Source: a virus
Lineage: Duplodnaviria; Heunggongvirae; Uroviricota; Caudoviricetes
Length of the DNA: 45,535 nucleotides
Direction: 5' to 3' (one strand)
Virus record (IMG/VR): IMGVR_UViG_3300029305_011610
Coordinates: 77,395-122,929 of that record
In this document: positions 1-45,535 of the stretch, in pieces
Layout of the letters: each line of letters starts with the position of its first letter
Numbering within the stretch: position 1 is the stretch's first letter
Made by a program: the position numbers and the translations under genes
The notes under the pieces: generated by a model
Seen by the model: only the letters and a program-made list of their open reading frames with translations
Databases searched by the model: none
Told to the model about the DNA's origin: nothing

Positions 1-1
1 C

Positions 2-181
2 TCTGTAACAAGCCTAGTAAGAGCTGGTATCCCAGATACTGTTGTACAACAGTATATAGGTTGGAGTGATATTTCAATGGTTCCTGTTTACGTTGATATC
101 GATACTGATGAGCAGCTGAGTATGTACTTCAGTGGCGATGGTATTGTAACTCCAGAAAAGAAAAGCTTAGCTGATTTGTAA
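2..181 (+). CDS. 3' end of a tyrosine recombinase/integrase-family gene (truncated by the window edge)
   Basis: The frame from nt 2 reads SVTSLVRAGIPDTVVQQYIGWSDISMVPVYVD...ADL*. This fits the tyrosine recombinase C-terminal pattern (L..AG.P...Q..GW....M...Y, with candidate catalytic Tyr). The stop overlaps the RBS (AAGGAG) of the next gene. Confidence 0.7.
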   Translation, partial: SVTSLVRAGIPDTVVQQYIGWSDISMVPVYVDIDTDEQLSMYFSGDGIVTPEKKSLADL

Positions 182-191
182 AGGAGTACAT

Positions 192-626
192 ATGGATAAA
201 AAGGAACTAATACAGAAAGTAAATGAAGAACTAAGAGCAGCTGGACATAAGAAGCCAATTGCGCTTGAAAGGCATTCATTCTACATAACAGACAAATTCG
301 GAAACAGCGCCGAGTTTGTTGTAAAAGAAAAAGATAGAGAAGTGATCTATACCGCAGCGGATGTAAGAAAGGTAATCGACGCATGTGTCGAGGTTATTCT
401 GCGTGCGATCCAAAACGGAGAGAGTGTAAACATTTTCGGATTCGGAACATTCAAGGTTGTTACACGAAAGAAATCTCGTACAAATAATGTTAGAACCGGA
501 GAGATCATCGAGGTTCCGGCCCATGCTGTACCATGTTTTATATCCGGGGAGCGACTAAAGCGTGCCGCAAAGATTTATGGAAGAACCAATCTCCAGAGTA
601 ATAACACTGAGGAGGGCGATGAATAA
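192..626 (+). CDS. HU/IHF-family DNA-binding protein with an N-terminal insertion
   Basis: GESVNIFGFGTFKV..RKKSRTNNVRTGEIIEVPA..VPCFISGERLK is the HU signature. AAGGAG RBS. Confidence 0.9.
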   Translation: MDKKELIQKVNEELRAAGHKKPIALERHSFYITDKFGNSAEFVVKEKDREVIYTAADVRKVIDACVEVILRAIQNGESVNIFGFGTFKVVTRKKSRTNNVRTGEIIEVPAHAVPCFISGERLKRAAKIYGRTNLQSNNTEEGDE

Positions 627-1630
627 TGGCTCTCGAAACTAAGGCTGCTATTTTTGTTTGCAGTCGTTGCGGTAGAGGTTTTTCCAATAGTAGAAATAAT
701 TTTTACGTAAATCACGGACCGATTAATAAAAGTTCTGGTCACCTTTCTTGTTGTAAAGCGTGCGCAGAAGAAGTTTTTGCGTATTACTTTGATGAGTGTC
801 GCGATTATAAGAAAGCAATGCGTCAGTTTTGCAGGAAGTTCGACATCTACTGGAGTGAGAAAATGTATGAAGTTGTTGAACGCACTAATACTCCACAAAG
901 CCTTCTCGCTGCATACATGAAACGAACAAACAGCATTAATGTAGCTGGTAAGTGCTACGATGACACTCTTCGAGAGGAAGGGATTCTATGGAACTTTGAA
1001 CCTCAGCCCATCATCACCGCAGAACCCGTTGCAAGTACTAATGTTGTCGAAGAAGCAGAAGATATCATTGTACCAGATGACGTAACATCATTTTGGGGTC
1101 CAGGATATACTCCGTCTATGTATATGGAGCTTGAACAGCGTCGGCATTATTGGATGACTCGCTTCCCCGCCGGCACAGAAATTGATATCGGTACTGAAGC
1201 TCTGATTAGACAGATCTGCAATCTGGAGATTGATATCAATAAGGATAGAGCTGCGGGTAAGCCAATTGACAAGAGCGTTAATGCACTAAATACACTATTG
1301 GGCAGTGCTATGCTTAAACCGGCACAAAAGACAAAAGACGACAGTGCATCTAACGATGTTCCGTTTGGTGTTGGTATTGGTTGGTGTGAGAAGCATAAGC
1401 CCATAAAAGAACCGTCAGAAGAATTTAAGGATGTTGACGGCATTATCAAATACATCACCATCTGGCTGTATGGGCATTTAGGTAAGATGATGGGTAAGAA
1501 AAATATTCATTCTAAGTTGTATGAAGAAGAAATGGAAAGATTGCGAGTTGTTCGTCCAGAATACCACGATATCGAGGATGAGGACTTACTATACGAAGCT
1601 CTATCGGAGTCCGATGAACAATGGCGTTAA
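626..1630 (+). CDS. Zn-finger protein immediately upstream of terL; putative small terminase subunit
   Basis: CSRCG...CCKAC motif. Overlaps both HU and terL. The function call is from position only. Confidence 0.5.
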   Translation: MALETKAAIFVCSRCGRGFSNSRNNFYVNHGPINKSSGHLSCCKACAEEVFAYYFDECRDYKKAMRQFCRKFDIYWSEKMYEVVERTNTPQSLLAAYMKRTNSINVAGKCYDDTLREEGILWNFEPQPIITAEPVASTNVVEEAEDIIVPDDVTSFWGPGYTPSMYMELEQRRHYWMTRFPAGTEIDIGTEALIRQICNLEIDINKDRAAGKPIDKSVNALNTLLGSAMLKPAQKTKDDSASNDVPFGVGIGWCEKHKPIKEPSEEFKDVDGIIKYITIWLYGHLGKMMGKKNIHSKLYEEEMERLRVVRPEYHDIEDEDLLYEALSESDEQWR

Positions 1631-1809
1631 CATATGATAATGTAAGCCAGCAGACATTGGATGCCGTTGAAGAATGGGCATCGTACTACAGAGCCAATCC
1701 ACATCGTTTCGCTAAAGACATACTTAACTTAGACCTTCGTTTATTTCAAAAGATACTGCTTGTATTAATGAATACAGCTGTGGCCTTTGTGTTTATCGCC
1801 TCGAGAGGT
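1621..1809 (+). CDS. terL: Large terminase exon 1
   Basis: WASYYRANPHRFAKDILNLDLRLFQKILL...FIASRG. Ends at GGT in the middle of Walker A, which continues as LGKS at 2067. Confidence 0.9.
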
Positions 1810-2066
1810 TAACTGTGGCCTCACCGCATAGTAATATGCGGACAAAATAAGCGGGCAAAATCGGTGAACGCTAAGTCTTATGATACGCCAACACCGAGGT
1901 AACCAGAGACTCACTGGCACCGTAACGCATAGCGGTTGTGCAACAAGAGGAGCAATAATACCGCCACGAGTGTCCGCTCTCCGAAATTATTCGGAGAAAA
2001 ATATATGCTGAACTTATAGGAAACTATAAGAGCTATCGGATAAAAAGCCGATAGGTTAACAACATG
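1810..2066 (+). ncRNA. Group I intron 1 in terL (257 nt, no ORF)
   Basis: Exon ends in U and intron ends in G. P1 is GAGGU/GCCUC with a U.G wobble. P7-like CCGTAAC-GCATA...TATGC-TGAAC. Removal restores ASRG|LGKSF. Confidence 0.9.
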
Positions 2067-2165
2067 CTAGGAAAATCTTTTCTCTCTGCAGTATTTTGCG
2101 TCATTCGCGCAATACTGTATCCAGGCAGCAAAATAGTCATAGCGTCTGGAACTAGAGGGCAGGCT
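2067..2165 (+). CDS. terL: Large terminase exon 2 (99 nt; absent from the ORF track)
   Basis: [33 protein letters not shown], typical terminase ATPase sequence following Walker A. Confidence 0.9.
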
Positions 2166-3225
2166 TAATTATGGGTCGCCGTTATAGCAATATAACGGGC
2201 AAATTCTACTGAATTGCTGGGACACCCTTAGAGCTTTATCACCAAAACGGAATGGCGAATAGCCATATACGGCAATGGTATGAAAACGATAAAGATTGGG
2301 CAATCAGCAGCCAAGCCTCGAACAGAGGAAGGTTCAACGACCATCCCTATATGGGAGTAGCTACGCAAGTTGCTGGCGTGGCGAAGTGGTAGACACCCTA
2401 ATAAAGGGTGAAGATATGGTCTCGTCTTTGCAGAAATGCAAAGTGGTAAAGGTTACCATGCCGAGGTGGCGCTCGGCACAAACTATTACAATATGATTAT
2501 TGAGGAATATATGGGAATTGTAAAAGATTTAAAGGGATTGAAATTCAATAGGTTGACTGTAATCGATCGAGCAGAAAATGACAAGAGCGGTCGTGCGCGA
2601 TGGATATGCAAGTGTGATTGTGGAAATATTAAAGAGGTTGTCGGCAAATCACTAACAAGCGGACATACAAAATCTTGCGGATGTTTAAATAAGGAAATCG
2701 TTAGCCAGCTATCTGTTCATGATTTACGTAACAAAAAATTTGGACAGCTCACGGTTATCGAGAGAGGTGACGACTACATAAGCCCAAAGGGGAAACACCA
2801 TGTTAGATGGGTCTGCAGGTGTGATTGTGGGACTACTGTATTAGTTTCTGCAAATCAACTAACTTCTGGGAAGACAAAATCTTGTGGATGCTTATCGCGA
2901 AAAGGTTCTCACATCGTCCATGGAGGATGTTATGACAGACTTTATAAGGTGTATCATAATATGAAAAACCGTTGCTATAACGAAAATTCTAAAGACTATA
3001 AATACTATGGTGGCCGTGGAGTAAGAGTATGTGAGGATTGGTTAAATGACTATTTGGCATTTAAGAGTTGGGCATATAAAAATGGGTATGACGATAAAGC
3101 TGAATTTGGAAAGTGTACTTTAGATCGAATCGATGTAAATGGTTCATATAGTCCTGAGAATTGTAGATGGGTAGATATGGAAGTTCAATCAAATAATCGT
3201 AGAAATGTAATAGCTAAAAGAAACG
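2166..3225 (+). ncRNA. Group I intron 2 in terL (1060 nt) carrying an HNH-type endonuclease ORF
   Basis: Core motifs GAATTGCTGG, AATCAGCAGCCAAG, GAAGGTTCAACGACCA, GAAGATATGGTC. U/G boundaries. Removal gives TRGQA|INVLEKIML. Confidence 0.9.
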
Positions 3226-3239
3226 ATAAATGTCCTTGA
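2511..3239 (+). CDS. Intron-encoded HNH-type homing endonuclease
   Basis: Two LTVI.R....W.C.CDCG...L.SG.TKSCGCL repeats, YYGGRGVRVCEDW, and TLDRIDVNGSYSPENCRW...QSNNRR. GAGGA RBS before ATG 2511; the ORF track starts at 2436, inside the ribozyme core. Confidence 0.85.
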   Translation: MGIVKDLKGLKFNRLTVIDRAENDKSGRARWICKCDCGNIKEVVGKSLTSGHTKSCGCLNKEIVSQLSVHDLRNKKFGQLTVIERGDDYISPKGKHHVRWVCRCDCGTTVLVSANQLTSGKTKSCGCLSRKGSHIVHGGCYDRLYKVYHNMKNRCYNENSKDYKYYGGRGVRVCEDWLNDYLAFKSWAYKNGYDDKAEFGKCTLDRIDVNGSYSPENCRWVDMEVQSNNRRNVIAKRNDKCP

Positions 3240-3755
3240 AAAGATTATGTTAGAGCTCAAACCCAAATCGCCAGCATTGGCGTTTGAAATAGACGAAAAA
3301 CAAACAAAAATGAATGGTACAAATGCCCAAATAGTATTTAAGAACGGGTCTTATATTAAGGTTGTTACATCTGGGGATTCGGCGCGCGGGAACCGTGCTC
3401 ATATCCTTCTAATCGATGAATTTAGACTCGTTCCCAAAGATACAGTTGATACCATTCTAAGCAAATTTTTAATTAGTAATAGAATGCCAGAGTATCTGGA
3501 TCTTTCTAAAGAAGAGCGTGAGTTAGAGTATGCAAAAGAGGCAAACAAAATCTTATACCTCAGCAGTGCTTACTTCTCAGATTCATGGGCTTATAAGAAA
3601 TGTGAAGATACTTTTAATGCAATGGCAGAGGGGAATATGCGACATTTTGTATGCGGGTTCCCTTATCAAATCGCAATTGAAGAAGGGCTTTTAAGCGTTG
3701 AGTCCGTTGAGGATCAAATGCGAGAGTCCGACTTTAGTGAAGTAAAGTGGAGCAT
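3226..3755 (+). CDS. terL: Large terminase exon 3
   Basis: INVLEKIM...ARGNRAHILLIDEFRLV (Walker B), LYLSSAY (motif III), ending in KWS plus AT. Confidence 0.9.
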
Positions 3756-4120
3756 AAACATTTCTGTGCTCCTTAAACCTATTGAACCCTGTCCGCTTGC
3801 AGGGGGTGTCACAATGTGATGCTAACAGGGAAACAGTGACTGTATTACAAAAGAAGGTTTGCTAAATCATAAATGAATAATGATAATCGCCCAAGAAAAA
3901 TACTCATGGATATACCTTTTGTGTAATATAAAACTCAATCCTGTGCCAAGCCGAGCAGTGCTCGGAAGGTGCAACGACTATCGAACGGGACTGCATAGCC
4001 AGTTAACCTAGTAGAGTACATCGGAGATAAGCACCGATGGAAGCAGTAGGGCTCATAATATATGAGCATGATATAGTCTAAACCCTATTAAATACCACGA
4101 AAGTGGGGGTAATAAAAACG
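3756..4120 (+). ncRNA. Group I intron 3 in terL (365 nt, no ORF)
   Basis: P1 GGAGCAU/GUGCUCC. P10 CAUUUC pairs with the 3' exon GAAAUG. Core GCTAACAGGG, AATCCTGTGCCAAGC, GAAGGTGCAACGACTA, GATATAGTC. Removal gives KWS-M|EMGAEWFG. Confidence 0.9.
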
Positions 4121-5102
4121 GGAAATGGGCGCGGAGTGGTTCGGTGCAGCAGAAGACGCTTGGTTTGATTTTGATTCAATATCAAGTTCAAGAAAAATTG
4201 AGTATCCCTTGCTCCCAAATCGGTTATCGTCAAAACTATCAAATAACCCTAAGGTTAAAATTCCGGCTAAAAAGCATGGAGAAGTTAGAATTCTTTCTGC
4301 GGACATTGCTTTAATGTCTAGCAGAAAAAATAATAACGACGCAACTGCAATATTCATCAACCAGATGCTACCCACAAAAGCAAGGCGATATATGAGAAAC
4401 ATTATCTATACTGATGCTGTCGAGGGTATGCACACAGAAGATCAGGCTTTAATGATCCGTCGCTTATACGAGGAGTATGAGTGTGATTATATAGTGCTTG
4501 ACTGTCAAGGCGTTGGTGCCGGTATTTACGACTGTCTCATTAGAGATATAGCTGACAGGGAATTCGGAGAGCTATACCCTGCGCTCTCATGCTGCAATAA
4601 TGCAGAGATGGCTGCAAGATGTACGGTTCCTGGGGCGCAAAAAGTAATATGGGCAATTAAAGCAAACGCGCAGTTCAATTCGGACTGTGCATTTTTATTA
4701 CGAGAAGCTTTCAGAAGCGGTCGAATCAGATTACTTACAACGGAATACGAAGGCGAAGCTCTTTTAAAGGAAATGAAGGGGTATGACTCTTTAGGCCCAT
4801 CAACAAAACAAGAACTTATGATGCCTTATATTCACACAACGCTTCTAATTAATGAACTTACGAAATTACAACACGAAGAAGCAAATGGTAGAGTTCGACT
4901 ATATGAACGTTCTGGAATGCGCAAAGACCGATACTCAAGCTTAGCATATAACTACTATGTGTCTGTGCAGCTAGAGCAAAAACTTAACAAAAAACTAAAT
5001 ACTAATAAAGAGGAAGATGTTTTTATCATCAAACCTCCTAACACTAAAGGAAAGGCGGTGAATAGAACCCGTGGCAAAAAGTCAGTCCCAAGCTGGTACT
5101 AA
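4121..5102 (+). CDS. terL: Large terminase exon 4 (nuclease domain); spliced CDS 1800 nt = 599 aa
   Basis: ILSADIALM, IVLDCQGVG and RKDRYSSLAY RNase H-like nuclease motifs. Exon sum 189+99+530+982 = 1800, in frame. Confidence 0.9.
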
Positions 5103-6585
5103 GAAAACGGCTACAAGAAAGAAGGTTCCGGAAGTAAAACCTGAACCAAAGAAGTCAGAGATTGAAGGTTATATCGGAATCTCAAGTAAGTTTGCTACCC
5201 TTAACAAGCTGATTACTCGAGATTTAAATAATAATACAACAACACCAACCTTCTCTTTATACACAAAGGATAATATTAATACATACTTGTCCGATCCTTA
5301 TCGTTATGAGAAGGAACTTCGTAAGGCAGTTGTTTATATTTACAACGCAAGCCCTCATTTTAGACGAGTTATAAACTATTTTGCTGCGCTTTCCGACCTG
5401 TCATATATCATTTCTCCGCATAGAATTGATCCAAAGAAAGCTAACGCATCAACATTAACACGTAACTATCGTAAGGTATCTGATGTTGTGTCGTCCATGA
5501 ATTTAAAATCTCAAGGCCCTAAAATTCTAAAAGTATGTCTGAGAGAAGACACATATTATGGAACAATGTGGGTGACTAACGAGAACATCATTTTTCAACA
5601 ACTGCCAAGCGATTACTGTTCAATTTCAGAAATCGAAGGTAATGTTGCTAATGTTACATTCGACTTTTCTTATTTTGACTCAAGACAAGCTTTGTTAGAG
5701 TATTATCCGCCAGAATTTCAAAAAAAGTACAATGTGTACAGAAACAATAGAACAGAGAAATGGATCACACTCGACTCCCCTACCTCTTTTGCCATAAAAG
5801 CAAATTCAGATATTTGGGATTATGCTATACCGCCGTTCGCTGGCGTGCTTCGAGAGATATATGACTTAGAAGACTACCGACAACTAAAACTATCCAAGAC
5901 AGCTTTGGAAAACTATGCAATGCTTGTCATGGATTTAGGGATGAATGAAGAAGGCAACTTCCAAATGGATCTTCCAAAAGCGAAAGAGTTCTGGAGAAAC
6001 CTAGACGCAGTACTGCCTGACGAAGTTGGTTCCGTCCTTTCCCCTATGCCAATCAATAAGATTAGCTTTGAAAAGTCTCACACTGCGAATACAGACACAA
6101 TAGCAGAAGCCGAACAAAATGTGTTCACAGCTGCCGGCGTTTCCTCGTTACTATTCAATAATGACAAAGCATCTGCAAATGCACTGCTTCTGTCTATTAA
6201 GGCCGACCAAGCTATCACATTTGGCATTGTGAGAAGTATTGAAGATATGGTTAATCGTTATATTCAGTCTCTGAGTTTTGGTAAAAACTTTAAAGTTACC
6301 TTCTTGGACGTCTCTCCGTATAACAGAGACGAGGTTGGCGATATGTACTTGAAAGCAGCACAATATGGCCTGCCAACGGTATCCGCGTATGCGGCTTCCC
6401 AGGGACTTCCTCAAGAGGACTTCGATTCTATGAATTTCCTTGAAAATGAAATCCTTGGAATTAAAGACGCTTTTATTCCTTTACAAAGCTCTTCTACGCA
6501 GAGCGCCTCCGCAGAGCCAGGAGCTCCAACGAAGGACGCTAAAGATTTAACCGAAAGCGGTGAGCAAAACCGAGAGGATGCATAA
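5071..6585 (+). CDS. Portal protein
   Basis: 504 aa, GTG start with RBS, directly after terL. Size and synteny fit a portal. Confidence 0.75.
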   Translation: MAKSQSQAGTKKTATRKKVPEVKPEPKKSEIEGYIGISSKFATLNKLITRDLNNNTTTPTFSLYTKDNINTYLSDPYRYEKELRKAVVYIYNASPHFRRVINYFAALSDLSYIISPHRIDPKKANASTLTRNYRKVSDVVSSMNLKSQGPKILKVCLREDTYYGTMWVTNENIIFQQLPSDYCSISEIEGNVANVTFDFSYFDSRQALLEYYPPEFQKKYNVYRNNRTEKWITLDSPTSFAIKANSDIWDYAIPPFAGVLREIYDLEDYRQLKLSKTALENYAMLVMDLGMNEEGNFQMDLPKAKEFWRNLDAVLPDEVGSVLSPMPINKISFEKSHTANTDTIAEAEQNVFTAAGVSSLLFNNDKASANALLLSIKADQAITFGIVRSIEDMVNRYIQSLSFGKNFKVTFLDVSPYNRDEVGDMYLKAAQYGLPTVSAYAASQGLPQEDFDSMNFLENEILGIKDAFIPLQSSSTQSASAEPGAPTKDAKDLTESGEQNREDA

Positions 6586-6770
6586 TGGAAAAATTCTTAT
6601 ATGTTTTTGATGAGGCTACTAGAGATCGATTATTAAAAAGAAACTTTAAACTATTAAAAAGTAATGAAAAAGATAATGTTTATGTTTTTATAAATGATCC
6701 CGAAGCTATGATTGGCGAGGCCGTATTTGAAAGTGATACAATTTTGCTTTCTAATATGCTGACATTTTAA
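6585..6770 (+). CDS. Small hypothetical head-module protein
   Basis: 61 aa, coupled to the portal stop (TAATG), GAGGA RBS. Confidence 0.7.
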   Translation: MEKFLYVFDEATRDRLLKRNFKLLKSNEKDNVYVFINDPEAMIGEAVFESDTILLSNMLTF

Positions 6771-6782
6771 ATAACAAACGAC

Positions 6783-6814
6783 ATGACCCGTACTGCTTGC
6801 AGTACGGGCATTTT
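6783..6814 (+). terminator. Stem-loop, probable intrinsic terminator
   Basis: CCCGTACTGC-TT-GCAGTACGGG followed by CATTTT. Confidence 0.6.
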
Positions 6815-6823
6815 AGTTAGGAG

Positions 6824-8374
6824 GTGATTTCGATGCCAAAGGTTGCTCGAATGACATACTCTTCTAGTCTCAATTCCTTGTGCGAAGTAAACTCATCTTT
6901 TGATACGGGTATTTTGCGAATTGCATATACCGGTAAGAACAGAAATGGTAGCCATATTTCAAAAGAAGTATTCGAAAAGTGTATACAGACAATGTATAAC
7001 TGCCCTATTGTATGCAATTACGATCGAGAAATTGACGATCTTGGTGGCCATGATTTAGAGGTAGTGCGAGATAGTAAAGGAAATCTAAAGTTAATCAACG
7101 CCACTGTTCCAGTTGGTGTTGTTCCAGAAAGCAGCAAGTATTTCTGGGATATCGTTGAAGAGAATGATGGAAGTACAAAAGAGTATCTATGCACAGATGT
7201 TTTAATTTGGAAGCGCCAAGAAGCGTATGAGAAACTAAAAAATGACGGCATCGTTGCACAGTCTATGGAGATTACCATAAAAGATGGTGAAATGATAGAC
7301 GGCGTATACACTATTTATGATTTTGAGTTCACTGCATTTTGCCTGCTTGGAGAAGACCATGAGCCATGTTTTGAGAGTGCAGCTCTCAGCTTATTCTCCT
7401 ATGATGAGTTTAAAAGTCAAATGGCAGAAATGATGAGCGAACTAAGAAAAACTTTTACCTTAACCACTCCCTCACTCGAGGATGGTAATAAACACCCACT
7501 CAACTTACAGAAGAAAGGAGATGAGAAGGTATTGGACGAAAAAATTGCATTGGTTGCAGAGTACGGCTTAAACATTGATGATCTTGATTTTTCTTTAGAA
7601 GATATCACTATCGAAGAGCTGCGTGAAAAATTCGAAGCTATGAAGGCTAATGAGCCTGCAGTAGATGACCCCACTCAGTACACCGCGTTGTATGCTCTGT
7701 CTGGCCAGATAGACGAAGAAATTCATCGTGCGCTGAGAGCAGTGACTGTCGAGCGTCCTTGGGGCGAAGCTCCACGATATTGTATGTTCGACTATGACAT
7801 CGCTCTGATGGAACTGTATTGTCATGATCTAGAAGATGATTGGAAACTGTATGGTTTTAAGTTCGCAATGAATGGCGACCGCGTTGAAATCGACTTTGAA
7901 AGCAAGAAGCGTATGAAGTTCGCAGTAGTTGAATTCGATGAAGGCGAACAAGCTATTCCTTTTGCTGATGTATTTGTAAACATTGTCGATAGAGCAACCG
8001 CAAACGATACCCAGTGGTCTGAAAAGTATCAGGCTATCTCCGACACCGTTGTTTCAATGGAGAGTGAACTTGGCGAACTCCGTCAATTTAAGACCGACAC
8101 CGTAAAGGCAGCAAAGGACGCCGAACGTGAAGAAGTCTTCGCTCAGTTTGAAGACTTAGTAGGTGTCGAAGAATTTGAAGTTCTGAAAGAAAACTGCGAA
8201 GATATGGATATGGACGCACTGCAGGAAAAATGCTTTGCAATTCGTGGTAAGCGCGCAGTGTTTACTAAGGCATCCGAACCCCGTAGTCCTAAGTTCGTAG
8301 TAGACAAGGCAAAGAACCAAGAGTCTAGCCCCTATGGCGATCTGTTTACCAAATACCCCGTAAGCCATCTGTAA
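6824..8374 (+). CDS. Prohead protease/scaffold fusion
   Basis: N-terminal protease-like domain (NRNGSHISK, QSMEI, FTAFCLLG...PCFESA) and an acidic coiled-coil C-terminus; upstream of the capsid genes. Confidence 0.7.
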   Translation: MISMPKVARMTYSSSLNSLCEVNSSFDTGILRIAYTGKNRNGSHISKEVFEKCIQTMYNCPIVCNYDREIDDLGGHDLEVVRDSKGNLKLINATVPVGVVPESSKYFWDIVEENDGSTKEYLCTDVLIWKRQEAYEKLKNDGIVAQSMEITIKDGEMIDGVYTIYDFEFTAFCLLGEDHEPCFESAALSLFSYDEFKSQMAEMMSELRKTFTLTTPSLEDGNKHPLNLQKKGDEKVLDEKIALVAEYGLNIDDLDFSLEDITIEELREKFEAMKANEPAVDDPTQYTALYALSGQIDEEIHRALRAVTVERPWGEAPRYCMFDYDIALMELYCHDLEDDWKLYGFKFAMNGDRVEIDFESKKRMKFAVVEFDEGEQAIPFADVFVNIVDRATANDTQWSEKYQAISDTVVSMESELGELRQFKTDTVKAAKDAEREEVFAQFEDLVGVEEFEVLKENCEDMDMDALQEKCFAIRGKRAVFTKASEPRSPKFVVDKAKNQESSPYGDLFTKYPVSHL

Positions 8375-8409
8375 GTGGCTACAAAACTAATATTTGCTAT
8401 CAAGCATGT

Positions 8410-8440
8410 GCCCGCTCAAAGAAGCGGGTCTTTTTATTTT
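8410..8440 (+). terminator. Intrinsic terminator
   Basis: GCCCGCT-CAAAGA-AGCGGGT followed by a T-tract. Confidence 0.7.
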
Positions 8441-8466
8441 AAAAATTAAAAGGAGGCTTATTTATT

Positions 8467-8958
8467 ATGAGCTATTGTGTAATTCGCACTGATCTGATGA
8501 GCGGCGAAACTCAGGCTGCTGATCTGGTTTCTCTGCGTTTCTATGACGCAAATGATGAAATGGCTGAAGTAGAAAACGGCACTATTGTTGAGCTGTTTGG
8601 CTACGAAGAAGGCCAGCGTGAAGTAATGAAGGCAAAGGCAGCAACTGCATCTTCTGATATTGAAAGCTGCGCGGTTGTAGCTGGTGTCGAGGTGATGTAC
8701 GACGAACGCAAGCGTAATCTGGATGAATACATCAACGAATCCGGTAAGGCTATCCGCGGCTATATCCCCCGTAAGCGCAATATGTACTCCATTACCAAGG
8801 AAGGCTTTGTAGATGAAGCTGTTCCTGTAGTTGGCGGTAAGGTTGGCATTGGTGCTGAAGGTAAGCTGGATGCTTCTGCTACTGGCTATGGCGAATGTGT
8901 AGCTATCGAAGAGGCTGGCCGTTACACCTATTACACCATTGAGATCACCAAGGCTTAA
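8467..8958 (+). CDS. Capsid decoration/minor head protein
   Basis: 163 aa, GGAGG RBS, strongly biased codon usage shared with the major capsid gene, directly upstream of it. Confidence 0.6.
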   Translation: MSYCVIRTDLMSGETQAADLVSLRFYDANDEMAEVENGTIVELFGYEEGQREVMKAKAATASSDIESCAVVAGVEVMYDERKRNLDEYINESGKAIRGYIPRKRNMYSITKEGFVDEAVPVVGGKVGIGAEGKLDASATGYGECVAIEEAGRYTYYTIEITKA

Positions 8959-8988
8959 TGGAATTTTTGAAAACGGAGGGAAATTACT

Positions 8989-10008
8989 ATGGCTGATATG
9001 AATGCAATTGTAAAGCTGGCCGTGGATAACTATCACGGCAAGGTAGAAAACTATTCTACCGAACAGTCCAACGAAGTACTGCGTCAGGCTCTGGTAGAAG
9101 CTAATGGTGGTAGCACTACTCTGGACTTTAAGAAGATTCGCGATGGCGAATGCAGAGGTCTGTTTGCTCTGATCGAGACTATCCTGTCTCGCACCGTAGT
9201 AGCTGGCCTACAGGGTGATGAGTTCTTTAACGCTATGGTCGAATTCCGCAATGTTGCAGAAGGCGACAAAAACCTATTCCTAGTTGAAGACGATGATCTG
9301 TTTGTCGTTGCTGAAGTAGCAGATGGCACTCAGGGCGTACGCCGTCAGAGACTGGGCGGAAGCTCTGAAGTCTCCATCCCCACCTCTCTGAAGATGGTTA
9401 AAATCTATGAAGAACTGAACCGTGTTCTGTCTGGTCGTGTTGACTTCAATCACTTCATTAACAAGGTTTCTGAATCTTTCCGTCAGCACCTGCTGAACGA
9501 AATTTACACTCTGTGGAGTGGCGTAACCGCTGAACAGATGGGCGGCACTACCTACTTCCCCGAAGCTGGCGTTTATGATGAAGACGAACTGCTGGATCTG
9601 ATTTCTCATGTAGAAGCAGCTGCTGGTGGTAAGCCCGCTACCATCGTTGGCACCAAGAAGGGTCTGCGTAACCTGAAGCCCTCTATCGACAGCGACGGCT
9701 ACAAGAACGATATGTATAACATGGGCTACATGGGCAAGTTCTACGGCACTCCTGTTGCTGTTGTGCCTCAGCGCCACAAGGTAGGTTCCACCGAGTTCGT
9801 TATGGACGACGATGTCATCACCATTATCGCTGGCGATAATCGCCCCATTAAGTGCATCTATGAAGGCGACCCCATTATGCTGATGGGTGATCCTATGCAG
9901 AATGCAGATCTTACTCAGACCTTCCTGTACGCAGAAAAGTACGGCCTGGGTCTGATTCTGGCTGGTGGCAACTCCGGCATCGGTCGTTACGAAATCGTTA
10001 ACAACTAA
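8989..10008 (+). CDS. Major capsid protein
   Basis: 339 aa, GGAGGG RBS, highly biased codon usage (CTG, GGC, GAA), synteny, followed by a terminator. Confidence 0.8.
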   Translation: MADMNAIVKLAVDNYHGKVENYSTEQSNEVLRQALVEANGGSTTLDFKKIRDGECRGLFALIETILSRTVVAGLQGDEFFNAMVEFRNVAEGDKNLFLVEDDDLFVVAEVADGTQGVRRQRLGGSSEVSIPTSLKMVKIYEELNRVLSGRVDFNHFINKVSESFRQHLLNEIYTLWSGVTAEQMGGTTYFPEAGVYDEDELLDLISHVEAAAGGKPATIVGTKKGLRNLKPSIDSDGYKNDMYNMGYMGKFYGTPVAVVPQRHKVGSTEFVMDDDVITIIAGDNRPIKCIYEGDPIMLMGDPMQNADLTQTFLYAEKYGLGLILAGGNSGIGRYEIVNN

Positions 10009-10021
10009 TTTGATACCAAGT

Positions 10022-10052
10022 AAAGCGGAGCCTTAACTGGTTCCGCTTTTTT
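10022..10052 (+). terminator. Intrinsic terminator after the capsid gene
   Basis: AAAGCGGAGCC-TTAACT-GGTTCCGCTTTTTT. Confidence 0.75.
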
Positions 10053-10069
10053 GAATGAAAGGAATTAAT

Positions 10070-10627
10070 ATGGCAACTGAAAATACTACAAAAACAAGAG
10101 CTAAGAAGACAAAGCCTCAAGATGAAAATATCGAATTATCTGCAGTCGAACCTGTTTCCGAGGAAAGCACTCCAATCAAAGCAAAAGAAATTGATCCTAA
10201 TCAGACTGTTATCGTTCGTAATGGTTTCCAAGGAAGACTGATTTACAAGAGCCCTAGAACCGGTGAGCGATTCATTTGGCCTGAGTTTGGCGATGAACAA
10301 GAAATTGAATTGAAGGAGTTGCGCAACGCTAAGAATTCTTATAAGAAAGCGTTCATTAATAATTGGTTTATGTTTGACGAAGAGTGGGTAATTGATTATC
10401 TCGGTGTCGGCGCATACTACAAGAATGCGCTTAAAATACATGAGTTCGATGACCTATTCAAGAAGCCTGCTCCTGAAATCACTAAGATTATCAGTAAGCT
10501 GTCTGATGGCCAAAAGAAATCTGTTAGCTACAGAGCAAAGCAGCTGATTGCAGAAGGTGAAATTGATTCTAGAAAGTCAATTGCAGCGCTTGAGGACGCT
10601 CTTGGTATTGAGCTTATTGAAAAATAA
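10070..10627 (+). CDS. Hypothetical head-associated protein
   Basis: AAAGGA RBS before ATG 10070; position after the capsid gene. Confidence 0.7.
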   Translation: MATENTTKTRAKKTKPQDENIELSAVEPVSEESTPIKAKEIDPNQTVIVRNGFQGRLIYKSPRTGERFIWPEFGDEQEIELKELRNAKNSYKKAFINNWFMFDEEWVIDYLGVGAYYKNALKIHEFDDLFKKPAPEITKIISKLSDGQKKSVSYRAKQLIAEGEIDSRKSIAALEDALGIELIEK

Positions 10628-10638
10628 GGAGGTAGACT

Positions 10639-11085
10639 ATGGGTACTCCTTATGATGTTTTTACTGAATCATTTTTAAACAAAGTAAATGAGTATGACTT
10701 CATCTCGCTTCCAGAATACGACTCGATGTACATGGTTGATGGCTATATGAAAAAGGCGTGTTCGCAATTTAATCGATTATGCGAATACGACCTATCAAGT
10801 CGAGATGACCTGATCCGCGAGTTCGATGAAAGTATTCCTTACGAGGCTATTGATGAAATTGCCGATATTATCTCAGAAGGTATGCTCGTACAGTGGATGA
10901 AGCCGTATGTGTATAGGCAAGAAAATTTGCAGAATGTACTCAATACAGCAGATTTTTCAACCTACTCTCCTGCTGAACTTCTGTTAAGAATTAGCAACGC
11001 TTATGAAAAAGTACAGAAAGATTTTACCGCTATGATGAGGGAGTATTCATATAATCACGGAGATCTTACAGATCTGCATTTATGA
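10639..11085 (+). CDS. Putative head-tail connector
   Basis: 148 aa, AGGAGG RBS; call from synteny. Confidence 0.55.
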   Translation: MGTPYDVFTESFLNKVNEYDFISLPEYDSMYMVDGYMKKACSQFNRLCEYDLSSRDDLIREFDESIPYEAIDEIADIISEGMLVQWMKPYVYRQENLQNVLNTADFSTYSPAELLLRISNAYEKVQKDFTAMMREYSYNHGDLTDLHL

Positions 11086-11486
11086 TGAATACTGTATTGT
11101 TAGATACGTCTGCAGGTAAGCCAATACGAGTAGAGTTTATTAAAAGTTATTTTCACTCTCTTATAAACAAATTTTTCAAAATACTCCCAATGTATGAAGA
11201 TAACGAAGTAACTCTCTGTGAGTATATGCGAAATCTGCAATCCGAGCTAATTGGTTTTCAGAACCTACTACTTGATTTTGGAACCGATGCAAATTTGATC
11301 TATTTACTATCCGTTCTTGAGTACCTGATAGATATGCATTCCTGTTATGGATTTGAGCTAAATAAGGCGCTTATAAAGCGAGAAGTATTCGGCGCTATCA
11401 GTGTATGCAAAAAAATGGAGCAAAGATGTCATGATATTATTTCATCGCGACAATCCGACAATCAACAAACTTCGGAGGTGTGCTAA
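11082..11486 (+). CDS. Hypothetical helical protein in the head-tail module
   Basis: 134 aa, ATGA overlap with the upstream gene. Confidence 0.65.
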   Translation: MMNTVLLDTSAGKPIRVEFIKSYFHSLINKFFKILPMYEDNEVTLCEYMRNLQSELIGFQNLLLDFGTDANLIYLLSVLEYLIDMHSCYGFELNKALIKREVFGAISVCKKMEQRCHDIISSRQSDNQQTSEVC

Positions 11487-12253
11487 TGAGTGTATGGGAT
11501 ATGTATAGCACACGAATCAACGCCAAGTCATCTAATAGAGATGTAATTGTTGATCGTACTCAAAAATACATAACTAAAAAACTAAGAGATAGCGCATCTT
11601 ATTTTAATGTAAGGATAGACGATATTTCGCAAAATGTTGCAATTATAAACACAGACAACCTTAACGAGAAGTTTATCTACTCTTTACCAAACGAAGATAT
11701 CCCTCACGGTGGTCTTGTAGAATGGATGGATAACTATTGGTTAGTCACAGAGAGAGATGCAGCTTCAGAAATGTATACTCGCGCCAAGATGATTCAATGC
11801 AACTATCTGTTACGTTGGATAGACAAAGATAAAGTTATCCATGAGCAATGGTGTGTTATTGAGGACGGTACGAAATACCTTACGGGCGCTTATTCTGATA
11901 GAGATTTTATTACAACAAGAGGCGACTCGAGAATTGTAATGACTATCTCAAAGAATGAACATACAACTAAGTTTAATAGAAGCAATCGTTTTCTGATTGA
12001 TGATGAAGACAGTAGTATGATGCTGGCTTACGAACTTACTAAGCCATATAAACTTAGTAATGTCTATAACAGAAAAGGTGTGTTCAAATTTGTACTGCAA
12101 GAAGTGAATACGACGGATAACGATAACATAGAACTTCGTATTGCAGATTACTACAGTCATTTTTCTGAAGATGGCCAAGAAATTGAGGCTTCAGAAATTA
12201 CGATTACACCAGAAGAAAATATAGACGATTTAGGAAGGCAGGTGTGGCTGTAG
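11486..12253 (+). CDS. Putative head closure/head-tail joining protein
   Basis: GGAGG RBS, TAATG coupling, beta-rich sequence; synteny. Confidence 0.55.
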   Translation: MSVWDMYSTRINAKSSNRDVIVDRTQKYITKKLRDSASYFNVRIDDISQNVAIINTDNLNEKFIYSLPNEDIPHGGLVEWMDNYWLVTERDAASEMYTRAKMIQCNYLLRWIDKDKVIHEQWCVIEDGTKYLTGAYSDRDFITTRGDSRIVMTISKNEHTTKFNRSNRFLIDDEDSSMMLAYELTKPYKLSNVYNRKGVFKFVLQEVNTTDNDNIELRIADYYSHFSEDGQEIEASEITITPEENIDDLGRQVWL

Positions 12254-12753
12254 TGGATTTTGAAGAGTTTTATACGGATTATAAAAACCAGCTAATGAAA
12301 GACCTGCTTACAGATGATGGCATTGTTCGACTTATCGATAATGATTCTATTAATAATGTTACTTCTCTTGCTTATAAAAACGTGTTTCCGTATGAGTATA
12401 TACCGGAAACCATTGAGTACGGCGAGACGTATATTTGTTTTGATGTTGATTTACAAAAATCTATGAGCAAGTCAGTGCTTGCGCCAGTTATCTACGTGTG
12501 GGTATTCACACACAAATCATTGCTAAAGCTTCCAGAAGGTGGAGTCCGTGTAGACAAATTAGTTGCTAAGATAGCAAAAAAATTAAATGGCAGCAGGCAT
12601 TATGGACTCGGAACATTAGACCTGTACTCAGTTAAGCGCTTTGCTCCGTTGGATGATTATCAAGGGAAAGTCATGACTTTTTACGCAGAGGATTTCAATC
12701 AGATCTCTAGCACAAAGAAAGTACCTCCGTCTAATAGAAAGAAGGGCGTTTGA
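12244..12753 (+). CDS. Putative tail terminator/completion protein
   Basis: 169 aa, GTG start; synteny. Confidence 0.5.
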   Translation: MAVVDFEEFYTDYKNQLMKDLLTDDGIVRLIDNDSINNVTSLAYKNVFPYEYIPETIEYGETYICFDVDLQKSMSKSVLAPVIYVWVFTHKSLLKLPEGGVRVDKLVAKIAKKLNGSRHYGLGTLDLYSVKRFAPLDDYQGKVMTFYAEDFNQISSTKKVPPSNRKKGV

Positions 12754-13469
12754 TGGCTAGTTTGCTATATGCAACCGAGTGGCCTGTTAACAAGGAAAAC
12801 ACCATCAGTATATACTTGCCAACAGTAGGTCAAATTATTGATGATGAAGATCGATACTATGATATGGTGTATCGATTAACTGCTATGCCTATAGATTTAA
12901 TGGTTCAATTAGACGAGATTGGAATTGATTTTAGTACTGTTGATGACTTTCATCTATTCCTATCAATGCTTAACGGAATGAAGAATACAGATATGAGTCT
13001 AATATTCGGAGATCTTGATTTGACCAAATTTGAGTTTGGCGTCGACGTAAAAAACGAAGACCTAGCATTAATCAATGAAGATGACGATATCGTTATCGAC
13101 AGAAAAACATACCTCCAGATCACAGGTGTATTAAGAAAGCTCCATCGTCTGGAAAAGGATATAAGAAAGCCTGGTAATGAAGAGGCTAAAAAATATATGC
13201 TCGAGCGTGCAAAAAAGAAGTACAAACGTAAGAAAACGAGAAAATTTGAGTCACAGCTCGAGCCTCTAATTGTTGCGATGGTAAACACCAAGGAGTTTAA
13301 ATATGACTATCAGAGCGTTCGCGAAATCTCTATTTATCAGTTTAATGAGAGTGTTTACCAGATAATCAAGCGAGTCGATTATGATAATCGAATGGTCGGT
13401 ATTTACACCGGCTCAATAAGCGCCAAAGAGTTTAAGCCTGAAGATCTTAACTGGTTGGTGCATAAATAA
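12750..13469 (+). CDS. Hypothetical tail-module protein
   Basis: 239 aa, overlaps the upstream stop codon. Confidence 0.65.
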   Translation: MMASLLYATEWPVNKENTISIYLPTVGQIIDDEDRYYDMVYRLTAMPIDLMVQLDEIGIDFSTVDDFHLFLSMLNGMKNTDMSLIFGDLDLTKFEFGVDVKNEDLALINEDDDIVIDRKTYLQITGVLRKLHRLEKDIRKPGNEEAKKYMLERAKKKYKRKKTRKFESQLEPLIVAMVNTKEFKYDYQSVREISIYQFNESVYQIIKRVDYDNRMVGIYTGSISAKEFKPEDLNWLVHK

Positions 13470-13476
13470 TTTTGAC

Positions 13477-13498
13477 GGAGAGCGTGTGCTCTCCTTTT
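13477..13498 (+). terminator. Intrinsic terminator-like hairpin
   Basis: GGAGAGC-GTGT-GCTCTCC-TTTT. Confidence 0.6.
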
Positions 13499-13523
13499 AT
13501 CTTTTATAAGGAGGAATCCTACC

Positions 13524-14327
13524 ATGGTAAATGTTAATGATATCATGATCACCAGTGTGGAAGAAATTCACGTATTCGACCTATCTGGCGAAAAGTGGCT
13601 GTTCGACCTAGATGAACTGCAGAATGTAACCATCGCAAACTCCGAAGAGAAGGAAGATATCGTTGGTAAGAAGGGACGTAAACTGACCACTATGAAGAAG
13701 AATAAGTCCGCTGTCGTAAGTGGTTCCAATGGTGTTGTATCTGGTGGTCTGATGGCAGTTCAGACTGGTGGCGAATTTGAAAATGGTAAGACTACCGTTC
13801 TTTGGTCTGAATCCCTGTTCGTAAAGAGCAGCGTCGCTACTACCAATTGGACTGCTATTGGCACTACTGGCAACGAAATCAAGGAAGTTCATGTAAAAGA
13901 CTCCGCTACCGGTGTTATTACTAATGTTCTAACTCAGGACGCTTCCGTTGGTTCTGGTAAGTTTACTTATGACCCTGCGACTAAGGGTCTGAAGTTCGAT
14001 TCTGGCGATGTAGCAGACGGCGCTGAAATTGTTGTTCACTACAATCGTTACGTAGAAGGTTCTGTGCTGAAGAATATGAACGACAAGTTCTCCGCTAAGT
14101 GCATGATGATCGTCGATGCGATGGGCGAAGATAAGTGCTCTAATGTATATCACGTTCAGTATGTCATGCCTAAGGTCGACTTCTCTGGCGAATTCTCTCA
14201 GGAAATGGGCGACGGTCAGACTATGCATAACTTCGAAGCTGAATGTCTGCCTGGTGCTTGCAGCGCAAACGGCGAACTGTGGACTTACACTGTTTTTGGC
14301 GTTAACGCTGCTGATGTAGCTGCTTAA
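13524..14327 (+). CDS. Major tail (tube) protein
   Basis: 267 aa, AGGAGG RBS, the same highly expressed codon bias as the capsid gene, beta-rich; synteny. Confidence 0.75.
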   Translation: MVNVNDIMITSVEEIHVFDLSGEKWLFDLDELQNVTIANSEEKEDIVGKKGRKLTTMKKNKSAVVSGSNGVVSGGLMAVQTGGEFENGKTTVLWSESLFVKSSVATTNWTAIGTTGNEIKEVHVKDSATGVITNVLTQDASVGSGKFTYDPATKGLKFDSGDVADGAEIVVHYNRYVEGSVLKNMNDKFSAKCMMIVDAMGEDKCSNVYHVQYVMPKVDFSGEFSQEMGDGQTMHNFEAECLPGACSANGELWTYTVFGVNAADVAA

Positions 14328-14596
14328 TGGCTACGTTTATAAAAACTTGTCGCGTATGTGGTAAGGAATATGAGGTGTGTGCTACTGCAAGACGTGTTGA
14401 CGGAGTATTTCGTTGGCAAGAAGTAGCGTGCTCTCCAGACTGCGGCGAGAAATACCTCGCTGCAGTCCTTAGAAATAGAGCAGGAGTTGAAGAGCAAGTT
14501 GAATATTGCGACACATACGAAGATATAGAAGATGATGTTGAGGACGATGATCCAATCAACGAAGAAGACGACGATATTGAAATTGAGCTCCTGTAA
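14327..14596 (+). CDS. Small Zn-finger protein with an acidic tail
   Basis: CRVCGKEYEVC...CSPDC and a D/E-rich C-terminus; TAATG coupling. Confidence 0.7.
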   Translation: MATFIKTCRVCGKEYEVCATARRVDGVFRWQEVACSPDCGEKYLAAVLRNRAGVEEQVEYCDTYEDIEDDVEDDDPINEEDDDIEIELL

Positions 14597-14598
14597 AT

Positions 14599-14620
14599 AA
14601 GGGCGGCATATGCCGCCCTT
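14599..14620. repeat. Perfect 22-bp palindrome, probable terminator
   Basis: AAGGGCGGCAT|ATGCCGCCCTT. Confidence 0.7.
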
Positions 14621-14646
14621 GAACTATTTTTTCGCGAGGTGAATCG

Positions 14647-15216
14647 ATGGAGAAGTTAGTACTGGTCTCCCCTATCCCACCTTCCGTAAATCACTATCTT
14701 TCTTATAGAAGTGTTATTAAGAACGGGAAGGCTCTTGCCTACTCTTATAAAACACAAGAAGCGTCAGAGTACAGAAAGAAGTTTTCTAACTATGTAGCTT
14801 CAGAAGTATCCAAACAAGGGTGGGATCTGGGGCTTAACAAGCTACAGCACTTTTATGTAGATGCTGACTTCTATTTCCCGAGGATCGATAAAGACCCAAA
14901 TAATTACTGGAAAATTATGATCGATGCAATAACCGACACTCAGCTCATATGGGTCGACGATAACGTTGTATGCGAGCGCGTAAACAAAATACTATACGAT
15001 ACCAAGGATCCACGAATTGAATTAACGATTTATCCAGTTGAGTATGTAGGTATTTTTAAGAACAAGCAAGAGTATGAACAGTTTGAATCCAACTGTAAAA
15101 CATGCAGCCGTTATTCAAATAACTGTAGCATTCTCTCAAAAGCAAAGGAAGGTCGCATACAGGATGAAATTGTAAATAACGTTTGCACTAAGTACAGACT
15201 TAAGAAAAATAAATGA
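14647..15216 (+). CDS. rusA: RusA-family Holliday junction resolvase
   Basis: PPSVNHY at the N-terminus, and DKDPNNYWKIMIDAIT...WVDDNVV matching the RusA D-N-K-D...DD motif; Cys-rich C-terminal extension. Confidence 0.75.
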   Translation: MEKLVLVSPIPPSVNHYLSYRSVIKNGKALAYSYKTQEASEYRKKFSNYVASEVSKQGWDLGLNKLQHFYVDADFYFPRIDKDPNNYWKIMIDAITDTQLIWVDDNVVCERVNKILYDTKDPRIELTIYPVEYVGIFKNKQEYEQFESNCKTCSRYSNNCSILSKAKEGRIQDEIVNNVCTKYRLKKNK

Positions 15217-15235
15217 ATTAAAGGAGAGTTACATA

Positions 15236-15817
15236 ATGAGCAAGAATGCTAAAAAGGTTTCTATTTCTCAGGTAGATAAGATTATGAAGGAATACTTTGA
15301 ACTAACAAAGAATGTAGAGTGGAAGGGCATTGATATCACAGTCACCAAGTCCCTATCTTTAGCCGACATGCTTCAGTTTTGCAATGATGTTGTGAAGACT
15401 TGCACTAACCCCGATAATGGCGGTTACATGCCCGAACTAAAAGACTTCGCAATTCGTATGAATGTCGTTGAGATGTACTCCAATGTAAAATTGCCTGATA
15501 ATCTCGAGCACAAATATTATATTCTGATTAACTCAGGGCTGGTTGAAGCAATTCTTGAGCATGTTAACACCAACCAGTATTTCGAACTGGTTGAATCCAT
15601 CAATGATAAGTTGAAAGCAATTGTAGATGCTAATACTGATGCCATTGAAAAACAATTAAACGAAGTCGCTCATGCATTCGAGCAAATGCAAGCGAACATG
15701 GAAACCGCAATGAATGGTTTGGATATGTCCGTTCTCGAAAGATTAGCAAACACATTCGGCGATGAGGATGTAATGAATAAAGCAATCTTATCTTATGTTA
15801 AGGATAGTGCTGAATAA
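15236..15817 (+). CDS. Hypothetical protein, possible tail assembly chaperone
   Basis: 193 aa, helical, AAGGAG RBS; lies between major tail and tape measure. Confidence 0.6.
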   Translation: MSKNAKKVSISQVDKIMKEYFELTKNVEWKGIDITVTKSLSLADMLQFCNDVVKTCTNPDNGGYMPELKDFAIRMNVVEMYSNVKLPDNLEHKYYILINSGLVEAILEHVNTNQYFELVESINDKLKAIVDANTDAIEKQLNEVAHAFEQMQANMETAMNGLDMSVLERLANTFGDEDVMNKAILSYVKDSAE

Positions 15818-16395
15818 TGGCTAGCATTAATATGGCGTCCGTAGAAAAGAAGATTCTTGCCTATGCAAACTCTGATAAAGGCAAGAAAAAAATGGATAAG
15901 ACGCTTGTCAAATATGTCAACCAGAATGTAGATACTACTGATGCAGGTAGTTTTGTTGTTAATAAAAAGCAAATGAAAAAAGCCGCTCAGGAGTTAGTTA
16001 GGTTTGTTAAACAGGCAGCAGCATCTGGCGAAGTAGCACCATCTGTTTTGGCCGATATTTCAACACTAACAGCTTCTAACCCGAAACATGTCGGAGGAAC
16101 AACATGGATGATAGAGCTTTCGTTTGGCGGCGATCTCGGAAGACCTTCATTACAACCCGAGAGATACGGTGGAGTAACAAATATTATTGCACTATTTAAT
16201 AATGGTTATCCAAAAGATGCAGGCAGATCAGAAGCAATATCTCATGTTTTTGGTCTCTGGGGTGATCGATACGTTTTTGCGAAACCATCTCGAGAAGCTT
16301 TAAACTTTATGCAGCAAGCTGTTAATGAGTTTAACACTAAATATGCGGCTTCTTACAATACATACGTTGAACTAGATGGAATATATGAAGGATAA
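15817..16395 (+). CDS. Hypothetical tail-module protein
   Basis: 192 aa, TAATG coupling. Confidence 0.65.
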   Translation: MASINMASVEKKILAYANSDKGKKKMDKTLVKYVNQNVDTTDAGSFVVNKKQMKKAAQELVRFVKQAAASGEVAPSVLADISTLTASNPKHVGGTTWMIELSFGGDLGRPSLQPERYGGVTNIIALFNNGYPKDAGRSEAISHVFGLWGDRYVFAKPSREALNFMQQAVNEFNTKYAASYNTYVELDGIYEG

Positions 16396-16506
16396 GTGTT
16401 TATCTATTTGCTAAAAGCTATGCATTTAAAATATATTTGTAAACCGGTTGTTAATTTGACGTGTTTGATGTACAATTGTACTAATAATTGTACAGAGGGT
16501 GATGTA

Positions 16507-16677
16507 ATGGTTTCTACTAAAACTAAAGTTCCATCTAAAAATCAAGACAAAATTAAGTCCGACCGAGAATGCAATTTTTCGCTTCAGCCCGGTAGTGTAA
16601 AACCTTTCAACATACCTGAAATGACTGGAAGTAAATCGGGCAATCAGGCAGATAGTACATCCAAGAAGGAGGATTAA
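16507..16677 (+). CDS. Small hypothetical protein in an AT-rich moron (56 aa)
   Basis: GAGGGTGA RBS before ATG 16507; the ORF track start at 16396 has no RBS. Confidence 0.5.
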   Translation: MVSTKTKVPSKNQDKIKSDRECNFSLQPGSVKPFNIPEMTGSKSGNQADSTSKKED

Positions 16678-17273
16678 TTATCGATACTATCATATCAGCA
16701 ATAGATAATATCCCTAATCTATTACAGTACTTCATTTCGGGATATTGGTCTATTTATATTTTTAATACATTCGGCCCGAGGAAAACATCTAATTCCAATA
16801 TAGTTATTCTTTCGTGCGTTCTAAGCTATATTTATCTTTCAATTGTAGCGTTTGCTCGATTAAAAATAACAATAGTAGGAAATGTTCCAGATCTGGCAAT
16901 CTACAACTCTTTCTTATCTATTATAATAGGTACACTTCTATCCTCCATTCTTTCTGTCATCTTTTCTTCCAAAATATTTTCGAAGATTACAACCAAGTTA
17001 TTTAAAAAGACGATAAGTGACAGCATTTGGAGAGATGTGCTGGATTTAACCAACGGATCGAATTTGAAAATTTATTTGAATGGGTCTGATTATTATATTA
17101 TAGGACATTTCAAAAACATTGACGAAAACGAGTCATGGTTGGCAGTATCTGCTTTTGGTAAGTTCGACAAGACAACCAACAAACCACTAGAGAGCGAGCC
17201 ATCTTTTTTGGATAAGCCAAATGTAATATACACTGTCAGACTGTCTGATGTAGAGCATATCGAAATATTTTAA
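16677..17273 (+). CDS. Multi-pass membrane protein with a non-canonical start (ATT 16677 or ATC 16680), about 198 aa
   Basis: The frame is open from 16677 through the track ORF 17037..17273. AGGAGG RBS at 16667-16672. Hydrophobic segments (LLQYFISGYWSIYIF, IVILSCVLSYIYLSIVAF, FLSIIIGTLLSSILSVIF) are followed by a soluble beta-rich domain. Confidence 0.7.
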   Translation: MIDTIISAIDNIPNLLQYFISGYWSIYIFNTFGPRKTSNSNIVILSCVLSYIYLSIVAFARLKITIVGNVPDLAIYNSFLSIIIGTLLSSILSVIFSSKIFSKITTKLFKKTISDSIWRDVLDLTNGSNLKIYLNGSDYYIIGHFKNIDENESWLAVSAFGKFDKTTNKPLESEPSFLDKPNVIYTVRLSDVEHIEIF

Positions 17274-17278
17274 ACATA

Positions 17279-17346
17279 ACCCCTTGCGGAAGCAAGGGGT
17301 GTCTTTATATTTACTTTCCCTGCCACGACTATGTCGTGGCTTTTTT
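17279..17346 (+). terminator. Two tandem hairpins closing the moron
   Basis: ACCCCTTGC-GGAA-GCAAGGGGT (17279-17300) and GCCACGAC-TAT-GTCGTGGC-TTTTTT (17322-17346). Confidence 0.7.
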
Positions 17347-17407
17347 CTGTTTTACAGTCCATGCGTGAGCATGATCTGTTTACACCACATAAAAGGATGG
17401 TGAGACA

Positions 17408-18643
17408 ATGGCAGATATTTTGCTTTCTTTTGGTTTAAAGCATAATGCTGCGTTAGACGAAAATTTAGCCGGTGATTTAAGTGCGGCAATAAAAAAAGTC
17501 GAAGCAAGCGCTCCAAAGATAAAAGTCGGGGTGCAAATCGACCCAAATTCACTAAATACGTTTAAGACACAACTTACAAGAATTGTTAACAGTGTTACTA
17601 CTGGGACCGGCAAGCCGGTTTCTTTGAAGATAGATGGGCTTGGTAATATTACTGCTGATGCAGATAAGGCAGCCAATGCTGTGAAAAAGGTTGGTGATAC
17701 AGCAAAACAAACAGCAGCAAGCGTTAGTTCTGTAGGAAATAAGGTTAGCGCCACGTTTAAAACAAAAGCTCTTGACCAACTGGACAAAAAAATTGAAAGA
17801 CTAAGGAAGAATCTCCAAAACTGGTCTGCGGCAGCAAATTCCGATAAGACTGCCGGATATTACGACGAACTTACAAAAGCATTAAATAAATATATTGAAG
17901 TAAGAAAAAGAATAGAATCGTTTGATGTTGGTAAAAAGAACGGCGTAATAAACTCAAATTTAGAGTCCGACATGATGTCGGAGATAAAACTCATTGACGA
18001 TACCGTTAGCGGAGCAACGAGAGAGATTAAGGACGCAGATAAAGCAACAAAATCTTGGGGGGGTAGACTTGGCAGTTTGGCAGGAAAGTTTACCACATGG
18101 CTGTCTGTTTCACAGGTCATAATGCAGATTTATACTGCGCTCAAGAAAATGGTAACAACCGCAATCGAAGTTGATACTGCGATGACCGAATTAAAAAAGG
18201 TTACCAACGAAACAGACGCTACGTACGATAAGTTCTTAGATAACGCCGCAACTCGAGCAAAAGAAGTTGGTGCTACGTTAACTGATGTGGTTAATGCAAG
18301 TGCGTCCTTTGCAAGACTTGGCTATGATATTGACGAAGCATCTAATCTTGCGGATACCGCAATTGTATACAAAAACGTAGCAGATGATATTGACTCAATT
18401 GACGTCGCGTCGTCTAGTATTATTTCGACAATGCAAGCTTTTGGGGTTGAAGCTAATAATGCAATGAGCATCGTTGATAAATTCAATGAGGTTTCAAACA
18501 ATTTCGCCATTACGTCTGGTGGTCTGGGTGAGGCATTGCAGAGATCTGCAGCGGCAATGAATGCCGCCGGCAACACTTTGGATCAGACTGTGGCATTGGT
18601 AACAGCCGCTAATACGGTAGTTCAGAACCCTGAATCTGTGGGT
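17408..18643 (+). CDS. Tape measure protein exon 1
   Basis: TP901-type tape measure core (AMTELKKVT, FARLGY, DKFNEVSNNFAIT, ALVTAANTVVQNPESVG); ends in GGT. Confidence 0.9.
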
Positions 18644-19924
18644 GGACTTGCGCCCAACAGCGTGGTAACACGCTGGAAGTAGATAGCTATATCGGTTAAA
18701 GGCTGGAGGCAGCTCAGACCGAGGAAAGATATTGTAGTACGCTCCCGTGGTAGTTAGGATGGCCACGGGTTTTATTATTTAATGAGAAGGTGAAACGATT
18801 AATAAAACAGGTGTAAGCATACCATGTGAAACATGCGGAAAAATGATATATAAAACGAAATATCAGTATGAGAATAAATCTCATCATTTTTGCTCAAACA
18901 AATGCCAGGCAATAAAAAGAAGAGAGCTTGCTTTTGAATATAGGCCTTGCGAAGTGTGTGGTTCCGAAATGTATTTATCAAAGAAGTCAACAAAACGTTT
19001 TTGCTCAAATGAGTGCCAACACATTTGGCAACAGGGCAATACAGGATTTAAGAACTCACGTTTCAAAGGTGGATATGTCGTCTGTGAAACGTGTAAAAAG
19101 GAGTTTTTAGTAGGACAATATATATACGAAAGCGGCAGGCATCATTTTTGCTCACAAGAATGTAGGCAAGCGTGGTATGCGAATGTCTGGTCTCAATCTG
19201 ATGATTGGAGAAACGAGTCAAGAATAAGAGCTGCTTCGCTAATGAAAACTAACAAAGTTACGGCCCAGACTCGTCCGCAGGTATTAGTCAACGAATTTTT
19301 GGAAGAAATGAATATACCATATATCAATGAAAAAACATACGATTATTACTCTGTTGACAATTATCTTATTGATCAAAATTTAATCATTGAAGTTATGGGG
19401 GACTATTGGCATAGTAGTCCATTAAAATATGTAGAAAAGATTAACGATAAGCAACGGCATATCATTTCTAGATATAGCTAAAAAAACATACATTAAGAAT
19501 TATTATAATATTGACATTCTATATTTATGGGAAACTGACATAATTAAACGCCCAGAGCTATGCAAAAAGCTGATTAAGCTTTATATAAGTAATAACGGTA
19601 TTTTAGAAAATTATCATTCGTTTAATTATAGTTTAGAGCACAACATTTTGACATTAAATAAAAATATCATTATACCAAAACAAGAATTAGAGAAAATCGC
19701 GTGCTAATGTCCTAACCATTTTGCTCGCGGTATGTACTACAATAAATCCGTAACGACTGTAATACTCATTATGGTAACATAATGAGTTCCGCTATCCCCC
19801 GTCTCGGGTGAAGATACAGTCTGAACTCACACGATAACCTAAAAATGAAATGTGAGAGATAGCCAGAAATGACTATCCGCCACTTTTGTGGTCAGTACCG
19901 GGTTGCCGGGAAAGTAACAGATTG
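18644..19924 (+). ncRNA. Group I intron 4 in the tape measure gene (1281 nt) carrying a degenerate endonuclease ORF
   Basis: P1 UGUGGGU/GCCCAACA. Core TATCGGTTAAAG, GACCGAGGAAAG, CCGTAACGACTG, GAAGATACAGTCTGAAC. The 11-bp stem TATTGTAGTAC (18730)/GTACTACAATA (19734) encloses the ORF. Terminal G at 19924. Confidence 0.85.
18798..19707 (+). pseudogene. Intron-encoded Zn-finger/PD-(D/E)xK (Vsr/DUF559-like) endonuclease, frameshifted near 19476
   Basis: Three CxxC...FCSxxC repeats and DNYLIDQNLIIEVMGDYWH. The frame stops at 19481, but the +1 frame 19477..19707 continues AKKTYIKNYYNIDILYLWETDI...C*. Probable ATT start at 18798 after AAGGTGA. Confidence 0.75.
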
Positions 19925-19943
19925 ACAACACTAAAAACAGTAT
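19925..19943 (+). CDS. Tape measure exon 2 (19-nt micro-exon)
   Basis: ACA ACA CTA AAA ACA GTA T = TTLKTV plus the first base of Ser. Joining gives NPESVG|TTLKTVS|MYLRAAKTEA. Confidence 0.85.
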
Positions 19944-20268
19944 CAGACGAAAGTCTGCGGTACGCGCGTACAGCAATGTGCGTGAAAAACAACCCACTGA
20001 ATTGCTGGAAATTCCCAAAGCCATTAGCGCTACAACGTAGAGATGAAACGCTCAAGCGTGAATGCGGCGAAAGCAGAAAAAAGCTAATGGATGGCATATG
20101 GTTAAATCCTAAGTGCTGTTATAACGGAAAATCAGCAGCCAAGCCTCGAACAGAGGAAGGTTCAACGACCATCCTGAGAAGGAGTAGGGTTACATCCCGA
20201 AGTGGTGGGCGTCCCAAGTGGATGAAGATATGGTCTGCTCTCATATGAAAATATGAGTTAACACAAGG
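19944..20268 (+). ncRNA. Group I intron 5 in the tape measure gene (325 nt, no ORF)
   Basis: Core GAATTGCTGG, AATCAGCAGCCAAG, GAAGGTTCAACGACCA, GAAGATATGGTC. The U/G rule places the junction at GTAT|CAGAC...AAGG|CAATG. Confidence 0.85.
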
Positions 20269-23200
20269 CAATGTACCTCAGAGCCGCTAAGACAGAGGCA
20301 ATTGAGGCTGGAGAGTCGGTCGAAGGTATGGCTGATAGCACTTCCGAGCTTAGAGAAGAAATTTTGGCTTTAACCGGTAATCGTGTTGATCTGATGGCCG
20401 ATGATAAAAATTTTAAAAGTACATATCAAATTTTAAAAGAACTCTCAGAAGTTTGGGATAGCTTAACTGACGTATCTCAAGCGAACATTCTGGAAATGAT
20501 AGGAGGCAAACGCAACGCAAATATTGTATCTGCCTTGCTCGAGAACTTTTCTCTTGCAGAAGAAGTCCTCAAAACTTCGATGAGTTCCTCTGGTTCTGCA
20601 ATAGCAGAAAACGAAAAATACCTTGAGTCAATTCAAGGTCATATATCTCAGTTCAAAGCGGCATTTCAGGCTCTGTCAGAGACTGCAATCAATAGTGATT
20701 TAGTCAAAGATATTATTGATATCGGAACCGCTTTTTTAGAGGCTGCAAACTCAGTGGTTAAATTTGTGGATGAAACAGTAGGTTTAGAAACCGCAATAAA
20801 GTCAATTCTGGGTTTAAAGGCGGCAAATCTATTAGGTGGATTATTTGATAAGACTCTAATTTTATCTGACAAGCAGCAAGAAAAATTCAGCAAGTTTGGT
20901 GAAGCAGTTCAAGGCGGTATAAATGGAATCTATAGTATTTTTGTCGAAGCAACAGATAACGGCGTAAATTTCTTCGATGTACTGATTTCCAAAGTTGGCA
21001 AGACGAAAATGGCACTCTTAGGCCTCGTCGCCGTTGCCGCAACGGTTTCTGCTCTATTTGGTGCTTATCTAAAACTTGAAGAGCAACTTGATACTAACTT
21101 CCATAGCGATCATGGAAAGTTTGAAGATGAGTCTAAATCTATAAAGAAATATAAATCAGAAATTTCTGACTTAAAGAAAACACTTGAGGATAATAGCTCT
21201 TCGACAGAAGATCGTGCGGACGCAGAAGAACGCTTGCTAGAAATACAAGACGATCTGATCTCCACATATGGAGAAGACGCAAAAGGATTAAACCTCTTAA
21301 AGTTAAGCTCTGATGAAGCCGCCGAGGCGCTTGATAATTTAATAAAAAAACGTGCCGAGTTTTATTTATCCGAAAACAAATATGTAGCGAAAAAATATGA
21401 AAGAGGCATTGAAGGACAAAGGACTTTTTCCGCAAGCGCATATTCGTTTGGTATAGATAAAGATTTCGTAAGTGAAATGCAAAGCATTGCAGAAGCTCAC
21501 GGGATATCTTTCTCAAAGAATCTTGGCGGAGAAATTGAGTTCTCATTTAAAGGAGATCCAGCGGAAGCCGCAGAAAAATTAAAAGCATTCCGTAAAGAGG
21601 TTCATGAGCTAGAAAACGAGTGGTTTCTAGACGATAAAGACGCAAACGCAGACGTATTGTTAAAAAGCATAGATGGAGCTGTAGCTCAAGCCGAAAGATA
21701 TACAACAGAATTTGGAGATGGGTATAAGGAGCTCAAAGATTTCTGGGCGGCGATCACAGGCGACGACGGGGCTTCTGGAGATCAAGAAAGCTCCCTCATA
21801 GAGGCTTCTAGAACTTTTGACAGCTACGTTGACTCTCTGTCAGCGTTTAAGACAGAGCAATCAGCTCTTACAAATGCATTAAAGGAGCAGGGCGGCGCAG
21901 GAACTCTTACGCTGGAAACTTATAAAGCTTTAGTTGCTGAAACCGAAGATTATGCTACTTGTCTTGAGTACGAGAACGGTGTAATGCGTATAAATGCTGA
22001 TGCAGCAAATGCTATGCTAGAAGCTAAAATGCTGACCGAGGCGTTAGATATAGAAGGGCAAATCATAAAGGAATCAGCACAGTATGAAGCGAACGCAAAA
22101 GAGATAGCAAAACTTAATGCTAGATATAAATCTTTGTCGGATGATGAAAAGAGTCAGTTAGAAACTCTTAAGAATAGCCAAGTAGAAATACAAAAGACTA
22201 TTCAACAATATAGCTTGCTACGCGCTGAGTTACTAAACATGAATAGCGCATATTCTAAATGGAAAGCCGCTCAAGACGCACCAGAGACTGGTGATATGTA
22301 CGACGAAATGAAGACCGCTGCGAGTCAAATTAATGATGCTTTAAAAACTGGTAAAACCGGTACTCTAAAATATCAGACTGCTGTCAAAATGCTTGTCACT
22401 TTGGAAGACCCTAGCCCTAAGCAAGTTCAGGATTACATGAAGAAGCTGAATCGCTATATTACTGACGATAGTTCTGGTGCAAAAAACTTTATAAATGACA
22501 TGATAAACAAGGGTCTCATGGAGTCCTCTACAGGCGGACGAGCCACATGGAATGACGCGTGGCTTAAGGACGCAAGCATGACGATAGATGAGATTTGTAA
22601 TATCATGGAAATCACACCAACTATGGCAAAGGCTATTTTCGGTGAACTCGAAGAATATCACTTTGACTTTAGTTGGGATGAAGACGATTTTAATAATGTA
22701 ATTCTTGAAGAACAGCTACGAAAAATTCAAGAAGAAGTTGAAAGATATAAGAAAGCTATTGCAGATAATCCTAAGATTGCGCCAGAAATAGATTCCACTA
22801 CATTAGATGATTATGTTGCAAGAGTAACGGAGGCAACTAATAAACTCAAAAAGCTAAATGATAAAGGTGCAAGCAGCTATGACATCACTCCTATTAAAGA
22901 AGAGATTGAAGCTTTATTAAGCGAAGGGCTTGAGCTCGGAATAGATCTGGAAAGCATTGGCTTCACAGAAGAGTTCCTATCAGGCCTTGGGTTAGATATT
23001 CAAACAGCAGACGTTCAAGCTCAACTAACAGCTGTCGCTGGGGATTTGGACAATATTGCCGCTAAAATCACAGCAGTTGCTGCAATGGCAATCGGTGATC
23101 TTGGTGCTGCCGCAGCAAGTAATATGCTATATGTTGTTTATAGTAGACTTCAGGACATTCAAAATTTCTCTATAGACGACAAGACATTTAATGTAACAGC

Positions 23201-25229
23201 TTTAGTAAATAATGGTTCTGGCAGCTCATCAAGCGATGGAGGTTCTTCTAATTCAGCTTCTGCGAGAGGTACACTTAATGCTCGTGGCGGTAGAACCTTG
23301 GTCGGAGAGCTTGGCAGAGAAATAGTGGTAAGCGGGAATCGATACTATACTGTTGGCGATAAAGGTGCTGAGTTTGTCAACCTTAAAAAGGGAGACATTG
23401 TGTTTAACCATATCGACACTGAACGCATCCTTGGTATGTCAAGCAAAACTCATCAAGGGCAAGCTTTTGCTGGAGGCACATTTGGCAAAGGTTCAATAGC
23501 TGACCAATTAGATGCTGCAAAAGAATATGCAGAAGCCCACGGTTTACCGACTATTGTCAACATTGAAGTAAAGCCTGCTGGTGATAATAATTCTGCTGCC
23601 GCAATACAGAATTCGTCTAAAGATGAAGACCAAGCGTATAAGCGAGAGTCTGGTTATGGCTCTCTAGGCGTCATACCGCCTCCTCTCCCTACTCCTCATA
23701 ATCAAAAATCAGAAGGAGGCGCAACGGATTTAACCGGAAATGGTGCCGGCGCTCCAGGGTCTGAACAAGCAAAGAAAAACTTCGAAGAAGCATATAAAGA
23801 GCATCAACACTTCCTATCGATGGATCAAGAAGAAACAGCAGAGTATCTCGACTGGTTAGAGAGTGCTTACAAAGATGCCTTCGAAGAAGGTTCCGAAGAG
23901 TACTGGAAATATGAAGAAGAAGTCTACAAAGGCCGTCAAGACCTATTTAAAGATATGCTTGGAGACAAAGAACATTTCATTTCCATGCTTGTTGCTGATG
24001 AAAAAGATGCATCTACTATTATAAACAATTACCAGTTGATTATAGAGGCCGTAGAAGCGGAATTGGAAAAAGCTTATGAGTCAGGTCTTGATGACAACGA
24101 CGACTACGTTCAAGAACTAAAAGACAAGCTTGTTGACTACAAAGATGAAATCAAATCTATAAACGATGAGATTACAGAGGATGCAAAAGAATCCTACGAA
24201 GATCTGATTGAGTATCGTATGGATATGCTCAAGCAAGAACTTGAGGATGAGAAAGAAAAACTCAATGAGCGTGTCAACACACTGCAAGATTTCTATAGTA
24301 AGCAAAAAGACATGTTAAAAGATGTCTACGATGAAGAAAAGTATCTTGAAGACCAAACAGAGAAGCAGAAAGCTGTTTCTGATATCAGGGCAGAGCTTGC
24401 AATGCTTGAAAACGATGATTCTGTTAGCGCACAACGCCGCAAGCTTGAATTGCAAGAAGAGCTGAAAGAAGCAGAAAAGGAACTTGCCGATTTCGAAAAA
24501 GAGCATGCTCTCGAGATGACACAAGACATGTTAGATAAGCAGCTTGAAATGCAAGAGAACAATCTAAACGCAGAGATTGATAACATTGACGAGCAACTTG
24601 AAAACGAAAAAGCTATACGAGATCAAGCAATTAAAGATCTGCAAAATGGGGATTTGGCGCTATTTAACGCCATGCTTGAGTATAACGCGTTCCATGGCGA
24701 CGGTAACGATCAAACAGTAGTTGATCTTTGGACAGATGCTTATGAGGCATTGAGTAAGTATTACGCACTTTACAATAAGCTGTATGAAGGCATGTACTTG
24801 GAAAACGTTACCGATGCAAAAGGTTTACTACCTGTTCCGGTTGGTATCGGATATGCAAGCGGCACATACAGCGCGACACCAGGTATTCATGAAATTGAGG
24901 AGATGGGCGCTGAGTATATCTTCGAATCTTCTAACGGTAGAAAATATCGTATGTTTAGAGGCGATGAGAAGGTACTTAATGCTACTGCGACAGACTTCTT
25001 ATATAAGTTTGCTAATAGCGGTGGTAAAATTCTGGAGGGCATGGTTTCTGGAGCAAGATCTCCGATCCCGTCTAATGTAGTCTCAAACAATCATATTTTT
25101 GAAATCAAAACAGGTGACATTATCGTTCAAGGTAATGCAAGTGAACGAACTGTCTCTGAAATTCGCAGAGCGCAAAGAGAAAGCGTAGACTTCATGCTAA
25201 AAGAGTTTGGACGTCTACAAAGCAGATAA
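20269..25229 (+). CDS. Tape measure exon 3; spliced CDS 6216 nt = 2071 aa
   Basis: MYLRAAKTEA...STYQILKELSEVW...GGKRNAN, long coiled coils, C-terminal GYASGT...PG...E.G.E motif. Exon sum 1236+19+4961 = 6216, in frame. Confidence 0.9.
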
Positions 25230-25236
25230 TAAAAAA

Positions 25237-25260
25237 TAGGCTCCCCTTATGGGGAGCCTA
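25237..25260. terminator. Hairpin after the tape measure gene
   Basis: TAGGCTCCCC-TTAT-GGGGAGCCTA, preceded by an A-tract. Confidence 0.6.
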
Positions 25261-25292
25261 TACTAATTTATGAAAGCGAGGTGAGATGTTAT

Positions 25293-26129
25293 ATGAATCT
25301 CTCAGGATGTCATTTTGAATATTGCGGTGTATCTTCCAGAAAATACAATCTGGTCTTTGCTCATGCTAATACATCTGAATTCAAGCAAATCGTTGGAAAT
25401 ATTACTTCTAACTTCGTCTTCAACAAAAAGAACAAGCAGAAGCACTTCATAGGTGAGAGTTATGAGGACTCCCCTATTCAGTTTGATGCAGAAATCGTGA
25501 GATGGGGTTGTAATAACGAAGTAATCCATACACAAGAAAGAAGAGAGATTGAAAAGTGGCTATTCCACAAATCAGGATATAACAAGCTTTACGTCGACTT
25601 AGCAGATGACACTTTTGCCGAAACAGTAGAACTGGTCGACGGCTATCAAAAACGTCTCTATTTGAATTGTAGGTTTATTAACCCGGAAAAGATCGAAGAT
25701 GGCACTGGACTTCGAGGTTATAAATTTACTGTTGAATGTGATAGCTGTATGGCTTGGCAAGATGTGGTAATCTCTGAACACTCTCTCGCTAACACATCAG
25801 CAAATTCGACATCAATTATTTCCGTTAATGTTGATACCGACATTCGCGATTACACATATCCGAAAGTAATTATAACCATTGGTAACGCAGGTGGAGATAT
25901 ATTAATCGCAAATCATTCAGACAATGATAATCGAAATACATCTTTTGTGTCTACATATGCGAATAGCGAGATTATTATGGACGGAAATACTAATTATATA
26001 TCAGGTCAAAACTTTGACCGCTTTAAAGATAGAAACTTTATCCGGTTACTTGATGGAGAAAATAGACTTTCGGTAACAGGAAATATTTCAAAGATTAGAT
26101 TTGAATGGAATAACAGGAGGTATCTGTAA
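25293..26129 (+). CDS. Distal tail (Dit)-like protein
   Basis: First gene after the tape measure; ends with FIRLLDGENRLSVTGN..IRFEW, typical of Dit. The start could instead be 25281. Confidence 0.75.
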   Translation: MNLSGCHFEYCGVSSRKYNLVFAHANTSEFKQIVGNITSNFVFNKKNKQKHFIGESYEDSPIQFDAEIVRWGCNNEVIHTQERREIEKWLFHKSGYNKLYVDLADDTFAETVELVDGYQKRLYLNCRFINPEKIEDGTGLRGYKFTVECDSCMAWQDVVISEHSLANTSANSTSIISVNVDTDIRDYTYPKVIITIGNAGGDILIANHSDNDNRNTSFVSTYANSEIIMDGNTNYISGQNFDRFKDRNFIRLLDGENRLSVTGNISKIRFEWNNRRYL

Positions 26130-28645
26130 TGATAGTCAAATTTGACTCATTAGATCGCTTCGAAGTTCCTCAATTTACTGTATGTAGTCCGGGTAGCACT
26201 TACAGCAATTGTATGCCATCAAGAGTTGTAGGTATCTTAACAAACACTGATTCGGAAGAGTTGGTATTAAATTTCAATGCAACGTCAGAACTTAATTTTC
26301 GGGCAAACAGAGTTGATAGTGATGATGCAGAAGTAAATGCATACCTACATACGGTGTATAAATCACTCCAAAACAAACGAATGATTTTTGTGGACGACAT
26401 CGGCTATTTTATTATCACCAGTGTCAAAGACGGCTTTGATGGAAAGTCTCACTATAAAGACATTTCTGCAGAGTCATGTGAAGCTGAAATTAGAAACAAA
26501 CAACTCTCATTCGTAAAAGACGGTAAGATAACATTTATTGAAGATGGTACGTATAAGTTCTCTGAATTGCTCAATGGGCTCGTCCTCACACTGCCTCTCT
26601 GGACAGTTGGCGAGATTGATTCTTCGGTAGCAGACAGGTATAGAACGTTTGAAGATGTTAGCGAAAACCTAAACACATTGGCTTTCATGCTTGAGAATAT
26701 GCAAGACGCCTATGAATGTATATTCGTGTTTGATTGTATTAATCGGAAGATAAACGTCTATGACCAGAATAACTACGTTAAATTAACTGACATACAGATT
26801 TCAAAAGATGATGTCATTAAGAGCCTGGTTATCACAGAAAATTCCGATGAGCTATATACCGCTCTTAGCGTTACAAGCGAAGAAAGCGTCGGGATACAAG
26901 CTGTTAACCCAATGGGTACAGGTGTAATTTACAACTTCAAATACTATCTTGACTGGATGAGTGATGAATTACGTGCTCGTGTCAAGGATTGGATGGATCT
27001 TATTGATGGTTCGGAGCAAGGATATTACGATCTGAATCTTGATTATTACAATAAGAAGACTGCGCAAGATAGTAAGGTGGCAGAATATGACAAACTGGAA
27101 ATTCAGATCAATATGTATGATCGTTGTAGAGACAATATAGTAGCAAGCGGGAATACATCAGAAGTTGGTAATTACAATAAAGCTCTCGCAGAAAAGTGCA
27201 TAATTTGTTCCGGCGAGGGTAAGATTGGCGTTGAAGATTGTATCGCTTGCGAAGATGGCTACATATATGACGATAGCATTAAGATCGATATATCTGAAGA
27301 TGTTGACAAGACTCTCGCATCTATCGACTTGCTTATTTCTAAAGCGAACGCCGACAGATTATCATTAAACTCAGAAATCCAAAGTCTCGATTCTGAATTA
27401 TCTGAGTTAAGAGAAATGATCAATGCCGTAAACAACGCATGCCAAATAGACAAATTCTTTACAGAATCAGAATATAGCGAATTATCAAATTACATATATG
27501 AAGGCAATTACAATGATGAATATGTCATCGTAACTGAGAGCATGACATATAAAGAGCGATTCGAACAGATGAAGACATTGTATGATCGTGCTAAGAGTCA
27601 ACTTCTCAGGGTCTCCTTCCCTACTCAAGAATTTGATTTAGATGTAGAGAACTTTATATTTGAGAAGAACTTCGAGCCTTGGAGTGAACAATTAGAAACC
27701 GGTGTGTTAATAAATGTCGAGTTAAGCGATGATGATATAGCTGCTCTTTTTCTATCAAACATCACTGTTAACTACGACGACAAGAAACTAACTATGAAAT
27801 TTGGAAATCGTTTTAATAAATACGACCCCAAAGCACTGTTTGAAAAAATTTTAGGTAGCATCCAGAAGTCTTCTAACTCTATAAACTTCATTAAAGACAT
27901 CCTCTACCCTATTAAAAATGGCGAGTACGATGCATTTAAGGAGTTTGTGCAAACTTCGAGAACTCTCACAAAGAATGCTGTACTGGCATCTACAAACCAA
28001 AGTGTTGTTATTGATGATACCGGCTACACTGGGCGTAAGATAGATGAAGAAACAGGAGAAATAGATGATTGTCAAATAAAAATTAACAACAATACTATTG
28101 TCTTTACTAAAGACGCTTGGAAGTCATGTAGTACAGCTCTCGGCAAGTTAATCCTACCAGATGAAACCACAACATATGGAATTAACGCAGAGACAATTAT
28201 CGGAGAGGCAATACTCGGAAATACACTCCAGATTTATGATGGCAATAAAACACCTATCTTGCAGGTTATGGATAATAAGATAATAACAAACCTCAAAGAT
28301 GTTAATGGAAGCATCTCTACACTACAGCAGACAGCGGAAGACCTAAGTTTAAAGTTCGAAAGCGGAATTAACTCAGTTACAACTACATCCGGGTATACAT
28401 TTGATAGCACTGGATTGACTATTTACAATAGCGGTAGCAATATCGAAAATAAATTAGATAATACAGGTATGTATATATCAAAAAAGAACGGTGCTGACGA
28501 TGAAATTGTATTGTCCGCAAATGATGAAGGTGTAAAAGCGATAGACATAACTGTAAAAAATTACTTAGTTATAGGAAATCATGCACGATTTGAGGATTAT
28601 GTAACAGCTGATGGTGAGGAGAAAACAGCTGCGTTTTGGGTGTAA
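26129..28645 (+). CDS. Tail hub/tail-associated (Tal-like) protein
   Basis: 838 aa directly after Dit, with coiled-coil and beta-rich regions; internal CxxCxGxG Zn-finger at 27197-27259. Confidence 0.7.
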   Translation: MIVKFDSLDRFEVPQFTVCSPGSTYSNCMPSRVVGILTNTDSEELVLNFNATSELNFRANRVDSDDAEVNAYLHTVYKSLQNKRMIFVDDIGYFIITSVKDGFDGKSHYKDISAESCEAEIRNKQLSFVKDGKITFIEDGTYKFSELLNGLVLTLPLWTVGEIDSSVADRYRTFEDVSENLNTLAFMLENMQDAYECIFVFDCINRKINVYDQNNYVKLTDIQISKDDVIKSLVITENSDELYTALSVTSEESVGIQAVNPMGTGVIYNFKYYLDWMSDELRARVKDWMDLIDGSEQGYYDLNLDYYNKKTAQDSKVAEYDKLEIQINMYDRCRDNIVASGNTSEVGNYNKALAEKCIICSGEGKIGVEDCIACEDGYIYDDSIKIDISEDVDKTLASIDLLISKANADRLSLNSEIQSLDSELSELREMINAVNNACQIDKFFTESEYSELSNYIYEGNYNDEYVIVTESMTYKERFEQMKTLYDRAKSQLLRVSFPTQEFDLDVENFIFEKNFEPWSEQLETGVLINVELSDDDIAALFLSNITVNYDDKKLTMKFGNRFNKYDPKALFEKILGSIQKSSNSINFIKDILYPIKNGEYDAFKEFVQTSRTLTKNAVLASTNQSVVIDDTGYTGRKIDEETGEIDDCQIKINNNTIVFTKDAWKSCSTALGKLILPDETTTYGINAETIIGEAILGNTLQIYDGNKTPILQVMDNKIITNLKDVNGSISTLQQTAEDLSLKFESGINSVTTTSGYTFDSTGLTIYNSGSNIENKLDNTGMYISKKNGADDEIVLSANDEGVKAIDITVKNYLVIGNHARFEDYVTADGEEKTAAFWV

Positions 28646-28656
28646 AGAGGTGAAAT

Positions 28657-30291
28657 ATGGTAATTAAGAAAAATGGCAATGTGCTTCTAACATTTGATAT
28701 CACAGATGAGATAAAGGCTTATGCGAGTTTTTGGTGGACAGCCTCTTATCTTGACACTGGCGACACATCAAATATTTCTATAGATAAAATTTACTTTAAT
28801 CACTACGGAAAATCTGGCAATTATTTGATAGATGCAGATATGTATGTTGATGATTTTTTGTTTGGATCATTTAAAAATGGCACAGCAGTCATTAGTACGC
28901 CAAAGGAAAAGACCGAGGTTATCACAGATACATTTCCAGCTACACCGTTCAACTCTCATGCAATAGAACACAATGGAATCGATAACAAGACTGTTGTTTT
29001 AAAAATAGACTGTGTGATGCATGATATAAGCGAGTCAATTGATATATCTTCTACTTATTCCATGGAGATCAATATGTCTGATTATTCACAAATTGCATTT
29101 GTGGACCCAGTTCAGCTTTATATCGATCAGACTTATTCTCTCGTTTTGAACCAATACTCCCCTAAATATGATTATGTTATCCAGTACGATTTTGGTGAAT
29201 TGAGCGGGTACATAAATTCTCGTGGCTATAGCTCTAATATAGAAGAAAAGCTATCCGGCCAAACACATACATTTAGAGTACCTACATCATTTTATAGTCA
29301 AATACCAAATTACAAGAATGGCATCGTTACCATAATCGTCTACACATATTCTGGAGAAACGCTGTTGGGTTTTTCTGGAGTACCCCTCATTGTTAGTGTG
29401 TGGCCAGCGATTTGCGCACCCTCGTTTTCCGCAACAGTTGTGGACACAAACGAAAGCACGCTCGCTGTTACCGGAGATTCAAGTAAATTTATTAAATTCT
29501 GCTCTTCTGCCCATGTATATGTGGATGCGACTTCGAAGTACGATTCGACAATATCATCAATCACGGTTAACGGAATCGTAGCCCAGAACGGGATTGTAGA
29601 TATCGCTAAAGTTAATTCCAACGTTATTCAAGTTTCTGTAGTAGATTCGCGTGGTGTTTCTACATCTGAAGATATTTATATAGATATGATACCATATGTC
29701 ATGCTCACCACCGACCTGTCTGCCAAACGAGACGATCCTACGTCTGGTAACGTTACACTGACAATAAAGGGTAACTTTAACAGCGGGAAATTCGTTGATG
29801 GACAAGACGGATCTGCAGAGAATGAACTAGTCCTTACATTCTCTGTTATTGACGAAGATGGAATTGCGACTCAGCCAGAGAGCTTATCTTGTTCCGTGAC
29901 AGATGACACGTATGTTTCGATGGCGAAAATTAACGGCCTTGATTATGAACATACTTACATTATAGAGGTAGTCGCAAAGGATAAGATAAATACTGTAATC
30001 GCACGAGCAACTATAAAACCTGGTGTTCCTGTATTTGAATGGGGTAAAAATGATTTTACAGTAAACAAAAGATTAAACGCAAAAGGCACGTTAGAAATAA
30101 GCTCCTTGAATTCTTTTATTGTCGGCGAGACCCCATTTAATACCCTTCTTTTAGACTTAGTCTACCCAGTTGGCTCAATGTATATGGCGGATGCAGAAGT
30201 AGTGCCTAGCGATTCTATCGGTGGAACATGGGTATTAGTTATGGAGGACACGGATAATACAGGAGCATATGTTTGGAGACGTACTGGGTAA
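28657..30291 (+). CDS. Minor tail/baseplate protein
   Basis: 544 aa, beta-rich, with C-terminal PVFEWGK and LDLVYPVGSMYM...GGTW motifs common in phage tail proteins. Confidence 0.65.
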   Translation: MVIKKNGNVLLTFDITDEIKAYASFWWTASYLDTGDTSNISIDKIYFNHYGKSGNYLIDADMYVDDFLFGSFKNGTAVISTPKEKTEVITDTFPATPFNSHAIEHNGIDNKTVVLKIDCVMHDISESIDISSTYSMEINMSDYSQIAFVDPVQLYIDQTYSLVLNQYSPKYDYVIQYDFGELSGYINSRGYSSNIEEKLSGQTHTFRVPTSFYSQIPNYKNGIVTIIVYTYSGETLLGFSGVPLIVSVWPAICAPSFSATVVDTNESTLAVTGDSSKFIKFCSSAHVYVDATSKYDSTISSITVNGIVAQNGIVDIAKVNSNVIQVSVVDSRGVSTSEDIYIDMIPYVMLTTDLSAKRDDPTSGNVTLTIKGNFNSGKFVDGQDGSAENELVLTFSVIDEDGIATQPESLSCSVTDDTYVSMAKINGLDYEHTYIIEVVAKDKINTVIARATIKPGVPVFEWGKNDFTVNKRLNAKGTLEISSLNSFIVGETPFNTLLLDLVYPVGSMYMADAEVVPSDSIGGTWVLVMEDTDNTGAYVWRRTG

Positions 30292-30302
30292 GGTGGTGAA
30301 TA

Positions 30303-31001
30303 ATGAGTATTTTTTGTAAAGATATAAACGGAAATGAATTAGAAAAATTATATCAATGGGATATGGGGCAACAAATCATCTTATTAGGGGTTGAATCATA
30401 CGGCGAAACTTATTTCCACTTTTCAAACGAGCAATGTGGAGATGTGTACGTTGGAAATTACATAGCAGATAATGATGAATATTTAGTTGAAGTTCCAAAC
30501 ATTTTATTGCAAGAAGATAAGCCTATTCGTCTTTATATTTATAACCAGACAAGCGACTCTGTCGCATTCACTACGCAAATGATTTGCATTCCTGTAGTAC
30601 CAAGACCAAAACCATTCGGATATATATATGAAAATAATGCTGATTATGTACGATATGAGGATTTAAACGCAGATGTGCGAGAGCTCCGAGAAATGATCGA
30701 GTCTATTACTAACGGTAGCAACGGAGCTGTTATATATTCTGATTCTCAATATCTTGATTCAACTGCTAAGAGTACTGCAAAAAATAATATCGGTATTTTT
30801 GTATCTGATAATGAGCCAGAAAATGCGTCAGATGGTGATCTATGGGTCAATACAAGCGAAAATGTTGCCACTGTATCAAACGTCCATTTGGTAGATGTTG
30901 GTAGTGGCGATTTATCTTCAATAGACTTCAGCAAATTTAATGTCGGAGATATTATACTTGTAACCATGTCGGAATTAAAAAATAATGTTGTTGTAATTTA
31001 A
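30303..31001 (+). CDS. BppU-like baseplate/fibre adaptor protein
   Basis: LYQWDMGQ.I...F.N...VPNILLQ...I.V..RPKP..YIY pattern and a SDNEPENASDGDLW linker. Confidence 0.55.
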   Translation: MSIFCKDINGNELEKLYQWDMGQQIILLGVESYGETYFHFSNEQCGDVYVGNYIADNDEYLVEVPNILLQEDKPIRLYIYNQTSDSVAFTTQMICIPVVPRPKPFGYIYENNADYVRYEDLNADVRELREMIESITNGSNGAVIYSDSQYLDSTAKSTAKNNIGIFVSDNEPENASDGDLWVNTSENVATVSNVHLVDVGSGDLSSIDFSKFNVGDIILVTMSELKNNVVVI

Positions 31002-31012
31002 GGAGTGACTTT

Positions 31013-32383
31013 ATGTTCTCAAGTACTGACGGAAAAACTATCCTTTATGGCTTTACAAATCAAACAATGCCAGTATATAAGCGGAGTGATGACGAGTTAG
31101 TTAGTGGAGCTTTTTATATTGCAGATGGTAATGGCAGTGCTCTGGGGGTCATGGCAGTTGTCATAACCGACGATGTTGTTGCCTATTTTAACACCACTGA
31201 AGAACTATCGTCACTTTGTACGTATGATTTTTGCGGTACGACAGCCCCGCCAAATACGACCGTCTATATTTCCAAAGGATTTGAAGCAGGTAGTATTGAT
31301 GCGCTGCTTTCCAATATTGTGGCGCAAGGCAAATCAGGTGATAATGGGGAATTTATAATCTCAAGCGTGCCTGGCTTTGATGACATAGCGTCTATATGGA
31401 TTCGCGTACCAGCTGAATATGCTCAGACCGGCAGTATTGTATGTTCTGTAGAGGCAAATTTAATTGACGTAGAACAAAATAACAACATCTTAGCCTATCA
31501 ATATATCGAAACGCAACAAGGGCCGATGACGTGCCCGACCTGCGGTGGTGCCGGGGCTATTGGTGAGGCTCAGTGCACAGTCTGTAAAGGAAGTAAATCA
31601 ATTCGAGATCCGCGCTACACGATTTCAGGCAGATGCAGCAAAGACATAATGTCTGTATATGTTAGTTCAATAGACAGTCAAAGCTTACTATCATATACAA
31701 ACGAAACGGTTAATACACTTTCATCCAATTTATTCGGCTCATGTGAATCAAGTAACGGAGAGTACGAGTTAAGTTTTATGCCCAAAGGCGGTGAGCTGTT
31801 TATTGTATGGGGCGTATCTGAAAGCAGCAATTATCTAACGATTGATAGATCCAGTATATCAGAGGGTTATGTAGAATGCTTATCTGCAGATACTTTAATT
31901 ACTATGGCAGATGGCAGTAAACGTCGCATTGATAAGCTACATATTGGAGATTTTGTTATGGATAAAGATGGTTGCCCAACTCCGGTGTATTCCATTTCAC
32001 GTGGTCGTTTTAGTCCATACTATACTATCTATACGTTCGAGGATGGTACGACCGTAAACGTGGTAAAAAGACATCGTTTTTTTAATGCAGATCAAGGCTT
32101 TTATCAATATATCGATAAATGGGGAGTTGGTGAACATGCTGTAAAGCAAAACGGCGAAAAAGTTGCTCTCGTATCAGAGGAACGCGTATACAAGGAAACA
32201 GAAAGGTTCGGCCTTTGGACAAAAAATGGCAGTTATTTTGCAAATGAAATCTTGTCTGGTATGGCATTTTGCAACAAAAAACTACTTGAAAATGCAACAG
32301 CCGAGCAAGCTGTTAATATGATGATGTCTATTGCAGAAAGTCAATTATTGCAGTTAATAGGGATAAAGGGGGTTTTGCCGTGA
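31013..32383 (+). CDS. Beta-rich protein with a DnaJ-like Zn finger and a C-terminal Hint (Hedgehog/intein) domain
   Basis: Block A CLSADTLITMADGSKRRIDKLHIGDFV at 31877, block B VVKRHRFF, block G-like SYFANEILSG without His-Asn, then a 40-aa tail. CPTCGGAGAIGEAQCTVCKG at 31532-31594. Confidence 0.8.
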   Translation: MFSSTDGKTILYGFTNQTMPVYKRSDDELVSGAFYIADGNGSALGVMAVVITDDVVAYFNTTEELSSLCTYDFCGTTAPPNTTVYISKGFEAGSIDALLSNIVAQGKSGDNGEFIISSVPGFDDIASIWIRVPAEYAQTGSIVCSVEANLIDVEQNNNILAYQYIETQQGPMTCPTCGGAGAIGEAQCTVCKGSKSIRDPRYTISGRCSKDIMSVYVSSIDSQSLLSYTNETVNTLSSNLFGSCESSNGEYELSFMPKGGELFIVWGVSESSNYLTIDRSSISEGYVECLSADTLITMADGSKRRIDKLHIGDFVMDKDGCPTPVYSISRGRFSPYYTIYTFEDGTTVNVVKRHRFFNADQGFYQYIDKWGVGEHAVKQNGEKVALVSEERVYKETERFGLWTKNGSYFANEILSGMAFCNKKLLENATAEQAVNMMMSIAESQLLQLIGIKGVLP

Positions 32384-33531
32384 AAAAATTAGTTCTTATA
32401 GCCGAAGAGAGTATTTTTTCAGGAGTTGTTAAATGCGGCATGGCAGAACTGGTTGACAGTTTAGCCAACTCTCTTGGTCAAAATTATGAGGTTACAGTAG
32501 TTTGTCCAGATGGCGATGGTGTGCTTGCGAAAACTGTTAGCGATATTAGAACAATTGAATACGGGGTTAAGTCGTGCAGGTTTTCTTGCGTTGACTATTA
32601 TATGATTAAGCCTAATATGTGGCCAGATAAAGCAATTGACGTCGTTAACAGGCTTAAGCCAGATATTTTTCATAACATGTCAGAGCCATGGTTAATAAAT
32701 ATGCTGAGCTCACGCCCACCAAAGGCTATCTATACTTTTGACTACGCTGAATTTGTAGATGGCAAAGAAGATTCGCTTGCTTATTATGATGCTATCACAG
32801 TTAATTCGAAAAGCTATGCAGGAAATATGATGAAAATGCGTAGCTCTTTAAGCTCTGCGCTGTCGTCAATGAATTTTAAAGGAATAACAAGCGGTATTCT
32901 TAATACTGTATTTGACCCTAAAAAAGGGCTTTTGCTTCCAATGAAGTACAGCCCTGATGATCAAAGCGGCAAACAAATATGTAAGCAACGACTTTTACAA
33001 ACGTATGGTATCTCCGGAAACCCATATATTTGTTTGTTAATGTGCAGACTAGTAGAGGAAAAAGGCATAGACGACGTTCTTAATGTAGTGGAAGATATCA
33101 AGAACAGTGGTGGTGTATTGTTGGTTGTCGGCAAGGGTGATGCAAAGTATGAAAAACGCTTTAAGGAATTCAAACGTTCCGATGGAGTAGTATATTTAGA
33201 TAAGTGGGCGTCACACCTACAGATTGCACCGCTTACATCTGGGGCAGACTTTTTCTTACAGCCAAGTATTTATGAGGCTTGTGGTTTAATGCCAATGACG
33301 GCAAGTTGTTATGGAGCAATCCCAATTGTTACTTTGAATGGTGGCTTAGCAGATAATTTTAATGAAGAGAACGCCATTATTGTCGATAATGGGTTGACAG
33401 AAGCTATTCATAAAGCAGCTTCGTTGTATATGGACAGTGATGCTTTAATACAAAAACGTAAGATTTGTATGGAGCAAGATTTTTCTTGGAATACAAGAAA
33501 GGCAGAATATATCGAACTATATGAAGAATAA
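32380..33531 (+). CDS. GT-B glycosyltransferase, glycogen synthase (GlgA)-like
   Basis: N-terminal KLVLIAEE...KCGMAELVDSL (cf. KTGGLADV) and C-terminal GADFFLQPSIYEACGL..M.A..YGAIPIV...GGLAD (cf. FEPCGL). At 383 aa it is shorter than typical GlgA. Confidence 0.85.
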   Translation: MKKLVLIAEESIFSGVVKCGMAELVDSLANSLGQNYEVTVVCPDGDGVLAKTVSDIRTIEYGVKSCRFSCVDYYMIKPNMWPDKAIDVVNRLKPDIFHNMSEPWLINMLSSRPPKAIYTFDYAEFVDGKEDSLAYYDAITVNSKSYAGNMMKMRSSLSSALSSMNFKGITSGILNTVFDPKKGLLLPMKYSPDDQSGKQICKQRLLQTYGISGNPYICLLMCRLVEEKGIDDVLNVVEDIKNSGGVLLVVGKGDAKYEKRFKEFKRSDGVVYLDKWASHLQIAPLTSGADFFLQPSIYEACGLMPMTASCYGAIPIVTLNGGLADNFNEENAIIVDNGLTEAIHKAASLYMDSDALIQKRKICMEQDFSWNTRKAEYIELYEE

Positions 33532-34192
33532 AGAAGTCGGAAGATTAAGGCATTTAGCCATCATCGCAGATGGGAATCGGCGTTGGGCAAACGCTAACGG
33601 GCTCCCTATTAACATGGGATATATTCAAGGTTTAACTGTGATTGAAAACTGTTGCCATTGGGCAATTCAGAACGATATCCCTTATCTTACAGTATATTGT
33701 TTTTCCACTGAAAATTGGAAGCGTCCTAAAAATGAGGTCAGTTTACTAATGGATTTGGCTCGTTGGTACTTTGAAGATAGGCGTGAATGGTATATTACAG
33801 CCGGCATCAAAGTTCGATTCTTAGGACGGAGAGATAGATTTGATAAAGATTTTATAGATAAACTTGAAAAAATGGAAAAAGCGACAAACGAAGGTACGAA
33901 AGTGACACTGACTATTTGTGTGGACTACGGCGGCAGAGACGAGATTGCGAGGGCTGTCGCTTCCGGAGCTAAGACAGAAGATGATATCTCCGCTATTCTA
34001 TCGGGTGAAGTGCCAGACCCAGATATTATATTGCGCACTGGAGGAGAGCAAAGGTTATCCAATTTCTTATTATGGCAATCTGCATATGCCGAACTGTTTT
34101 TTTCGTCCGTTTTATTTCCTGCCTTAGAATATAAGGACTTAGATGCATTACTGTGTGAGTATGCATGTAGAAAACGCAATTATGGTTGTTAG
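33521..34192 (+). CDS. uppS: cis-Prenyltransferase (undecaprenyl diphosphate synthase family)
   Basis: HLAIIADGNRRWA, YCFSTENWKRP, DYGGRDEI and DPDIILRTGGEQRLSNFLLWQSAYAELFF; all hallmark motifs are present. Confidence 0.92.
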   Translation: MKNKEVGRLRHLAIIADGNRRWANANGLPINMGYIQGLTVIENCCHWAIQNDIPYLTVYCFSTENWKRPKNEVSLLMDLARWYFEDRREWYITAGIKVRFLGRRDRFDKDFIDKLEKMEKATNEGTKVTLTICVDYGGRDEIARAVASGAKTEDDISAILSGEVPDPDIILRTGGEQRLSNFLLWQSAYAELFFSSVLFPALEYKDLDALLCEYACRKRNYGC

Positions 34193-34251
34193 TCGTAAGC
34201 CTATAAATGTTTACCATTCATAATGAATGAAAGTTGTAAAGGGGTGATAAA

Positions 34252-34890
34252 GTGTCAGTGTTAAAAACAAAAAAGAATGGCGTATGGATAGACGCTGTAA
34301 GTAGTATATTAGATGCCGATACATTGGATGGCAGGCATGCGAATGAGTTTGCGTCCATAAGTAGTGTTGAGAATTTAAATGAAAAACTGCTAAATATTGA
34401 CTCTGAAACAAAAAAAATAGCACAGGATGTTTCCATTATTAAAAATGGAATGGAAGATATTATTGTAACGATAACAAGAAATGATGACGAAACTTATTCA
34501 GCTGATAAAAGTTTTTCAGAGGTGTACGCAGCAGGATACAAGGTCAGAGCTGTATGGCGCCCCAATGATACAGACAGCTATATTTTTAATATCATTTCTC
34601 GTAACGAGGGTGCTATATATTTCCAGTCTGATGCTTTAGGTCAATCTTCAATTTATTTCCGCATTTATAGCGACGATACAATTGAGATGTTGGAGTTACA
34701 ATATGAGACCGCAAAACCTATTCCTGTAAGCGTTGCATCCACAAAAGACAGAGATAATGTAACTGTGACAACCACTTATGAAGACAGTAGTACAGAAATC
34801 GTCACCATTACTTTAGATAGCAATGAATATCCTATCTCAGTGGTTAAAAATGGCAATCAATGTGTATTAACCTGGGATGGTTTCTCCTAA
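34252..34890 (+). CDS. Tail fibre-related protein
   Basis: DADTLDGRHANEFA motif common in phage fibres, a short coiled coil, then a beta domain; GTG start with AAGGGGTGA. Confidence 0.55.
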   Translation: MSVLKTKKNGVWIDAVSSILDADTLDGRHANEFASISSVENLNEKLLNIDSETKKIAQDVSIIKNGMEDIIVTITRNDDETYSADKSFSEVYAAGYKVRAVWRPNDTDSYIFNIISRNEGAIYFQSDALGQSSIYFRIYSDDTIEMLELQYETAKPIPVSVASTKDRDNVTVTTTYEDSSTEIVTITLDSNEYPISVVKNGNQCVLTWDGFS

Positions 34891-34911
34891 TTATAAGGAA
34901 GAATAGATTAT

Positions 34912-35694
34912 ATGATTAAATACAAATACAATAATGTAGTCCTGCCAGTAATGCCTGACGAGCCTGATTATCCGCACGCCATAATAGTTGATACAGGGCT
35001 AAAAGACGATTTAGATGTAAACAATCCAGTATATGCAATCATATTCTCTAAAATGGAGTTTATAATCATCGACTCAACAATAGCGTATTTTGTGACAGAT
35101 AATGAGTGGAAATGTTACTTTGCATTAACCTCTGGTACAAAGTGGGCTCTTTCAGCAATAACCCCATCTGATCCAACTGCACAAATCGCAGGACTTTGTA
35201 ATACAAGCTCGTATGTTTGGTGTGGATCAGATATCTCCCAACTCCCAGAAGGAAACATTTATTACACCGGCACCGCCCCAGTAGAGATAACTGCAGCCGA
35301 CGAACCTGTTGCACTTTCTTCGTTTAACTCAGAATATACATATACAATTGGCTCCTCCCCTTCTCCTCTTGTAATAATTGCAAGCAATCCGCAACCGGAT
35401 GGAGGGACTGTGAGTTTTGAGTGGCATAAAAGAGTAAATGGGAAAGACGGCGGTGTTGTGAGTACGGAGCAAAATTTTTATCCACCGACAGATGAATTAG
35501 GTGCGACAGAGTACTATTGCCTTGTCTCAAATACTTTGAATGATACAATCACCACAGAGTACACGATCGGCGTTATCGTAACAATTATCGAGGTTAAAAG
35601 TGGACGCGGGCGGCTTATAGGGTGTATCTTGCGACAATGTGGTGTACCTATGGCTGAGCTTGTGGCAGATATGATTATAAATACAAGAGGATAA
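34912..35694 (+). CDS. Hypothetical structural protein with an Ig-like domain
   Basis: GTVSFEWHK...YYCLVSNT Ig-like pattern in the C-terminal half. Confidence 0.55.
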   Translation: MIKYKYNNVVLPVMPDEPDYPHAIIVDTGLKDDLDVNNPVYAIIFSKMEFIIIDSTIAYFVTDNEWKCYFALTSGTKWALSAITPSDPTAQIAGLCNTSSYVWCGSDISQLPEGNIYYTGTAPVEITAADEPVALSSFNSEYTYTIGSSPSPLVIIASNPQPDGGTVSFEWHKRVNGKDGGVVSTEQNFYPPTDELGATEYYCLVSNTLNDTITTEYTIGVIVTIIEVKSGRGRLIGCILRQCGVPMAELVADMIINTRG

Positions 35695-35763
35695 TGACTA
35701 CATCCTTGTTTATAGCCAACAACATAGCGCAAGTCGCTTTCACGGAGGTGTAATACATCAAAA

Positions 35764-36204
35764 ATGTATGTTTTCTTAATCAACGAAGATAATTCTATGA
35801 TTACAACCAAGGAGCAACGTATTGTTCAAAAAAGCAACCTTGTGGATGAACTTTGGTTTCTCACTTCCCCTACTTATAACGGACATCGTATGGAAGAATT
35901 TAATGCTCAGTTAGAGTATACTCTTCCTGCTAGTGGCAGGTATAGAAGTGAAACCCTCGTTCGTTCTGAGAATTATAACAATTATTTAAAATACATTTTA
36001 CCTGTTGACTCAGATTTAACTTCTGAAGCAGGTAATATTGACTTAAAGATTTCTTTTACACAAATGGAGAAGATGGACTCTGGGCGTATTATAAAACGAG
36101 TAAGAAAAATAATTCCGACAACAGTCACTATTATCCCAATTCTCGATTGGGACAATATAGAGTCTGAAGGCGAGCTTGATGCAGTCAATGTAGTGCTAAT
36201 CTAA
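35764..36204 (+). CDS. BppU-N-like baseplate adaptor protein
   Basis: 146 aa, GGAGGTG RBS, LKYILPVDSDLTSEAGNIDLKISF pattern. Confidence 0.5.
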   Translation: MYVFLINEDNSMITTKEQRIVQKSNLVDELWFLTSPTYNGHRMEEFNAQLEYTLPASGRYRSETLVRSENYNNYLKYILPVDSDLTSEAGNIDLKISFTQMEKMDSGRIIKRVRKIIPTTVTIIPILDWDNIESEGELDAVNVVLI

Positions 36205-36224
36205 CCCAAATTGTGAATTAAATA

Positions 36225-36258
36225 AAAAATGGCACCACATTATTGTGGTGCCATTTTT
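36225..36258. terminator. Bidirectional terminator-like hairpin
   Basis: AAAAATGGCACCACA-TTAT-TGTGGTGCCATTTTT. Confidence 0.7.
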
Positions 36259-36272
36259 GAGGAGGTTATTAA

Positions 36273-37979
36273 ATGCTTAATTATAAATCAAGGCATGTCT
36301 TCGGCCCCGAAGCTAATGTTGATGGCGCATTGTTGAGCGGTGACATTGATTTCTTTGATATACTATTTTTAGACGAAGGTAAAATAGGATGGATTACAGA
36401 AACTGGGGAAAAATTTATTATTGAAGATAAGGTTCAAGTACGAGTAGAAGATGAATTGCCGAACGAAGGCGTAGAAAATGTTCTGTTTGTATGCGGTAAG
36501 AGTTTATATGTCTGGGATGGGTCAGAGTACGTACTCATTGTTGATGATTACATGTCACTCGAAGACCGAGTAAGCAAACTCGAAGATGCATCTGGCCAGA
36601 TTGACTCCCATAACACGTCTGATAAAGCTCATGCTGATATCAGAAGCATTGTGTCCGACAACGCAAATGAGATAGCTCAGATAAAAAATGGTGCTGAGCT
36701 TGAAACTTTTGCAGATGTAGAATCAATTTTAATGGAATTAGCATATGGCATTTCAGGCGGTTCAGAATTAGAGACTGAAACTAACTTTATAGTTCCAGCC
36801 ATAAACGAAGTTCATTTTGAGTTAGATGAACTAAAAGAGGCACTTCAGGAGTTAATTATTATCGATTATACCAAACTTGAATTTGATGTTACCGAGCTTG
36901 TATCTTTAGCTCATATTTATGGCGTTTCCTGGGATAGAACAGATACTCCAGTTCTTACAAGAATAGATGAAGCAGCCTCATTCCCCTCCCCTGTCGTCGC
37001 CGTCGATACATCTGTGGGTAGCAGTCCGTTTGATAATTTAATGCCATGGGCAGGAATGGAAAAGATAACAGATGAAAATGGGCAAAGTCTGGTATCTATT
37101 CCTAAGTTCTGGTATAGATGGACCTCTACTGAAGATGCTCTAACTCTGCAAATTGCAGACGCCCCCGTCAATGGATTCCACGTATCTCCAATGCATGCAG
37201 ATCGTGGCGATGGGAAAGGAGAGCGTGATGTGGCTTACATCGGAAGATATCATTGCGCTGTAGAAGGAGCGTTAATGGGTAGTATCACAAATGCGTTACC
37301 ACTAACAGATGTACCAAGAACCGGAGCCCGCTATGGGATTACCAGCGCTGCTGGGGACGGCGGCTATTTCTTACAAGACTTTGCTGCATGGTGGACGATA
37401 CGAATGCTGTTCTTGGTTGAATATGCCACTTGGGATGGACAGGCTGTAATTGGAGAAGGCAATATTAGCGGTAGTATTGTTAAAAACGGAGCCACCGATA
37501 ATATGATCTATCATACAGGCATGGTTACCGTGGCAAATGGAGATGCAGGCAATCAGTATAGATGGATTGAGAATCCATGGTCAAATGTGGGCGAATGGAT
37601 CGATGGTATCACATTTGATGGTGCTGACATTTATATTTTCAATAATCCTGAGCAAATGTCAGATGATGTTACGGCAGAAGGTGCTGTCAAGCTCAGCTAT
37701 CAGAGAAGCACAGATGTTATGGGTTGGATACAAGATTTTGGGATTCCCGATAATGAAGGATTGGAATATGCCCTATATCCCACAAAATTAGCAGAAGTTA
37801 CGGACATGACTCCTAAGTATATTGGTGATGCCTGCATCGGTTCCTCTGGTGGTGTTGTTCTGGTTTCGGGTGGTGTCTATGCCTCTAATCCGTTCTATGG
37901 TCCGTTCATGTGCATCGGTGGCTATGGGGCTTCTGGGTCGTTCCCGGATGTTGGTGCTCGTCTCCAAAAACTCCCCTAA
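36273..37979 (+). CDS. DGR target protein, putative receptor-binding protein with a C-terminal CLec/FGE-like variable domain
   Basis: IYGVSW...LTRID, VSIPKFWY, YIGRYH, RMLFLVEYATWDGQAVIG, WIENPWSNVGEWIDG, ending GARLQKLP*; the VR occupies the last codons. Confidence 0.85.
   Translation: MLNYKSRHVFGPEANVDGALLSGDIDFFDILFLDEGKIGWITETGEKFIIEDKVQVRVEDELPNEGVENVLFVCGKSLYVWDGSEYVLIVDDYMSLEDRVSKLEDASGQIDSHNTSDKAHADIRSIVSDNANEIAQIKNGAELETFADVESILMELAYGISGGSELETETNFIVPAINEVHFELDELKEALQELIIIDYTKLEFDVTELVSLAHIYGVSWDRTDTPVLTRIDEAASFPSPVVAVDTSVGSSPFDNLMPWAGMEKITDENGQSLVSIPKFWYRWTSTEDALTLQIADAPVNGFHVSPMHADRGDGKGERDVAYIGRYHCAVEGALMGSITNALPLTDVPRTGARYGITSAAGDGGYFLQDFAAWWTIRMLFLVEYATWDGQAVIGEGNISGSIVKNGATDNMIYHTGMVTVANGDAGNQYRWIENPWSNVGEWIDGITFDGADIYIFNNPEQMSDDVTAEGAVKLSYQRSTDVMGWIQDFGIPDNEGLEYALYPTKLAEVTDMTPKYIGDACIGSSGGVVLVSGGVYASNPFYGPFMCIGGYGASGSFPDVGARLQKLP
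37830..37965 (+). repeat. DGR variable repeat (VR)
   Basis: 136-nt gapless match to the TR; 15 mismatches, every one opposite a TR adenine. Confidence 0.97.
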
Positions 37980-38006
37980 GGGGGTCTAAGGGGGTCGCAA
38001 CCCCCT
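37973..38006 (+). other. GC-rich hairpins downstream of the VR (candidate DGR target-recognition element)
   Basis: CCCC-TAA-GGGG (37973-37983) and AGGGGGT-CGCA-ACCCCCT (37989-38006), placed like the hairpin downstream of the IMH in characterised DGRs. Confidence 0.7.
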
Positions 38007-38060
38007 AAAATAAAATAACAATTTGGGACTGTATGTGTTCTGCGCCGACATCTGGTTTCT

Positions 38061-38196
38061 GCCTGCATCGATACCTCTGGTGGTGTTGTTCTGATTTCGG
38101 GTGGTAACTATGACTCTAATCCGAACTATGGTCCGTTCATGTGCAACGGTAACTATGGGGCTTCTGAGTCGAACCCGAATGTTGGTGCTCGTCTCC
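38061..38196 (+). repeat. DGR template repeat (TR)
   Basis: Five AAC codons; 24 adenines, none at third codon positions; diverges from the VR after CGTCTCC (IMH/IMH* junction). Confidence 0.97.
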
Positions 38197-38321
38197 TTAT
38201 ATAAGGCTTAGCCGTCTACTATACACATACTTTCCCGCACCTCTTGGTGAAAATAAGCTGTTAGGACACGGTCTAGTAGGATCCCCGAAAAACCGTGAAG
38301 CGAAATAAGGACGGTATTTTT

Positions 38322-39374
38322 ATGAAAAGAGTAGGAAATTTATGGCCTACATTAGTTAGTGATGAAAATTTAAAGGTAGCCATCTTTGAGGTTAATCGAA
38401 CGCATAGAAAGTACAGAATTGTCGACTGGGTAGAAAGAACTGTTGACGACCGTGTAGTTGAATTGCGAAACATCCTTGAGGAAGGTTTCTCTCCTGCTCC
38501 ATCACGTCACCTTGTTATATATGATAAATCTGCAAATAAAACAAGAAATATCCATAGTCCTCGTCTATGGCCGGATCAGTACATTCATCATGCACTAATT
38601 CAAGTATTAGAACCAATTATGATGCGTGGTATGGATCACTGGTGTTGCGGCTCTATCAAAGGTCGAGGTATTTCTTATGGTGTAAGAGGAATAAAGAAAT
38701 GGATGAAAAATGACAAAAAAGGCACAAAATATTGTGCCGAAATTGATATACATCATTTTTATGAAAGCCTCTCTCCTAATGTTGTCCAGGAAAGAATGGG
38801 GCATTTGATAAAGGACAAAAAGATCTTAGATCTGATTAAGCGCACAACCAGAGATGGCATTCTAATCGGCAGCTACTGTAGTCAGTGGTTTGCCAACACA
38901 GTCCTTCAGCCGTTAGATCATATTATACGACAGGAACTGGGAGTCTCTCATTATGTAAGATATATGGATAATTTTTTGTTGTTTTCTAACAGAAAACGTA
39001 CTCTGCATAAGGCGATAAAAAGAATACAACAGTGGTTGAGCCAACATGGCCTTAGGCTAAAAAGCAATTGGCAGGTTTTTCCTACGTCAAAGCGGCTTCC
39101 TTCCGCACTCGGCTATCGTTACGGTAGAGGGTACGTTCTTCCCAAAAAGAAGAATCTGCTTCGGTTTAGGAGGGCTTGCAGACGGGCTTATAAGCGATTA
39201 GTATCTGGTAAACAAATACATTATCGAATGGCTGCAGGAATACTAAGTCGTATTGGGAGCTTAAAACATTGCAAATGCTTCCGTGCAATAGCGGCACATT
39301 TATCGCAAGTACCGATGTGGTTACTTAAAAATATAGTTCGTCAGAACAGTATAAAGAAGAAGGTGATAATTTGA
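38322..39374 (+). CDS. DGR reverse transcriptase
   Basis: MKRVGNLW, RLWPDQYIHHAL, EIDIHHFYES, GILIGSYCSQWFAN, YVRYMDNF, LGYR; immediately downstream of the TR. ATG 38322 is preferred over GTG 38295. Confidence 0.95.
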   Translation: MKRVGNLWPTLVSDENLKVAIFEVNRTHRKYRIVDWVERTVDDRVVELRNILEEGFSPAPSRHLVIYDKSANKTRNIHSPRLWPDQYIHHALIQVLEPIMMRGMDHWCCGSIKGRGISYGVRGIKKWMKNDKKGTKYCAEIDIHHFYESLSPNVVQERMGHLIKDKKILDLIKRTTRDGILIGSYCSQWFANTVLQPLDHIIRQELGVSHYVRYMDNFLLFSNRKRTLHKAIKRIQQWLSQHGLRLKSNWQVFPTSKRLPSALGYRYGRGYVLPKKKNLLRFRRACRRAYKRLVSGKQIHYRMAAGILSRIGSLKHCKCFRAIAAHLSQVPMWLLKNIVRQNSIKKKVII

Positions 39375-42058
39375 CTATTACAGAAGCTTTAATTAAATTG
39401 CGTGATGATATAAAAACTTGGTGTACTAACAATTTTCTTGCCGTAAAAGAGAGTATCGTTCAATCAGACTACGCGCAGAACGATACAACAGCTCTTGATT
39501 ATGTGAAAAACAGACTCGCATGGACTGAATGTGAAGCTGGAACTGAAATCTTACCCGAAACCACTATCACTATAACAGATAGTGGTTATTTTCAAGATGG
39601 TGCTATCGGTTTACAAGAAGGTCAAAATTATATTGTAAATTGGAATGGTACAGAATATGAATGCGAATGTGCATATATTGAAGACGGCGCAGATAAGATG
39701 TTTTGTGTTGGCAATCTTGAAATTGCAGGAATTGGTAACAGTACTGGTGAGCCATTTATGATTACCGATAGTGTTGCAGAAGATACTCATGCTATCATTA
39801 CTACTTCTGGTGACGGAGATTATACTGTAAGTATTGGTAAACTTATAGAAAACATCCACAAGATTAACCCTAAATATCTTCCAGAAGGAGGTTTTGGGTA
39901 CACCGAGGAAAAGTGTAAGATGCTTTTTTCACAAAGTAGTATTACTTTTAGTGATGGCATGTATGCCGAAGAAGACATGATTGGTCTACAAAAAGGAAAG
40001 AAATATACCGTAGCTTTTAATGGAGAGGTATTTGAATGCGTCGCTAAAAATATTATGATAGATGTAAATAACAGCGCTGTATATATTGGCAATGAACGGA
40101 TTGCTGGCGGCGAAGATACCGGGGAGCCGTTTGCTTGTGCAGACATTATTGAAAGCGGACAGAGTGTTTTTATTATTACTAACTTTGATGACAGCACTGA
40201 AAACTGTACAATATCTATCACGGGATCATTGGAAATGGTTCATAAGATAGATACGAAATTCTTGCCCAATACAACCAAAGACTATGTAGAAAATGACCCA
40301 ACATCTCCAAATTATATTGCAAATAGGCCTTGCTATAATGGTGAATTGATAATCGACTGTGAAGAGATAATCGCTAATGGCGCAACTACCGTTGGTAATG
40401 GTTCGTTATATAGGTATGTTAAAATTCATGAATACCTCCCCCCTGGTGATTGGGTATATGATACTGTGCAAAACGGCTTTAACCTTAAAAAATCGTGCGA
40501 TTTAGCCATTACACATTATGGCTGGAGCTTGTCTAATGGCGACGGAAAACAACTATTTGGGGTAAGCGAAGAAGCGGTTGCTAGTGGTGCAATTACTATA
40601 GATCTAGTTGGTGAAGTGTCTGAATCCGGTATTTATTCGGTTTATATTATAGGCATGGGAGCTGAGTACAAATATATTCTGTCAACACTCAAACCATTAG
40701 ATAACTCTATGCTGTTGATTGGATATGACGACTTAATTCAAAAGCCGTTTAGCTGTAATGAAAAAGAACAACTTATTGGATTTTATGAGCCAGGCCGCGG
40801 TGCCACAGTTATTAAAGACCATATTGGTTACCAATCTCGAATTAACTTTCATAGATTTCATTACCGATGCCTCGCCGAAGATGAAATCATTGGTGCGGAA
40901 CTTGTTTTAAATGACGGCTCTACAAAAATAATAACAGCAGACGATATAATAAAAGCTAACGATCGGGGTTTTTGGGAAGTCGAAAATTTACTATTATGTA
41001 CAGACAACACTGGCTACCTTTCTTTAGGGGGTTGTGATTATCATTTTACAAATATCGGTCTTTATACCACTGACTATACCGGTACATATGTCACAGAAAT
41101 AGTACTACCAACAAAAATTGAGCAGCTTGATATCAAATTCCTGCCTGACGCAATTCCCAAAGTCGAAACAGCAGAAGTCGGTCAAACACTTGTTGTAAAA
41201 GCTGTTGACGGGGATGGTAAACCTATCGAATGGGAAGTTATGAGTTTAGGTCTTGGCGAAGAAGTTCTTGGTAATTTAAGTGATAGCACCACTTTAATTG
41301 TAGAAGATGATGGTATAATCAGACGTTTCCCTGTTAGCGAATTTGGTGCTGGCTATACCGATAAAGGTGAAACCGTGTTGACTCTCGCACTGACAAACGG
41401 TGCGGCGCAAATTGAAGCGACTTCCGATGTATTGGAAGTCGGAAAGACTTACACCATCCGTACAGACAGCGGCGAATACACTGGCGAATGTAGGCACAGC
41501 TCTGCGTATGGTGCTGATGTTAAACACATCGGGAATTGTGGGCTTATCCTTCCAGATCTGATGACTAATAATGGGCTCCCCTACGGCGTTGTGTATGTCA
41601 ATAACACCAACCCCGAAATGGGCGAAGTTGGTACATTCTACGGAGCGGCAGACACAAACGGCGGGAGTACCATTACCGTCTCCATCCCCGACGTTATCCA
41701 CACCATCGACCCGAAGTATCTGCCCTCTGGTATTGGTGGTGGTCTGCAACGCATTGAACTGAACCCTTCTGACTTTGCGGAAGTAGACAGCGACGAAACA
41801 TATCTGCTTGCTACGATTGTTAAAGAAAAGAGTGACCTGCTTACCGAAACTGCAAAAAAAGAAGAGCCTATTATTCTGAAAGTTAACTTAGGTAATGGCG
41901 CACAAGTTTGCATTCTAAACTGGAAAGATAGTGGTAGTATTCCAGTATATTCTTGCGCCGATATAAGTGGTGATACGATGCTGTGCTATGAATTGTACTT
42001 TGATAATACAACAGGCTATTGGGTGTTTAACGTGACAATATTCGTCTTATCTGCATGA
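39371..42058 (+). CDS. Modular tail fibre protein
   Basis: TTG start overlapping the RT stop; QSDYAQND...DYVKNR motif; repeated modules ending in I/VHxIxxKY/FLP. Confidence 0.75.
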   Translation: MTITEALIKLRDDIKTWCTNNFLAVKESIVQSDYAQNDTTALDYVKNRLAWTECEAGTEILPETTITITDSGYFQDGAIGLQEGQNYIVNWNGTEYECECAYIEDGADKMFCVGNLEIAGIGNSTGEPFMITDSVAEDTHAIITTSGDGDYTVSIGKLIENIHKINPKYLPEGGFGYTEEKCKMLFSQSSITFSDGMYAEEDMIGLQKGKKYTVAFNGEVFECVAKNIMIDVNNSAVYIGNERIAGGEDTGEPFACADIIESGQSVFIITNFDDSTENCTISITGSLEMVHKIDTKFLPNTTKDYVENDPTSPNYIANRPCYNGELIIDCEEIIANGATTVGNGSLYRYVKIHEYLPPGDWVYDTVQNGFNLKKSCDLAITHYGWSLSNGDGKQLFGVSEEAVASGAITIDLVGEVSESGIYSVYIIGMGAEYKYILSTLKPLDNSMLLIGYDDLIQKPFSCNEKEQLIGFYEPGRGATVIKDHIGYQSRINFHRFHYRCLAEDEIIGAELVLNDGSTKIITADDIIKANDRGFWEVENLLLCTDNTGYLSLGGCDYHFTNIGLYTTDYTGTYVTEIVLPTKIEQLDIKFLPDAIPKVETAEVGQTLVVKAVDGDGKPIEWEVMSLGLGEEVLGNLSDSTTLIVEDDGIIRRFPVSEFGAGYTDKGETVLTLALTNGAAQIEATSDVLEVGKTYTIRTDSGEYTGECRHSSAYGADVKHIGNCGLILPDLMTNNGLPYGVVYVNNTNPEMGEVGTFYGAADTNGGSTITVSIPDVIHTIDPKYLPSGIGGGLQRIELNPSDFAEVDSDETYLLATIVKEKSDLLTETAKKEEPIILKVNLGNGAQVCILNWKDSGSIPVYSCADISGDTMLCYELYFDNTTGYWVFNVTIFVLSA

Positions 42059-42128
42059 CCTACCCCCTAAACCTACTCGACCTAATCTTCACGCTGTACG
42101 CACAAAAGCTATGGCAATAAAAGTGCTT

Positions 42129-42154
42129 AACACCACCCGTATACGGGTGGTGTT
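42129..42154. terminator. Perfect 26-bp palindrome, probable terminator
   Basis: AACACCACCCGTA|TACGGGTGGTGTT followed by TT. Confidence 0.7.
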
Positions 42155-42201
42155 TTAATAATCTTGATACTTGTAAAATTAGTAATTAAAGGAATGGACG
42201 T

Positions 42202-43023
42202 ATGAAAAGAGAAGATAACACAGAATATATTTTAAACTTGAGCTACGGCAAAGACAGCCTTGCTTGCCTAGGGGCAATTAAAGAACTAGGTTGGCCTCTT
42301 GACCGTATTGTTCACGTGGAGGTATGGGCTACGGACACCATTCCAGCCGACCTTCCGCCTATGGTCGAGTTTAAAAAGAAGGCAGATGCGATCATAAAAG
42401 AGCGGTTTGGTATCGAAGTTGAACATGTATGTGCTATGCGTACAATCGTCACCAAGAGAGAGAGAGTAAGCTTCGAAGGAGAATTTTATAAGAGTTATTT
42501 TAGCAAAAAGATTAATGATGACCGGATAACTGGATTCCCAATAATACGAGGATCATGGTGTACTAGAGCACTGAAAACTAACGTTCTGAATCATATCAAA
42601 CCCCATTTTGGCGACAATGTAGTTACCTATATTGGAATTGCAGCTGATGAGTCAGAACGAGTATTAAGACATAGCGTTACAGGGAAAGCACTTCCGCTTG
42701 TAGCTATTGGCTGGGATGAAGCATACTGTCGTAAATGGTGTGAGGAAAACGACCTACTTTCCCCTATTTATACCGATTGTCAGCGTGGTGGTTGTTGGTT
42801 TTGTCATAATCAAAGTGTTGATCAGCTCAGAAAGCTTAGAAAGAACTATCCTGAATATTGGGCTATTCTCATGAAGTGGGATTTAGATAGCCCTGTAACA
42901 TTTAAACCCGGCGGTATTACTGTCCACGACTTCGATAAGAGGTTTGCGGCAGAAGAAGCCGGATTTTTTAATGGCAAAAAACGATTTCTGTGGAAGTCTT
43001 TAGACAATTTTCAATATCCATAA
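42202..43023 (+). CDS. PAPS reductase-like (adenine nucleotide alpha-hydrolase) protein
   Basis: PP-loop LSYGKDS, RGSWCTRALK, YIGIAADESER and RGGCWFC. Confidence 0.8.
   Translation: MKREDNTEYILNLSYGKDSLACLGAIKELGWPLDRIVHVEVWATDTIPADLPPMVEFKKKADAIIKERFGIEVEHVCAMRTIVTKRERVSFEGEFYKSYFSKKINDDRITGFPIIRGSWCTRALKTNVLNHIKPHFGDNVVTYIGIAADESERVLRHSVTGKALPLVAIGWDEAYCRKWCEENDLLSPIYTDCQRGGCWFCHNQSVDQLRKLRKNYPEYWAILMKWDLDSPVTFKPGGITVHDFDKRFAAEEAGFFNGKKRFLWKSLDNFQYP
42455..42466 (+). repeat. (AG)6 simple sequence repeat inside the PAPS reductase-like gene
   Basis: ACCA-AGAGAGAGAGAG-TAAG, encoding KRERV. Confidence 0.8.
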
Positions 43024-43075
43024 TTTTTAAAGAGGGTCTCCCCTCTTCTGATATTTATGAAGGAGGCGATACGCT

Positions 43076-43975
43076 ATGTCTGTAAAAACATATGCTAAAG
43101 CTAACTCCGTAGAACTATCGGAGAATTTTTCTTCCCATGAGTTCAACTGTCACGGCGACGGTTGTTGCTCTCAAACGCTAATTGATCCCAATCTAGCTCT
43201 TATCCTACAGAAGATTCGCACTCATTTTGGAGTTAAAGTCATAATCACAAGTGGATATAGATGCCCAACTCATAATAGATCAATTGGCAGTGGTACTTCT
43301 TCTTATCACGCAAAAGGAATGGCTGCAGATATCACTGTAGAGGGCGTTGCGCCGAGAGAAGTAGCCAAATATGCTGAAAGCATTGGCGTCCTCGGTATTG
43401 GCCTGTACGAAACAAGCGCTGACGGTTATTTTGTACATATCGACACACGAACAAGAAAGTATTTCTGGTACGGGCAGTCACAAGCTTACCGTTCTACCTT
43501 TGGCGGTACACCTGTTGCAGTAACTCCTCCCACAGAATCACAAACCCCTGCTACCCAGATTCTAATGCTTCGTGGCAGTAAGGGTATTCAGGTCAAAGCA
43601 ATGCAGGAGAAGCTAATTGCTCTCGGTTACGACTTAGGCGTACATGGTGCTGACGGTGATTTTGGTCAAATGACCGATATTGCAGTGCGTAGCTTCCAAG
43701 CTGCAAATGGTCTTGTAGAAGATGGAAAAGCCGGGCAAAAGACTTTGGATGCTCTTGATAATGCGTATGAAAAAGCCGATAAGACTATTGTTAACAATGG
43801 TTTTAAGGTAAAGATTCTTGCAAGTGTATTGTATGTACGATCCGGTGCAGGAATGAACTATCCCATTATTGGGAAAGTTAAGAGGAATTCTGTTCAGACT
43901 ATCCTCGAAGAAAAGGATGGGTGGGGCAGAATCGCAAACGGATGGATCAGCTCTTCCTATTACCAGAAATTATAA
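43076..43975 (+). CDS. Endolysin: peptidase M15 + PG-binding + SH3b domains
   Basis: SGYRCPTHN, SYHAKGMAAD, FVHIDTR (M15); LALGY..G..GADGDFG..T..AVR.FQ (PG_binding_1); LYVRSGAG...GWGRI (SH3). Confidence 0.9.
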   Translation: MSVKTYAKANSVELSENFSSHEFNCHGDGCCSQTLIDPNLALILQKIRTHFGVKVIITSGYRCPTHNRSIGSGTSSYHAKGMAADITVEGVAPREVAKYAESIGVLGIGLYETSADGYFVHIDTRTRKYFWYGQSQAYRSTFGGTPVAVTPPTESQTPATQILMLRGSKGIQVKAMQEKLIALGYDLGVHGADGDFGQMTDIAVRSFQAANGLVEDGKAGQKTLDALDNAYEKADKTIVNNGFKVKILASVLYVRSGAGMNYPIIGKVKRNSVQTILEEKDGWGRIANGWISSSYYQKL

Positions 43976-44001
43976 TTACAGGAGATAGGTGATGGTGTGA
44001 G

Positions 44002-44616
44002 ATGATACCTTATATCGAATATTTAAACATGCCGACCAAAGTAGCTATTGCTCTGGTCGGTCTGTTTTTAGCAATGAACATTGTAGGTGAGCTACTGGAA
44101 TTTAAGGGGAAAATCGTTCCTGAGTTTGTGAAGATTAGAAAGTACTTTGCACGCAAAAAGAAGGAACGAGAAGATTTTATGAAGGCTGCGCAGCTGTTAA
44201 GCGAAGTTAATATGCACTATAACGCCGACAATATCGCAAAGAGAGATAAATGGATGGATTGGGTAAATGAACGAGCCGAAGTGTACGATAAATCCATTAT
44301 CGAGATTAAGCAGGACTTTAGTAATGTTGCGGAGGCTTTGATGGCAAATACAAAGATGACTGAGGAGATGTTTGTTCAAAGCAGCCGAGATAGAATAATC
44401 GATTTCGCAGCTAAGGCCGGAAATGAAAATTCAATGGTATCAAGAGAAGAATTCAATAGAATTTTCAAGGTATATGAGAAATACGAAAAGTTCCTCGAAG
44501 ATCATGGACTTACTAACGGTGAAATTGATATTTCGTATCAAATCATTCGAGAATCCTACGAAAAACACATGAAGAACCATACATTCATTGAGGATATCCG
44601 TGGTTACAGTGTTTAA
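44002..44616 (+). CDS. Membrane-anchored lysis-module protein
   Basis: One N-terminal hydrophobic segment; lies between the lysin and the holin. Confidence 0.6.
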   Translation: MIPYIEYLNMPTKVAIALVGLFLAMNIVGELLEFKGKIVPEFVKIRKYFARKKKEREDFMKAAQLLSEVNMHYNADNIAKRDKWMDWVNERAEVYDKSIIEIKQDFSNVAEALMANTKMTEEMFVQSSRDRIIDFAAKAGNENSMVSREEFNRIFKVYEKYEKFLEDHGLTNGEIDISYQIIRESYEKHMKNHTFIEDIRGYSV

Positions 44617-44630
44617 ATATCAGAAAGGAT

Positions 44631-44903
44631 GTGATTCCTTTGGGAAAGAAGAAGTTTGAGTTCTCTAAGTGGATTGCAAGCGTAATCGGCGTACTGAATG
44701 TGGGTGTTATACTTTTTACCTGCATTATGATTTGGAGAACTAACGACTTAACACCGTTCGCATACCTGATTCCTTCTCTGGAGGCAGCGTCTGCTATTTG
44801 CATTAATGCATACTACTCCAAAGCAAAGAAGGAAAATCAGATCAAGCTGATGAAAGCATATGGCGTAGAACCAACAGAAGCTTCATTCAGCGAACATTTT
44901 TAA
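44631..44903 (+). CDS. Small two-TM protein, putative holin/antiholin
   Basis: Two hydrophobic segments and a basic N-terminus; the start may be TTG 44640. Confidence 0.55.
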   Translation: MIPLGKKKFEFSKWIASVIGVLNVGVILFTCIMIWRTNDLTPFAYLIPSLEAASAICINAYYSKAKKENQIKLMKAYGVEPTEASFSEHF

Positions 44904-44918
44904 GAAAAGAGGAATACT

Positions 44919-45209
44919 ATGATTGATTTAACTCAGGTTGTTGTCGCTCTTATCGGCTTATTGAGCGTGGTTATTTCTACTGTGCTTGTTCCATATCTGA
45001 GACAGAAAAATACTGCAGAGCAGATGGCGCAGATTGAATTCTGGGTGTCTGTAGCTGTTCAGGCGGCTGAAATGATTTATGTTGGTACTGGTCGCGGCGA
45101 AGAAAAGAAGGCTTATGTTGTCGAGTTCCTGAACAGCAAGGGCTTTACTATTGACATGGCAAGCATCGATGCAATGATTGAAGCAGCAGTGCTTGCACTA
45201 AAGAAATAA
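44919..45209 (+). CDS. Holin, LL-H-like family
   Basis: One TM segment, then WVSVAVQAAEMIY..GRGEEKKAYV...IDAMIEAAV. Confidence 0.8.
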   Translation: MIDLTQVVVALIGLLSVVISTVLVPYLRQKNTAEQMAQIEFWVSVAVQAAEMIYVGTGRGEEKKAYVVEFLNSKGFTIDMASIDAMIEAAVLALKK

Positions 45210-45262
45210 AAAATAATCTTACATAACTTTAGTGGGTGTAGTTATCGTAAGATAATATGATT

Positions 45263-45297
45263 AAGCGGGTTGTCGAAAGACAGCCCGCTTTCTTTTT
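45263..45297 (+). terminator. Intrinsic terminator ending the late operon
   Basis: AAGCGGGTTGTC-GAAA-GACAGCCCGCTT followed by TCTTTTT. Confidence 0.8.
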
Positions 45298-45535
45298 ACC
45301 CAATGACCGTCTGAGATAAAGTATAGGGAGCTTTCAGACTATGTCAGAGCAAGGTTATGGGCGTAAAACAAGCCCGTTAAAAGTTCTCAGGAGAGCTCAA
45401 GCGAGGTGCGAGTTTTATATTCATTTCGGGGAAATAAAAAAAGGCAGAGCTAGGACAAACCCGGCTCTGCCTTATCGAAGTATTATTTTGTATTACAGAT
45501 TTTATTACAGATTGAGAGTGACTCACAGTGACTGA

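Follow-up and report, generated by a model that had tools for sequence, protein, structure and literature searches.

Five probable group I introns in the terL and tape measure genes of an SPbeta-like gut prophage

Intron-bearing structural genes in phages

In prophages of the Bacillus cereus group, group I introns occur in the tape measure gene (TMP-IVS1/2/3) and in the large terminase gene (term-IVS1/2) (Tourasse and Kolsto 2008, PMC2504315), with two tape measure introns and one terL intron in the prophage of B. cereus E33L (PMC2504315). Multi-intron terL and polymerase genes are also known from the Bastillevirinae, with in vivo evidence that they are spliced (Weglewska et al. 2025, PMC11878797); the same paper already proposes a GTP-sensing "on-switch" and is silent on the tape measure gene (0 occurrences).

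Here, we analyzed a window of 45,535 nt (positions 77395-122929 of viral record IMGVR_UViG_3300029305_011610, from a 123-kb genome) in which three inserts interrupt terL and two interrupt the tape measure gene. From sequence comparison, we conclude with a probability of about 0.88 that these are five separate group I (IA-type) self-splicing introns, mobile selfish elements lodged in conserved motifs of an SPbeta-like gut prophage. The phenomenon is already documented, and the window is a dense example of it without a new kind of element.

The tail tube gene of Staphylococcus phage Twort, orf142, reportedly contains three group I introns and a short internal exon and undergoes exon skipping. 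Like the window, it has several group I introns in one essential structural gene and would need ordered splicing, although gene and phage family are different. The T4 sunY (nrdD) intron is said to have a remote 3′ splice site. Intron 2 of the window resembles it in having a full core followed by a long, ORF-bearing 3′ tail and a splice site hundreds of nucleotides off; it differs in that its ORF extends 14 nt into the downstream exon and in that a looping-out helix is predicted.

The B. cereus-group prophages share with the window the same two host genes, a Firmicute prophage setting and introns of the IA1/IA2 types, which mostly lack a complete endonuclease gene and lie in the most conserved stretches (PMC2504315). 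In that group, related introns are fitted to different sites through P1 and are patchy among related prophages (PMC2504315). The window differs in carrying five introns rather than three, three of them in terL, in having both neighboring tape measure sites filled at once, with a 19-nt exon left between them, and in being an SPbeta-like gut phage, different from the B. cereus-group hosts of these introns. In the Bastillevirinae, too, two or three group I introns can split terL, with a small exon between two of them, and Vsr-type "HNH" endonucleases (phrog_559, a family also matched in intron 4) are found in these terL introns (PMC11878797). Unlike the window prophage, they are virulent Herelleviridae of Bacillus; splicing is demonstrated for their introns and predicted for those described here (PMC11878797). 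A sequence-only reading of the same DNA had described multi-intron phage genes as existing but uncommon. Their existence stands, whereas "uncommon" is an overstatement given the precedents from 2008 (PMC2504315) and 2025 (PMC11878797).

Exons, junctions and insertion sites

Removal of the three terL inserts joins four exons into an open frame of 599 aa plus stop, and removal of the two tape measure inserts joins three exons into a frame of 2071 aa plus stop (Table 1). The inserts lie, to the nucleotide, where the sequence-only reading had placed them, and the junction peptides that it predicted (ASRG/LGKS, GQA/INVLEK and SVG/TTLKTV/S/MYLR) are those obtained by conceptual splicing. The third terL junction, which it did not list, reads KWS/MEMG, with the Met codon split AU/G. 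Virion assembly needs all five splicing events, as had been claimed, because of this gene structure. An intein was rejected on account of host-frame stops in all five inserts, introns 1 and 2 opening with TAA; length alone alters the reading phase only for intron 5 (325 nt). A group II intron was also rejected: no group II family was found there at any threshold, and the ORFs are endonuclease-like rather than reverse transcriptase-like.

Table 1. Exons, predicted group I introns and intron-borne genes of the two split genes (window coordinates)
Feature	Coordinates	Strand	Description	Structural elements
terL exon 1	1621-1809	+	63 codons; ends ...ASRG mid Walker A motif; YonF residues 33-87 align to 1645-1809	
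Intron 1	1810-2066	+	257 nt; group I, IA-like; no ORF; terminal G2066	P1 1805-1809/1818-1822; P3 1851-1857/1971-1977; P4 1861-1866/1892-1897; P7 1927-1931/2004-2008; one P7.1 hairpin, 1932-1964; P8 1979-1985/1990-1996; P9 2013-2030
terL exon 2	2067-2165	+	33 codons, LGKS...GTRGQA; YonF 89-120 align to 2070-2165	
Intron 2	2166-3225	+	1060 nt; complete IA2-type core 2166-2443, ORF after core; 3′ splice site after terminal G3225	P1 2158-2165/2174-2180; P7 2339-2343/2417-2421
Intron 2 putative homing-endonuclease ORF	2436-3239	+	267 aa from first ATG; phrog_374 "HNH endonuclease," E 4.6e-83	
terL exon 3	3226-3755	+	YonF 123-294 align to 3232-3771	
Intron 3	3756-4120	+	365 nt; group I; no ORF; terminal G4120	P1 3749-3755/3766-3772 (7 bp); P7 3976-3981/4073-4078
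terL exon 4 (nuclease half)	4121-5102	+	YonF 290-586 align to 4122-5021; weak Terminase_6C match	
Tape measure exon 1	17408-18643	+	412 codons; PhageMin_Tail domain, E 1.4e-15; Sundance TMP 588-897 align to 17765-18643	
Intron 4	18644-19924	+	1281 nt; group I; ORF looped out of P6a; terminal G19924	P1 18640-18643/18652-18655; P3 18682-18687/19791-19796; P4 18692-18696/18718-18722; P6a 18732-18740/19734-19742; P7 19755-19760/19816-19821; P7.1 hairpin 19764-19787; J8/7 GAAGAUA
Intron 4 endonuclease gene, frameshifted	18843-19716	+	phrog_1271 (1.4e-10) and phrog_559 (1.2e-5), "HNH/homing endonuclease"; zf-FCS	
Tape measure micro-exon	19925-19943	+	19 nt; TTLKTV plus first base of Ser codon	
Intron 5	19944-20268	+	325 nt; IA2-type group I; no ORF; terminal G20268	P1 19940-19943/19960-19963, extended by hairpin 19944-19957; P7 20167-20171/20231-20235
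Tape measure exon 3	20269-25229	+	1653 codons including split Ser; Sundance TMP 904-1176 align to 20268-21191	

Alignments with intron-less homologs support these boundaries. SPbeta YonF is collinear with all four terL pieces, its residues 120/121 bridging the 2165/3226 junction gap-free; spliced TerL (residues 1 to 599) aligns with three IMG/VR relatives (L013, L014, and L015) as a single uninterrupted segment at 72% identity and without a gap at any junction, and terL exon 1 aligns ungapped to uninterrupted homologs. Both tape measure junctions read through continuously in >50 relatives and in phage Sundance, with TTLKTV of the micro-exon opposite TALKTV (Sundance) and NSLKTI (YomI), again gap-free. 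Differing boundaries in intron-less homologs would have spoken against this exon structure; the alignments are gap-free at every junction.

The insertion sites fall in the most conserved motifs of the two genes. In terL, intron 1 interrupts the Walker A motif, intron 2 follows GTRGQA, and intron 3 lies where the ATPase meets the nuclease part; the two tape measure introns flank the GxxLKTxS motif, 19 nt apart. Related genomes are polymorphic for intron presence at identical sites. The two sites flanking the micro-exon are each occupied alone in relatives (site 4 in L080; site 5 in L063, L064, L065, and L071), and therefore the micro-exon is the product of two independent insertions. Single occupancy is also seen in terL, at site 1 in L043 and at site 3 in L037 and L040, of which L037 has a homologous intron and L040 a different one (57.5 bits).

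Ribozyme cores and predicted splicing

The group I identity of all five inserts, as given by the sequence-only reading, is borne out by matches to the Rfam covariance model RF00028 (gathering score, 50 bits) together with their P1, P7, and terminal G. Two inserts score above the gathering score (intron 2, 83.5 bits at 2157-2443; intron 5, 71.8 bits at 19960-20257) and two below it (intron 1, a full-model match at 1800-2030 with 37.6 bits and E 2.4e-8; intron 3, 22.1 bits with E 0.011 in a 3-kb scan and 1e-4 in a genome scan). Intron 4 gives a partial match only (14.9 bits at 19704-19835), because about 1 kb of ORF splits its core, the structure of which was drawn by hand. At site 5, the intron of L063 scores 77.7 bits. 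Introns 2 and 5 are related in their cores (a 45-nt identical block and 67% overall identity), and by sequence the five appear to represent at least four lineages.

The 5′ exon ends in T and the insert in G in all five cases, as had been noted from the sequence; by base composition, the chance of this combination is ~0.06 per insert. Each P1 (4 to 7 bp) contains a U-G wobble (U1809-G1818, U2165-G2174, U3755-G3766, U18643-G18652, and U19943-G19960), and a P7 helix of 5 to 6 bp could be drawn in every intron. The motif GAUAYRGUCU stands at J8/7-P7 in four of the five (introns 2 to 5), with AUAUAUGCU in intron 1; the 123-kb genome has one further copy of GAUAYRGUCU, which falls within an ORF on the minus strand. 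The core strings of intron 3 are canonical (GCCAAG...GAAGGUGCAACGACUA and GAUAUAGUCU). One or more hairpins between the P7 5′ strand and the P3 3′ strand, an IA trait, are seen for introns 2 and 5 in their Rfam alignments and as P7.1 in introns 1 and 4 (Table 1). No convincing P10 pairing was found for introns 1, 4, and 5.

Covariation was examined pairwise, with one homolog per intron and with structures drawn on the window sequence. Intron 1 (fold z-score, −5.1) and its homolog at the same terL site in L043 keep their helices through six double changes. Intron 4 and its homolog at the same site in L080 have 96.6% of cells paired, with 13 pairs changed on both sides, compared to at most 45% paired in a control in which the partners were slid. 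P3 and P7 are conserved or covarying in both L043 and L080. The short P8 hairpin assigned in intron 4 is absent from L080, and either the P8 model or the activity of the L080 intron is uncertain. Between intron 3 (fold z-score, −3.3) and its L037 homolog, paired changes were read by eye in P8, P9, and the P7.x hairpin.

By the proposed mechanism, an internal guide in each ribozyme would base-pair with the end of the 5′ exon (P1, cleavage being at the U-G); with exogenous guanosine, the ribozyme would then join the exons past its terminal G, so that TerL and the tape measure protein could be made at full length. Intron 2 has its 3′ splice site ~780 nt from the core; an 8-bp helix (2483-2490/3206-3213) probably loops out the ORF and brings this site near, and a short P10 probably also helps. 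It is extremely unlikely that intron 2 consists instead of its 278-nt core only (2166-2443), with a free-standing endonuclease gene and terL split into two polypeptides. The covariance model is fully satisfied by 2157-2443, Rfam aligning its end G as terminal, and translation of a downstream fragment could begin at ATG 3247. However, splicing at 2443 would leave one codon before a stop, no residue is missing over 2165/3226 in collinear alignments with YonF and other homologs, exon 3 AUAA can pair with the P1 loop UUAU whereas the bases after 2443 cannot, and a natural intron-less allele drops core and ORF as one 1060-nt unit.

Mobility, competing readings and annotation

That allele is a contig of run X8, from a related strain in a metagenome, which lacks exactly 2166-3225; 12 exon bases replace 12, with five synonymous differences, including the splice-site U to G. 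The run is labelled transcriptomic ("probably DNA"), and a contig without intron 2 could in principle be spliced RNA; contigs of this run still contain introns 1 and 3, the former in this very contig, and the last exon base is G, all of which speak against this. Contigs from other runs that bridge the exon/intron joints repeat the DNA arrangement of the window; no RNA run was found to contain the sequence.

The ORF of intron 2 is intact, likely starts at ATG 2511 with GAGGA upstream, and had no matches in Pfam, NCBIfam, or PDB. In intron 4, 18843-19481 encodes an N-terminal part with a zinc finger and the beginning of a nuclease motif resembling Vsr/DUF559, and the remainder (ending ...LYLWETDI...) lies in another frame to ~19716. 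Alignment with L080, in which the C-terminal domain is uninterrupted, shows a gap of 2 nt here; the gene in the L080 intron is broken differently. No indel was listed at the frameshift in the DNA runs compared, and a contig of run X2 is identical to the window across 18852-19507. Introns 1, 3, and 5 have no ORF. Judged from these genes, intron 2 is probably still mobile; introns 1, 3, and 5 lack an endonuclease gene and that of intron 4 is frameshifted, and therefore these four have most likely been passed down with the phage as passengers.

We considered whether the introns might have been co-opted, such that five GTP-dependent splicing events make virion assembly depend on timing or on cellular energy status. 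The checkpoint role proposed from the sequence is of this kind; it is not a new idea, since a GTP-sensing switch has been proposed before, and discussion of Bastillevirinae and Twort covers both such an "on-switch" and actual cases of exon skipping (PMC11878797). All five introns are confined to two essential late genes, the RF00028 genome scan found no further group I match in the 123-kb genome, and the micro-exon could order splicing or permit a frame-shifting exon skip. Yet most relatives are intron-free at these sites and some have one intron, which means that this phage type works without introns; only intron 2 is missing from one strain, decay is under way in the endonuclease genes, and the introns come from several unrelated lineages. 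We therefore regard co-option as very unlikely. The checkpoint proposal is without support here, and the presence/absence pattern, endonuclease decay, and motif sites are more simply explained by selfish elements.

A more specific form of regulation, in which the micro-exon orders tape measure splicing and exon-skip products in regulated amounts tune assembly, is also very unlikely. In this reading, the micro-exon would force a splicing order, being needed by intron 4 as its 3′ exon and by intron 5 for P1 pairing. Skipping it (18643 joined to 20269) shifts the frame, with a stop ~35 codons on, and would yield an ~447-aa N-terminal tape measure fragment; skipping terL exon 2 (99 nt, in frame) would yield TerL without Walker A. 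If true, this would mean that group I alternative splicing tunes phage assembly. Equally improbable is that at least one insert is dead for splicing, which would leave a pseudogene (terL or tape measure) in a defective prophage. Three inserts fall below the Rfam gathering score and the intron 4 endonuclease gene is frameshifted, but every exon is open with conserved motifs and no other lesion, the core helices are all intact with compensatory change in the homologs compared (introns 1, 3, and 4), the record is rated a complete provirus, and the same sequence is seen again in several metagenome runs. Selfish mobile introns in terL and the tape measure gene thus remain the best reading of the sequence, and the set is best seen as genomic parasites rendered harmless by splicing rather than as a regulatory device.

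Each component of the locus has precedent; together they make a compact natural test bed. A single late operon combines five introns belonging to at least four lineages. Two of the ribozymes are separated by an exon of 19 nt, one intron has a distant 3′ splice site reminiscent of sunY and an endonuclease ORF that overlaps the exon, and in a natural allele lacking this intron five synonymous changes recode the homing site. The main value of the finding lies in annotation: without intron-aware calling, both essential genes look fragmented, with stray "HNH endonuclease" genes, in the window phage as well as in its many gut relatives, and gene counts, protein clustering, and completeness calls are distorted. 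Probable mis-annotation of this kind, also anticipated by the sequence-only reading, is found in Thomasclavelia phage TR-TP1 (PQ571309.1), where the database entry breaks a related tape measure gene into separate CDSs, with "HNH endonuclease" genes in the intervals; the first break is further downstream than sites 4 and 5.

Continuity of terL and the tape measure gene across five inserts

Stop-to-stop frames on the plus strand delimit four pieces of terL and three pieces of the tape measure gene. Removal of the five inserts (see table) restores frames of 599 and 2071 aa, each with one terminal stop, as the sequence-only reading had proposed. The intron-less SPbeta terminase YonF (589 aa) is collinear with the terL pieces (residues 33 to 87 at positions 1645-1809, 89 to 120 at 2070-2165, 123 to 294 at 3232-3771, and 290 to 586 at 4122-5021), as is the intron-less TerL of Mammaliicoccus phage phi6255 (600 aa). 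Three fetched relatives (L013 to L015; 72% identity) cover TerL residues 1 to 599 in a single unbroken segment, and terL is likewise uninterrupted in about 30 more. The multiple alignment is gap-free at the three terL joints, FIASRG/LGKS (Walker A), GTRGQA/INVLEK, and EVKWS/MEMGAEW, such that intron-less homologs place the boundaries exactly where they had first been drawn. In the tape measure gene, the homologous protein of Brevibacillus phage Sundance aligns over residues 588 to 897 up to position 18643 and resumes with residues 904 to 1176 at 20268. The six residues absent between these blocks correspond to the 19-nt micro-exon (19925-19943; TTLKTV opposite TALKTV), and both tape measure junctions are read through in more than 50 relatives. 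Because the joined frames are collinear with uninterrupted homologs, we conclude that the five interruptions are confirmed to the nucleotide. With Walker A split, TerL would be nonfunctional, and without the micro-exon the tape measure frame would be lost; we therefore infer that virions need all five splicing events.

Inserts in terL (introns 1 to 3) and the tape measure gene (introns 4 and 5), with matches to the Rfam group I intron model RF00028 (gathering score, 50 bits)
Intron	Coordinates	Length (nt)	RF00028 match	ORF
1	1810-2066	257	37.6 bits, E 2.4e-8	none
2	2166-3225	1060	83.5 bits at 2157-2443	intact endonuclease gene
3	3756-4120	365	22.1 bits, E 0.011 / 1e-4	none
4	18644-19924	1281	partial match, 14.9 bits	frameshifted endonuclease gene
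5	19944-20268	325	71.8 bits at 19960-20257	none

Group I structure and comparative support

The features originally cited for a group I identity, a U at the 5' exon end, a terminal G, and P7 (5 to 6 bp), were found in all five inserts. Each also forms a P1 of 4 to 7 bp in which the exon-terminal U is paired to a G of the internal guide. Introns 1 and 3 fold much more stably than shuffled sequences (z-scores -5.1 and -3.3), and introns 2 to 5 carry GAUAYRGUCU at J8/7-P7. A by-eye check of all introns found a plausible P10 for intron 2 alone. Other explanations of the interruptions were considered and rejected: inteins on stops and phase, group II introns on the Rfam results, translational bypassing on insert length, and assembly chimeras because other runs contain the same joints. 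The only other GAUAYRGUCU match in the genome, at genome position 52947, was rejected as a sixth intron because it lies inside a minus-strand ORF and has no group I signal.

The weak RF00028 score of intron 4 is attributable to the separation of its 5' half (P1 to P6a) and 3' half (P6a' to P9) by about 1 kb. In the hand-drawn model, P1 (GGGU/GCCC), P2, P3 (GAUAGC/GCUAUC), P4 (UCGGU/ACCGA), and P5 lead to P6a (UUGUAGUAC/GUACUACAA), which surrounds the ORF and is followed by J6/7 (GUAAC), P7 (GACUGU/ACAGUC), P7.1, a short P8, J8/7 (GAAGAUA), and P9. Relative L080 carries an intron 4 homolog, including the endonuclease gene, at the identical tape measure site, without the short P8. In comparisons of two sequences each, on structures derived from the window, L080 and intron 4 had 96.6% of cells paired and 13 pairs changed on both sides (slid-partner control, at most 45% paired and at most 2 pairs changed), and L043, whose terL carries a homolog of intron 1 at the identical position, had 6 double changes. 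At the intron 3 site, L037 carries a homolog with an inserted ORF; by eye, the two introns differ by paired changes in P9 (CCAC/GUGG versus CUGC/GCAG), in P8, and in a P7.x hairpin. In L040 that site is occupied by a different intron (L040 5405-5973), in which a 57.5-bit RF00028 core is followed by a RAGATH-18 RNA (61.7 bits); further downstream (L040 11048-12892), the head genes of L040 contain another three group I introns in the space of 2 kb.

Endonuclease genes and intron occupancy

The intron 2 ORF (2436-3239) matches phrog_374, 'HNH endonuclease' (4.6e-83), with a probable start at ATG 2511 following GAGGA. The complete core precedes it, and it ends with a stop codon 14 nt into exon 3. 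An exact reverse complement of positions 2483-2490 occurs at 3206-3213, and UUAU of the P1 loop is able to pair with AUAA of exon 3. In this arrangement the ORF would be looped out, with the 3' splice site remote, a layout also known from T4 sunY. The ORF of intron 4 gave zinc-finger and endonuclease PHROG matches and carries, relative to L080, a frameshift near 19467-19486; the L080 gene is also broken, at another place. We conclude that these broken genes represent the decay expected after fixation. Searches of Pfam, NCBIfam, and PDB sequences with the endonuclease ORFs returned nothing useful.

No RNA run was listed for the terL stretch, and the sequences from the four runs compared were contigs. 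A strain about 95% identical was recovered from metagenome run X8, which is labelled transcriptomic and behaves as DNA. One 1574-nt contig follows positions 1500-2153, continues through ten letters, and resumes from 3224 onward, so that it lacks the 1060 nt of intron 2 and has twelve exon bases opposite the window's twelve. The junction reads TRGQA/IN, with 5 of the 12 bases different, all synonymously, one of them a change of the splice-site U to G. Since X8 contigs retain intron 3 and, in the intron-2-less contig itself, intron 1, these sequences argue for an intron-2-less DNA allele, not spliced RNA. Among other relatives, introns occupy terL site 1 in L043, terL site 3 in L037 and L040, tape measure site 4 in L080, tape measure site 5 in L063, L064, L065, and L071 (77.7 bits), and further sites in L117 and L084. 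Sites 4 and 5 were both filled in none of the 68 relatives fetched, so the micro-exon is the product of two separate insertion events. Introns 2 and 5 are 67% identical overall and have an identical core block of 45 nt in common, with differing P1 and periphery; no similarity was detectable among the others, which makes at least four lineages. The proposal that splicing serves as an assembly checkpoint finds nothing in its favour: these sites are empty in most relatives, the introns are patchily distributed, and they belong to unrelated lineages. Another X8 contig follows 7992-9216 and then resembles the intron 5 core (19970 onward); the X8 strain seems to have a further group I intron near 9216 in the phrog_4088 gene (ORF 8989-10008, probably a head gene), which is unbroken in the window.

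Precedents and genomic setting

The five-intron arrangement is well delimited and of a kind already known. IA1/IA2 introns occur in terL and at three tape measure sites in Bacillus cereus-group prophages, one of which has two tape measure introns and one terL intron (Tourasse and Kolsto, PMC2504315). Two or three introns in one terL gene and a small inter-intron exon have been described, together with exon skipping, phrog_559 endonucleases, and a GTP 'on-switch' hypothesis (Weglewska et al., PMC11878797). In Thomasclavelia phage TR-TP1 (L006 6518-14347), the deposited tape measure gene is in pieces with two 'HNH endonuclease' genes between them; these breaks are probably unrecognised introns.

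The window covers the final 45.5 kb of an IMG/VR provirus of 122,929 bp that is rated complete. Its late genes resemble those of Bacillus phage SPbeta, with terL pieces about 43% identical to YonF and a tape measure gene similar to SPbeta YomI and the Sundance protein. The closest sequences are of animal-gut and faecal metagenome origin, and a genome-contig scan for the host yielded just four metagenome bins, whose labels disagree (Prevotella, Oscillospiraceae, Clostridiales, Alistipes). The GenBank phage set held no near-identical phage; its matches were only 65- to 170-nt intron-core pieces from Staphylococcus and Mammaliicoccus phages and 'bajarodcaudo virus 2', the short Staphylococcus and Mammaliicoccus phage matches being 80 to 90% identical. 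Two loci fetched for intron-1-like pieces gave no Rfam group I match. Faecal metagenome depth was in the hundreds over the intron 2 core, about 35 to 70 over the 3' part of intron 1, and about 4 over exons, with numerous loose ends at the edges of the deep regions (1998-2066, 2297-2345, and about 20000-20170). The same intron cores are present in many other elements.

A diversity-generating retroelement lies at 37829-39374. Its 137-nt repeats (37829-37965 and 38060-38196) are 89% identical, the first lying at the 3' end of ORF 36273-37979; downstream, an RT-18 RNA scores 66.6 bits at 38238-38309, and a reverse transcriptase ORF occupies 38295-39374 (RVT_1, E 1.5e-14). Outside the window, positions 49500-51600 of the whole provirus record (G000:C1; L119 85-2054, minus strand) hold an array of at least 10 tRNA genes with a 'drum' RNA among them (76.9 bits).

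Follow-up and report, generated by a model that had tools for sequence, protein, structure and literature searches.

Group I introns in phage tape measure protein (TMP) genes are already known, as are tandem introns placed around a very short exon. In prophages of the Bacillus cereus group, the introns TMP-IVS1, TMP-IVS2, and TMP-IVS3 occupy three sites in the tape measure gene (Tourasse and Kolsto 2008, PMC2504315). According to a later paper (Barth et al. 2023, PMC10448857), RNA-seq and RT-PCR resolved the tape measure transcript of vibriophage ICP1 into four exons and three introns, and the same paper calls TMP "another frequently interrupted gene." Two further sources describe very short exons that separate group I introns, in orf142 of Staphylococcus phage Twort, where introns 2 and 3 surround a 23-nt exon that is skipped (Landthaler and Shub 1999, via PMC10136302 and PMC3073962), and in the 23S rRNA gene of Coxiella burnetii, where a 34-nt exon lies between introns of two subgroups and skipping has been observed (PMC10136302). 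Work on spacing, splicing order, and skipping has so far been confined to Twort, Coxiella, and engineered Tetrahymena pairs (PMC10136302). In mitochondria, mini-exons of less than about 4 codons are a regular feature between group I or group II introns, and gene callers overlook them (PMC10352661).

The phage locus described here very probably gives rise to one tape measure precursor with two independent self-splicing group I introns, introns 4 and 5, that lie 19 nt apart. The DNA analyzed, hereafter called the window, is a stretch of 45,535 nt, the final 45.5 kb of an IMG/VR virus record that is 122.9 kb long and rated complete. The record is a metagenome assembly that IMG/VR classes as a provirus, so the phage could be defective. 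The positions of all features are collected in Table 1. Related viral-contig loci are designated by L numbers.

The tape measure gene and its micro-exon

Gene calling splits the tape measure gene into a 424-aa ORF (17408-18682) and a 1652-aa ORF (20271-25229). When exon 1, the micro-exon, and exon 3 are joined, they form a single open frame of 2071 aa, whose product is 37 to 41% identical to annotated tape measure proteins. Exon 1 matched the Pfam family PF10145 (PhageMin_Tail) with 57.4 bits, above the curated cut-off of 33.2, over profile positions 4-125 of 201 only. In the TMP of Brevibacillus phage Sundance, PF10145 runs unbroken over profile positions 2-199 and spans the same position. 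When only the opening 140 residues of exon 3 were searched against Pfam, the remainder of PF10145 was not recovered. In the PHROG family phrog_4211 (tail length tape measure protein), exon 1 corresponds to profile positions 419-770 (E = 8e-52) and exon 3 to positions 804-1147 (E = 3e-35), directly after the part matched by exon 1, and exon 3 was found by tblastn to be continuous with its relatives. No second tape measure copy was present within the whole 122.9-kb record, making the gene single.

The 3' end of exon 1 reads GTGGGT at position 18643, placing a U at -1 of the first splice site, and exon 3 opens with CAATG at 20269. The predicted ligated junctions are GGGU/ACAAC and AGUAU/CAAUG (slashes mark the joints), and the predicted peptide across them is VGTTLKTVSMYLR. 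The initial annotation had placed 19 nt (19925-19943) between introns 4 and 5 and had noted that the second junction splits a Ser codon. The coordinates were confirmed, with four further contigs sharing the arrangement, and the divided codon is that of Ser419, cut as T/CA. The alignment with intron-less homologues that had been proposed as a check agreed as well. The joined reading, VQNPESVG-TTLKTVS-MYLRAAK, aligned without gaps to the continuous TMP of Sundance (IQDPKIVGTALKTVSMRLRG) and likewise to that of Enterocloster phage PMBT24, and 71 of 80 related viral-contig loci were intron-less at the joint segment and read straight through it.

The micro-exon restores the conserved motif GTxLKTVSM. 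Removal of both introns would restore the most conserved motif of PhageMin_Tail, and, judged by their sequence, the three pieces are one tape measure gene of a gut phage. A single large intron or twintron across 18644-20268 was rejected as a candidate, since exon 1 and exon 3 joined directly are out of frame. In practical terms, gene callers divide this essential gene in two and drop seven residues from the motif that is its most conserved, a mistake also seen in phage genomes already deposited, for example, that of TR-TP1.

Table 1. Positions of the tape measure exons, the two introns, and their parts in the window, and insertion sites of the intron 4 family numbered by residues of the window TMP
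Feature	Position	Strand	Description
Tape measure exon 1	17408-18643	+	412 codons, ends GTG GGT (Val-Gly)
Intron 4	18644-19924	+	group I, 1281 nt, ORF in P6 loop, terminal G at 19924
Intron 4 P1	18639-43/18652-56	+	U18643.G18652, UGGGU/GCCCA
Intron 4 P2	18658-64/18669-75	+	
Intron 4 P3	18682-87/19791-96	+	long-range, spans ORF
Intron 4 P4	18692-97/18717-22	+	
Intron 4 P5	18702-05/18710-13	+	
Intron 4 P6	18723-24/19748-49 plus 18731-40/19734-43	+	
Intron 4 ORF part 1	18843-19481	+	212 aa, repeated FCS-type zinc fingers, start of putative nuclease domain
Intron 4 ORF part 2	19474-19706	+	+1 frame, about 77 aa, endonuclease continuation
Intron 4 P7	19755-59/19817-21	+	
Intron 4 P7.1	19764-73/19778-87	+	
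Intron 4 P8	19798-801/19805-08	+	
Intron 4 P9	19826-31/19851-56	+	
Intron 4 P9.1	19858-62/19873-77	+	
Intron 4 P9.2	19880-83/19888-91	+	
Micro-exon	19925-19943	+	19 nt, ACAACACTAAAAACAGTAT, codes Thr-Thr-Leu-Lys-Thr-Val and first base (T) of Ser419
Intron 5	19944-20268	+	group I, 325 nt, ORF-less, terminal G at 20268
Tape measure exon 3	20269-25229	+	1653 codons, including 2 bases completing Ser419
Insertion site	residue 364 (before NNFAIS)		23 copies
Insertion site	residues 412-415		about 22 copies (17 direct, four L014-group, and first intron of L127)
Insertion site	residues 422-425 (after RLRG)		16 copies
Insertion site	residues 406, 419, 467		remaining copies

The ribozymes of introns 4 and 5

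The earlier reading of the gene as split by tandem group I introns gained support from two kinds of evidence, an Rfam match for intron 5 and covariation for intron 4. Intron 5 matched the group I model RF00028 with 71.8 bits (gathering score, 50) over the full model, positions 1-253, so that its catalytic core is recognized by a covariance model; it also has a U.G pair at the splice site and a terminal G. Its P1 is short, at 4 bp, and pairs the guide GUAC (19960-63) with GUAU in the exon (19940-43), including U19943.G19960. The counterpart P1 in L014 has 5 bp, a synonymous ACC adding a C-G pair. The P1 loop of intron 5 is filled by a GAAA-capped hairpin at 19944-19957 (CAGAC-GAAA-GUCUG), and the fold of the intron had a z-score of -3.4, better than all 100 shuffles. 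An open frame of 107 codons running from the micro-exon into intron 5 looked non-random (20 of 20,000 shuffles) but was rejected as coding sequence; its L014 homologue closes after 51 codons.

For intron 4, the window copy scored only 14.9 bits against RF00028 (E = 1.2, over 19704-19835), a low value because an ORF of about 1 kb divides P6. Relatives of intron 4 were collected from the TMP loci L049, L014, and L084, and also by a scan of viral contigs for the conserved 3' domain, which yielded 72 loci. At 14 of these the relative is ORF-less and about 300 nt long. One such relative, in L121, matched the whole RF00028 model with 35.5 bits (E = 7e-6) but did not reach the gathering score of 50. 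None of the 11 other ORF-less relatives that were searched was recovered from Rfam at gathering, where the only match was an unrelated second intron in L108, and at an E-value threshold L121 alone appeared.

The helices proposed for the window copy, P1 to P9.3, were placed on an alignment of 16 sequences, A1. Canonical pairs filled 95% of cells, versus 30 to 38% with the partner strand slid by 1 to 3 columns, and 52 pairs showed compensatory double changes, versus 11 to 19 in the slid controls. In P3 all six pairs vary, among GC, AU, UA, and CG, and P4, P5, P7, P7.1, P9, P9.1, and P9.2 covary too. P1 covaries with the exon, being UGGGU/GCCCA in the window and GUCGGU/GCCGAC in L049, L100, and L126. 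Covariation in P6 was judged by eye from three ORF-containing copies, which read UUGUAGUAC/GUACUACAA in the window and AUGUGGC/GCCACAU in L014 and form a 14-bp helix in L049. G19924 is invariant in A1, and the U at -1 is present. Intron 4 thus has a covariation-supported P3-P8 core with the P3/P7 pseudoknot, a U.G pair at the splice site, and a terminal G. It is on this covariation, rather than on a curated Rfam score, that we assign intron 4 to the group I introns despite its sub-threshold match.

The ORF in intron 4 is homologous, over its first part, to an intact ORF of 307 aa in the L049 intron. This part matched Pfam zf-FCS and PHROGs "HNH/homing endonuclease" families, mainly over the zinc fingers, and stops at TAA 19479-81. 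The translation of the second part, DIAKKTYIKNYYNIDILYLWETDI..., aligns with ...DKAKHTYIKNNYNVEILYLWEDDI... of L049, and comparison with this intact homologue places a frameshift near 19470-19476. An intact intron-encoded homing endonuclease was thus not found, and, by this comparison, the endonuclease gene of intron 4 is broken in the window phage. A search against PDB gave a weak match of the ORF to 3r3p, a "mobile intron protein" (E = 0.28). In L014, the ribozyme of intron A is related, but the ORF that it carries is another one, which encodes CapR/DUF723 zinc fingers and DUF2726.

The same locus in other phages

An identical insert of 1612 nt is present in L014, L016, L019, and L021, which come from four metagenomes, at the same place as the tandem in the window. 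Intron A (1263 nt) comes first in this insert, followed by a micro-exon of 19 nt (ACAACATTAAAAACCGTAT) and by intron B, to which intron 5 is 75% identical. The micro-exon differs from that of the window by 2 substitutions, both synonymous. A tandem conserved with synonymous changes in these four contigs argues that the arrangement was inherited and that the micro-exon is under coding constraint. By these comparisons, the tandem arrangement is far beyond chance.

Other loci carry other combinations. L049 has an intron at site A alone, with an intact endonuclease gene. L127 has an independent tandem of two introns of the intron 4 lineage, 17 nt apart around the micro-exon AATGCCATGAAGACGGT; its second intron splits a Val codon, and joining the exons gives NAMKTVTLRIRG. 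In L106, a 58-nt exon lies between two introns of the same lineage. An exact-pattern scan with the 5' end of intron 5 returned only the four L014-group contigs and thus no case of intron 5 in this position with intron 4 absent. Looser relatives of intron 5 occupy other tape measure sites in L007, L074, and L044. Those in L006 and L074 interrupt the Thr417 codon, with what appears to be a C-G pair in place of U.G at the splice site; that in L007 (TR-TP1) lies near residue 494, and that in L044 lies at residue 527. Searches of the interrupted relatives L006, L007, and L009 against Rfam returned nothing at E <= 0.01.

The insertion sites of the intron 4 family are listed in Table 1; for the L014-group and L127 copies, the computed position is displaced by the second intron. 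Within a stretch of about 60 nt coding for VQxxxxVG-xxLKTVS-MRLRG, introns of two ribozyme lineages are inserted at no fewer than 7 different points. Across the family, 68 of 73 copies are followed by sequence homologous to the window TMP, which suggests that the intron 4 ribozyme lineage resides almost only in tape measure genes. The initial annotation had considered group I introns in these genes to be much rarer than in DNA-metabolism or terminase genes, a view contradicted by these counts and by the published cases in B. cereus prophages (PMC2504315) and ICP1 (PMC10448857). An exact-pattern scan for the intron 4 family in 185,579 genomes returned gut and environmental MAG contigs only and no named B. 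cereus genome.

Splicing order, skipping, and known systems

Splicing, its efficiency, and its order are what we infer from sequence. In the proposed mechanism, a precursor transcript would carry both introns, and a short P1 with a U.G pair would let each ribozyme recognize the 5' splice site that belongs to it. Removal of both introns would leave an mRNA for the 2071-aa protein. The tandem would have originated by two separate invasions of the 60-nt segment, which is targeted by many such elements. The two introns come from different lineages, their common stretch being only 32 nt at 75% identity around J8/7-P7. Because the pairings they need lie at different ends of the micro-exon, they would probably splice in either order. 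Few TMP copies would be needed per virion, which may allow the gene to tolerate several introns.

The initial annotation had the micro-exon acting both as the P10 partner of intron 4 and as the P1 partner of intron 5, and had suggested that sharing it could force an order of splicing. The micro-exon does serve both introns, but through separate nucleotides. A possible P10 of intron 4 comprises 3 bp, pairing G18650, U18649, and U18648 with micro-exon nt 2-4, and P1 of intron 5 uses the last 4 nt, leaving about 11 nt free between the two sites. The pairings are not mutually exclusive, so base pairing forces no splicing order, and this part of the proposal was not supported. P10 is weak, with its detail not conserved; the possible P10 of L014 has 4 bp in another register.

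Steric interference between the two folded ribozymes is possible. A longer chain of reasoning, in which a dense landing zone brings ribozymes to within 19 or 17 nt of each other and the resulting interference leads to a set splicing order, strikes us as rather doubtful. Ribosomes entering intron 5 after the removal of intron 4 could add to such an order: there is an in-frame stop 13 codons into intron 4, and translation in the frame of the micro-exon would meet no stop for 101 codons of intron 5.

As had been predicted, leaving out the micro-exon would shift the frame and truncate the TMP, with a stop at residue 446. We consider it improbable that such skipping, with exon 1 ligated to exon 3, is programmed or frequent and that the resulting 446-aa N-terminal fragment is an additional, possibly regulatory, product. 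The exon is only 19 nt long, its skipping yields a defined product of 412 plus 34 residues, and the sources on the Twort 23-nt and Coxiella 34-nt exons report skipping in part of the transcripts (PMC10136302, PMC3073962). The short exon of the Twort orf142 case is indeed present in the window, but the introns around it are not highly similar. Because they are unrelated beyond 32 nt, skipping through cooperation as a "single large ribozyme" is unlikely, and so is the stepwise route through the distal 5' splice site, in which the second intron would reuse the first junction, since GUGGGU at the 3' end of exon 1 offers no pairing partner to the guide GUAC of intron 5. The skipped product would moreover be without three quarters of an essential protein, and the synonymous-only changes in the micro-exon speak for coding constraint. 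Skipping would thus be a minor by-product at most.

That the interrupted gene is a decaying pseudogene of a defective provirus is a still weaker case, and we regard it as very improbable. The frameshift in the intron endonuclease and the IMG/VR provirus class of the record fit with decay, but the three exons are open for 2071 codons and in the window copy the helices of the ribozymes are unbroken. Fixed introns normally lose their endonuclease, a loss that leaves splicing unaffected, and the sister lineage, the L014 group, keeps the tandem under purifying selection. Slightest of all is the chance that there is no splicing and that the ORFs at 17408-18682 and 20271-25229 are translated as separate tail proteins, as the ATG at 20271 that opens exon 3 and the annotation of Thomasclavelia phage TR-TP1 with two "tape measure" CDSs flanking an endonuclease gene might suggest, because the Pfam domain in which the break would fall is unbroken in relatives, the 19 nt flanked by two ribozyme folds code for exactly the seven residues that are lacking, the ATG encodes the conserved Met of an SM(R/Y)LR motif, and the purine run AAGG ends 2 nt before it, too close for a usual ribosome-binding site.

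Two independent self-splicing introns around a coding micro-exon remain our preferred reading, and as such the locus reveals no new kind of element or mechanism. What the related phages offer is a natural series in one gene, from intron-less copies through site A only to tandems with 19-, 17-, and 58-nt exons, which could be used to test the spacing limit of the ribozymes, the effect of order, and the conditions for skipping. Relative to the literature surveyed, the density of insertion points in the 60-nt segment is modestly new.

Mini-exons of mitochondria are organellar and their splicing is often protein-assisted, unlike in the window phage. The closest parallels in host gene are the TMP introns of B. 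cereus, which likewise use several sites per gene, have P1 adapted to those sites, and include some copies without an endonuclease; prophage E33L, like the window phage, has two introns in one tape measure gene. The phages studied here are, in contrast, gut Clostridia-type phages, the exact-pattern scan of 185,579 genomes gave no B. cereus copy, and the account of the B. cereus introns (PMC2504315) contains no spacing of 19 nt. ICP1 resembles the window phage in its multi-intron TMP gene and in endonuclease turnover within constant splice junctions (compare intron A of L014); it differs in its Gram-negative host and in that its splicing was demonstrated, whereas that of the window phage is predicted.

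As described in the sources cited above, the Coxiella case shares dissimilar group I introns around a short exon, but in a bacterial rRNA gene, without a reading frame or coupling to translation. Twort orf142, again as described there, shares a phage gene, tandem group I introns, a very short exon, and the question of inclusion versus skipping. Its host gene is a different one, and its introns are highly similar (IA2), which is thought to permit their cooperation, whereas those of the window are of different lineages. Its exon of 23 nt is the shortest phage case in the literature surveyed, and relative to that literature the shorter exons of 19 nt in the window and 17 nt in L127 are modestly new.

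Relatives of intron 5 in other phages

In the group I intron we call intron 5, the peripheral P5 extension (20000-20169) was 80 to 83% identical to unannotated stretches in four Staphylococcus phages of ~88 kb each, one of which, PT1-4, is classed as Sextaecvirus. One such match lies at PP212901.1 56906-57074 (4001-4169 of our locus L009). This identity suggests that the four phages carry an unannotated intron related to intron 5; the Rfam search returned no report for the Staphylococcus stretch at E 0.01.

Two further relatives, in loci L006 and L074, were inserted 5 nt upstream of the intron 5 site. In both, exon base -1 is a C that apparently pairs with G (AAGAC/GUCUU) rather than forming the usual U.G. 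L006 gave no match in the Rfam search.

In Thomasclavelia phage TR-TP1 (PQ571309.1 23364-28534), the deposited annotation places an "HNH endonuclease" between two separate "tape measure" coding sequences. Since the sequence between them resembles intron 5 (~70% identity over 296 nt), these two are most likely a single intron-split gene.

Reading frames within the tandem introns

In intron 4, a frameshift interrupts the homing-endonuclease gene (19467-19481 and 19474-19706): a stop codon at 19479-81 ends frame A, and the remaining protein lies in the +1 frame. An unbroken homologue of 307 aa is found in L049, a relative with the site-A intron only.

The frame of the 19-nt micro-exon runs on without a stop for 107 codons (19925-20248), spanning nearly all of intron 5, a length matched by 20 of 20,000 shuffles. 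Because the corresponding frame in the tandem-intron relative L014 is shut after 51 codons, this openness is probably due to chance. If intron 4 were removed first, ribosomes could enter intron 5.

Other RNA elements and a second tandem

Rfam placed three further group I introns in the large terminase region (1800-4100), the first two spaced ~126 nt apart, and also returned an RT-18 RNA match.

Intron 5 relatives and additional RNA elements
Feature	Location	Detail
Intron 5 relative	L006 3455-5089	within Thr codon of ..KT..
Intron 5 relative	L074 about 6418-7010	within Thr codon of ..KT..
Group I intron, terminase region	window about 1800-2030	Rfam 37.6 bits
Group I intron, terminase region	window 2157-2443	Rfam 83.5 bits
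Group I intron, terminase region	window about 3800-4099	Rfam 22.1 bits
RT-18 RNA match (RF03021)	window 38238-38309	Rfam 66.6 bits (gathering score 41.3)

On the reverse strand of L127, within 400 nt of the start of the locus once reversed, the tape measure gene of another phage contains two introns of one lineage spaced 17 nt apart, a tandem independent of that in the window. Because its introns are alike, L127 is a better candidate than the window's tandem for exon skipping of the kind seen in phage Twort orf142, in which a short exon between two similar tandem group I introns is skipped in part of the transcripts.

Follow-up and report, generated by a model that had tools for sequence, protein, structure and literature searches.

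A conserved cassette in the tail module of gut Clostridia phages couples a Hint-domain protein to a glycosyltransferase and a cis-prenyltransferase and may attach lipid to a phage protein

Why should a phage place a glycosyltransferase and a carrier-lipid synthase in the midst of its tail genes, and what is it about a Hint-domain protein that keeps these two enzymes in its company? The question is raised by a window of 45,535 nucleotides, the whole stretch of DNA that was analysed, taken from a phage record classed as a provirus (IMG/VR record IMGVR_UViG_3300029305_011610, positions 77,395 to 122,929). A first-pass annotation had placed here three overlapping reading frames among tail genes and had assigned them to a Hint-domain protein, a GlgA-like GT-B enzyme and a UppS-family enzyme with intact motifs. 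The coordinates and overlaps read in the sequence agree with this, and Pfam returns the same three identities, with the motifs of the cis-prenyltransferase intact. The trio occupies 31013-34192 on the plus strand, with siphovirus baseplate genes on one side and a fibre gene diversified by a DGR on the other:

20271-25229, tape measure
25281-26129, Dit
26129-28645, minor tail gene
28657-30291, DUF859 tail protein
31013-31876, plus strand, cargo, the N-terminal fragment of the Hint precursor (residues 1-288; tandem beta-sandwich domains in an AF2 model)
31517-31597, plus strand, zinc ribbon CxxCxGxG...CxxCxG within the cargo (residues 169-195)
31877-32275, plus strand, Hint domain (residues 289-421; Pfam Hom_end_hint, Foldseek)
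32276-32383, plus strand, C-terminal tail of 35 aa with the stop codon (residues 422-456; alignments)
32380-33531, plus strand, GT-B retaining-type glycosyltransferase, 383 aa (PF00534)
33521-34192, plus strand, UppS-family cis-prenyltransferase, 223 aa (PF01255, TIGR00055)
36273-37979, DGR-target tail protein (the DGR-diversified fibre gene)
43076-43975, endolysin
44919-45209, holin

The reading frames run from 31013 to 32383 (456 aa), from 32380 to 33531 (383 aa, with a GTG start) and from 33521 to 34192 (223 aa). Direct reading of the sequence shows that the Hint and glycosyltransferase genes overlap by a stop/start GTGA at 32380-32383, with AAGGGGG sitting 8 nt 5' of it, and that the glycosyltransferase and cis-prenyltransferase genes share 11 nt (33521-33531). 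None of the three proteins has a signal peptide or a transmembrane segment. The annotation had also held that this is not a gtrABC serotype-conversion cassette, which is borne out, as the trio contains no transmembrane protein and its glycosyltransferase is of the GT-B rather than the GT2 type. Neither an FPP synthase nor a sugar epimerase was found across the rest of the 122.9-kb record. PHROGs holds no family for the Hint protein and none for the cis-prenyltransferase, and when the deposited phage collection was searched at the DNA and protein level, no relative of the former came up and, for the latter, only distant matches (<=41%), many of which are evidently host DNA inside phage records.

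The first protein of the trio is a precursor in three parts, an adhesin-like cargo of beta-sandwich domains, a minimal Hint domain that lacks the features for splicing, and a conserved C-terminal tail. The AF2 model of its cargo (ma6c8fddc8497) has a pLDDT of 85.7, and fold searches with it yield generic beta-sandwich matches only, Foldseek returning weak hits (TM about 0.2) to glycan-binding, adhesin and phage minor-tail proteins. The same cargo family is carried by 79 of 96 family representatives, the remaining ones having different cargos. The Hint domain that follows is matched above the Pfam cut-off by Hom_end_hint over residues 289-339 (E 2.6e-8), and its fold (AF2 pLDDT about 90 over residues 289-416) is placed by Foldseek, at a probability of 1.0, with BIL2 (6y75), the gp41-1 intein, CthBIL (2lwy) and Hedgehog (1at0), with TM(target) values of 0.75-0.89 against BIL domains and mini-inteins. 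The E/C junction at nt 31877, proposed earlier as the point of cleavage, is where the codon of Cys289 starts. This residue is the Cys1 of the domain, which also has a block-B His354-Arg-Phe, LLSG replacing the ...HN of inteins, and an end at a conserved Asn421; C289, L290, F342 and H354 are invariant in the 96 representatives. In the window's own copy residue 350 is Val rather than the Glu found in about 96% of the subfamily members sampled, and Val also replaces the block-B Thr. Asn421 is conserved in about 96% of 23 sampled members that bear the C-terminal tail and in 90% or more of the 96 representatives; it is the fifth residue past LLSG (LLSG-x4-N), is followed by K/Q/R/M, has no His before it and stands four residues further on than in tail-less relatives (LLSGN). 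C-terminal cleavage may occur at this residue.

The 35-residue tail is Met-rich, with short helices predicted (the helices at 419-448 being modelled with low confidence), is weakly amphipathic (muH 0.27 or less) and has a net charge of 0. It is confined to the cassette-linked subfamily, co-varies with its Hint domain, and its presence tracks that of the glycosyltransferase and the cis-prenyltransferase. A reading of the domain as an intein is ruled out by the lack of a C-terminal HN and of a +1 Cys/Ser/Thr nucleophile, and by its terminal position; among the protein-search matches there is no uninterrupted cargo-plus-tail protein, the Hint domain being always C-terminal and followed by the tail only.

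The second protein matches Glycos_transf_1 (PF00534; E 5.5e-14, 52.5 bits against a cut-off of 26.4) and PDB 1rzu (E 2e-19), and combines a GlgA-like C-terminal half with a short and divergent N-terminal, acceptor domain. R223, K228, E299 and G321-G322-L323 are conserved in its relatives, E299 and the G321-G322-L323 run being invariant, and the C-terminal nucleotide-sugar domain with its R...K, E and GGL motifs is common to GlgA (GT5; 1rzu, 2qzs). Is the phage enzyme, then, a glycogen synthase? Its nearest named clusters are glycogen synthases, but this identity is rejected, since it falls below every GlgA cut-off (TIGR02095 covers residues 133-383 only, with E 1.3e-44 and 152.7 bits against 328.45), has no match to the Glyco_transf_5 N-domain (PF08323) and does not keep the KTGGL lysine, whose position here, K18, is not conserved among relatives. 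It is also about 90 aa shorter than GlgA. The donor is probably not ADP-glucose, because some relatives pair the glycosyltransferase with a UDP-GlcNAc dehydratase.

The third protein passes the cut-offs of both PF01255 (Prenyltransf; E 7e-67, 225.6 bits against 27) and TIGR00055 (204.9 bits against 109.55). It keeps the catalytic and substrate residues and the C-terminal RxG of the UppS enzymes of H. pylori (2d2r), C. jejuni (3ugs) and E. coli (1jp3), with the catalytic Asp in DGNxRW, FSxENW and the RxxxxxRxS IPP site all present; D17, G18, N19, R20, W22, F61-S62-T63-E64-N65, R172, R178, S180, E191, R219 and G222 are invariant in phage relatives. The H. pylori and C. jejuni enzymes are its best PDB matches, gapless over the first ~145 profile positions, and this alignment to C55 synthases suggests a medium chain length for an enzyme of medium- or long-chain type; the helix lengths of its chain-length region match those of medium-chain enzymes. 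The phage clade (215-223 aa) has a surface deletion of 11-12 residues, and its genes lie inside a tail module, as against the uppS-cdsA context of the host gene. The annotation had raised the possibility of near-identical host copies with no sign of selection. What is found is a cis-prenyltransferase with only 41% identity to the UppS of a candidate host, compared with 59-82% inside the phage clade, and cassette genes under strong purifying selection (dN/dS 0.06-0.16). A recent capture of a host uppS is rejected on this 41% figure and on the size and age of the phage clade.

Fundamental to any explanation is how firmly the three genes are held together. The tail-bearing Hint subfamily was sampled at 25 loci from about 14 lineages, in uncultivated phages and in prophages within Lachnospiraceae and Oscillospiraceae MAGs. 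The glycosyltransferase gene stands downstream of the tail-bearing Hint gene in all 25, being adjacent in 21 and behind an inserted DUF1385 gene in four, and most of the 17 loci in which the junction was read have the 4-nt stop/start overlap. A cis-prenyltransferase gene is present within 2.5 kb in 22 of the 25, and one further locus ends at a contig edge. The other two, L081 and L121, have Hint and glycosyltransferase genes with no cis-prenyltransferase within 5-6 kb, and the MAG of L081 has a single UppS-type gene on another contig, so the lipid synthase is either dispensable or substituted by the host copy. Approached from the side of the glycosyltransferase or the cis-prenyltransferase, a tail-bearing Hint gene was directly upstream of the glycosyltransferase gene in four loci of four. 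Neither enzyme was present at any of about 95 loci whose Hint domains are inteins or are C-terminal and tail-less, and a Pfam search for other glycosyltransferase families in the genes downstream of tail-less Hint proteins found none.

Recurrence at all of these loci, across about 14 lineages, puts the arrangement far beyond chance. The unit withstands rearrangement (the cis-prenyltransferase gene is on the opposite strand in L007 and L015), TAG recoding and, in L015, replacement of the cargo. Comparison of their identity matrices shows the three genes diverging in step (Mantel r 0.81-0.92, p about 2e-4). The independent inheritance that the first-pass annotation had named as counter-evidence was not seen, the genes being co-inherited and co-diverging across the 25 loci. 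Some relatives add an FPP-synthase-like gene (2e-46), a UDP-GlcNAc 4,6-dehydratase-like gene (FnlA/PseB-like, 1e-100) or a DUF1385 membrane protein, and the first two of these would fit a pathway making its own lipid and sugar; in several relatives the cassette adjoins lysis genes. Judged from gene content and order, the trio belongs together as a single conserved functional unit among the late genes of gut Clostridia phages. A prediction of the complex of the glycosyltransferase, a cis-prenyltransferase dimer and the Hint domain with its tail (289-456) scored 0.00, which gives no verdict and weighs neither way.

What, then, could such a unit do? Two known systems come close to the Hint protein. 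Hedgehog and Hog proteins (1at0, 6tyy; PMC7242414, PMC9163320, PMC2362128) have the same layout of cargo, Hint and short helical C-terminal extension, undergo no splicing, and share Cys1, the block-B His and the fold (Foldseek probability 1.0, TM(target) 0.72-0.73). The Hedgehog Hint domain hands its N-terminal fragment to cholesterol (PMC7242414, PMC9163320), and resolution of a thioester by a lipid nucleophile is the same chemistry as that proposed here. The phage domain, however, is below the PF01079 cut-off (17.4 against 29.7 bits), and its 35-residue tail has no sequence likeness to the Hedgehog extension of about 70 aa. No counterpart of the sterol-activating Asp of Hedgehog was found in the phage Hint domain, where an alignment reading places a conserved Arg-Gly (R330-G331) at the equivalent distance from Cys1. 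Moreover, the phage protein would use a polyprenyl (glyco)lipid from dedicated neighbouring enzymes, in the cytoplasm; Hedgehog takes its cholesterol from the cell pool, with no partner enzymes of its own. The BIL domains, BIL2 of Tetrahymena BUBL1 (6y75, 6tmm; PMC8616854) and that of Clostridium thermocellum (2lwy), come closest in structure (E 1.5e-9), with BIL2 at the top. They too are Hint domains outside conserved host proteins, and they cleave, or ligate the N-terminal fragment to an outside nucleophile, in the case of BIL2 a lysine (PMC8616854). Type A BIL domains share with the phage domain a conserved Asn near the end and a non-nucleophilic residue after it. Sequence identity is 18-19%, however, the phage Asn stands five residues past the usual position without a preceding His, and BIL domains have neither a conserved C-terminal tail nor a linked glycosyltransferase or prenyltransferase.

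In established Hint chemistry an N-to-S acyl shift leaves a thioester awaiting a nucleophile. By this route Cys289 would attack the carbonyl of Glu288 to give a cargo thioester. At the cytoplasmic face of the membrane the cis-prenyltransferase would make polyprenyl diphosphate, host enzymes would dephosphorylate it, and the GT-B enzyme would then add a sugar to the polyprenyl product or a derivative. Through a hydroxyl or an amine, the resulting polyprenyl (glyco)lipid would attack the thioester and free the cargo, which would leave with a lipid or glycolipid at its C-terminus in the way that Hedgehog leaves with cholesterol. The tail would take the role of the Hedgehog adduct-recognition region; the lipidated cargo might then act at the membrane, or as an accessory of the tail tip or fibre. 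The conserved residues predict that all three proteins are catalytically competent. Flippase and phosphoglycosyl transferase genes are both absent from the cassette, and the trio has no signal peptide or transmembrane segment, so any lipid-linked product would stay cytoplasmic, alongside the Hint precursor.

Such a Hedgehog-like transfer from Cys289 to a polyprenyl (glyco)lipid is the reading we favour, though we would put it somewhat short of an even chance. Co-inheritance with a glycosyltransferase and a lipid-carrier synthase suggests an undescribed attachment of lipid or glycolipid to a phage protein, and the optional genes would provide a lipid primer (FPP-synthase-like) and a modified UDP-HexNAc (FnlA/PseB-like). 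The identity of the adduct as lipid or sugar we infer from the gene neighbourhood alone. The annotation had proposed a polyprenyl or glyco-polyprenyl nucleophile that the Hint domain joins to its own N-terminal fragment, and this is supported in part: the linkage, the divergence from the host and the selection are all found, and the mechanism we infer. Several points count against lipid transfer, among them the Arg-Gly in place of the Hedgehog Asp, the short (35 aa), uncharged and weakly amphipathic tail, the conservation of Asn421, by which the tail may simply be cut off, the Val350 and block-B Val of the window's own copy, the difficulty of assembling a tail protein that bears a C55 lipid in the cytoplasm, and L081 and L121 with their lack of a nearby cis-prenyltransferase. 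To our knowledge, no GT-B enzyme glycosylates polyprenyl phosphate directly, the known enzymes being GT-A.

A serious rival is plain self-cleavage with glycosylation of the cargo. Here the Hint domain would remove itself by thioester hydrolysis, possibly with cleavage at Asn421, or would ligate the cargo to a lysine on a second virion protein as BIL2 does, the tail would recruit the glycosyltransferase to O-glycosylate the Ser/Thr-rich cargo before cleavage, and the cis-prenyltransferase would help to keep up nucleotide or lipid-linked sugars or make up for the host's pool of carrier lipid late in infection. Cytoplasmic GT-B enzymes that glycosylate proteins are known, as are phage enzymes that glycosylate virions. 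The link between Hint and glycosyltransferase is the tightest in the cassette (25/25, with the cis-prenyltransferase not nearby in two loci), Asn421 is conserved, and BIL2, which ligates to lysine, comes first among the structural matches (PMC8616854). Close tail-less Hint relatives also end phage tail-module proteins without nearby enzymes, so that self-cleavage or ligation alone suffices as the function of the fold. This account nevertheless leaves unexplained the cis-prenyltransferase, and often an FPP-synthase-like gene, co-inherited and co-diverging in about 14 lineages, as a polyprenyl carrier is not needed for protein glycosylation by a cytoplasmic GT-B enzyme, and we regard it as somewhat unlikely.

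Remodelling of the host envelope is the more improbable reading. The glycosyltransferase and cis-prenyltransferase would act, TarM-like, on undecaprenyl-linked precursors of wall polymers, blocking superinfection, protecting progeny from debris or timing lysis. The Hint protein would then not be a substrate but would have a structural or membrane-targeting part. TarM-type enzymes add sugars to teichoic acid within the cytoplasm, and prophages are known to encode wall-polymer glycosyltransferases. The lack of export machinery for the cytoplasmic enzymes, the adjoining lysis genes of several relatives, the surface-polysaccharide type of the optional FnlA/PseB-like dehydratase and the provirus classification of the record are all in keeping with this. 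Yet the cassette belongs to the late tail module, shares the strand of the structural genes and is outside any moron or lysogeny region, its strict coupling to one tail-bearing Hint subfamily, including the stop/start overlap, is left unexplained, and an extra UppS is not obviously required for the glycosylation of an existing polymer.

What is new, on the evidence of predicted proteins and their order, is the linkage of a tail-bearing Hint subfamily to a glycosyltransferase and a cis-prenyltransferase; a full-text literature search found no published description of such a phage cassette. Hedgehog-family proteins are the only ones known to carry out covalent lipid transfer by a Hint domain and have been called singular across life in this respect (PMC7242414). 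In its fullest form, lipid transfer in the phage would take Hedgehog-type protein lipidation beyond eukaryotes for the first time, with a phage-made polyprenyl (glyco)lipid joined by an ester or amide, via the Hint thioester, to the C-terminus of interchangeable tail-module cargos, and a bactoprenol-anchored protein on the virion or the infected-cell membrane, a claim that we treat as doubtful. If true, it would constitute a self-contained module for lipid tagging, single-turnover and supplying its own substrate, and a new route of post-translational modification in viruses and bacteria, would show what phage-encoded UppS genes are for, and could be turned into a compact tool for lipidating or glyco-tagging proteins at the C-terminus. 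Even under the rival reading, the cassette would be a widespread and undescribed module for processing and modifying tail proteins in abundant phages of the human and animal gut, with a bearing on host recognition. The cassette is common: more than 120 clusters (90% identity) of each enzyme occur among the matches listed, at 47-82% identity, and a search with the Hint domain plus tail reaches about 100 representative proteins at the 50%-identity level with E values of 1e-30 or below.

The Hint subfamily which carries an extra conserved tail at its C-terminus is the one that is tied to glycosyltransferase and prenyltransferase enzymes. An exhaustive search, run without a profile and with residues 289-456 of the window protein (Hint domain plus tail) as the query, returned 1109 relatives, among which one group of ~100 cluster representatives, with E below 1e-30, matches both Hint domain and tail and does so always at the protein C-terminus, and a second group, with E about 1e-24, matches the Hint part only and ends ~5-10 residues after it. 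Loci on viral contigs, in prokaryote genomes and in metagenome assemblies were scanned using both the proteins of the window and HMMs derived from relatives. Within the tail-bearing sample of 25 loci, representing about 14 lineages at <70% Hint identity, a GlgA-like glycosyltransferase (GT) is found downstream of the Hint gene in 25/25 and is the very next gene in 21, mostly with an identical 4-nt stop/start overlap, and a cis-prenyltransferase (cis-PT) lies within 2.5 kb in 22. Neither enzyme was detected in any of ~95 loci whose Hint domains lack the tail or are true inteins, where the viral set gave no GT HMM match even at E<1; the genes 3' of the tail-less forms encode Mtd-type receptor-binding proteins, portal, a fatty-acid desaturase and unknowns, none of which is a GT. 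When the approach was reversed, starting from the GT (3 loci) or the cis-PT (1 locus), a tail-bearing Hint gene was directly upstream of the GT in 4/4.

The unit persists despite inversion of the lipid genes (L007 and L015), despite TAG-to-Gln recoding and with its cargo, the N-terminal fragment, swapped, since in L015 an unrelated ~560-aa N-terminal region precedes the same Hint domain and tail. In these two loci (L007:1416-6663 and L015:5309-9538) TAG is a sense codon, with in-frame TAGs in all three genes, and the cis-PT is on the opposite strand. Of the remaining tail-bearing loci, L083 is cut by the contig end, and no cis-PT is present within 5-6 kb at L081 and L121. The first of these last two (L081:5890-8781, a prophage in a Lachnospiraceae MAG) has its Hint gene split in two frames (5890-7077 and 6909-7694), an intact GT gene and no cis-PT within 6 kb, and reflects either decay of the cassette or a fault in assembly; the MAG holds a single UppS-type gene, on another contig, which is taken to be the host's own.

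Other genes join the unit in some loci. An FPP-synthase-like trans-prenyltransferase is found in 11 and an FnlA/PseB-like UDP-GlcNAc 4,6-dehydratase in 4, neither of which occurs anywhere in the record of the window phage. In the 4 Oscillospiraceae loci a DUF1385 membrane protein sits between Hint and GT genes, and this could be a membrane-embedded partner absent from the window's trio, for instance a phosphatase or a presenter of the acceptor. The insert (L082:6927-7757, also in L083-L085) encodes 276 aa with an HGAEH motif and has an overlapping stop/start.

The source is a 122.9-kb IMG/VR record, classed as a provirus, of which the window forms the terminal 45.5 kb, and around the cassette the genes follow the order of a siphovirus tail module on a single strand. 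The overlapping stops and starts described in the first-pass annotation are confirmed in the sequence: GTGA at 32380-32383 is common to the stop of the Hint gene and the start of the GT gene, with a ribosome-binding site (AAGGGGG) 8 nt upstream of this overlap, and the GT and cis-PT genes overlap by 11 nt. The DGR noted there, a tail protein and then a reverse transcriptase (36273-39374), is likewise consistent with what was found. A transmembrane segment or obvious signal peptide is seen in none of the three cassette proteins.

The cassette and its surroundings (window coordinates; strand relative to the cassette unless stated)
20271-25229, same strand: tape measure, tail module, 5' of the cassette
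25281-26129, same strand: Dit, tail module
26129-28645, same strand: minor tail protein, tail module
28657-30291, same strand: DUF859 tail protein, tail module, followed by a 232-aa unknown and then the cassette
31013-32383, plus strand: ORF 1, Hint protein, 456 aa, Hom_end_hint and zinc ribbon (Pfam)
32380-33531, plus strand: ORF 2, GT, 383 aa, GTG start, Glycos_transf_1 (Pfam)
33521-34192, plus strand: ORF 3, cis-PT, 223 aa, Prenyltransf 7e-67 (Pfam)
3' of the cassette, same strand: three unknowns, before the DGR-target tail protein
36273-37979, same strand: DGR-target tail protein (phrog_5302), three genes downstream of the cassette
38295-39374, same strand: reverse transcriptase (phrog_1423, 3e-74), after the DGR-target tail protein
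42202-43023: PAPS-reductase-like protein (phrog_424, 1.4e-32), flanked by an 895-aa unknown and the endolysin
43076-43975, same strand: endolysin
44919-45209, same strand: holin

What kind of Hint domain does the first protein carry? The Hom_end_hint match begins exactly at Cys289 (nt 31877; Pfam), a CxxCxGxG zinc ribbon is also recognised (Pfam), and the family alignments (A1, and A6 with 96 representatives) reveal strong conservation in the C-terminal half of the protein and variability in the N-terminal half, with C289, L290, F342 and H354 invariant. The AF2 model of the full protein (pLDDT 80.7) has three parts: beta-sandwiches at the N-terminus, a compact Hint domain at 289-416 (pLDDT ~90) and three short, low-confidence helices at 419-448. 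With Foldseek the Hint domain matches BIL2 of the Tetrahymena BUBL1 locus, mini-inteins and a C. thermocellum BIL domain, with Hedgehog HhC somewhat lower, and as the matches span these classes the fold by itself does not tell them apart. The protein belongs to the Hint superfamily, and BIL domains are the closest to its modelled fold. Membership of the Hedgehog Hint family by sequence was rejected. An intein was also rejected: the HN/C motif is replaced by LLSG-x4-N and then K/Q/R, and the domain is always terminal, followed by a 35-aa tail (residues 422-456) that is conserved jointly with it.

The first-pass annotation saw no terminal Asn, which stands for the intein HN/C motif but has to be qualified for Asn421, conserved in ~96% of 23 tail-bearing members and in at least 90% of the 96 representatives. 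Given this conservation, cleavage resembling that of type A BIL domains may free the tail at this residue. The tail itself is computed to be weakly amphipathic. At nt 32060-32068 (residues 350-352) the window copy has Val350 and Val351; position 350 is Glu in ~96% of 23 tail-bearing relatives sampled, the window's two closest among them, and position 351 is the block-B Thr in about half of those sampled. The cargo (residues 1-288) is modelled by AF2 as a tandem beta-sandwich (pLDDT 85.7), which on structure comparison weakly resembles glycan-binding proteins, adhesins and phage minor tail proteins. CxxCxGxG zinc-ribbon repeats, numbering from 0 to 12 per cargo among Hint-family representatives, form an expandable insertion between its two beta-sandwich domains.

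The cis-PT is a genuine UppS-family enzyme, scoring above the curated cut-offs and retaining all catalytic and IPP-binding residues together with the RxG C-terminus. It aligns with the H. pylori and C. jejuni UPPS without gaps across about the first 145 profile positions, a stretch taken to include the chain-length-setting helices, and its sole deletion is in a surface segment after ~residue 150, such that the predicted product is a medium- or long-chain polyprenyl diphosphate. The GT is of the retaining GT-B type, with a GlgA-like C-terminal half (TIGR02095, 1e-44; PDB 1rzu) and the donor-site R/K, E and GGL motifs, the lysine of KTGGL being variable among relatives. It reaches none of the GlgA cut-offs and has no Glyco_transf_5 N-domain; judged by its sequence it is descended from glycogen synthases but is not itself one.

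Across 13 loci the pairwise identity matrices for Hint plus tail, GT and cis-PT are correlated (r 0.81-0.92, Mantel p ~2e-4), a correlation which, since related loci share history, reflects co-inheritance rather than independent events. Between the window and the relative locus L002, dN/dS is 0.16 for Hint, 0.06 for GT and 0.085 for cis-PT, with dS saturated. The cis-PT clade comprises more than 120 clusters at 90% identity, 59-82% identical to the window protein and nearly all 215-216 aa, and the GT at least 120 clusters at 47-82% identity among the matches listed; Lachnospiraceae and Oscillospiraceae are the hosts indicated for the cassette-bearing phages. The single UppS-type gene of a Lachnospiraceae MAG is 41% identical to the window cis-PT. 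The linkage, the co-divergence, the dN/dS values and this low identity therefore argue against both independent occurrence of the genes and near-identical host copies, the two findings which the first-pass annotation thought would tell against its proposed virion-modification system.

The solid part of any mechanism is the Hint chemistry, an N-to-S acyl shift implied by the invariant Cys1 and block-B His. This shift would take place at Glu288-Cys289 and leave the cargo on a thioester, which would then have to be resolved by some nucleophile. Known Hint domains draw on one of four nucleophiles, two of which are water and the C-extein. Hedgehog Hint employs cholesterol (PMC7242414, PMC9163320), and BIL2 of BUBL a lysine of another protein (PMC8616854). 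The cassettes encode a lipid synthase and a soluble GT-B, joined in some loci by a synthase for the lipid primer and by a modifier of nucleotide sugars, with no flippase or phosphoglycosyl transferase and no export signal in the three window proteins, which is what would be expected of a cytoplasm-facing polyprenyl (glyco)lipid built for on-the-spot use. On this gene content, and on the tie between tail subfamily and enzymes, we tentatively favour, at somewhat under even chances, a transfer that moves the cargo, in the manner of Hedgehog, onto a polyprenyl lipid or glycolipid, with the tail as a putative adduct-recognition element. There are weak points: no Hedgehog-type activating Asp was identified in the Hint domain, the tail is only weakly amphipathic, L081 and L121 have no cis-PT nearby, and a C55-tagged protein joining a phage tail is hard to picture. 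Nor are we aware of any GT-B enzyme that adds a sugar straight onto polyprenyl phosphate, which counts against such a transfer.

The tighter pairing of Hint with GT would be accounted for if the Hint domain does no more than cleave, or else joins the cargo to a lysine of the virion, and the GT glycosylates the cargo after docking on the tail. This is the main rival scheme, which we hold somewhat less likely than the lipid transfer and which leaves the prenyltransferases unexplained. Less probable still is a role in remodelling the host envelope, which suits cytoplasmic enzymes with lysis genes close by yet is at odds with the position in the tail module and the specific coupling to one Hint subfamily. 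Dismissal of a gtrABC cassette by the first-pass annotation is upheld. A literature search found no paper describing the Hint-GT-cis-PT combination, whose kinship to known systems would lie in Hint autoprocessing with an adduct; that it constitutes a categorically new protein-lipidation system is less likely than not.

The tail-less sister subfamily (L016-L031 and L086-L088; for instance L020:7203-8696, L021:6507-8696 and L026:7491-8627) has C-terminal Hint domains ending in LLSGN plus ~8-10 residues, and neither a GT nor a prenyltransferase is near these loci. The proteins that carry such domains are large and belong to phage tail modules, and several are encoded immediately 5' of Mtd_N-type (DGR-target-like) receptor-binding proteins; the domains look like a general means by which phage fibre proteins process themselves. 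At L028:2434-6548 a further lipid enzyme adjoins a Hint protein: the stop of a phage gene encoding 1136 aa, with a tail-less Hint domain, overlaps the start of a gene for a fatty-acid desaturase homologue (PF00487, 1.6e-16).

Follow-up and report, generated by a model that had tools for sequence, protein, structure and literature searches.

The window analysed here, a stretch of 45,535 nucleotides, forms the final 45.5 kb of an IMG/VR provirus record 122.9 kb in length and reads as a siphovirus-type genome. Its genes run from the terminase through the tape measure gene (20271-25229), Dit (DUF6558), an 838-aa protein and a DUF859 tail protein to a 232-aa protein, the Hint gene, a glycosyltransferase (GT) and a UppS-family cis-prenyltransferase, and onward through further ORFs to a reverse transcriptase and an M15 endolysin, which places the Hint-GT-UppS cassette between the tail genes and the lysis genes. 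Since no terminator-like site was found on the plus strand between 29419 and 36225 and the start of the GT gene overlaps the stop of the Hint gene (GTGA), the Hint, GT and UppS genes look co-transcribed with the tail genes and translationally coupled. The features at the locus are as follows.

30303-31001, plus strand: upstream gene of the 232-aa protein, with the C-terminal motif D-F/L-S-x-Y/F-x-x-G-D-I/V-I/L-L-V
31013-32383, plus strand: Hint gene, a 456-aa, 49.8-kDa precursor; a fibre-like phage tail-module protein made up of variable cargo, Hint domain and C-terminal tail
31013-31876, plus strand: N-terminal cargo, residues 1-288, 30.8 kDa, pI 4.1, beta-sandwich domains with one zinc-ribbon insert (AF2 secondary structure)
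31532-31594, plus strand: CxxCxGxG-type zinc knuckle pair in the cargo, residues 169-195, a weak match to Pfam DnaJ_CXXCXGXG (alignment A1)
31874-31879, plus strand: predicted scissile bond Glu288/Cys289, with Cys289 (nt 31877-31879) as the putative nucleophile for an N-to-S acyl shift
31877-32260, plus strand: Hint domain, residues 289-416, with block A CLSADTLITMADG, block B His354 and the end ANEILSG without His-Asn
32261-32380, plus strand: C-terminal tail, residues 417-456, 40 aa, three predicted short helices
32380-33531, plus strand: GT, 383 aa, a short GlgA-like GT-B enzyme
33521-34192, plus strand: cis-prenyltransferase of the UppS family, Pfam PF01255 E 7e-67, TIGR00055 204.9 bits against a cut-off of 109.55

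The segment 31877-32383 corresponds exactly to the Hint domain, the tail and the stop codon. A Cys1 (CLSAD), a block-B His and an ANEILSG end without His-Asn had been noted there in the first-pass annotation, and all of them are present in the ORF at 31013-32383: His354 (nt 32072-32074) lies in block B (VVKRHRFF), and after the closing FANEILSG (Ser415-Gly416) of the domain come 40 residues and the stop codon at 32381-32383. The Hint fold itself, also anticipated in that annotation, is certain. The window protein matched Pfam PF05203 (Hom_end_hint) at 34.6 bits, above the cut-off of 32.1 (E 2.6e-8), and AF2 modelled the Hint domain and tail together as one unit with a mean pLDDT of 92.6 and a pTM of 0.85, the Hint region reaching a pLDDT of 85-94 when the family alignment was used. 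With VIA-align the best fold match of the model was BIL2 of Tetrahymena (Z 19.7, rmsd 1.8 over 129 residues), and further matches with Foldseek and VIA-align included the gp41-1 and DnaB inteins (Z about 18.5-18.9), the Clostridium thermocellum BIL 2lwy (18.4) and Hedgehog 1at0 (Z 18.0, rmsd 1.9 over 129 residues). In total, more than 40 inteins, BIL and Hedgehog structures scored VIA-align Z values of 16-19.7, all spanning model residues 1-131, and in these models the three groups appear tied within about 2 Z units, the fold alone favouring none of them. Likewise, a profile of 18 family members searched against the PDB retrieved BIL2 (6y75/6tmm) at E 3.9e-8, with PI-SceI next. The beta-fold, the N-terminal Cys nucleophile and the block B His that define the HINT superfamily are thus all found in the phage protein, and the earlier label of a Hedgehog-like domain holds for the architecture but not for sequence and fold, which are nearest to BIL2.

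Cys289 and His354 do not vary within the family (alignments A1, A3), while the residue preceding Cys289, Glu in the window, varies among homologues. A Cys1 together with the block-B His has been reported to suffice for the N-to-S acyl shift (PMC4031507, PMC7242414). The Val that had been pointed out in place of the usual block-B Thr is indeed found in the window, but it represents a minority state of the family (T 65, V 13, I 12, S 7), and it may slow the acyl shift in this particular copy. The same Val would speak for a dead Hint domain, retained as a structural or binding module in a protein that stays full length; such a reading is barely plausible, however, given that Cys1 and the block-B His do not change across the aligned members while neighbouring residues vary, and that Thr is the majority state at the block-B position.

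When a profile was run against 1.84 billion cluster representatives, it returned 4778 hits, the best of which (about 125 of the 4778) cover both the Hint domain and the tail. The family comprises about 125 clusters at 50% identity, all of them metagenomic, and in all of these best hits the Hint and tail module sits at the C-terminal end of the protein, the proteins ranging from 179 to 1250 aa. None of the 107 representatives whose C-terminus is as long as a tail closes its Hint domain with HN, and 98 of them close it with SG, which indicates that the His-Asn is missing family-wide and argues against decay; lineage-specific decay, which the first-pass annotation had named as a possible reason for the loss, thus fails as an explanation. 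The residue that follows the Hint domain in the window is Met417, with no +1 Cys, Ser or Thr (A, D, E and T occupy this position in homologues). Lacking both a terminal Asn and a +1 nucleophile, the protein could form no branched intermediate and undergo no Asn cyclisation, and judged by these residues splicing and Asn-driven C-terminal cleavage are excluded. By the same chemistry the N-terminal junction alone could react, giving the 288-aa fragment that had been proposed earlier. A true intein was considered and ruled out, there being no Asn, no +1 nucleophile and no host protein to restore; the residues after the Hint domain number merely 40 and form a conserved module, not the remainder of a host protein. 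It is scarcely conceivable that Asn421 serves as a displaced cyclising Asn releasing a 35-residue peptide, and this residue is more simply viewed as a helix N-cap.

The predicted helices of the tail (AF2) span residues 418-425, 430-438 and 442-448, and seven positions, Asn421, Leu424, Leu425, Ala428, Glu431, Ala433 and Met436, are invariant among the tails of alignment A3. Identity of homologues to the window protein amounts to 38-65% in the tail, 45-59% in the Hint domain and 19-33% in the cargo. The comparable values for tail and Hint domain suggest that selection on the tail is at least as strong as that on the catalytic domain. In length the tails vary between 35 and 40 aa, their mean hydrophobicity is about 0-0.2, their net charge is 0 in the window and falls as low as -7 (-2 to -7 in most homologues), and their maximal hydrophobic moment is 0.27 in the window and 0.27-0.44 overall. 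The amphipathic helix of about 40 residues that had been suggested from the sequence is therefore right as to length and helical character, but it consists of three short helices rather than one long helix, and its moment is modest. None of the solved structures matched covers the tail, every match being confined to model residues 1-131. The analogy drawn earlier with the sterol-recognition region (SRR) of Hedgehog does not hold for this short, acidic and weakly hydrophobic segment, the SRR being a hydrophobic helix-loop-helix of 50-100 residues whose peptides are insoluble and which attaches to membranes by its leucines and basic residues (PMC7242414). A membrane helix or a sterol-type lipid-binding helix was judged unlikely on account of the acidic charge and weak hydrophobicity, and docking to a protein fits a tail with these properties better than direct lipid binding.

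The cargo is the least conserved part of the protein. The copy number of its zinc knuckles differs among homologues, a structure search of the Atlas with the cargo found Ig-like and BACON-like neighbours at low TM only, and unrelated sequence takes its place in other members of the clade. Proteins of the L002 type, for example, match the window Hint protein solely from residue ~243-281 onward. Judging from these comparisons, cargo domains appear to be swapped between clade members. The motif of the 232-aa gene recurs just upstream of several Hint genes of the tail-bearing clade (window, L001, L002, L005, L053, L055) and was absent upstream of the tail-less Hint genes examined; the encoded protein may be a candidate fibre partner of the Hint protein. 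The Hint protein had no match in a tblastn search of 50,697 GenBank phage records, and PHROGs holds no family for it.

Downstream of the Hint gene, the GT matches the nucleotide-sugar half of glycogen and starch synthases (1rzu, E 5.5e-36), scores 152.7 bits with TIGR02095, far under the cut-off of 328, and by our reading of alignment A2 retains the K..G, R..KG and E.CGL motifs, on an acceptor half that is shortened. A simple hydropathy scan of the window's cassette proteins revealed neither a membrane segment nor a signal peptide. In the commonest human-gut lineage (the L002 type) a trans-prenyl synthase of the FPP/GGPP type (PF00348) lies between GT and UppS, and in another lineage (L055-L058) a DUF1385 membrane protein gene is inserted between the Hint gene and the GT gene. 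An HMM scan for Hint, tail, GT, UppS, FPP synthase and DUF1385 covered 173 loci that we had drawn from IMG/VR, GTDB genomes and metagenomes. A GT was present in every tail-bearing locus whose downstream flank was long enough, and wherever a clade member was counted with a GT in its locus (26 distinct members), the GT gene was either directly downstream of the Hint gene or one gene (DUF1385) away, the overlap of Hint stop and GT start usually being 4 nt across tail-bearing loci. UppS was found in nearly all tail-bearing loci, and FPP synthase or DUF1385 in some. Even loci with divergent tails (L008/L120 and L118), the contigs of which contain in-frame stop codons and are probably recoded, have kept both GT and UppS, although in L008 the UppS gene lies upstream of the Hint gene on the opposite strand. 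No GT or UppS was found near tail-less Hints in the loci of about 45 distinct Hint copies; in the nearest tail-less relatives ANGLL[A/T/C]G is followed by 9-15 residues, or the protein stops exactly where the Hint domain does.

Moreover, in a maximum-likelihood tree of 42 rows the tail-bearing Hints form one clade with a support of 100/100, which holds all 26 distinct rows counted with a GT in the locus. This single origin suggests that the association of tail and GT reflects one gain followed by unbroken retention, rather than repeated independent association. A correlation of single origin may also stem from a co-travelling module instead of direct interaction, and the motif of the upstream gene and the N-terminal ~25 residues are likewise common to much of the clade; both observations weigh against coupling, as does the acidic, not lipid-like, nature of the tail. 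A search of IMG/VR with the GT alignment retrieved 7 contigs only, all of which also carry Hint and tail. A single-protein GT scan of IMG/VR found nothing, and the corresponding UppS scan found only contigs already among the collected loci. The phage-type GT was absent at E <= 1e-60 from 400 other genomes of the host order, and the GlgA of the host is clearly different from it. Fusions of Hint, tail and GT in one protein were not seen among the best 150 representatives of the 4778, in which all modules end within about 65 residues of the C-terminus. Beyond Hint, GT and UppS almost nothing in the window matches the collected loci, apart from Dit in L004 and, in L001, the upstream 232-aa gene together with an 895-aa protein. 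The small number of other shared genes, together with the replaced cargo, suggests that Hint plus tail, GT and UppS act as one mobile unit serving different cargos.

We favour, with a probability of roughly 0.6, the reading that the phage Hint protein is a processing module acting at its N-terminal junction only, and that the tail ties this module functionally to the GT and UppS. Beyond the fold, the residues, their conservation and the genomic linkage, this reading involves thioester formation, cleavage and coupling to the two enzymes, steps that we infer. Cys289, aided by His354, would attack the carbonyl of Glu288 and convert the peptide bond into a thioester. As the Ser-Gly end offers no Asn to cyclise and is not followed by Cys, Ser or Thr, splicing and C-terminal cleavage could not occur, and the thioester would thus have to be resolved by water or by an outside nucleophile. 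Its resolution would free the cargo, with a free or modified C-terminus, from the Hint domain and tail, the computed products being residues 1-288 (288 aa, 30.8 kDa) and residues 289-456 (168 aa, 19.0 kDa). The tail would be an addition specific to the clade, packing on the Hint domain and serving as an adaptor that couples cargo processing to the GlgA-like GT and the polyprenyl-diphosphate synthase or to their product. The linkage of tail, GT and UppS has persisted through cargo swaps and gene rearrangements. The first-pass annotation had suggested that the helical tail selects the incoming nucleophile, an idea that gains indirect support from the clade defined by the tail, which comes with a GT and nearly always with UppS, and its tail-less sisters, which come with neither. 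In view of the properties of the tail, this idea can be restated: we hypothesise that the GT or UppS holds the acceptor and that the precursor docks to it by way of the tail.

It is possible, though we consider it on the whole unlikely, that the thioester is simply hydrolysed, the Hint domain and tail being a removable C-terminal cap for assembly or maturation and the GT and UppS a chemically unrelated accessory module that travels along, for instance for envelope modification or superinfection exclusion. Numerous phage proteins have 2-15 residues after a closing Hint domain and no GT or UppS nearby, which suggests that the ground state of the cargo-Hint architecture needs no partner, and BFVD lists phage proteins as 'Hint domain containing', with matches named collagen or FN3. 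The position of the cassette between tail and lysis genes, a usual site of accessory genes, and the single origin of the tail clade are in line with such self-cleavage. However, it leaves unexplained why conservation of the tail equals that of the catalytic domain, why the GT was never lost despite deep divergence, cargo swaps, insertions, recoding and an inverted UppS, and why this type of GT was never seen without Hint and tail.

A more specific and rather doubtful version of capture by an outside nucleophile is a Hedgehog-style ligation, in which the attack on the Glu288 thioester would come from the hydroxyl of a polyprenol or of a glucosylated polyprenyl compound to whose synthesis the linked UppS (with FPP synthase) and GlgA-like GT would contribute, so that the cargo acquires a C-terminal lipid or glycolipid ester. 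The acidic three-helix tail would then be the adaptor that unites the enzyme-bound acceptor with the thioester, and the product would be a tagged virion protein. The order of cargo, Hint and short helical extension matches that of Hedgehog, and the near-obligate linkage with GT and UppS, in some loci also with FPP synthase or the membrane protein DUF1385, points to polyprenyl chemistry. The translational coupling of the genes, the score of UppS above the TIGR00055 cut-off and the GlgA motifs retained in the GT also speak for this version. On the other hand, the tail presents no basic or hydrophobic membrane face of the kind found in the SRR (PMC7242414), and the window's cassette proteins lack a membrane segment. 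The product of UppS is a diphosphate and not an alcohol, and lipid ligation would therefore require dephosphorylation by host enzymes; a lipidated virion fibre, furthermore, has no obvious role. We also know of no GlgA-type GT-B enzymes that act on polyprenyl acceptors, which likewise counts against this version.

Ligation to a protein, as in the BIL2/BUBL system, appears quite improbable. Here a lysine of another virion protein, possibly the upstream fibre protein, would attack the thioester and the cargo would become cross-linked into the phage tail. Consistent with this, BIL2 is the nearest solved relative by both sequence and fold, and much of the clade has, upstream, a gene whose C-terminal motif is conserved, but BIL2 has kept the terminal Asn that the phage family has lost, and the GT and UppS would be left without a role.

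Three fates of Hint thioesters are known, namely splicing, hydrolysis and capture by a chosen nucleophile, the captures known so far being those by cholesterol in Hedgehog and by lysine in ciliate BUBL. In the phage family the splicing residues are permanently gone, a conserved extension has been added, and the link with two sugar and polyprenyl-lipid enzymes has been kept through cargo swaps. We found no paper on C-terminal Hints of phage fibres, on the combination of Hint, GT and UppS or on the function of DUF1385, and the mentions of phage 'Hint domains' in the literature concern true inteins in terminase and similar genes. If, as the reading we prefer holds, the extension couples the thioester to GT and UppS, the cassette would represent a new route of protein modification in phages of the dominant gut Firmicutes and would offer protein engineering a compact natural module for C-terminal ligation. 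Should the acceptor be a lipid, the system would be a viral counterpart, in the prokaryote world, of Hedgehog cholesteroylation, and if the thioester is merely hydrolysed, it would still be an undescribed maturation device of phage fibres.

Compared with known systems, the phage Hint domain lies outside the intein, BIL-A, Hog and PT-HINT families by their defining features. BIL2, from the BUBL1 locus of Tetrahymena thermophila (6y75, 6tmm), shares with it the Cys1, the block-B His (HRFY) and the lack of a +1 nucleophile, and links its N-terminal domain to other proteins through their lysines (PMC8616854). In BIL domains the thioester serves cleavage or transfer and not true splicing (PMC4031507, PMC8616854), and we propose the same for the phage Hint. 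However, BIL2 and the type A BILs have a His-Asn end and lie between two domains, whereas the phage Hint has a Ser-Gly end, is C-terminal and carries a 40-aa helical tail; it also differs from BILs by its place in phage tail modules and its linkage to GT and UppS. Of the two characters of type A BILs, a retained C-terminal His-Asn and the lack of a +1 nucleophile (PMC4031507), only the second is found in the phage domain. Type B BILs, compared here by definition only, lack any resemblance to block G of inteins and have cleavage reactions uncoupled from splicing (PMC4031507); the phage Hint has kept a block-G-like strand (F/Y-A-N-G-L-L) in which HN alone is replaced.

PT-HINT domains (PF07591) release the toxin domain that follows them, whereas the phage Hint is followed by just 40 conserved helical residues. 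The PF07591 model gave no match to the window protein at E <= 1; a tail-less relative (L059) matches it at 31.5 bits. A pre-toxin HINT was ruled out on the grounds that a helical tail takes the place of a toxin domain and that the next gene encodes a GT, with no immunity gene. PT-HINT has been described as a bacterial or phage Hint that works as a releasing peptidase, close to the C-terminal end of long filamentous proteins that in some cases carry tail-fibre repeats (PMC3482391).

If plain cleavage were right, the role of the phage Hint, a C-terminal fibre module that removes itself after assembly, would be the same as that of the Peptidase S74 domains, the intramolecular chaperone domains that cleave themselves from the C-terminus of phage tailspikes and fibres. 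Their fold and chemistry are nevertheless unrelated, a Ser-Lys dyad in S74 standing against the Cys thioester of Hint, and no match of sequence or fold between S74 and the phage Hint was seen.

The Hedgehog Hog domain (1at0) resembles the phage protein in the succession of cargo, Hint domain, short helical extension and protein end, and in both the terminal Asn is absent and the N-terminal junction alone is reactive (as predicted for the phage). They differ at the junction, which is Glu-Cys-Leu with a variable -1 residue in the phage and Gly-Cys-Phe in Hedgehog, and in the extension, the SRR being longer, hydrophobic and membrane-binding, and the phage protein scores only 17.4 bits with the Hedgehog Hint model PF01079, under its cut-off of 29.7. 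To our knowledge, Gram-positive gut bacteria, the type of host of this phage, make no sterols. In Hedgehog the extension recruits the nucleophile, and the capture of the thioester by cholesterol has been described as singular to Hedgehog proteins (PMC7242414). In summary, the phage domain would best be described as a non-splicing, C-terminal autoprocessing Hint, nearest to BIL by sequence and to Hedgehog by architecture.

The version of the cassette that is commonest in the human gut carries an additional gene between the GlgA-like glycosyltransferase (GT) and the cis-prenyltransferase UppS:

L002:9660-10427, trans-prenyl diphosphate synthase, 256 aa, between GT and UppS (PF00348, E 1.7e-39)

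FPP synthase was the best NCBIfam match of this L002 protein, and a trans-prenyl synthase was likewise found between GT and UppS in loci L003-L007 and L098-L115. Since phages of the L002 type possess both a trans-prenyl synthase and UppS, both steps leading from C5 units to polyprenyl diphosphate are phage-encoded. In prophages of Oscillospiraceae MAGs the insertion is a DUF1385 membrane protein with 2-3 hydrophobic segments, whose gene separates the GT from the Hint+tail gene; a literature search on DUF1385 function found no paper.

L055:8927-9754, DUF1385 membrane protein
L057:3391-4155, DUF1385 membrane protein
L058:8617-9381, DUF1385 membrane protein

The cassette also occurs on contigs, one of them 172 kb long, whose genes contain in-frame stop codons and which probably represent stop-codon-recoded phages:

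L008 (=L120), 8001-8495, cassette
L118, 6118-6600, cassette

The Hint tail is divergent in these loci, and L008 has its UppS upstream, encoded on the opposite strand.

In the window, the first terminator-like site past the tail/Hint/GT/UppS block is a hairpin, likely a bidirectional terminator, and a reverse transcriptase follows downstream of an ORF in the same operon region:

36225-36258, hairpin, perfect 15-bp stem with flanking runs of A and T (AAAAATGGCACCACA...TGTGGTGCCATTTTT)
36273-37979, ORF of 568 aa
38295-39374, reverse transcriptase (RVT_1, E 1.5e-14)

The gene preceding the Hint gene ends in the motif D-F/L-S-x-Y/F-x-x-G-D-I/V-I/L-L-V in the window (30303-31001), L001, L002, L005, L053 and L055, and the Hint proteins share an N-terminal pattern of ~25 residues, M-I-x...G-V...Y-K. 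These two protein ends may form an interacting pair through which the cargo is attached to the fibre.

Hint domains lacking the conserved tail terminate two successive genes in each of two loci:

L059 and L060, 8127-8534 and 9800-10207, tail-less Hint domains

The two loci are one contig sequence placed in bins of both Parabacteroides goldsteinii and Gemmiger formicilis, so that one or both of these assignments are doubtful. A second class of C-terminal extension, unrelated to the first, was found on Hint domains without His-Asn in L024, L063, L065, L066, L070 and L167, for example:

L066:951-1631, Hint domain with second-class extension

It comprises about 86 residues after ...NG[M/I]L[S/T], with the conserved motifs F-N-I-F-E-x-D, E-T-Y-G-L-Y-T-Y-E-E and G-G-A-Y-L-K-I, and is borne by large proteins of Clostridia/Bacilli MAGs and one viral contig, whose Hint domains form a separate clade of their own (support 100/98).
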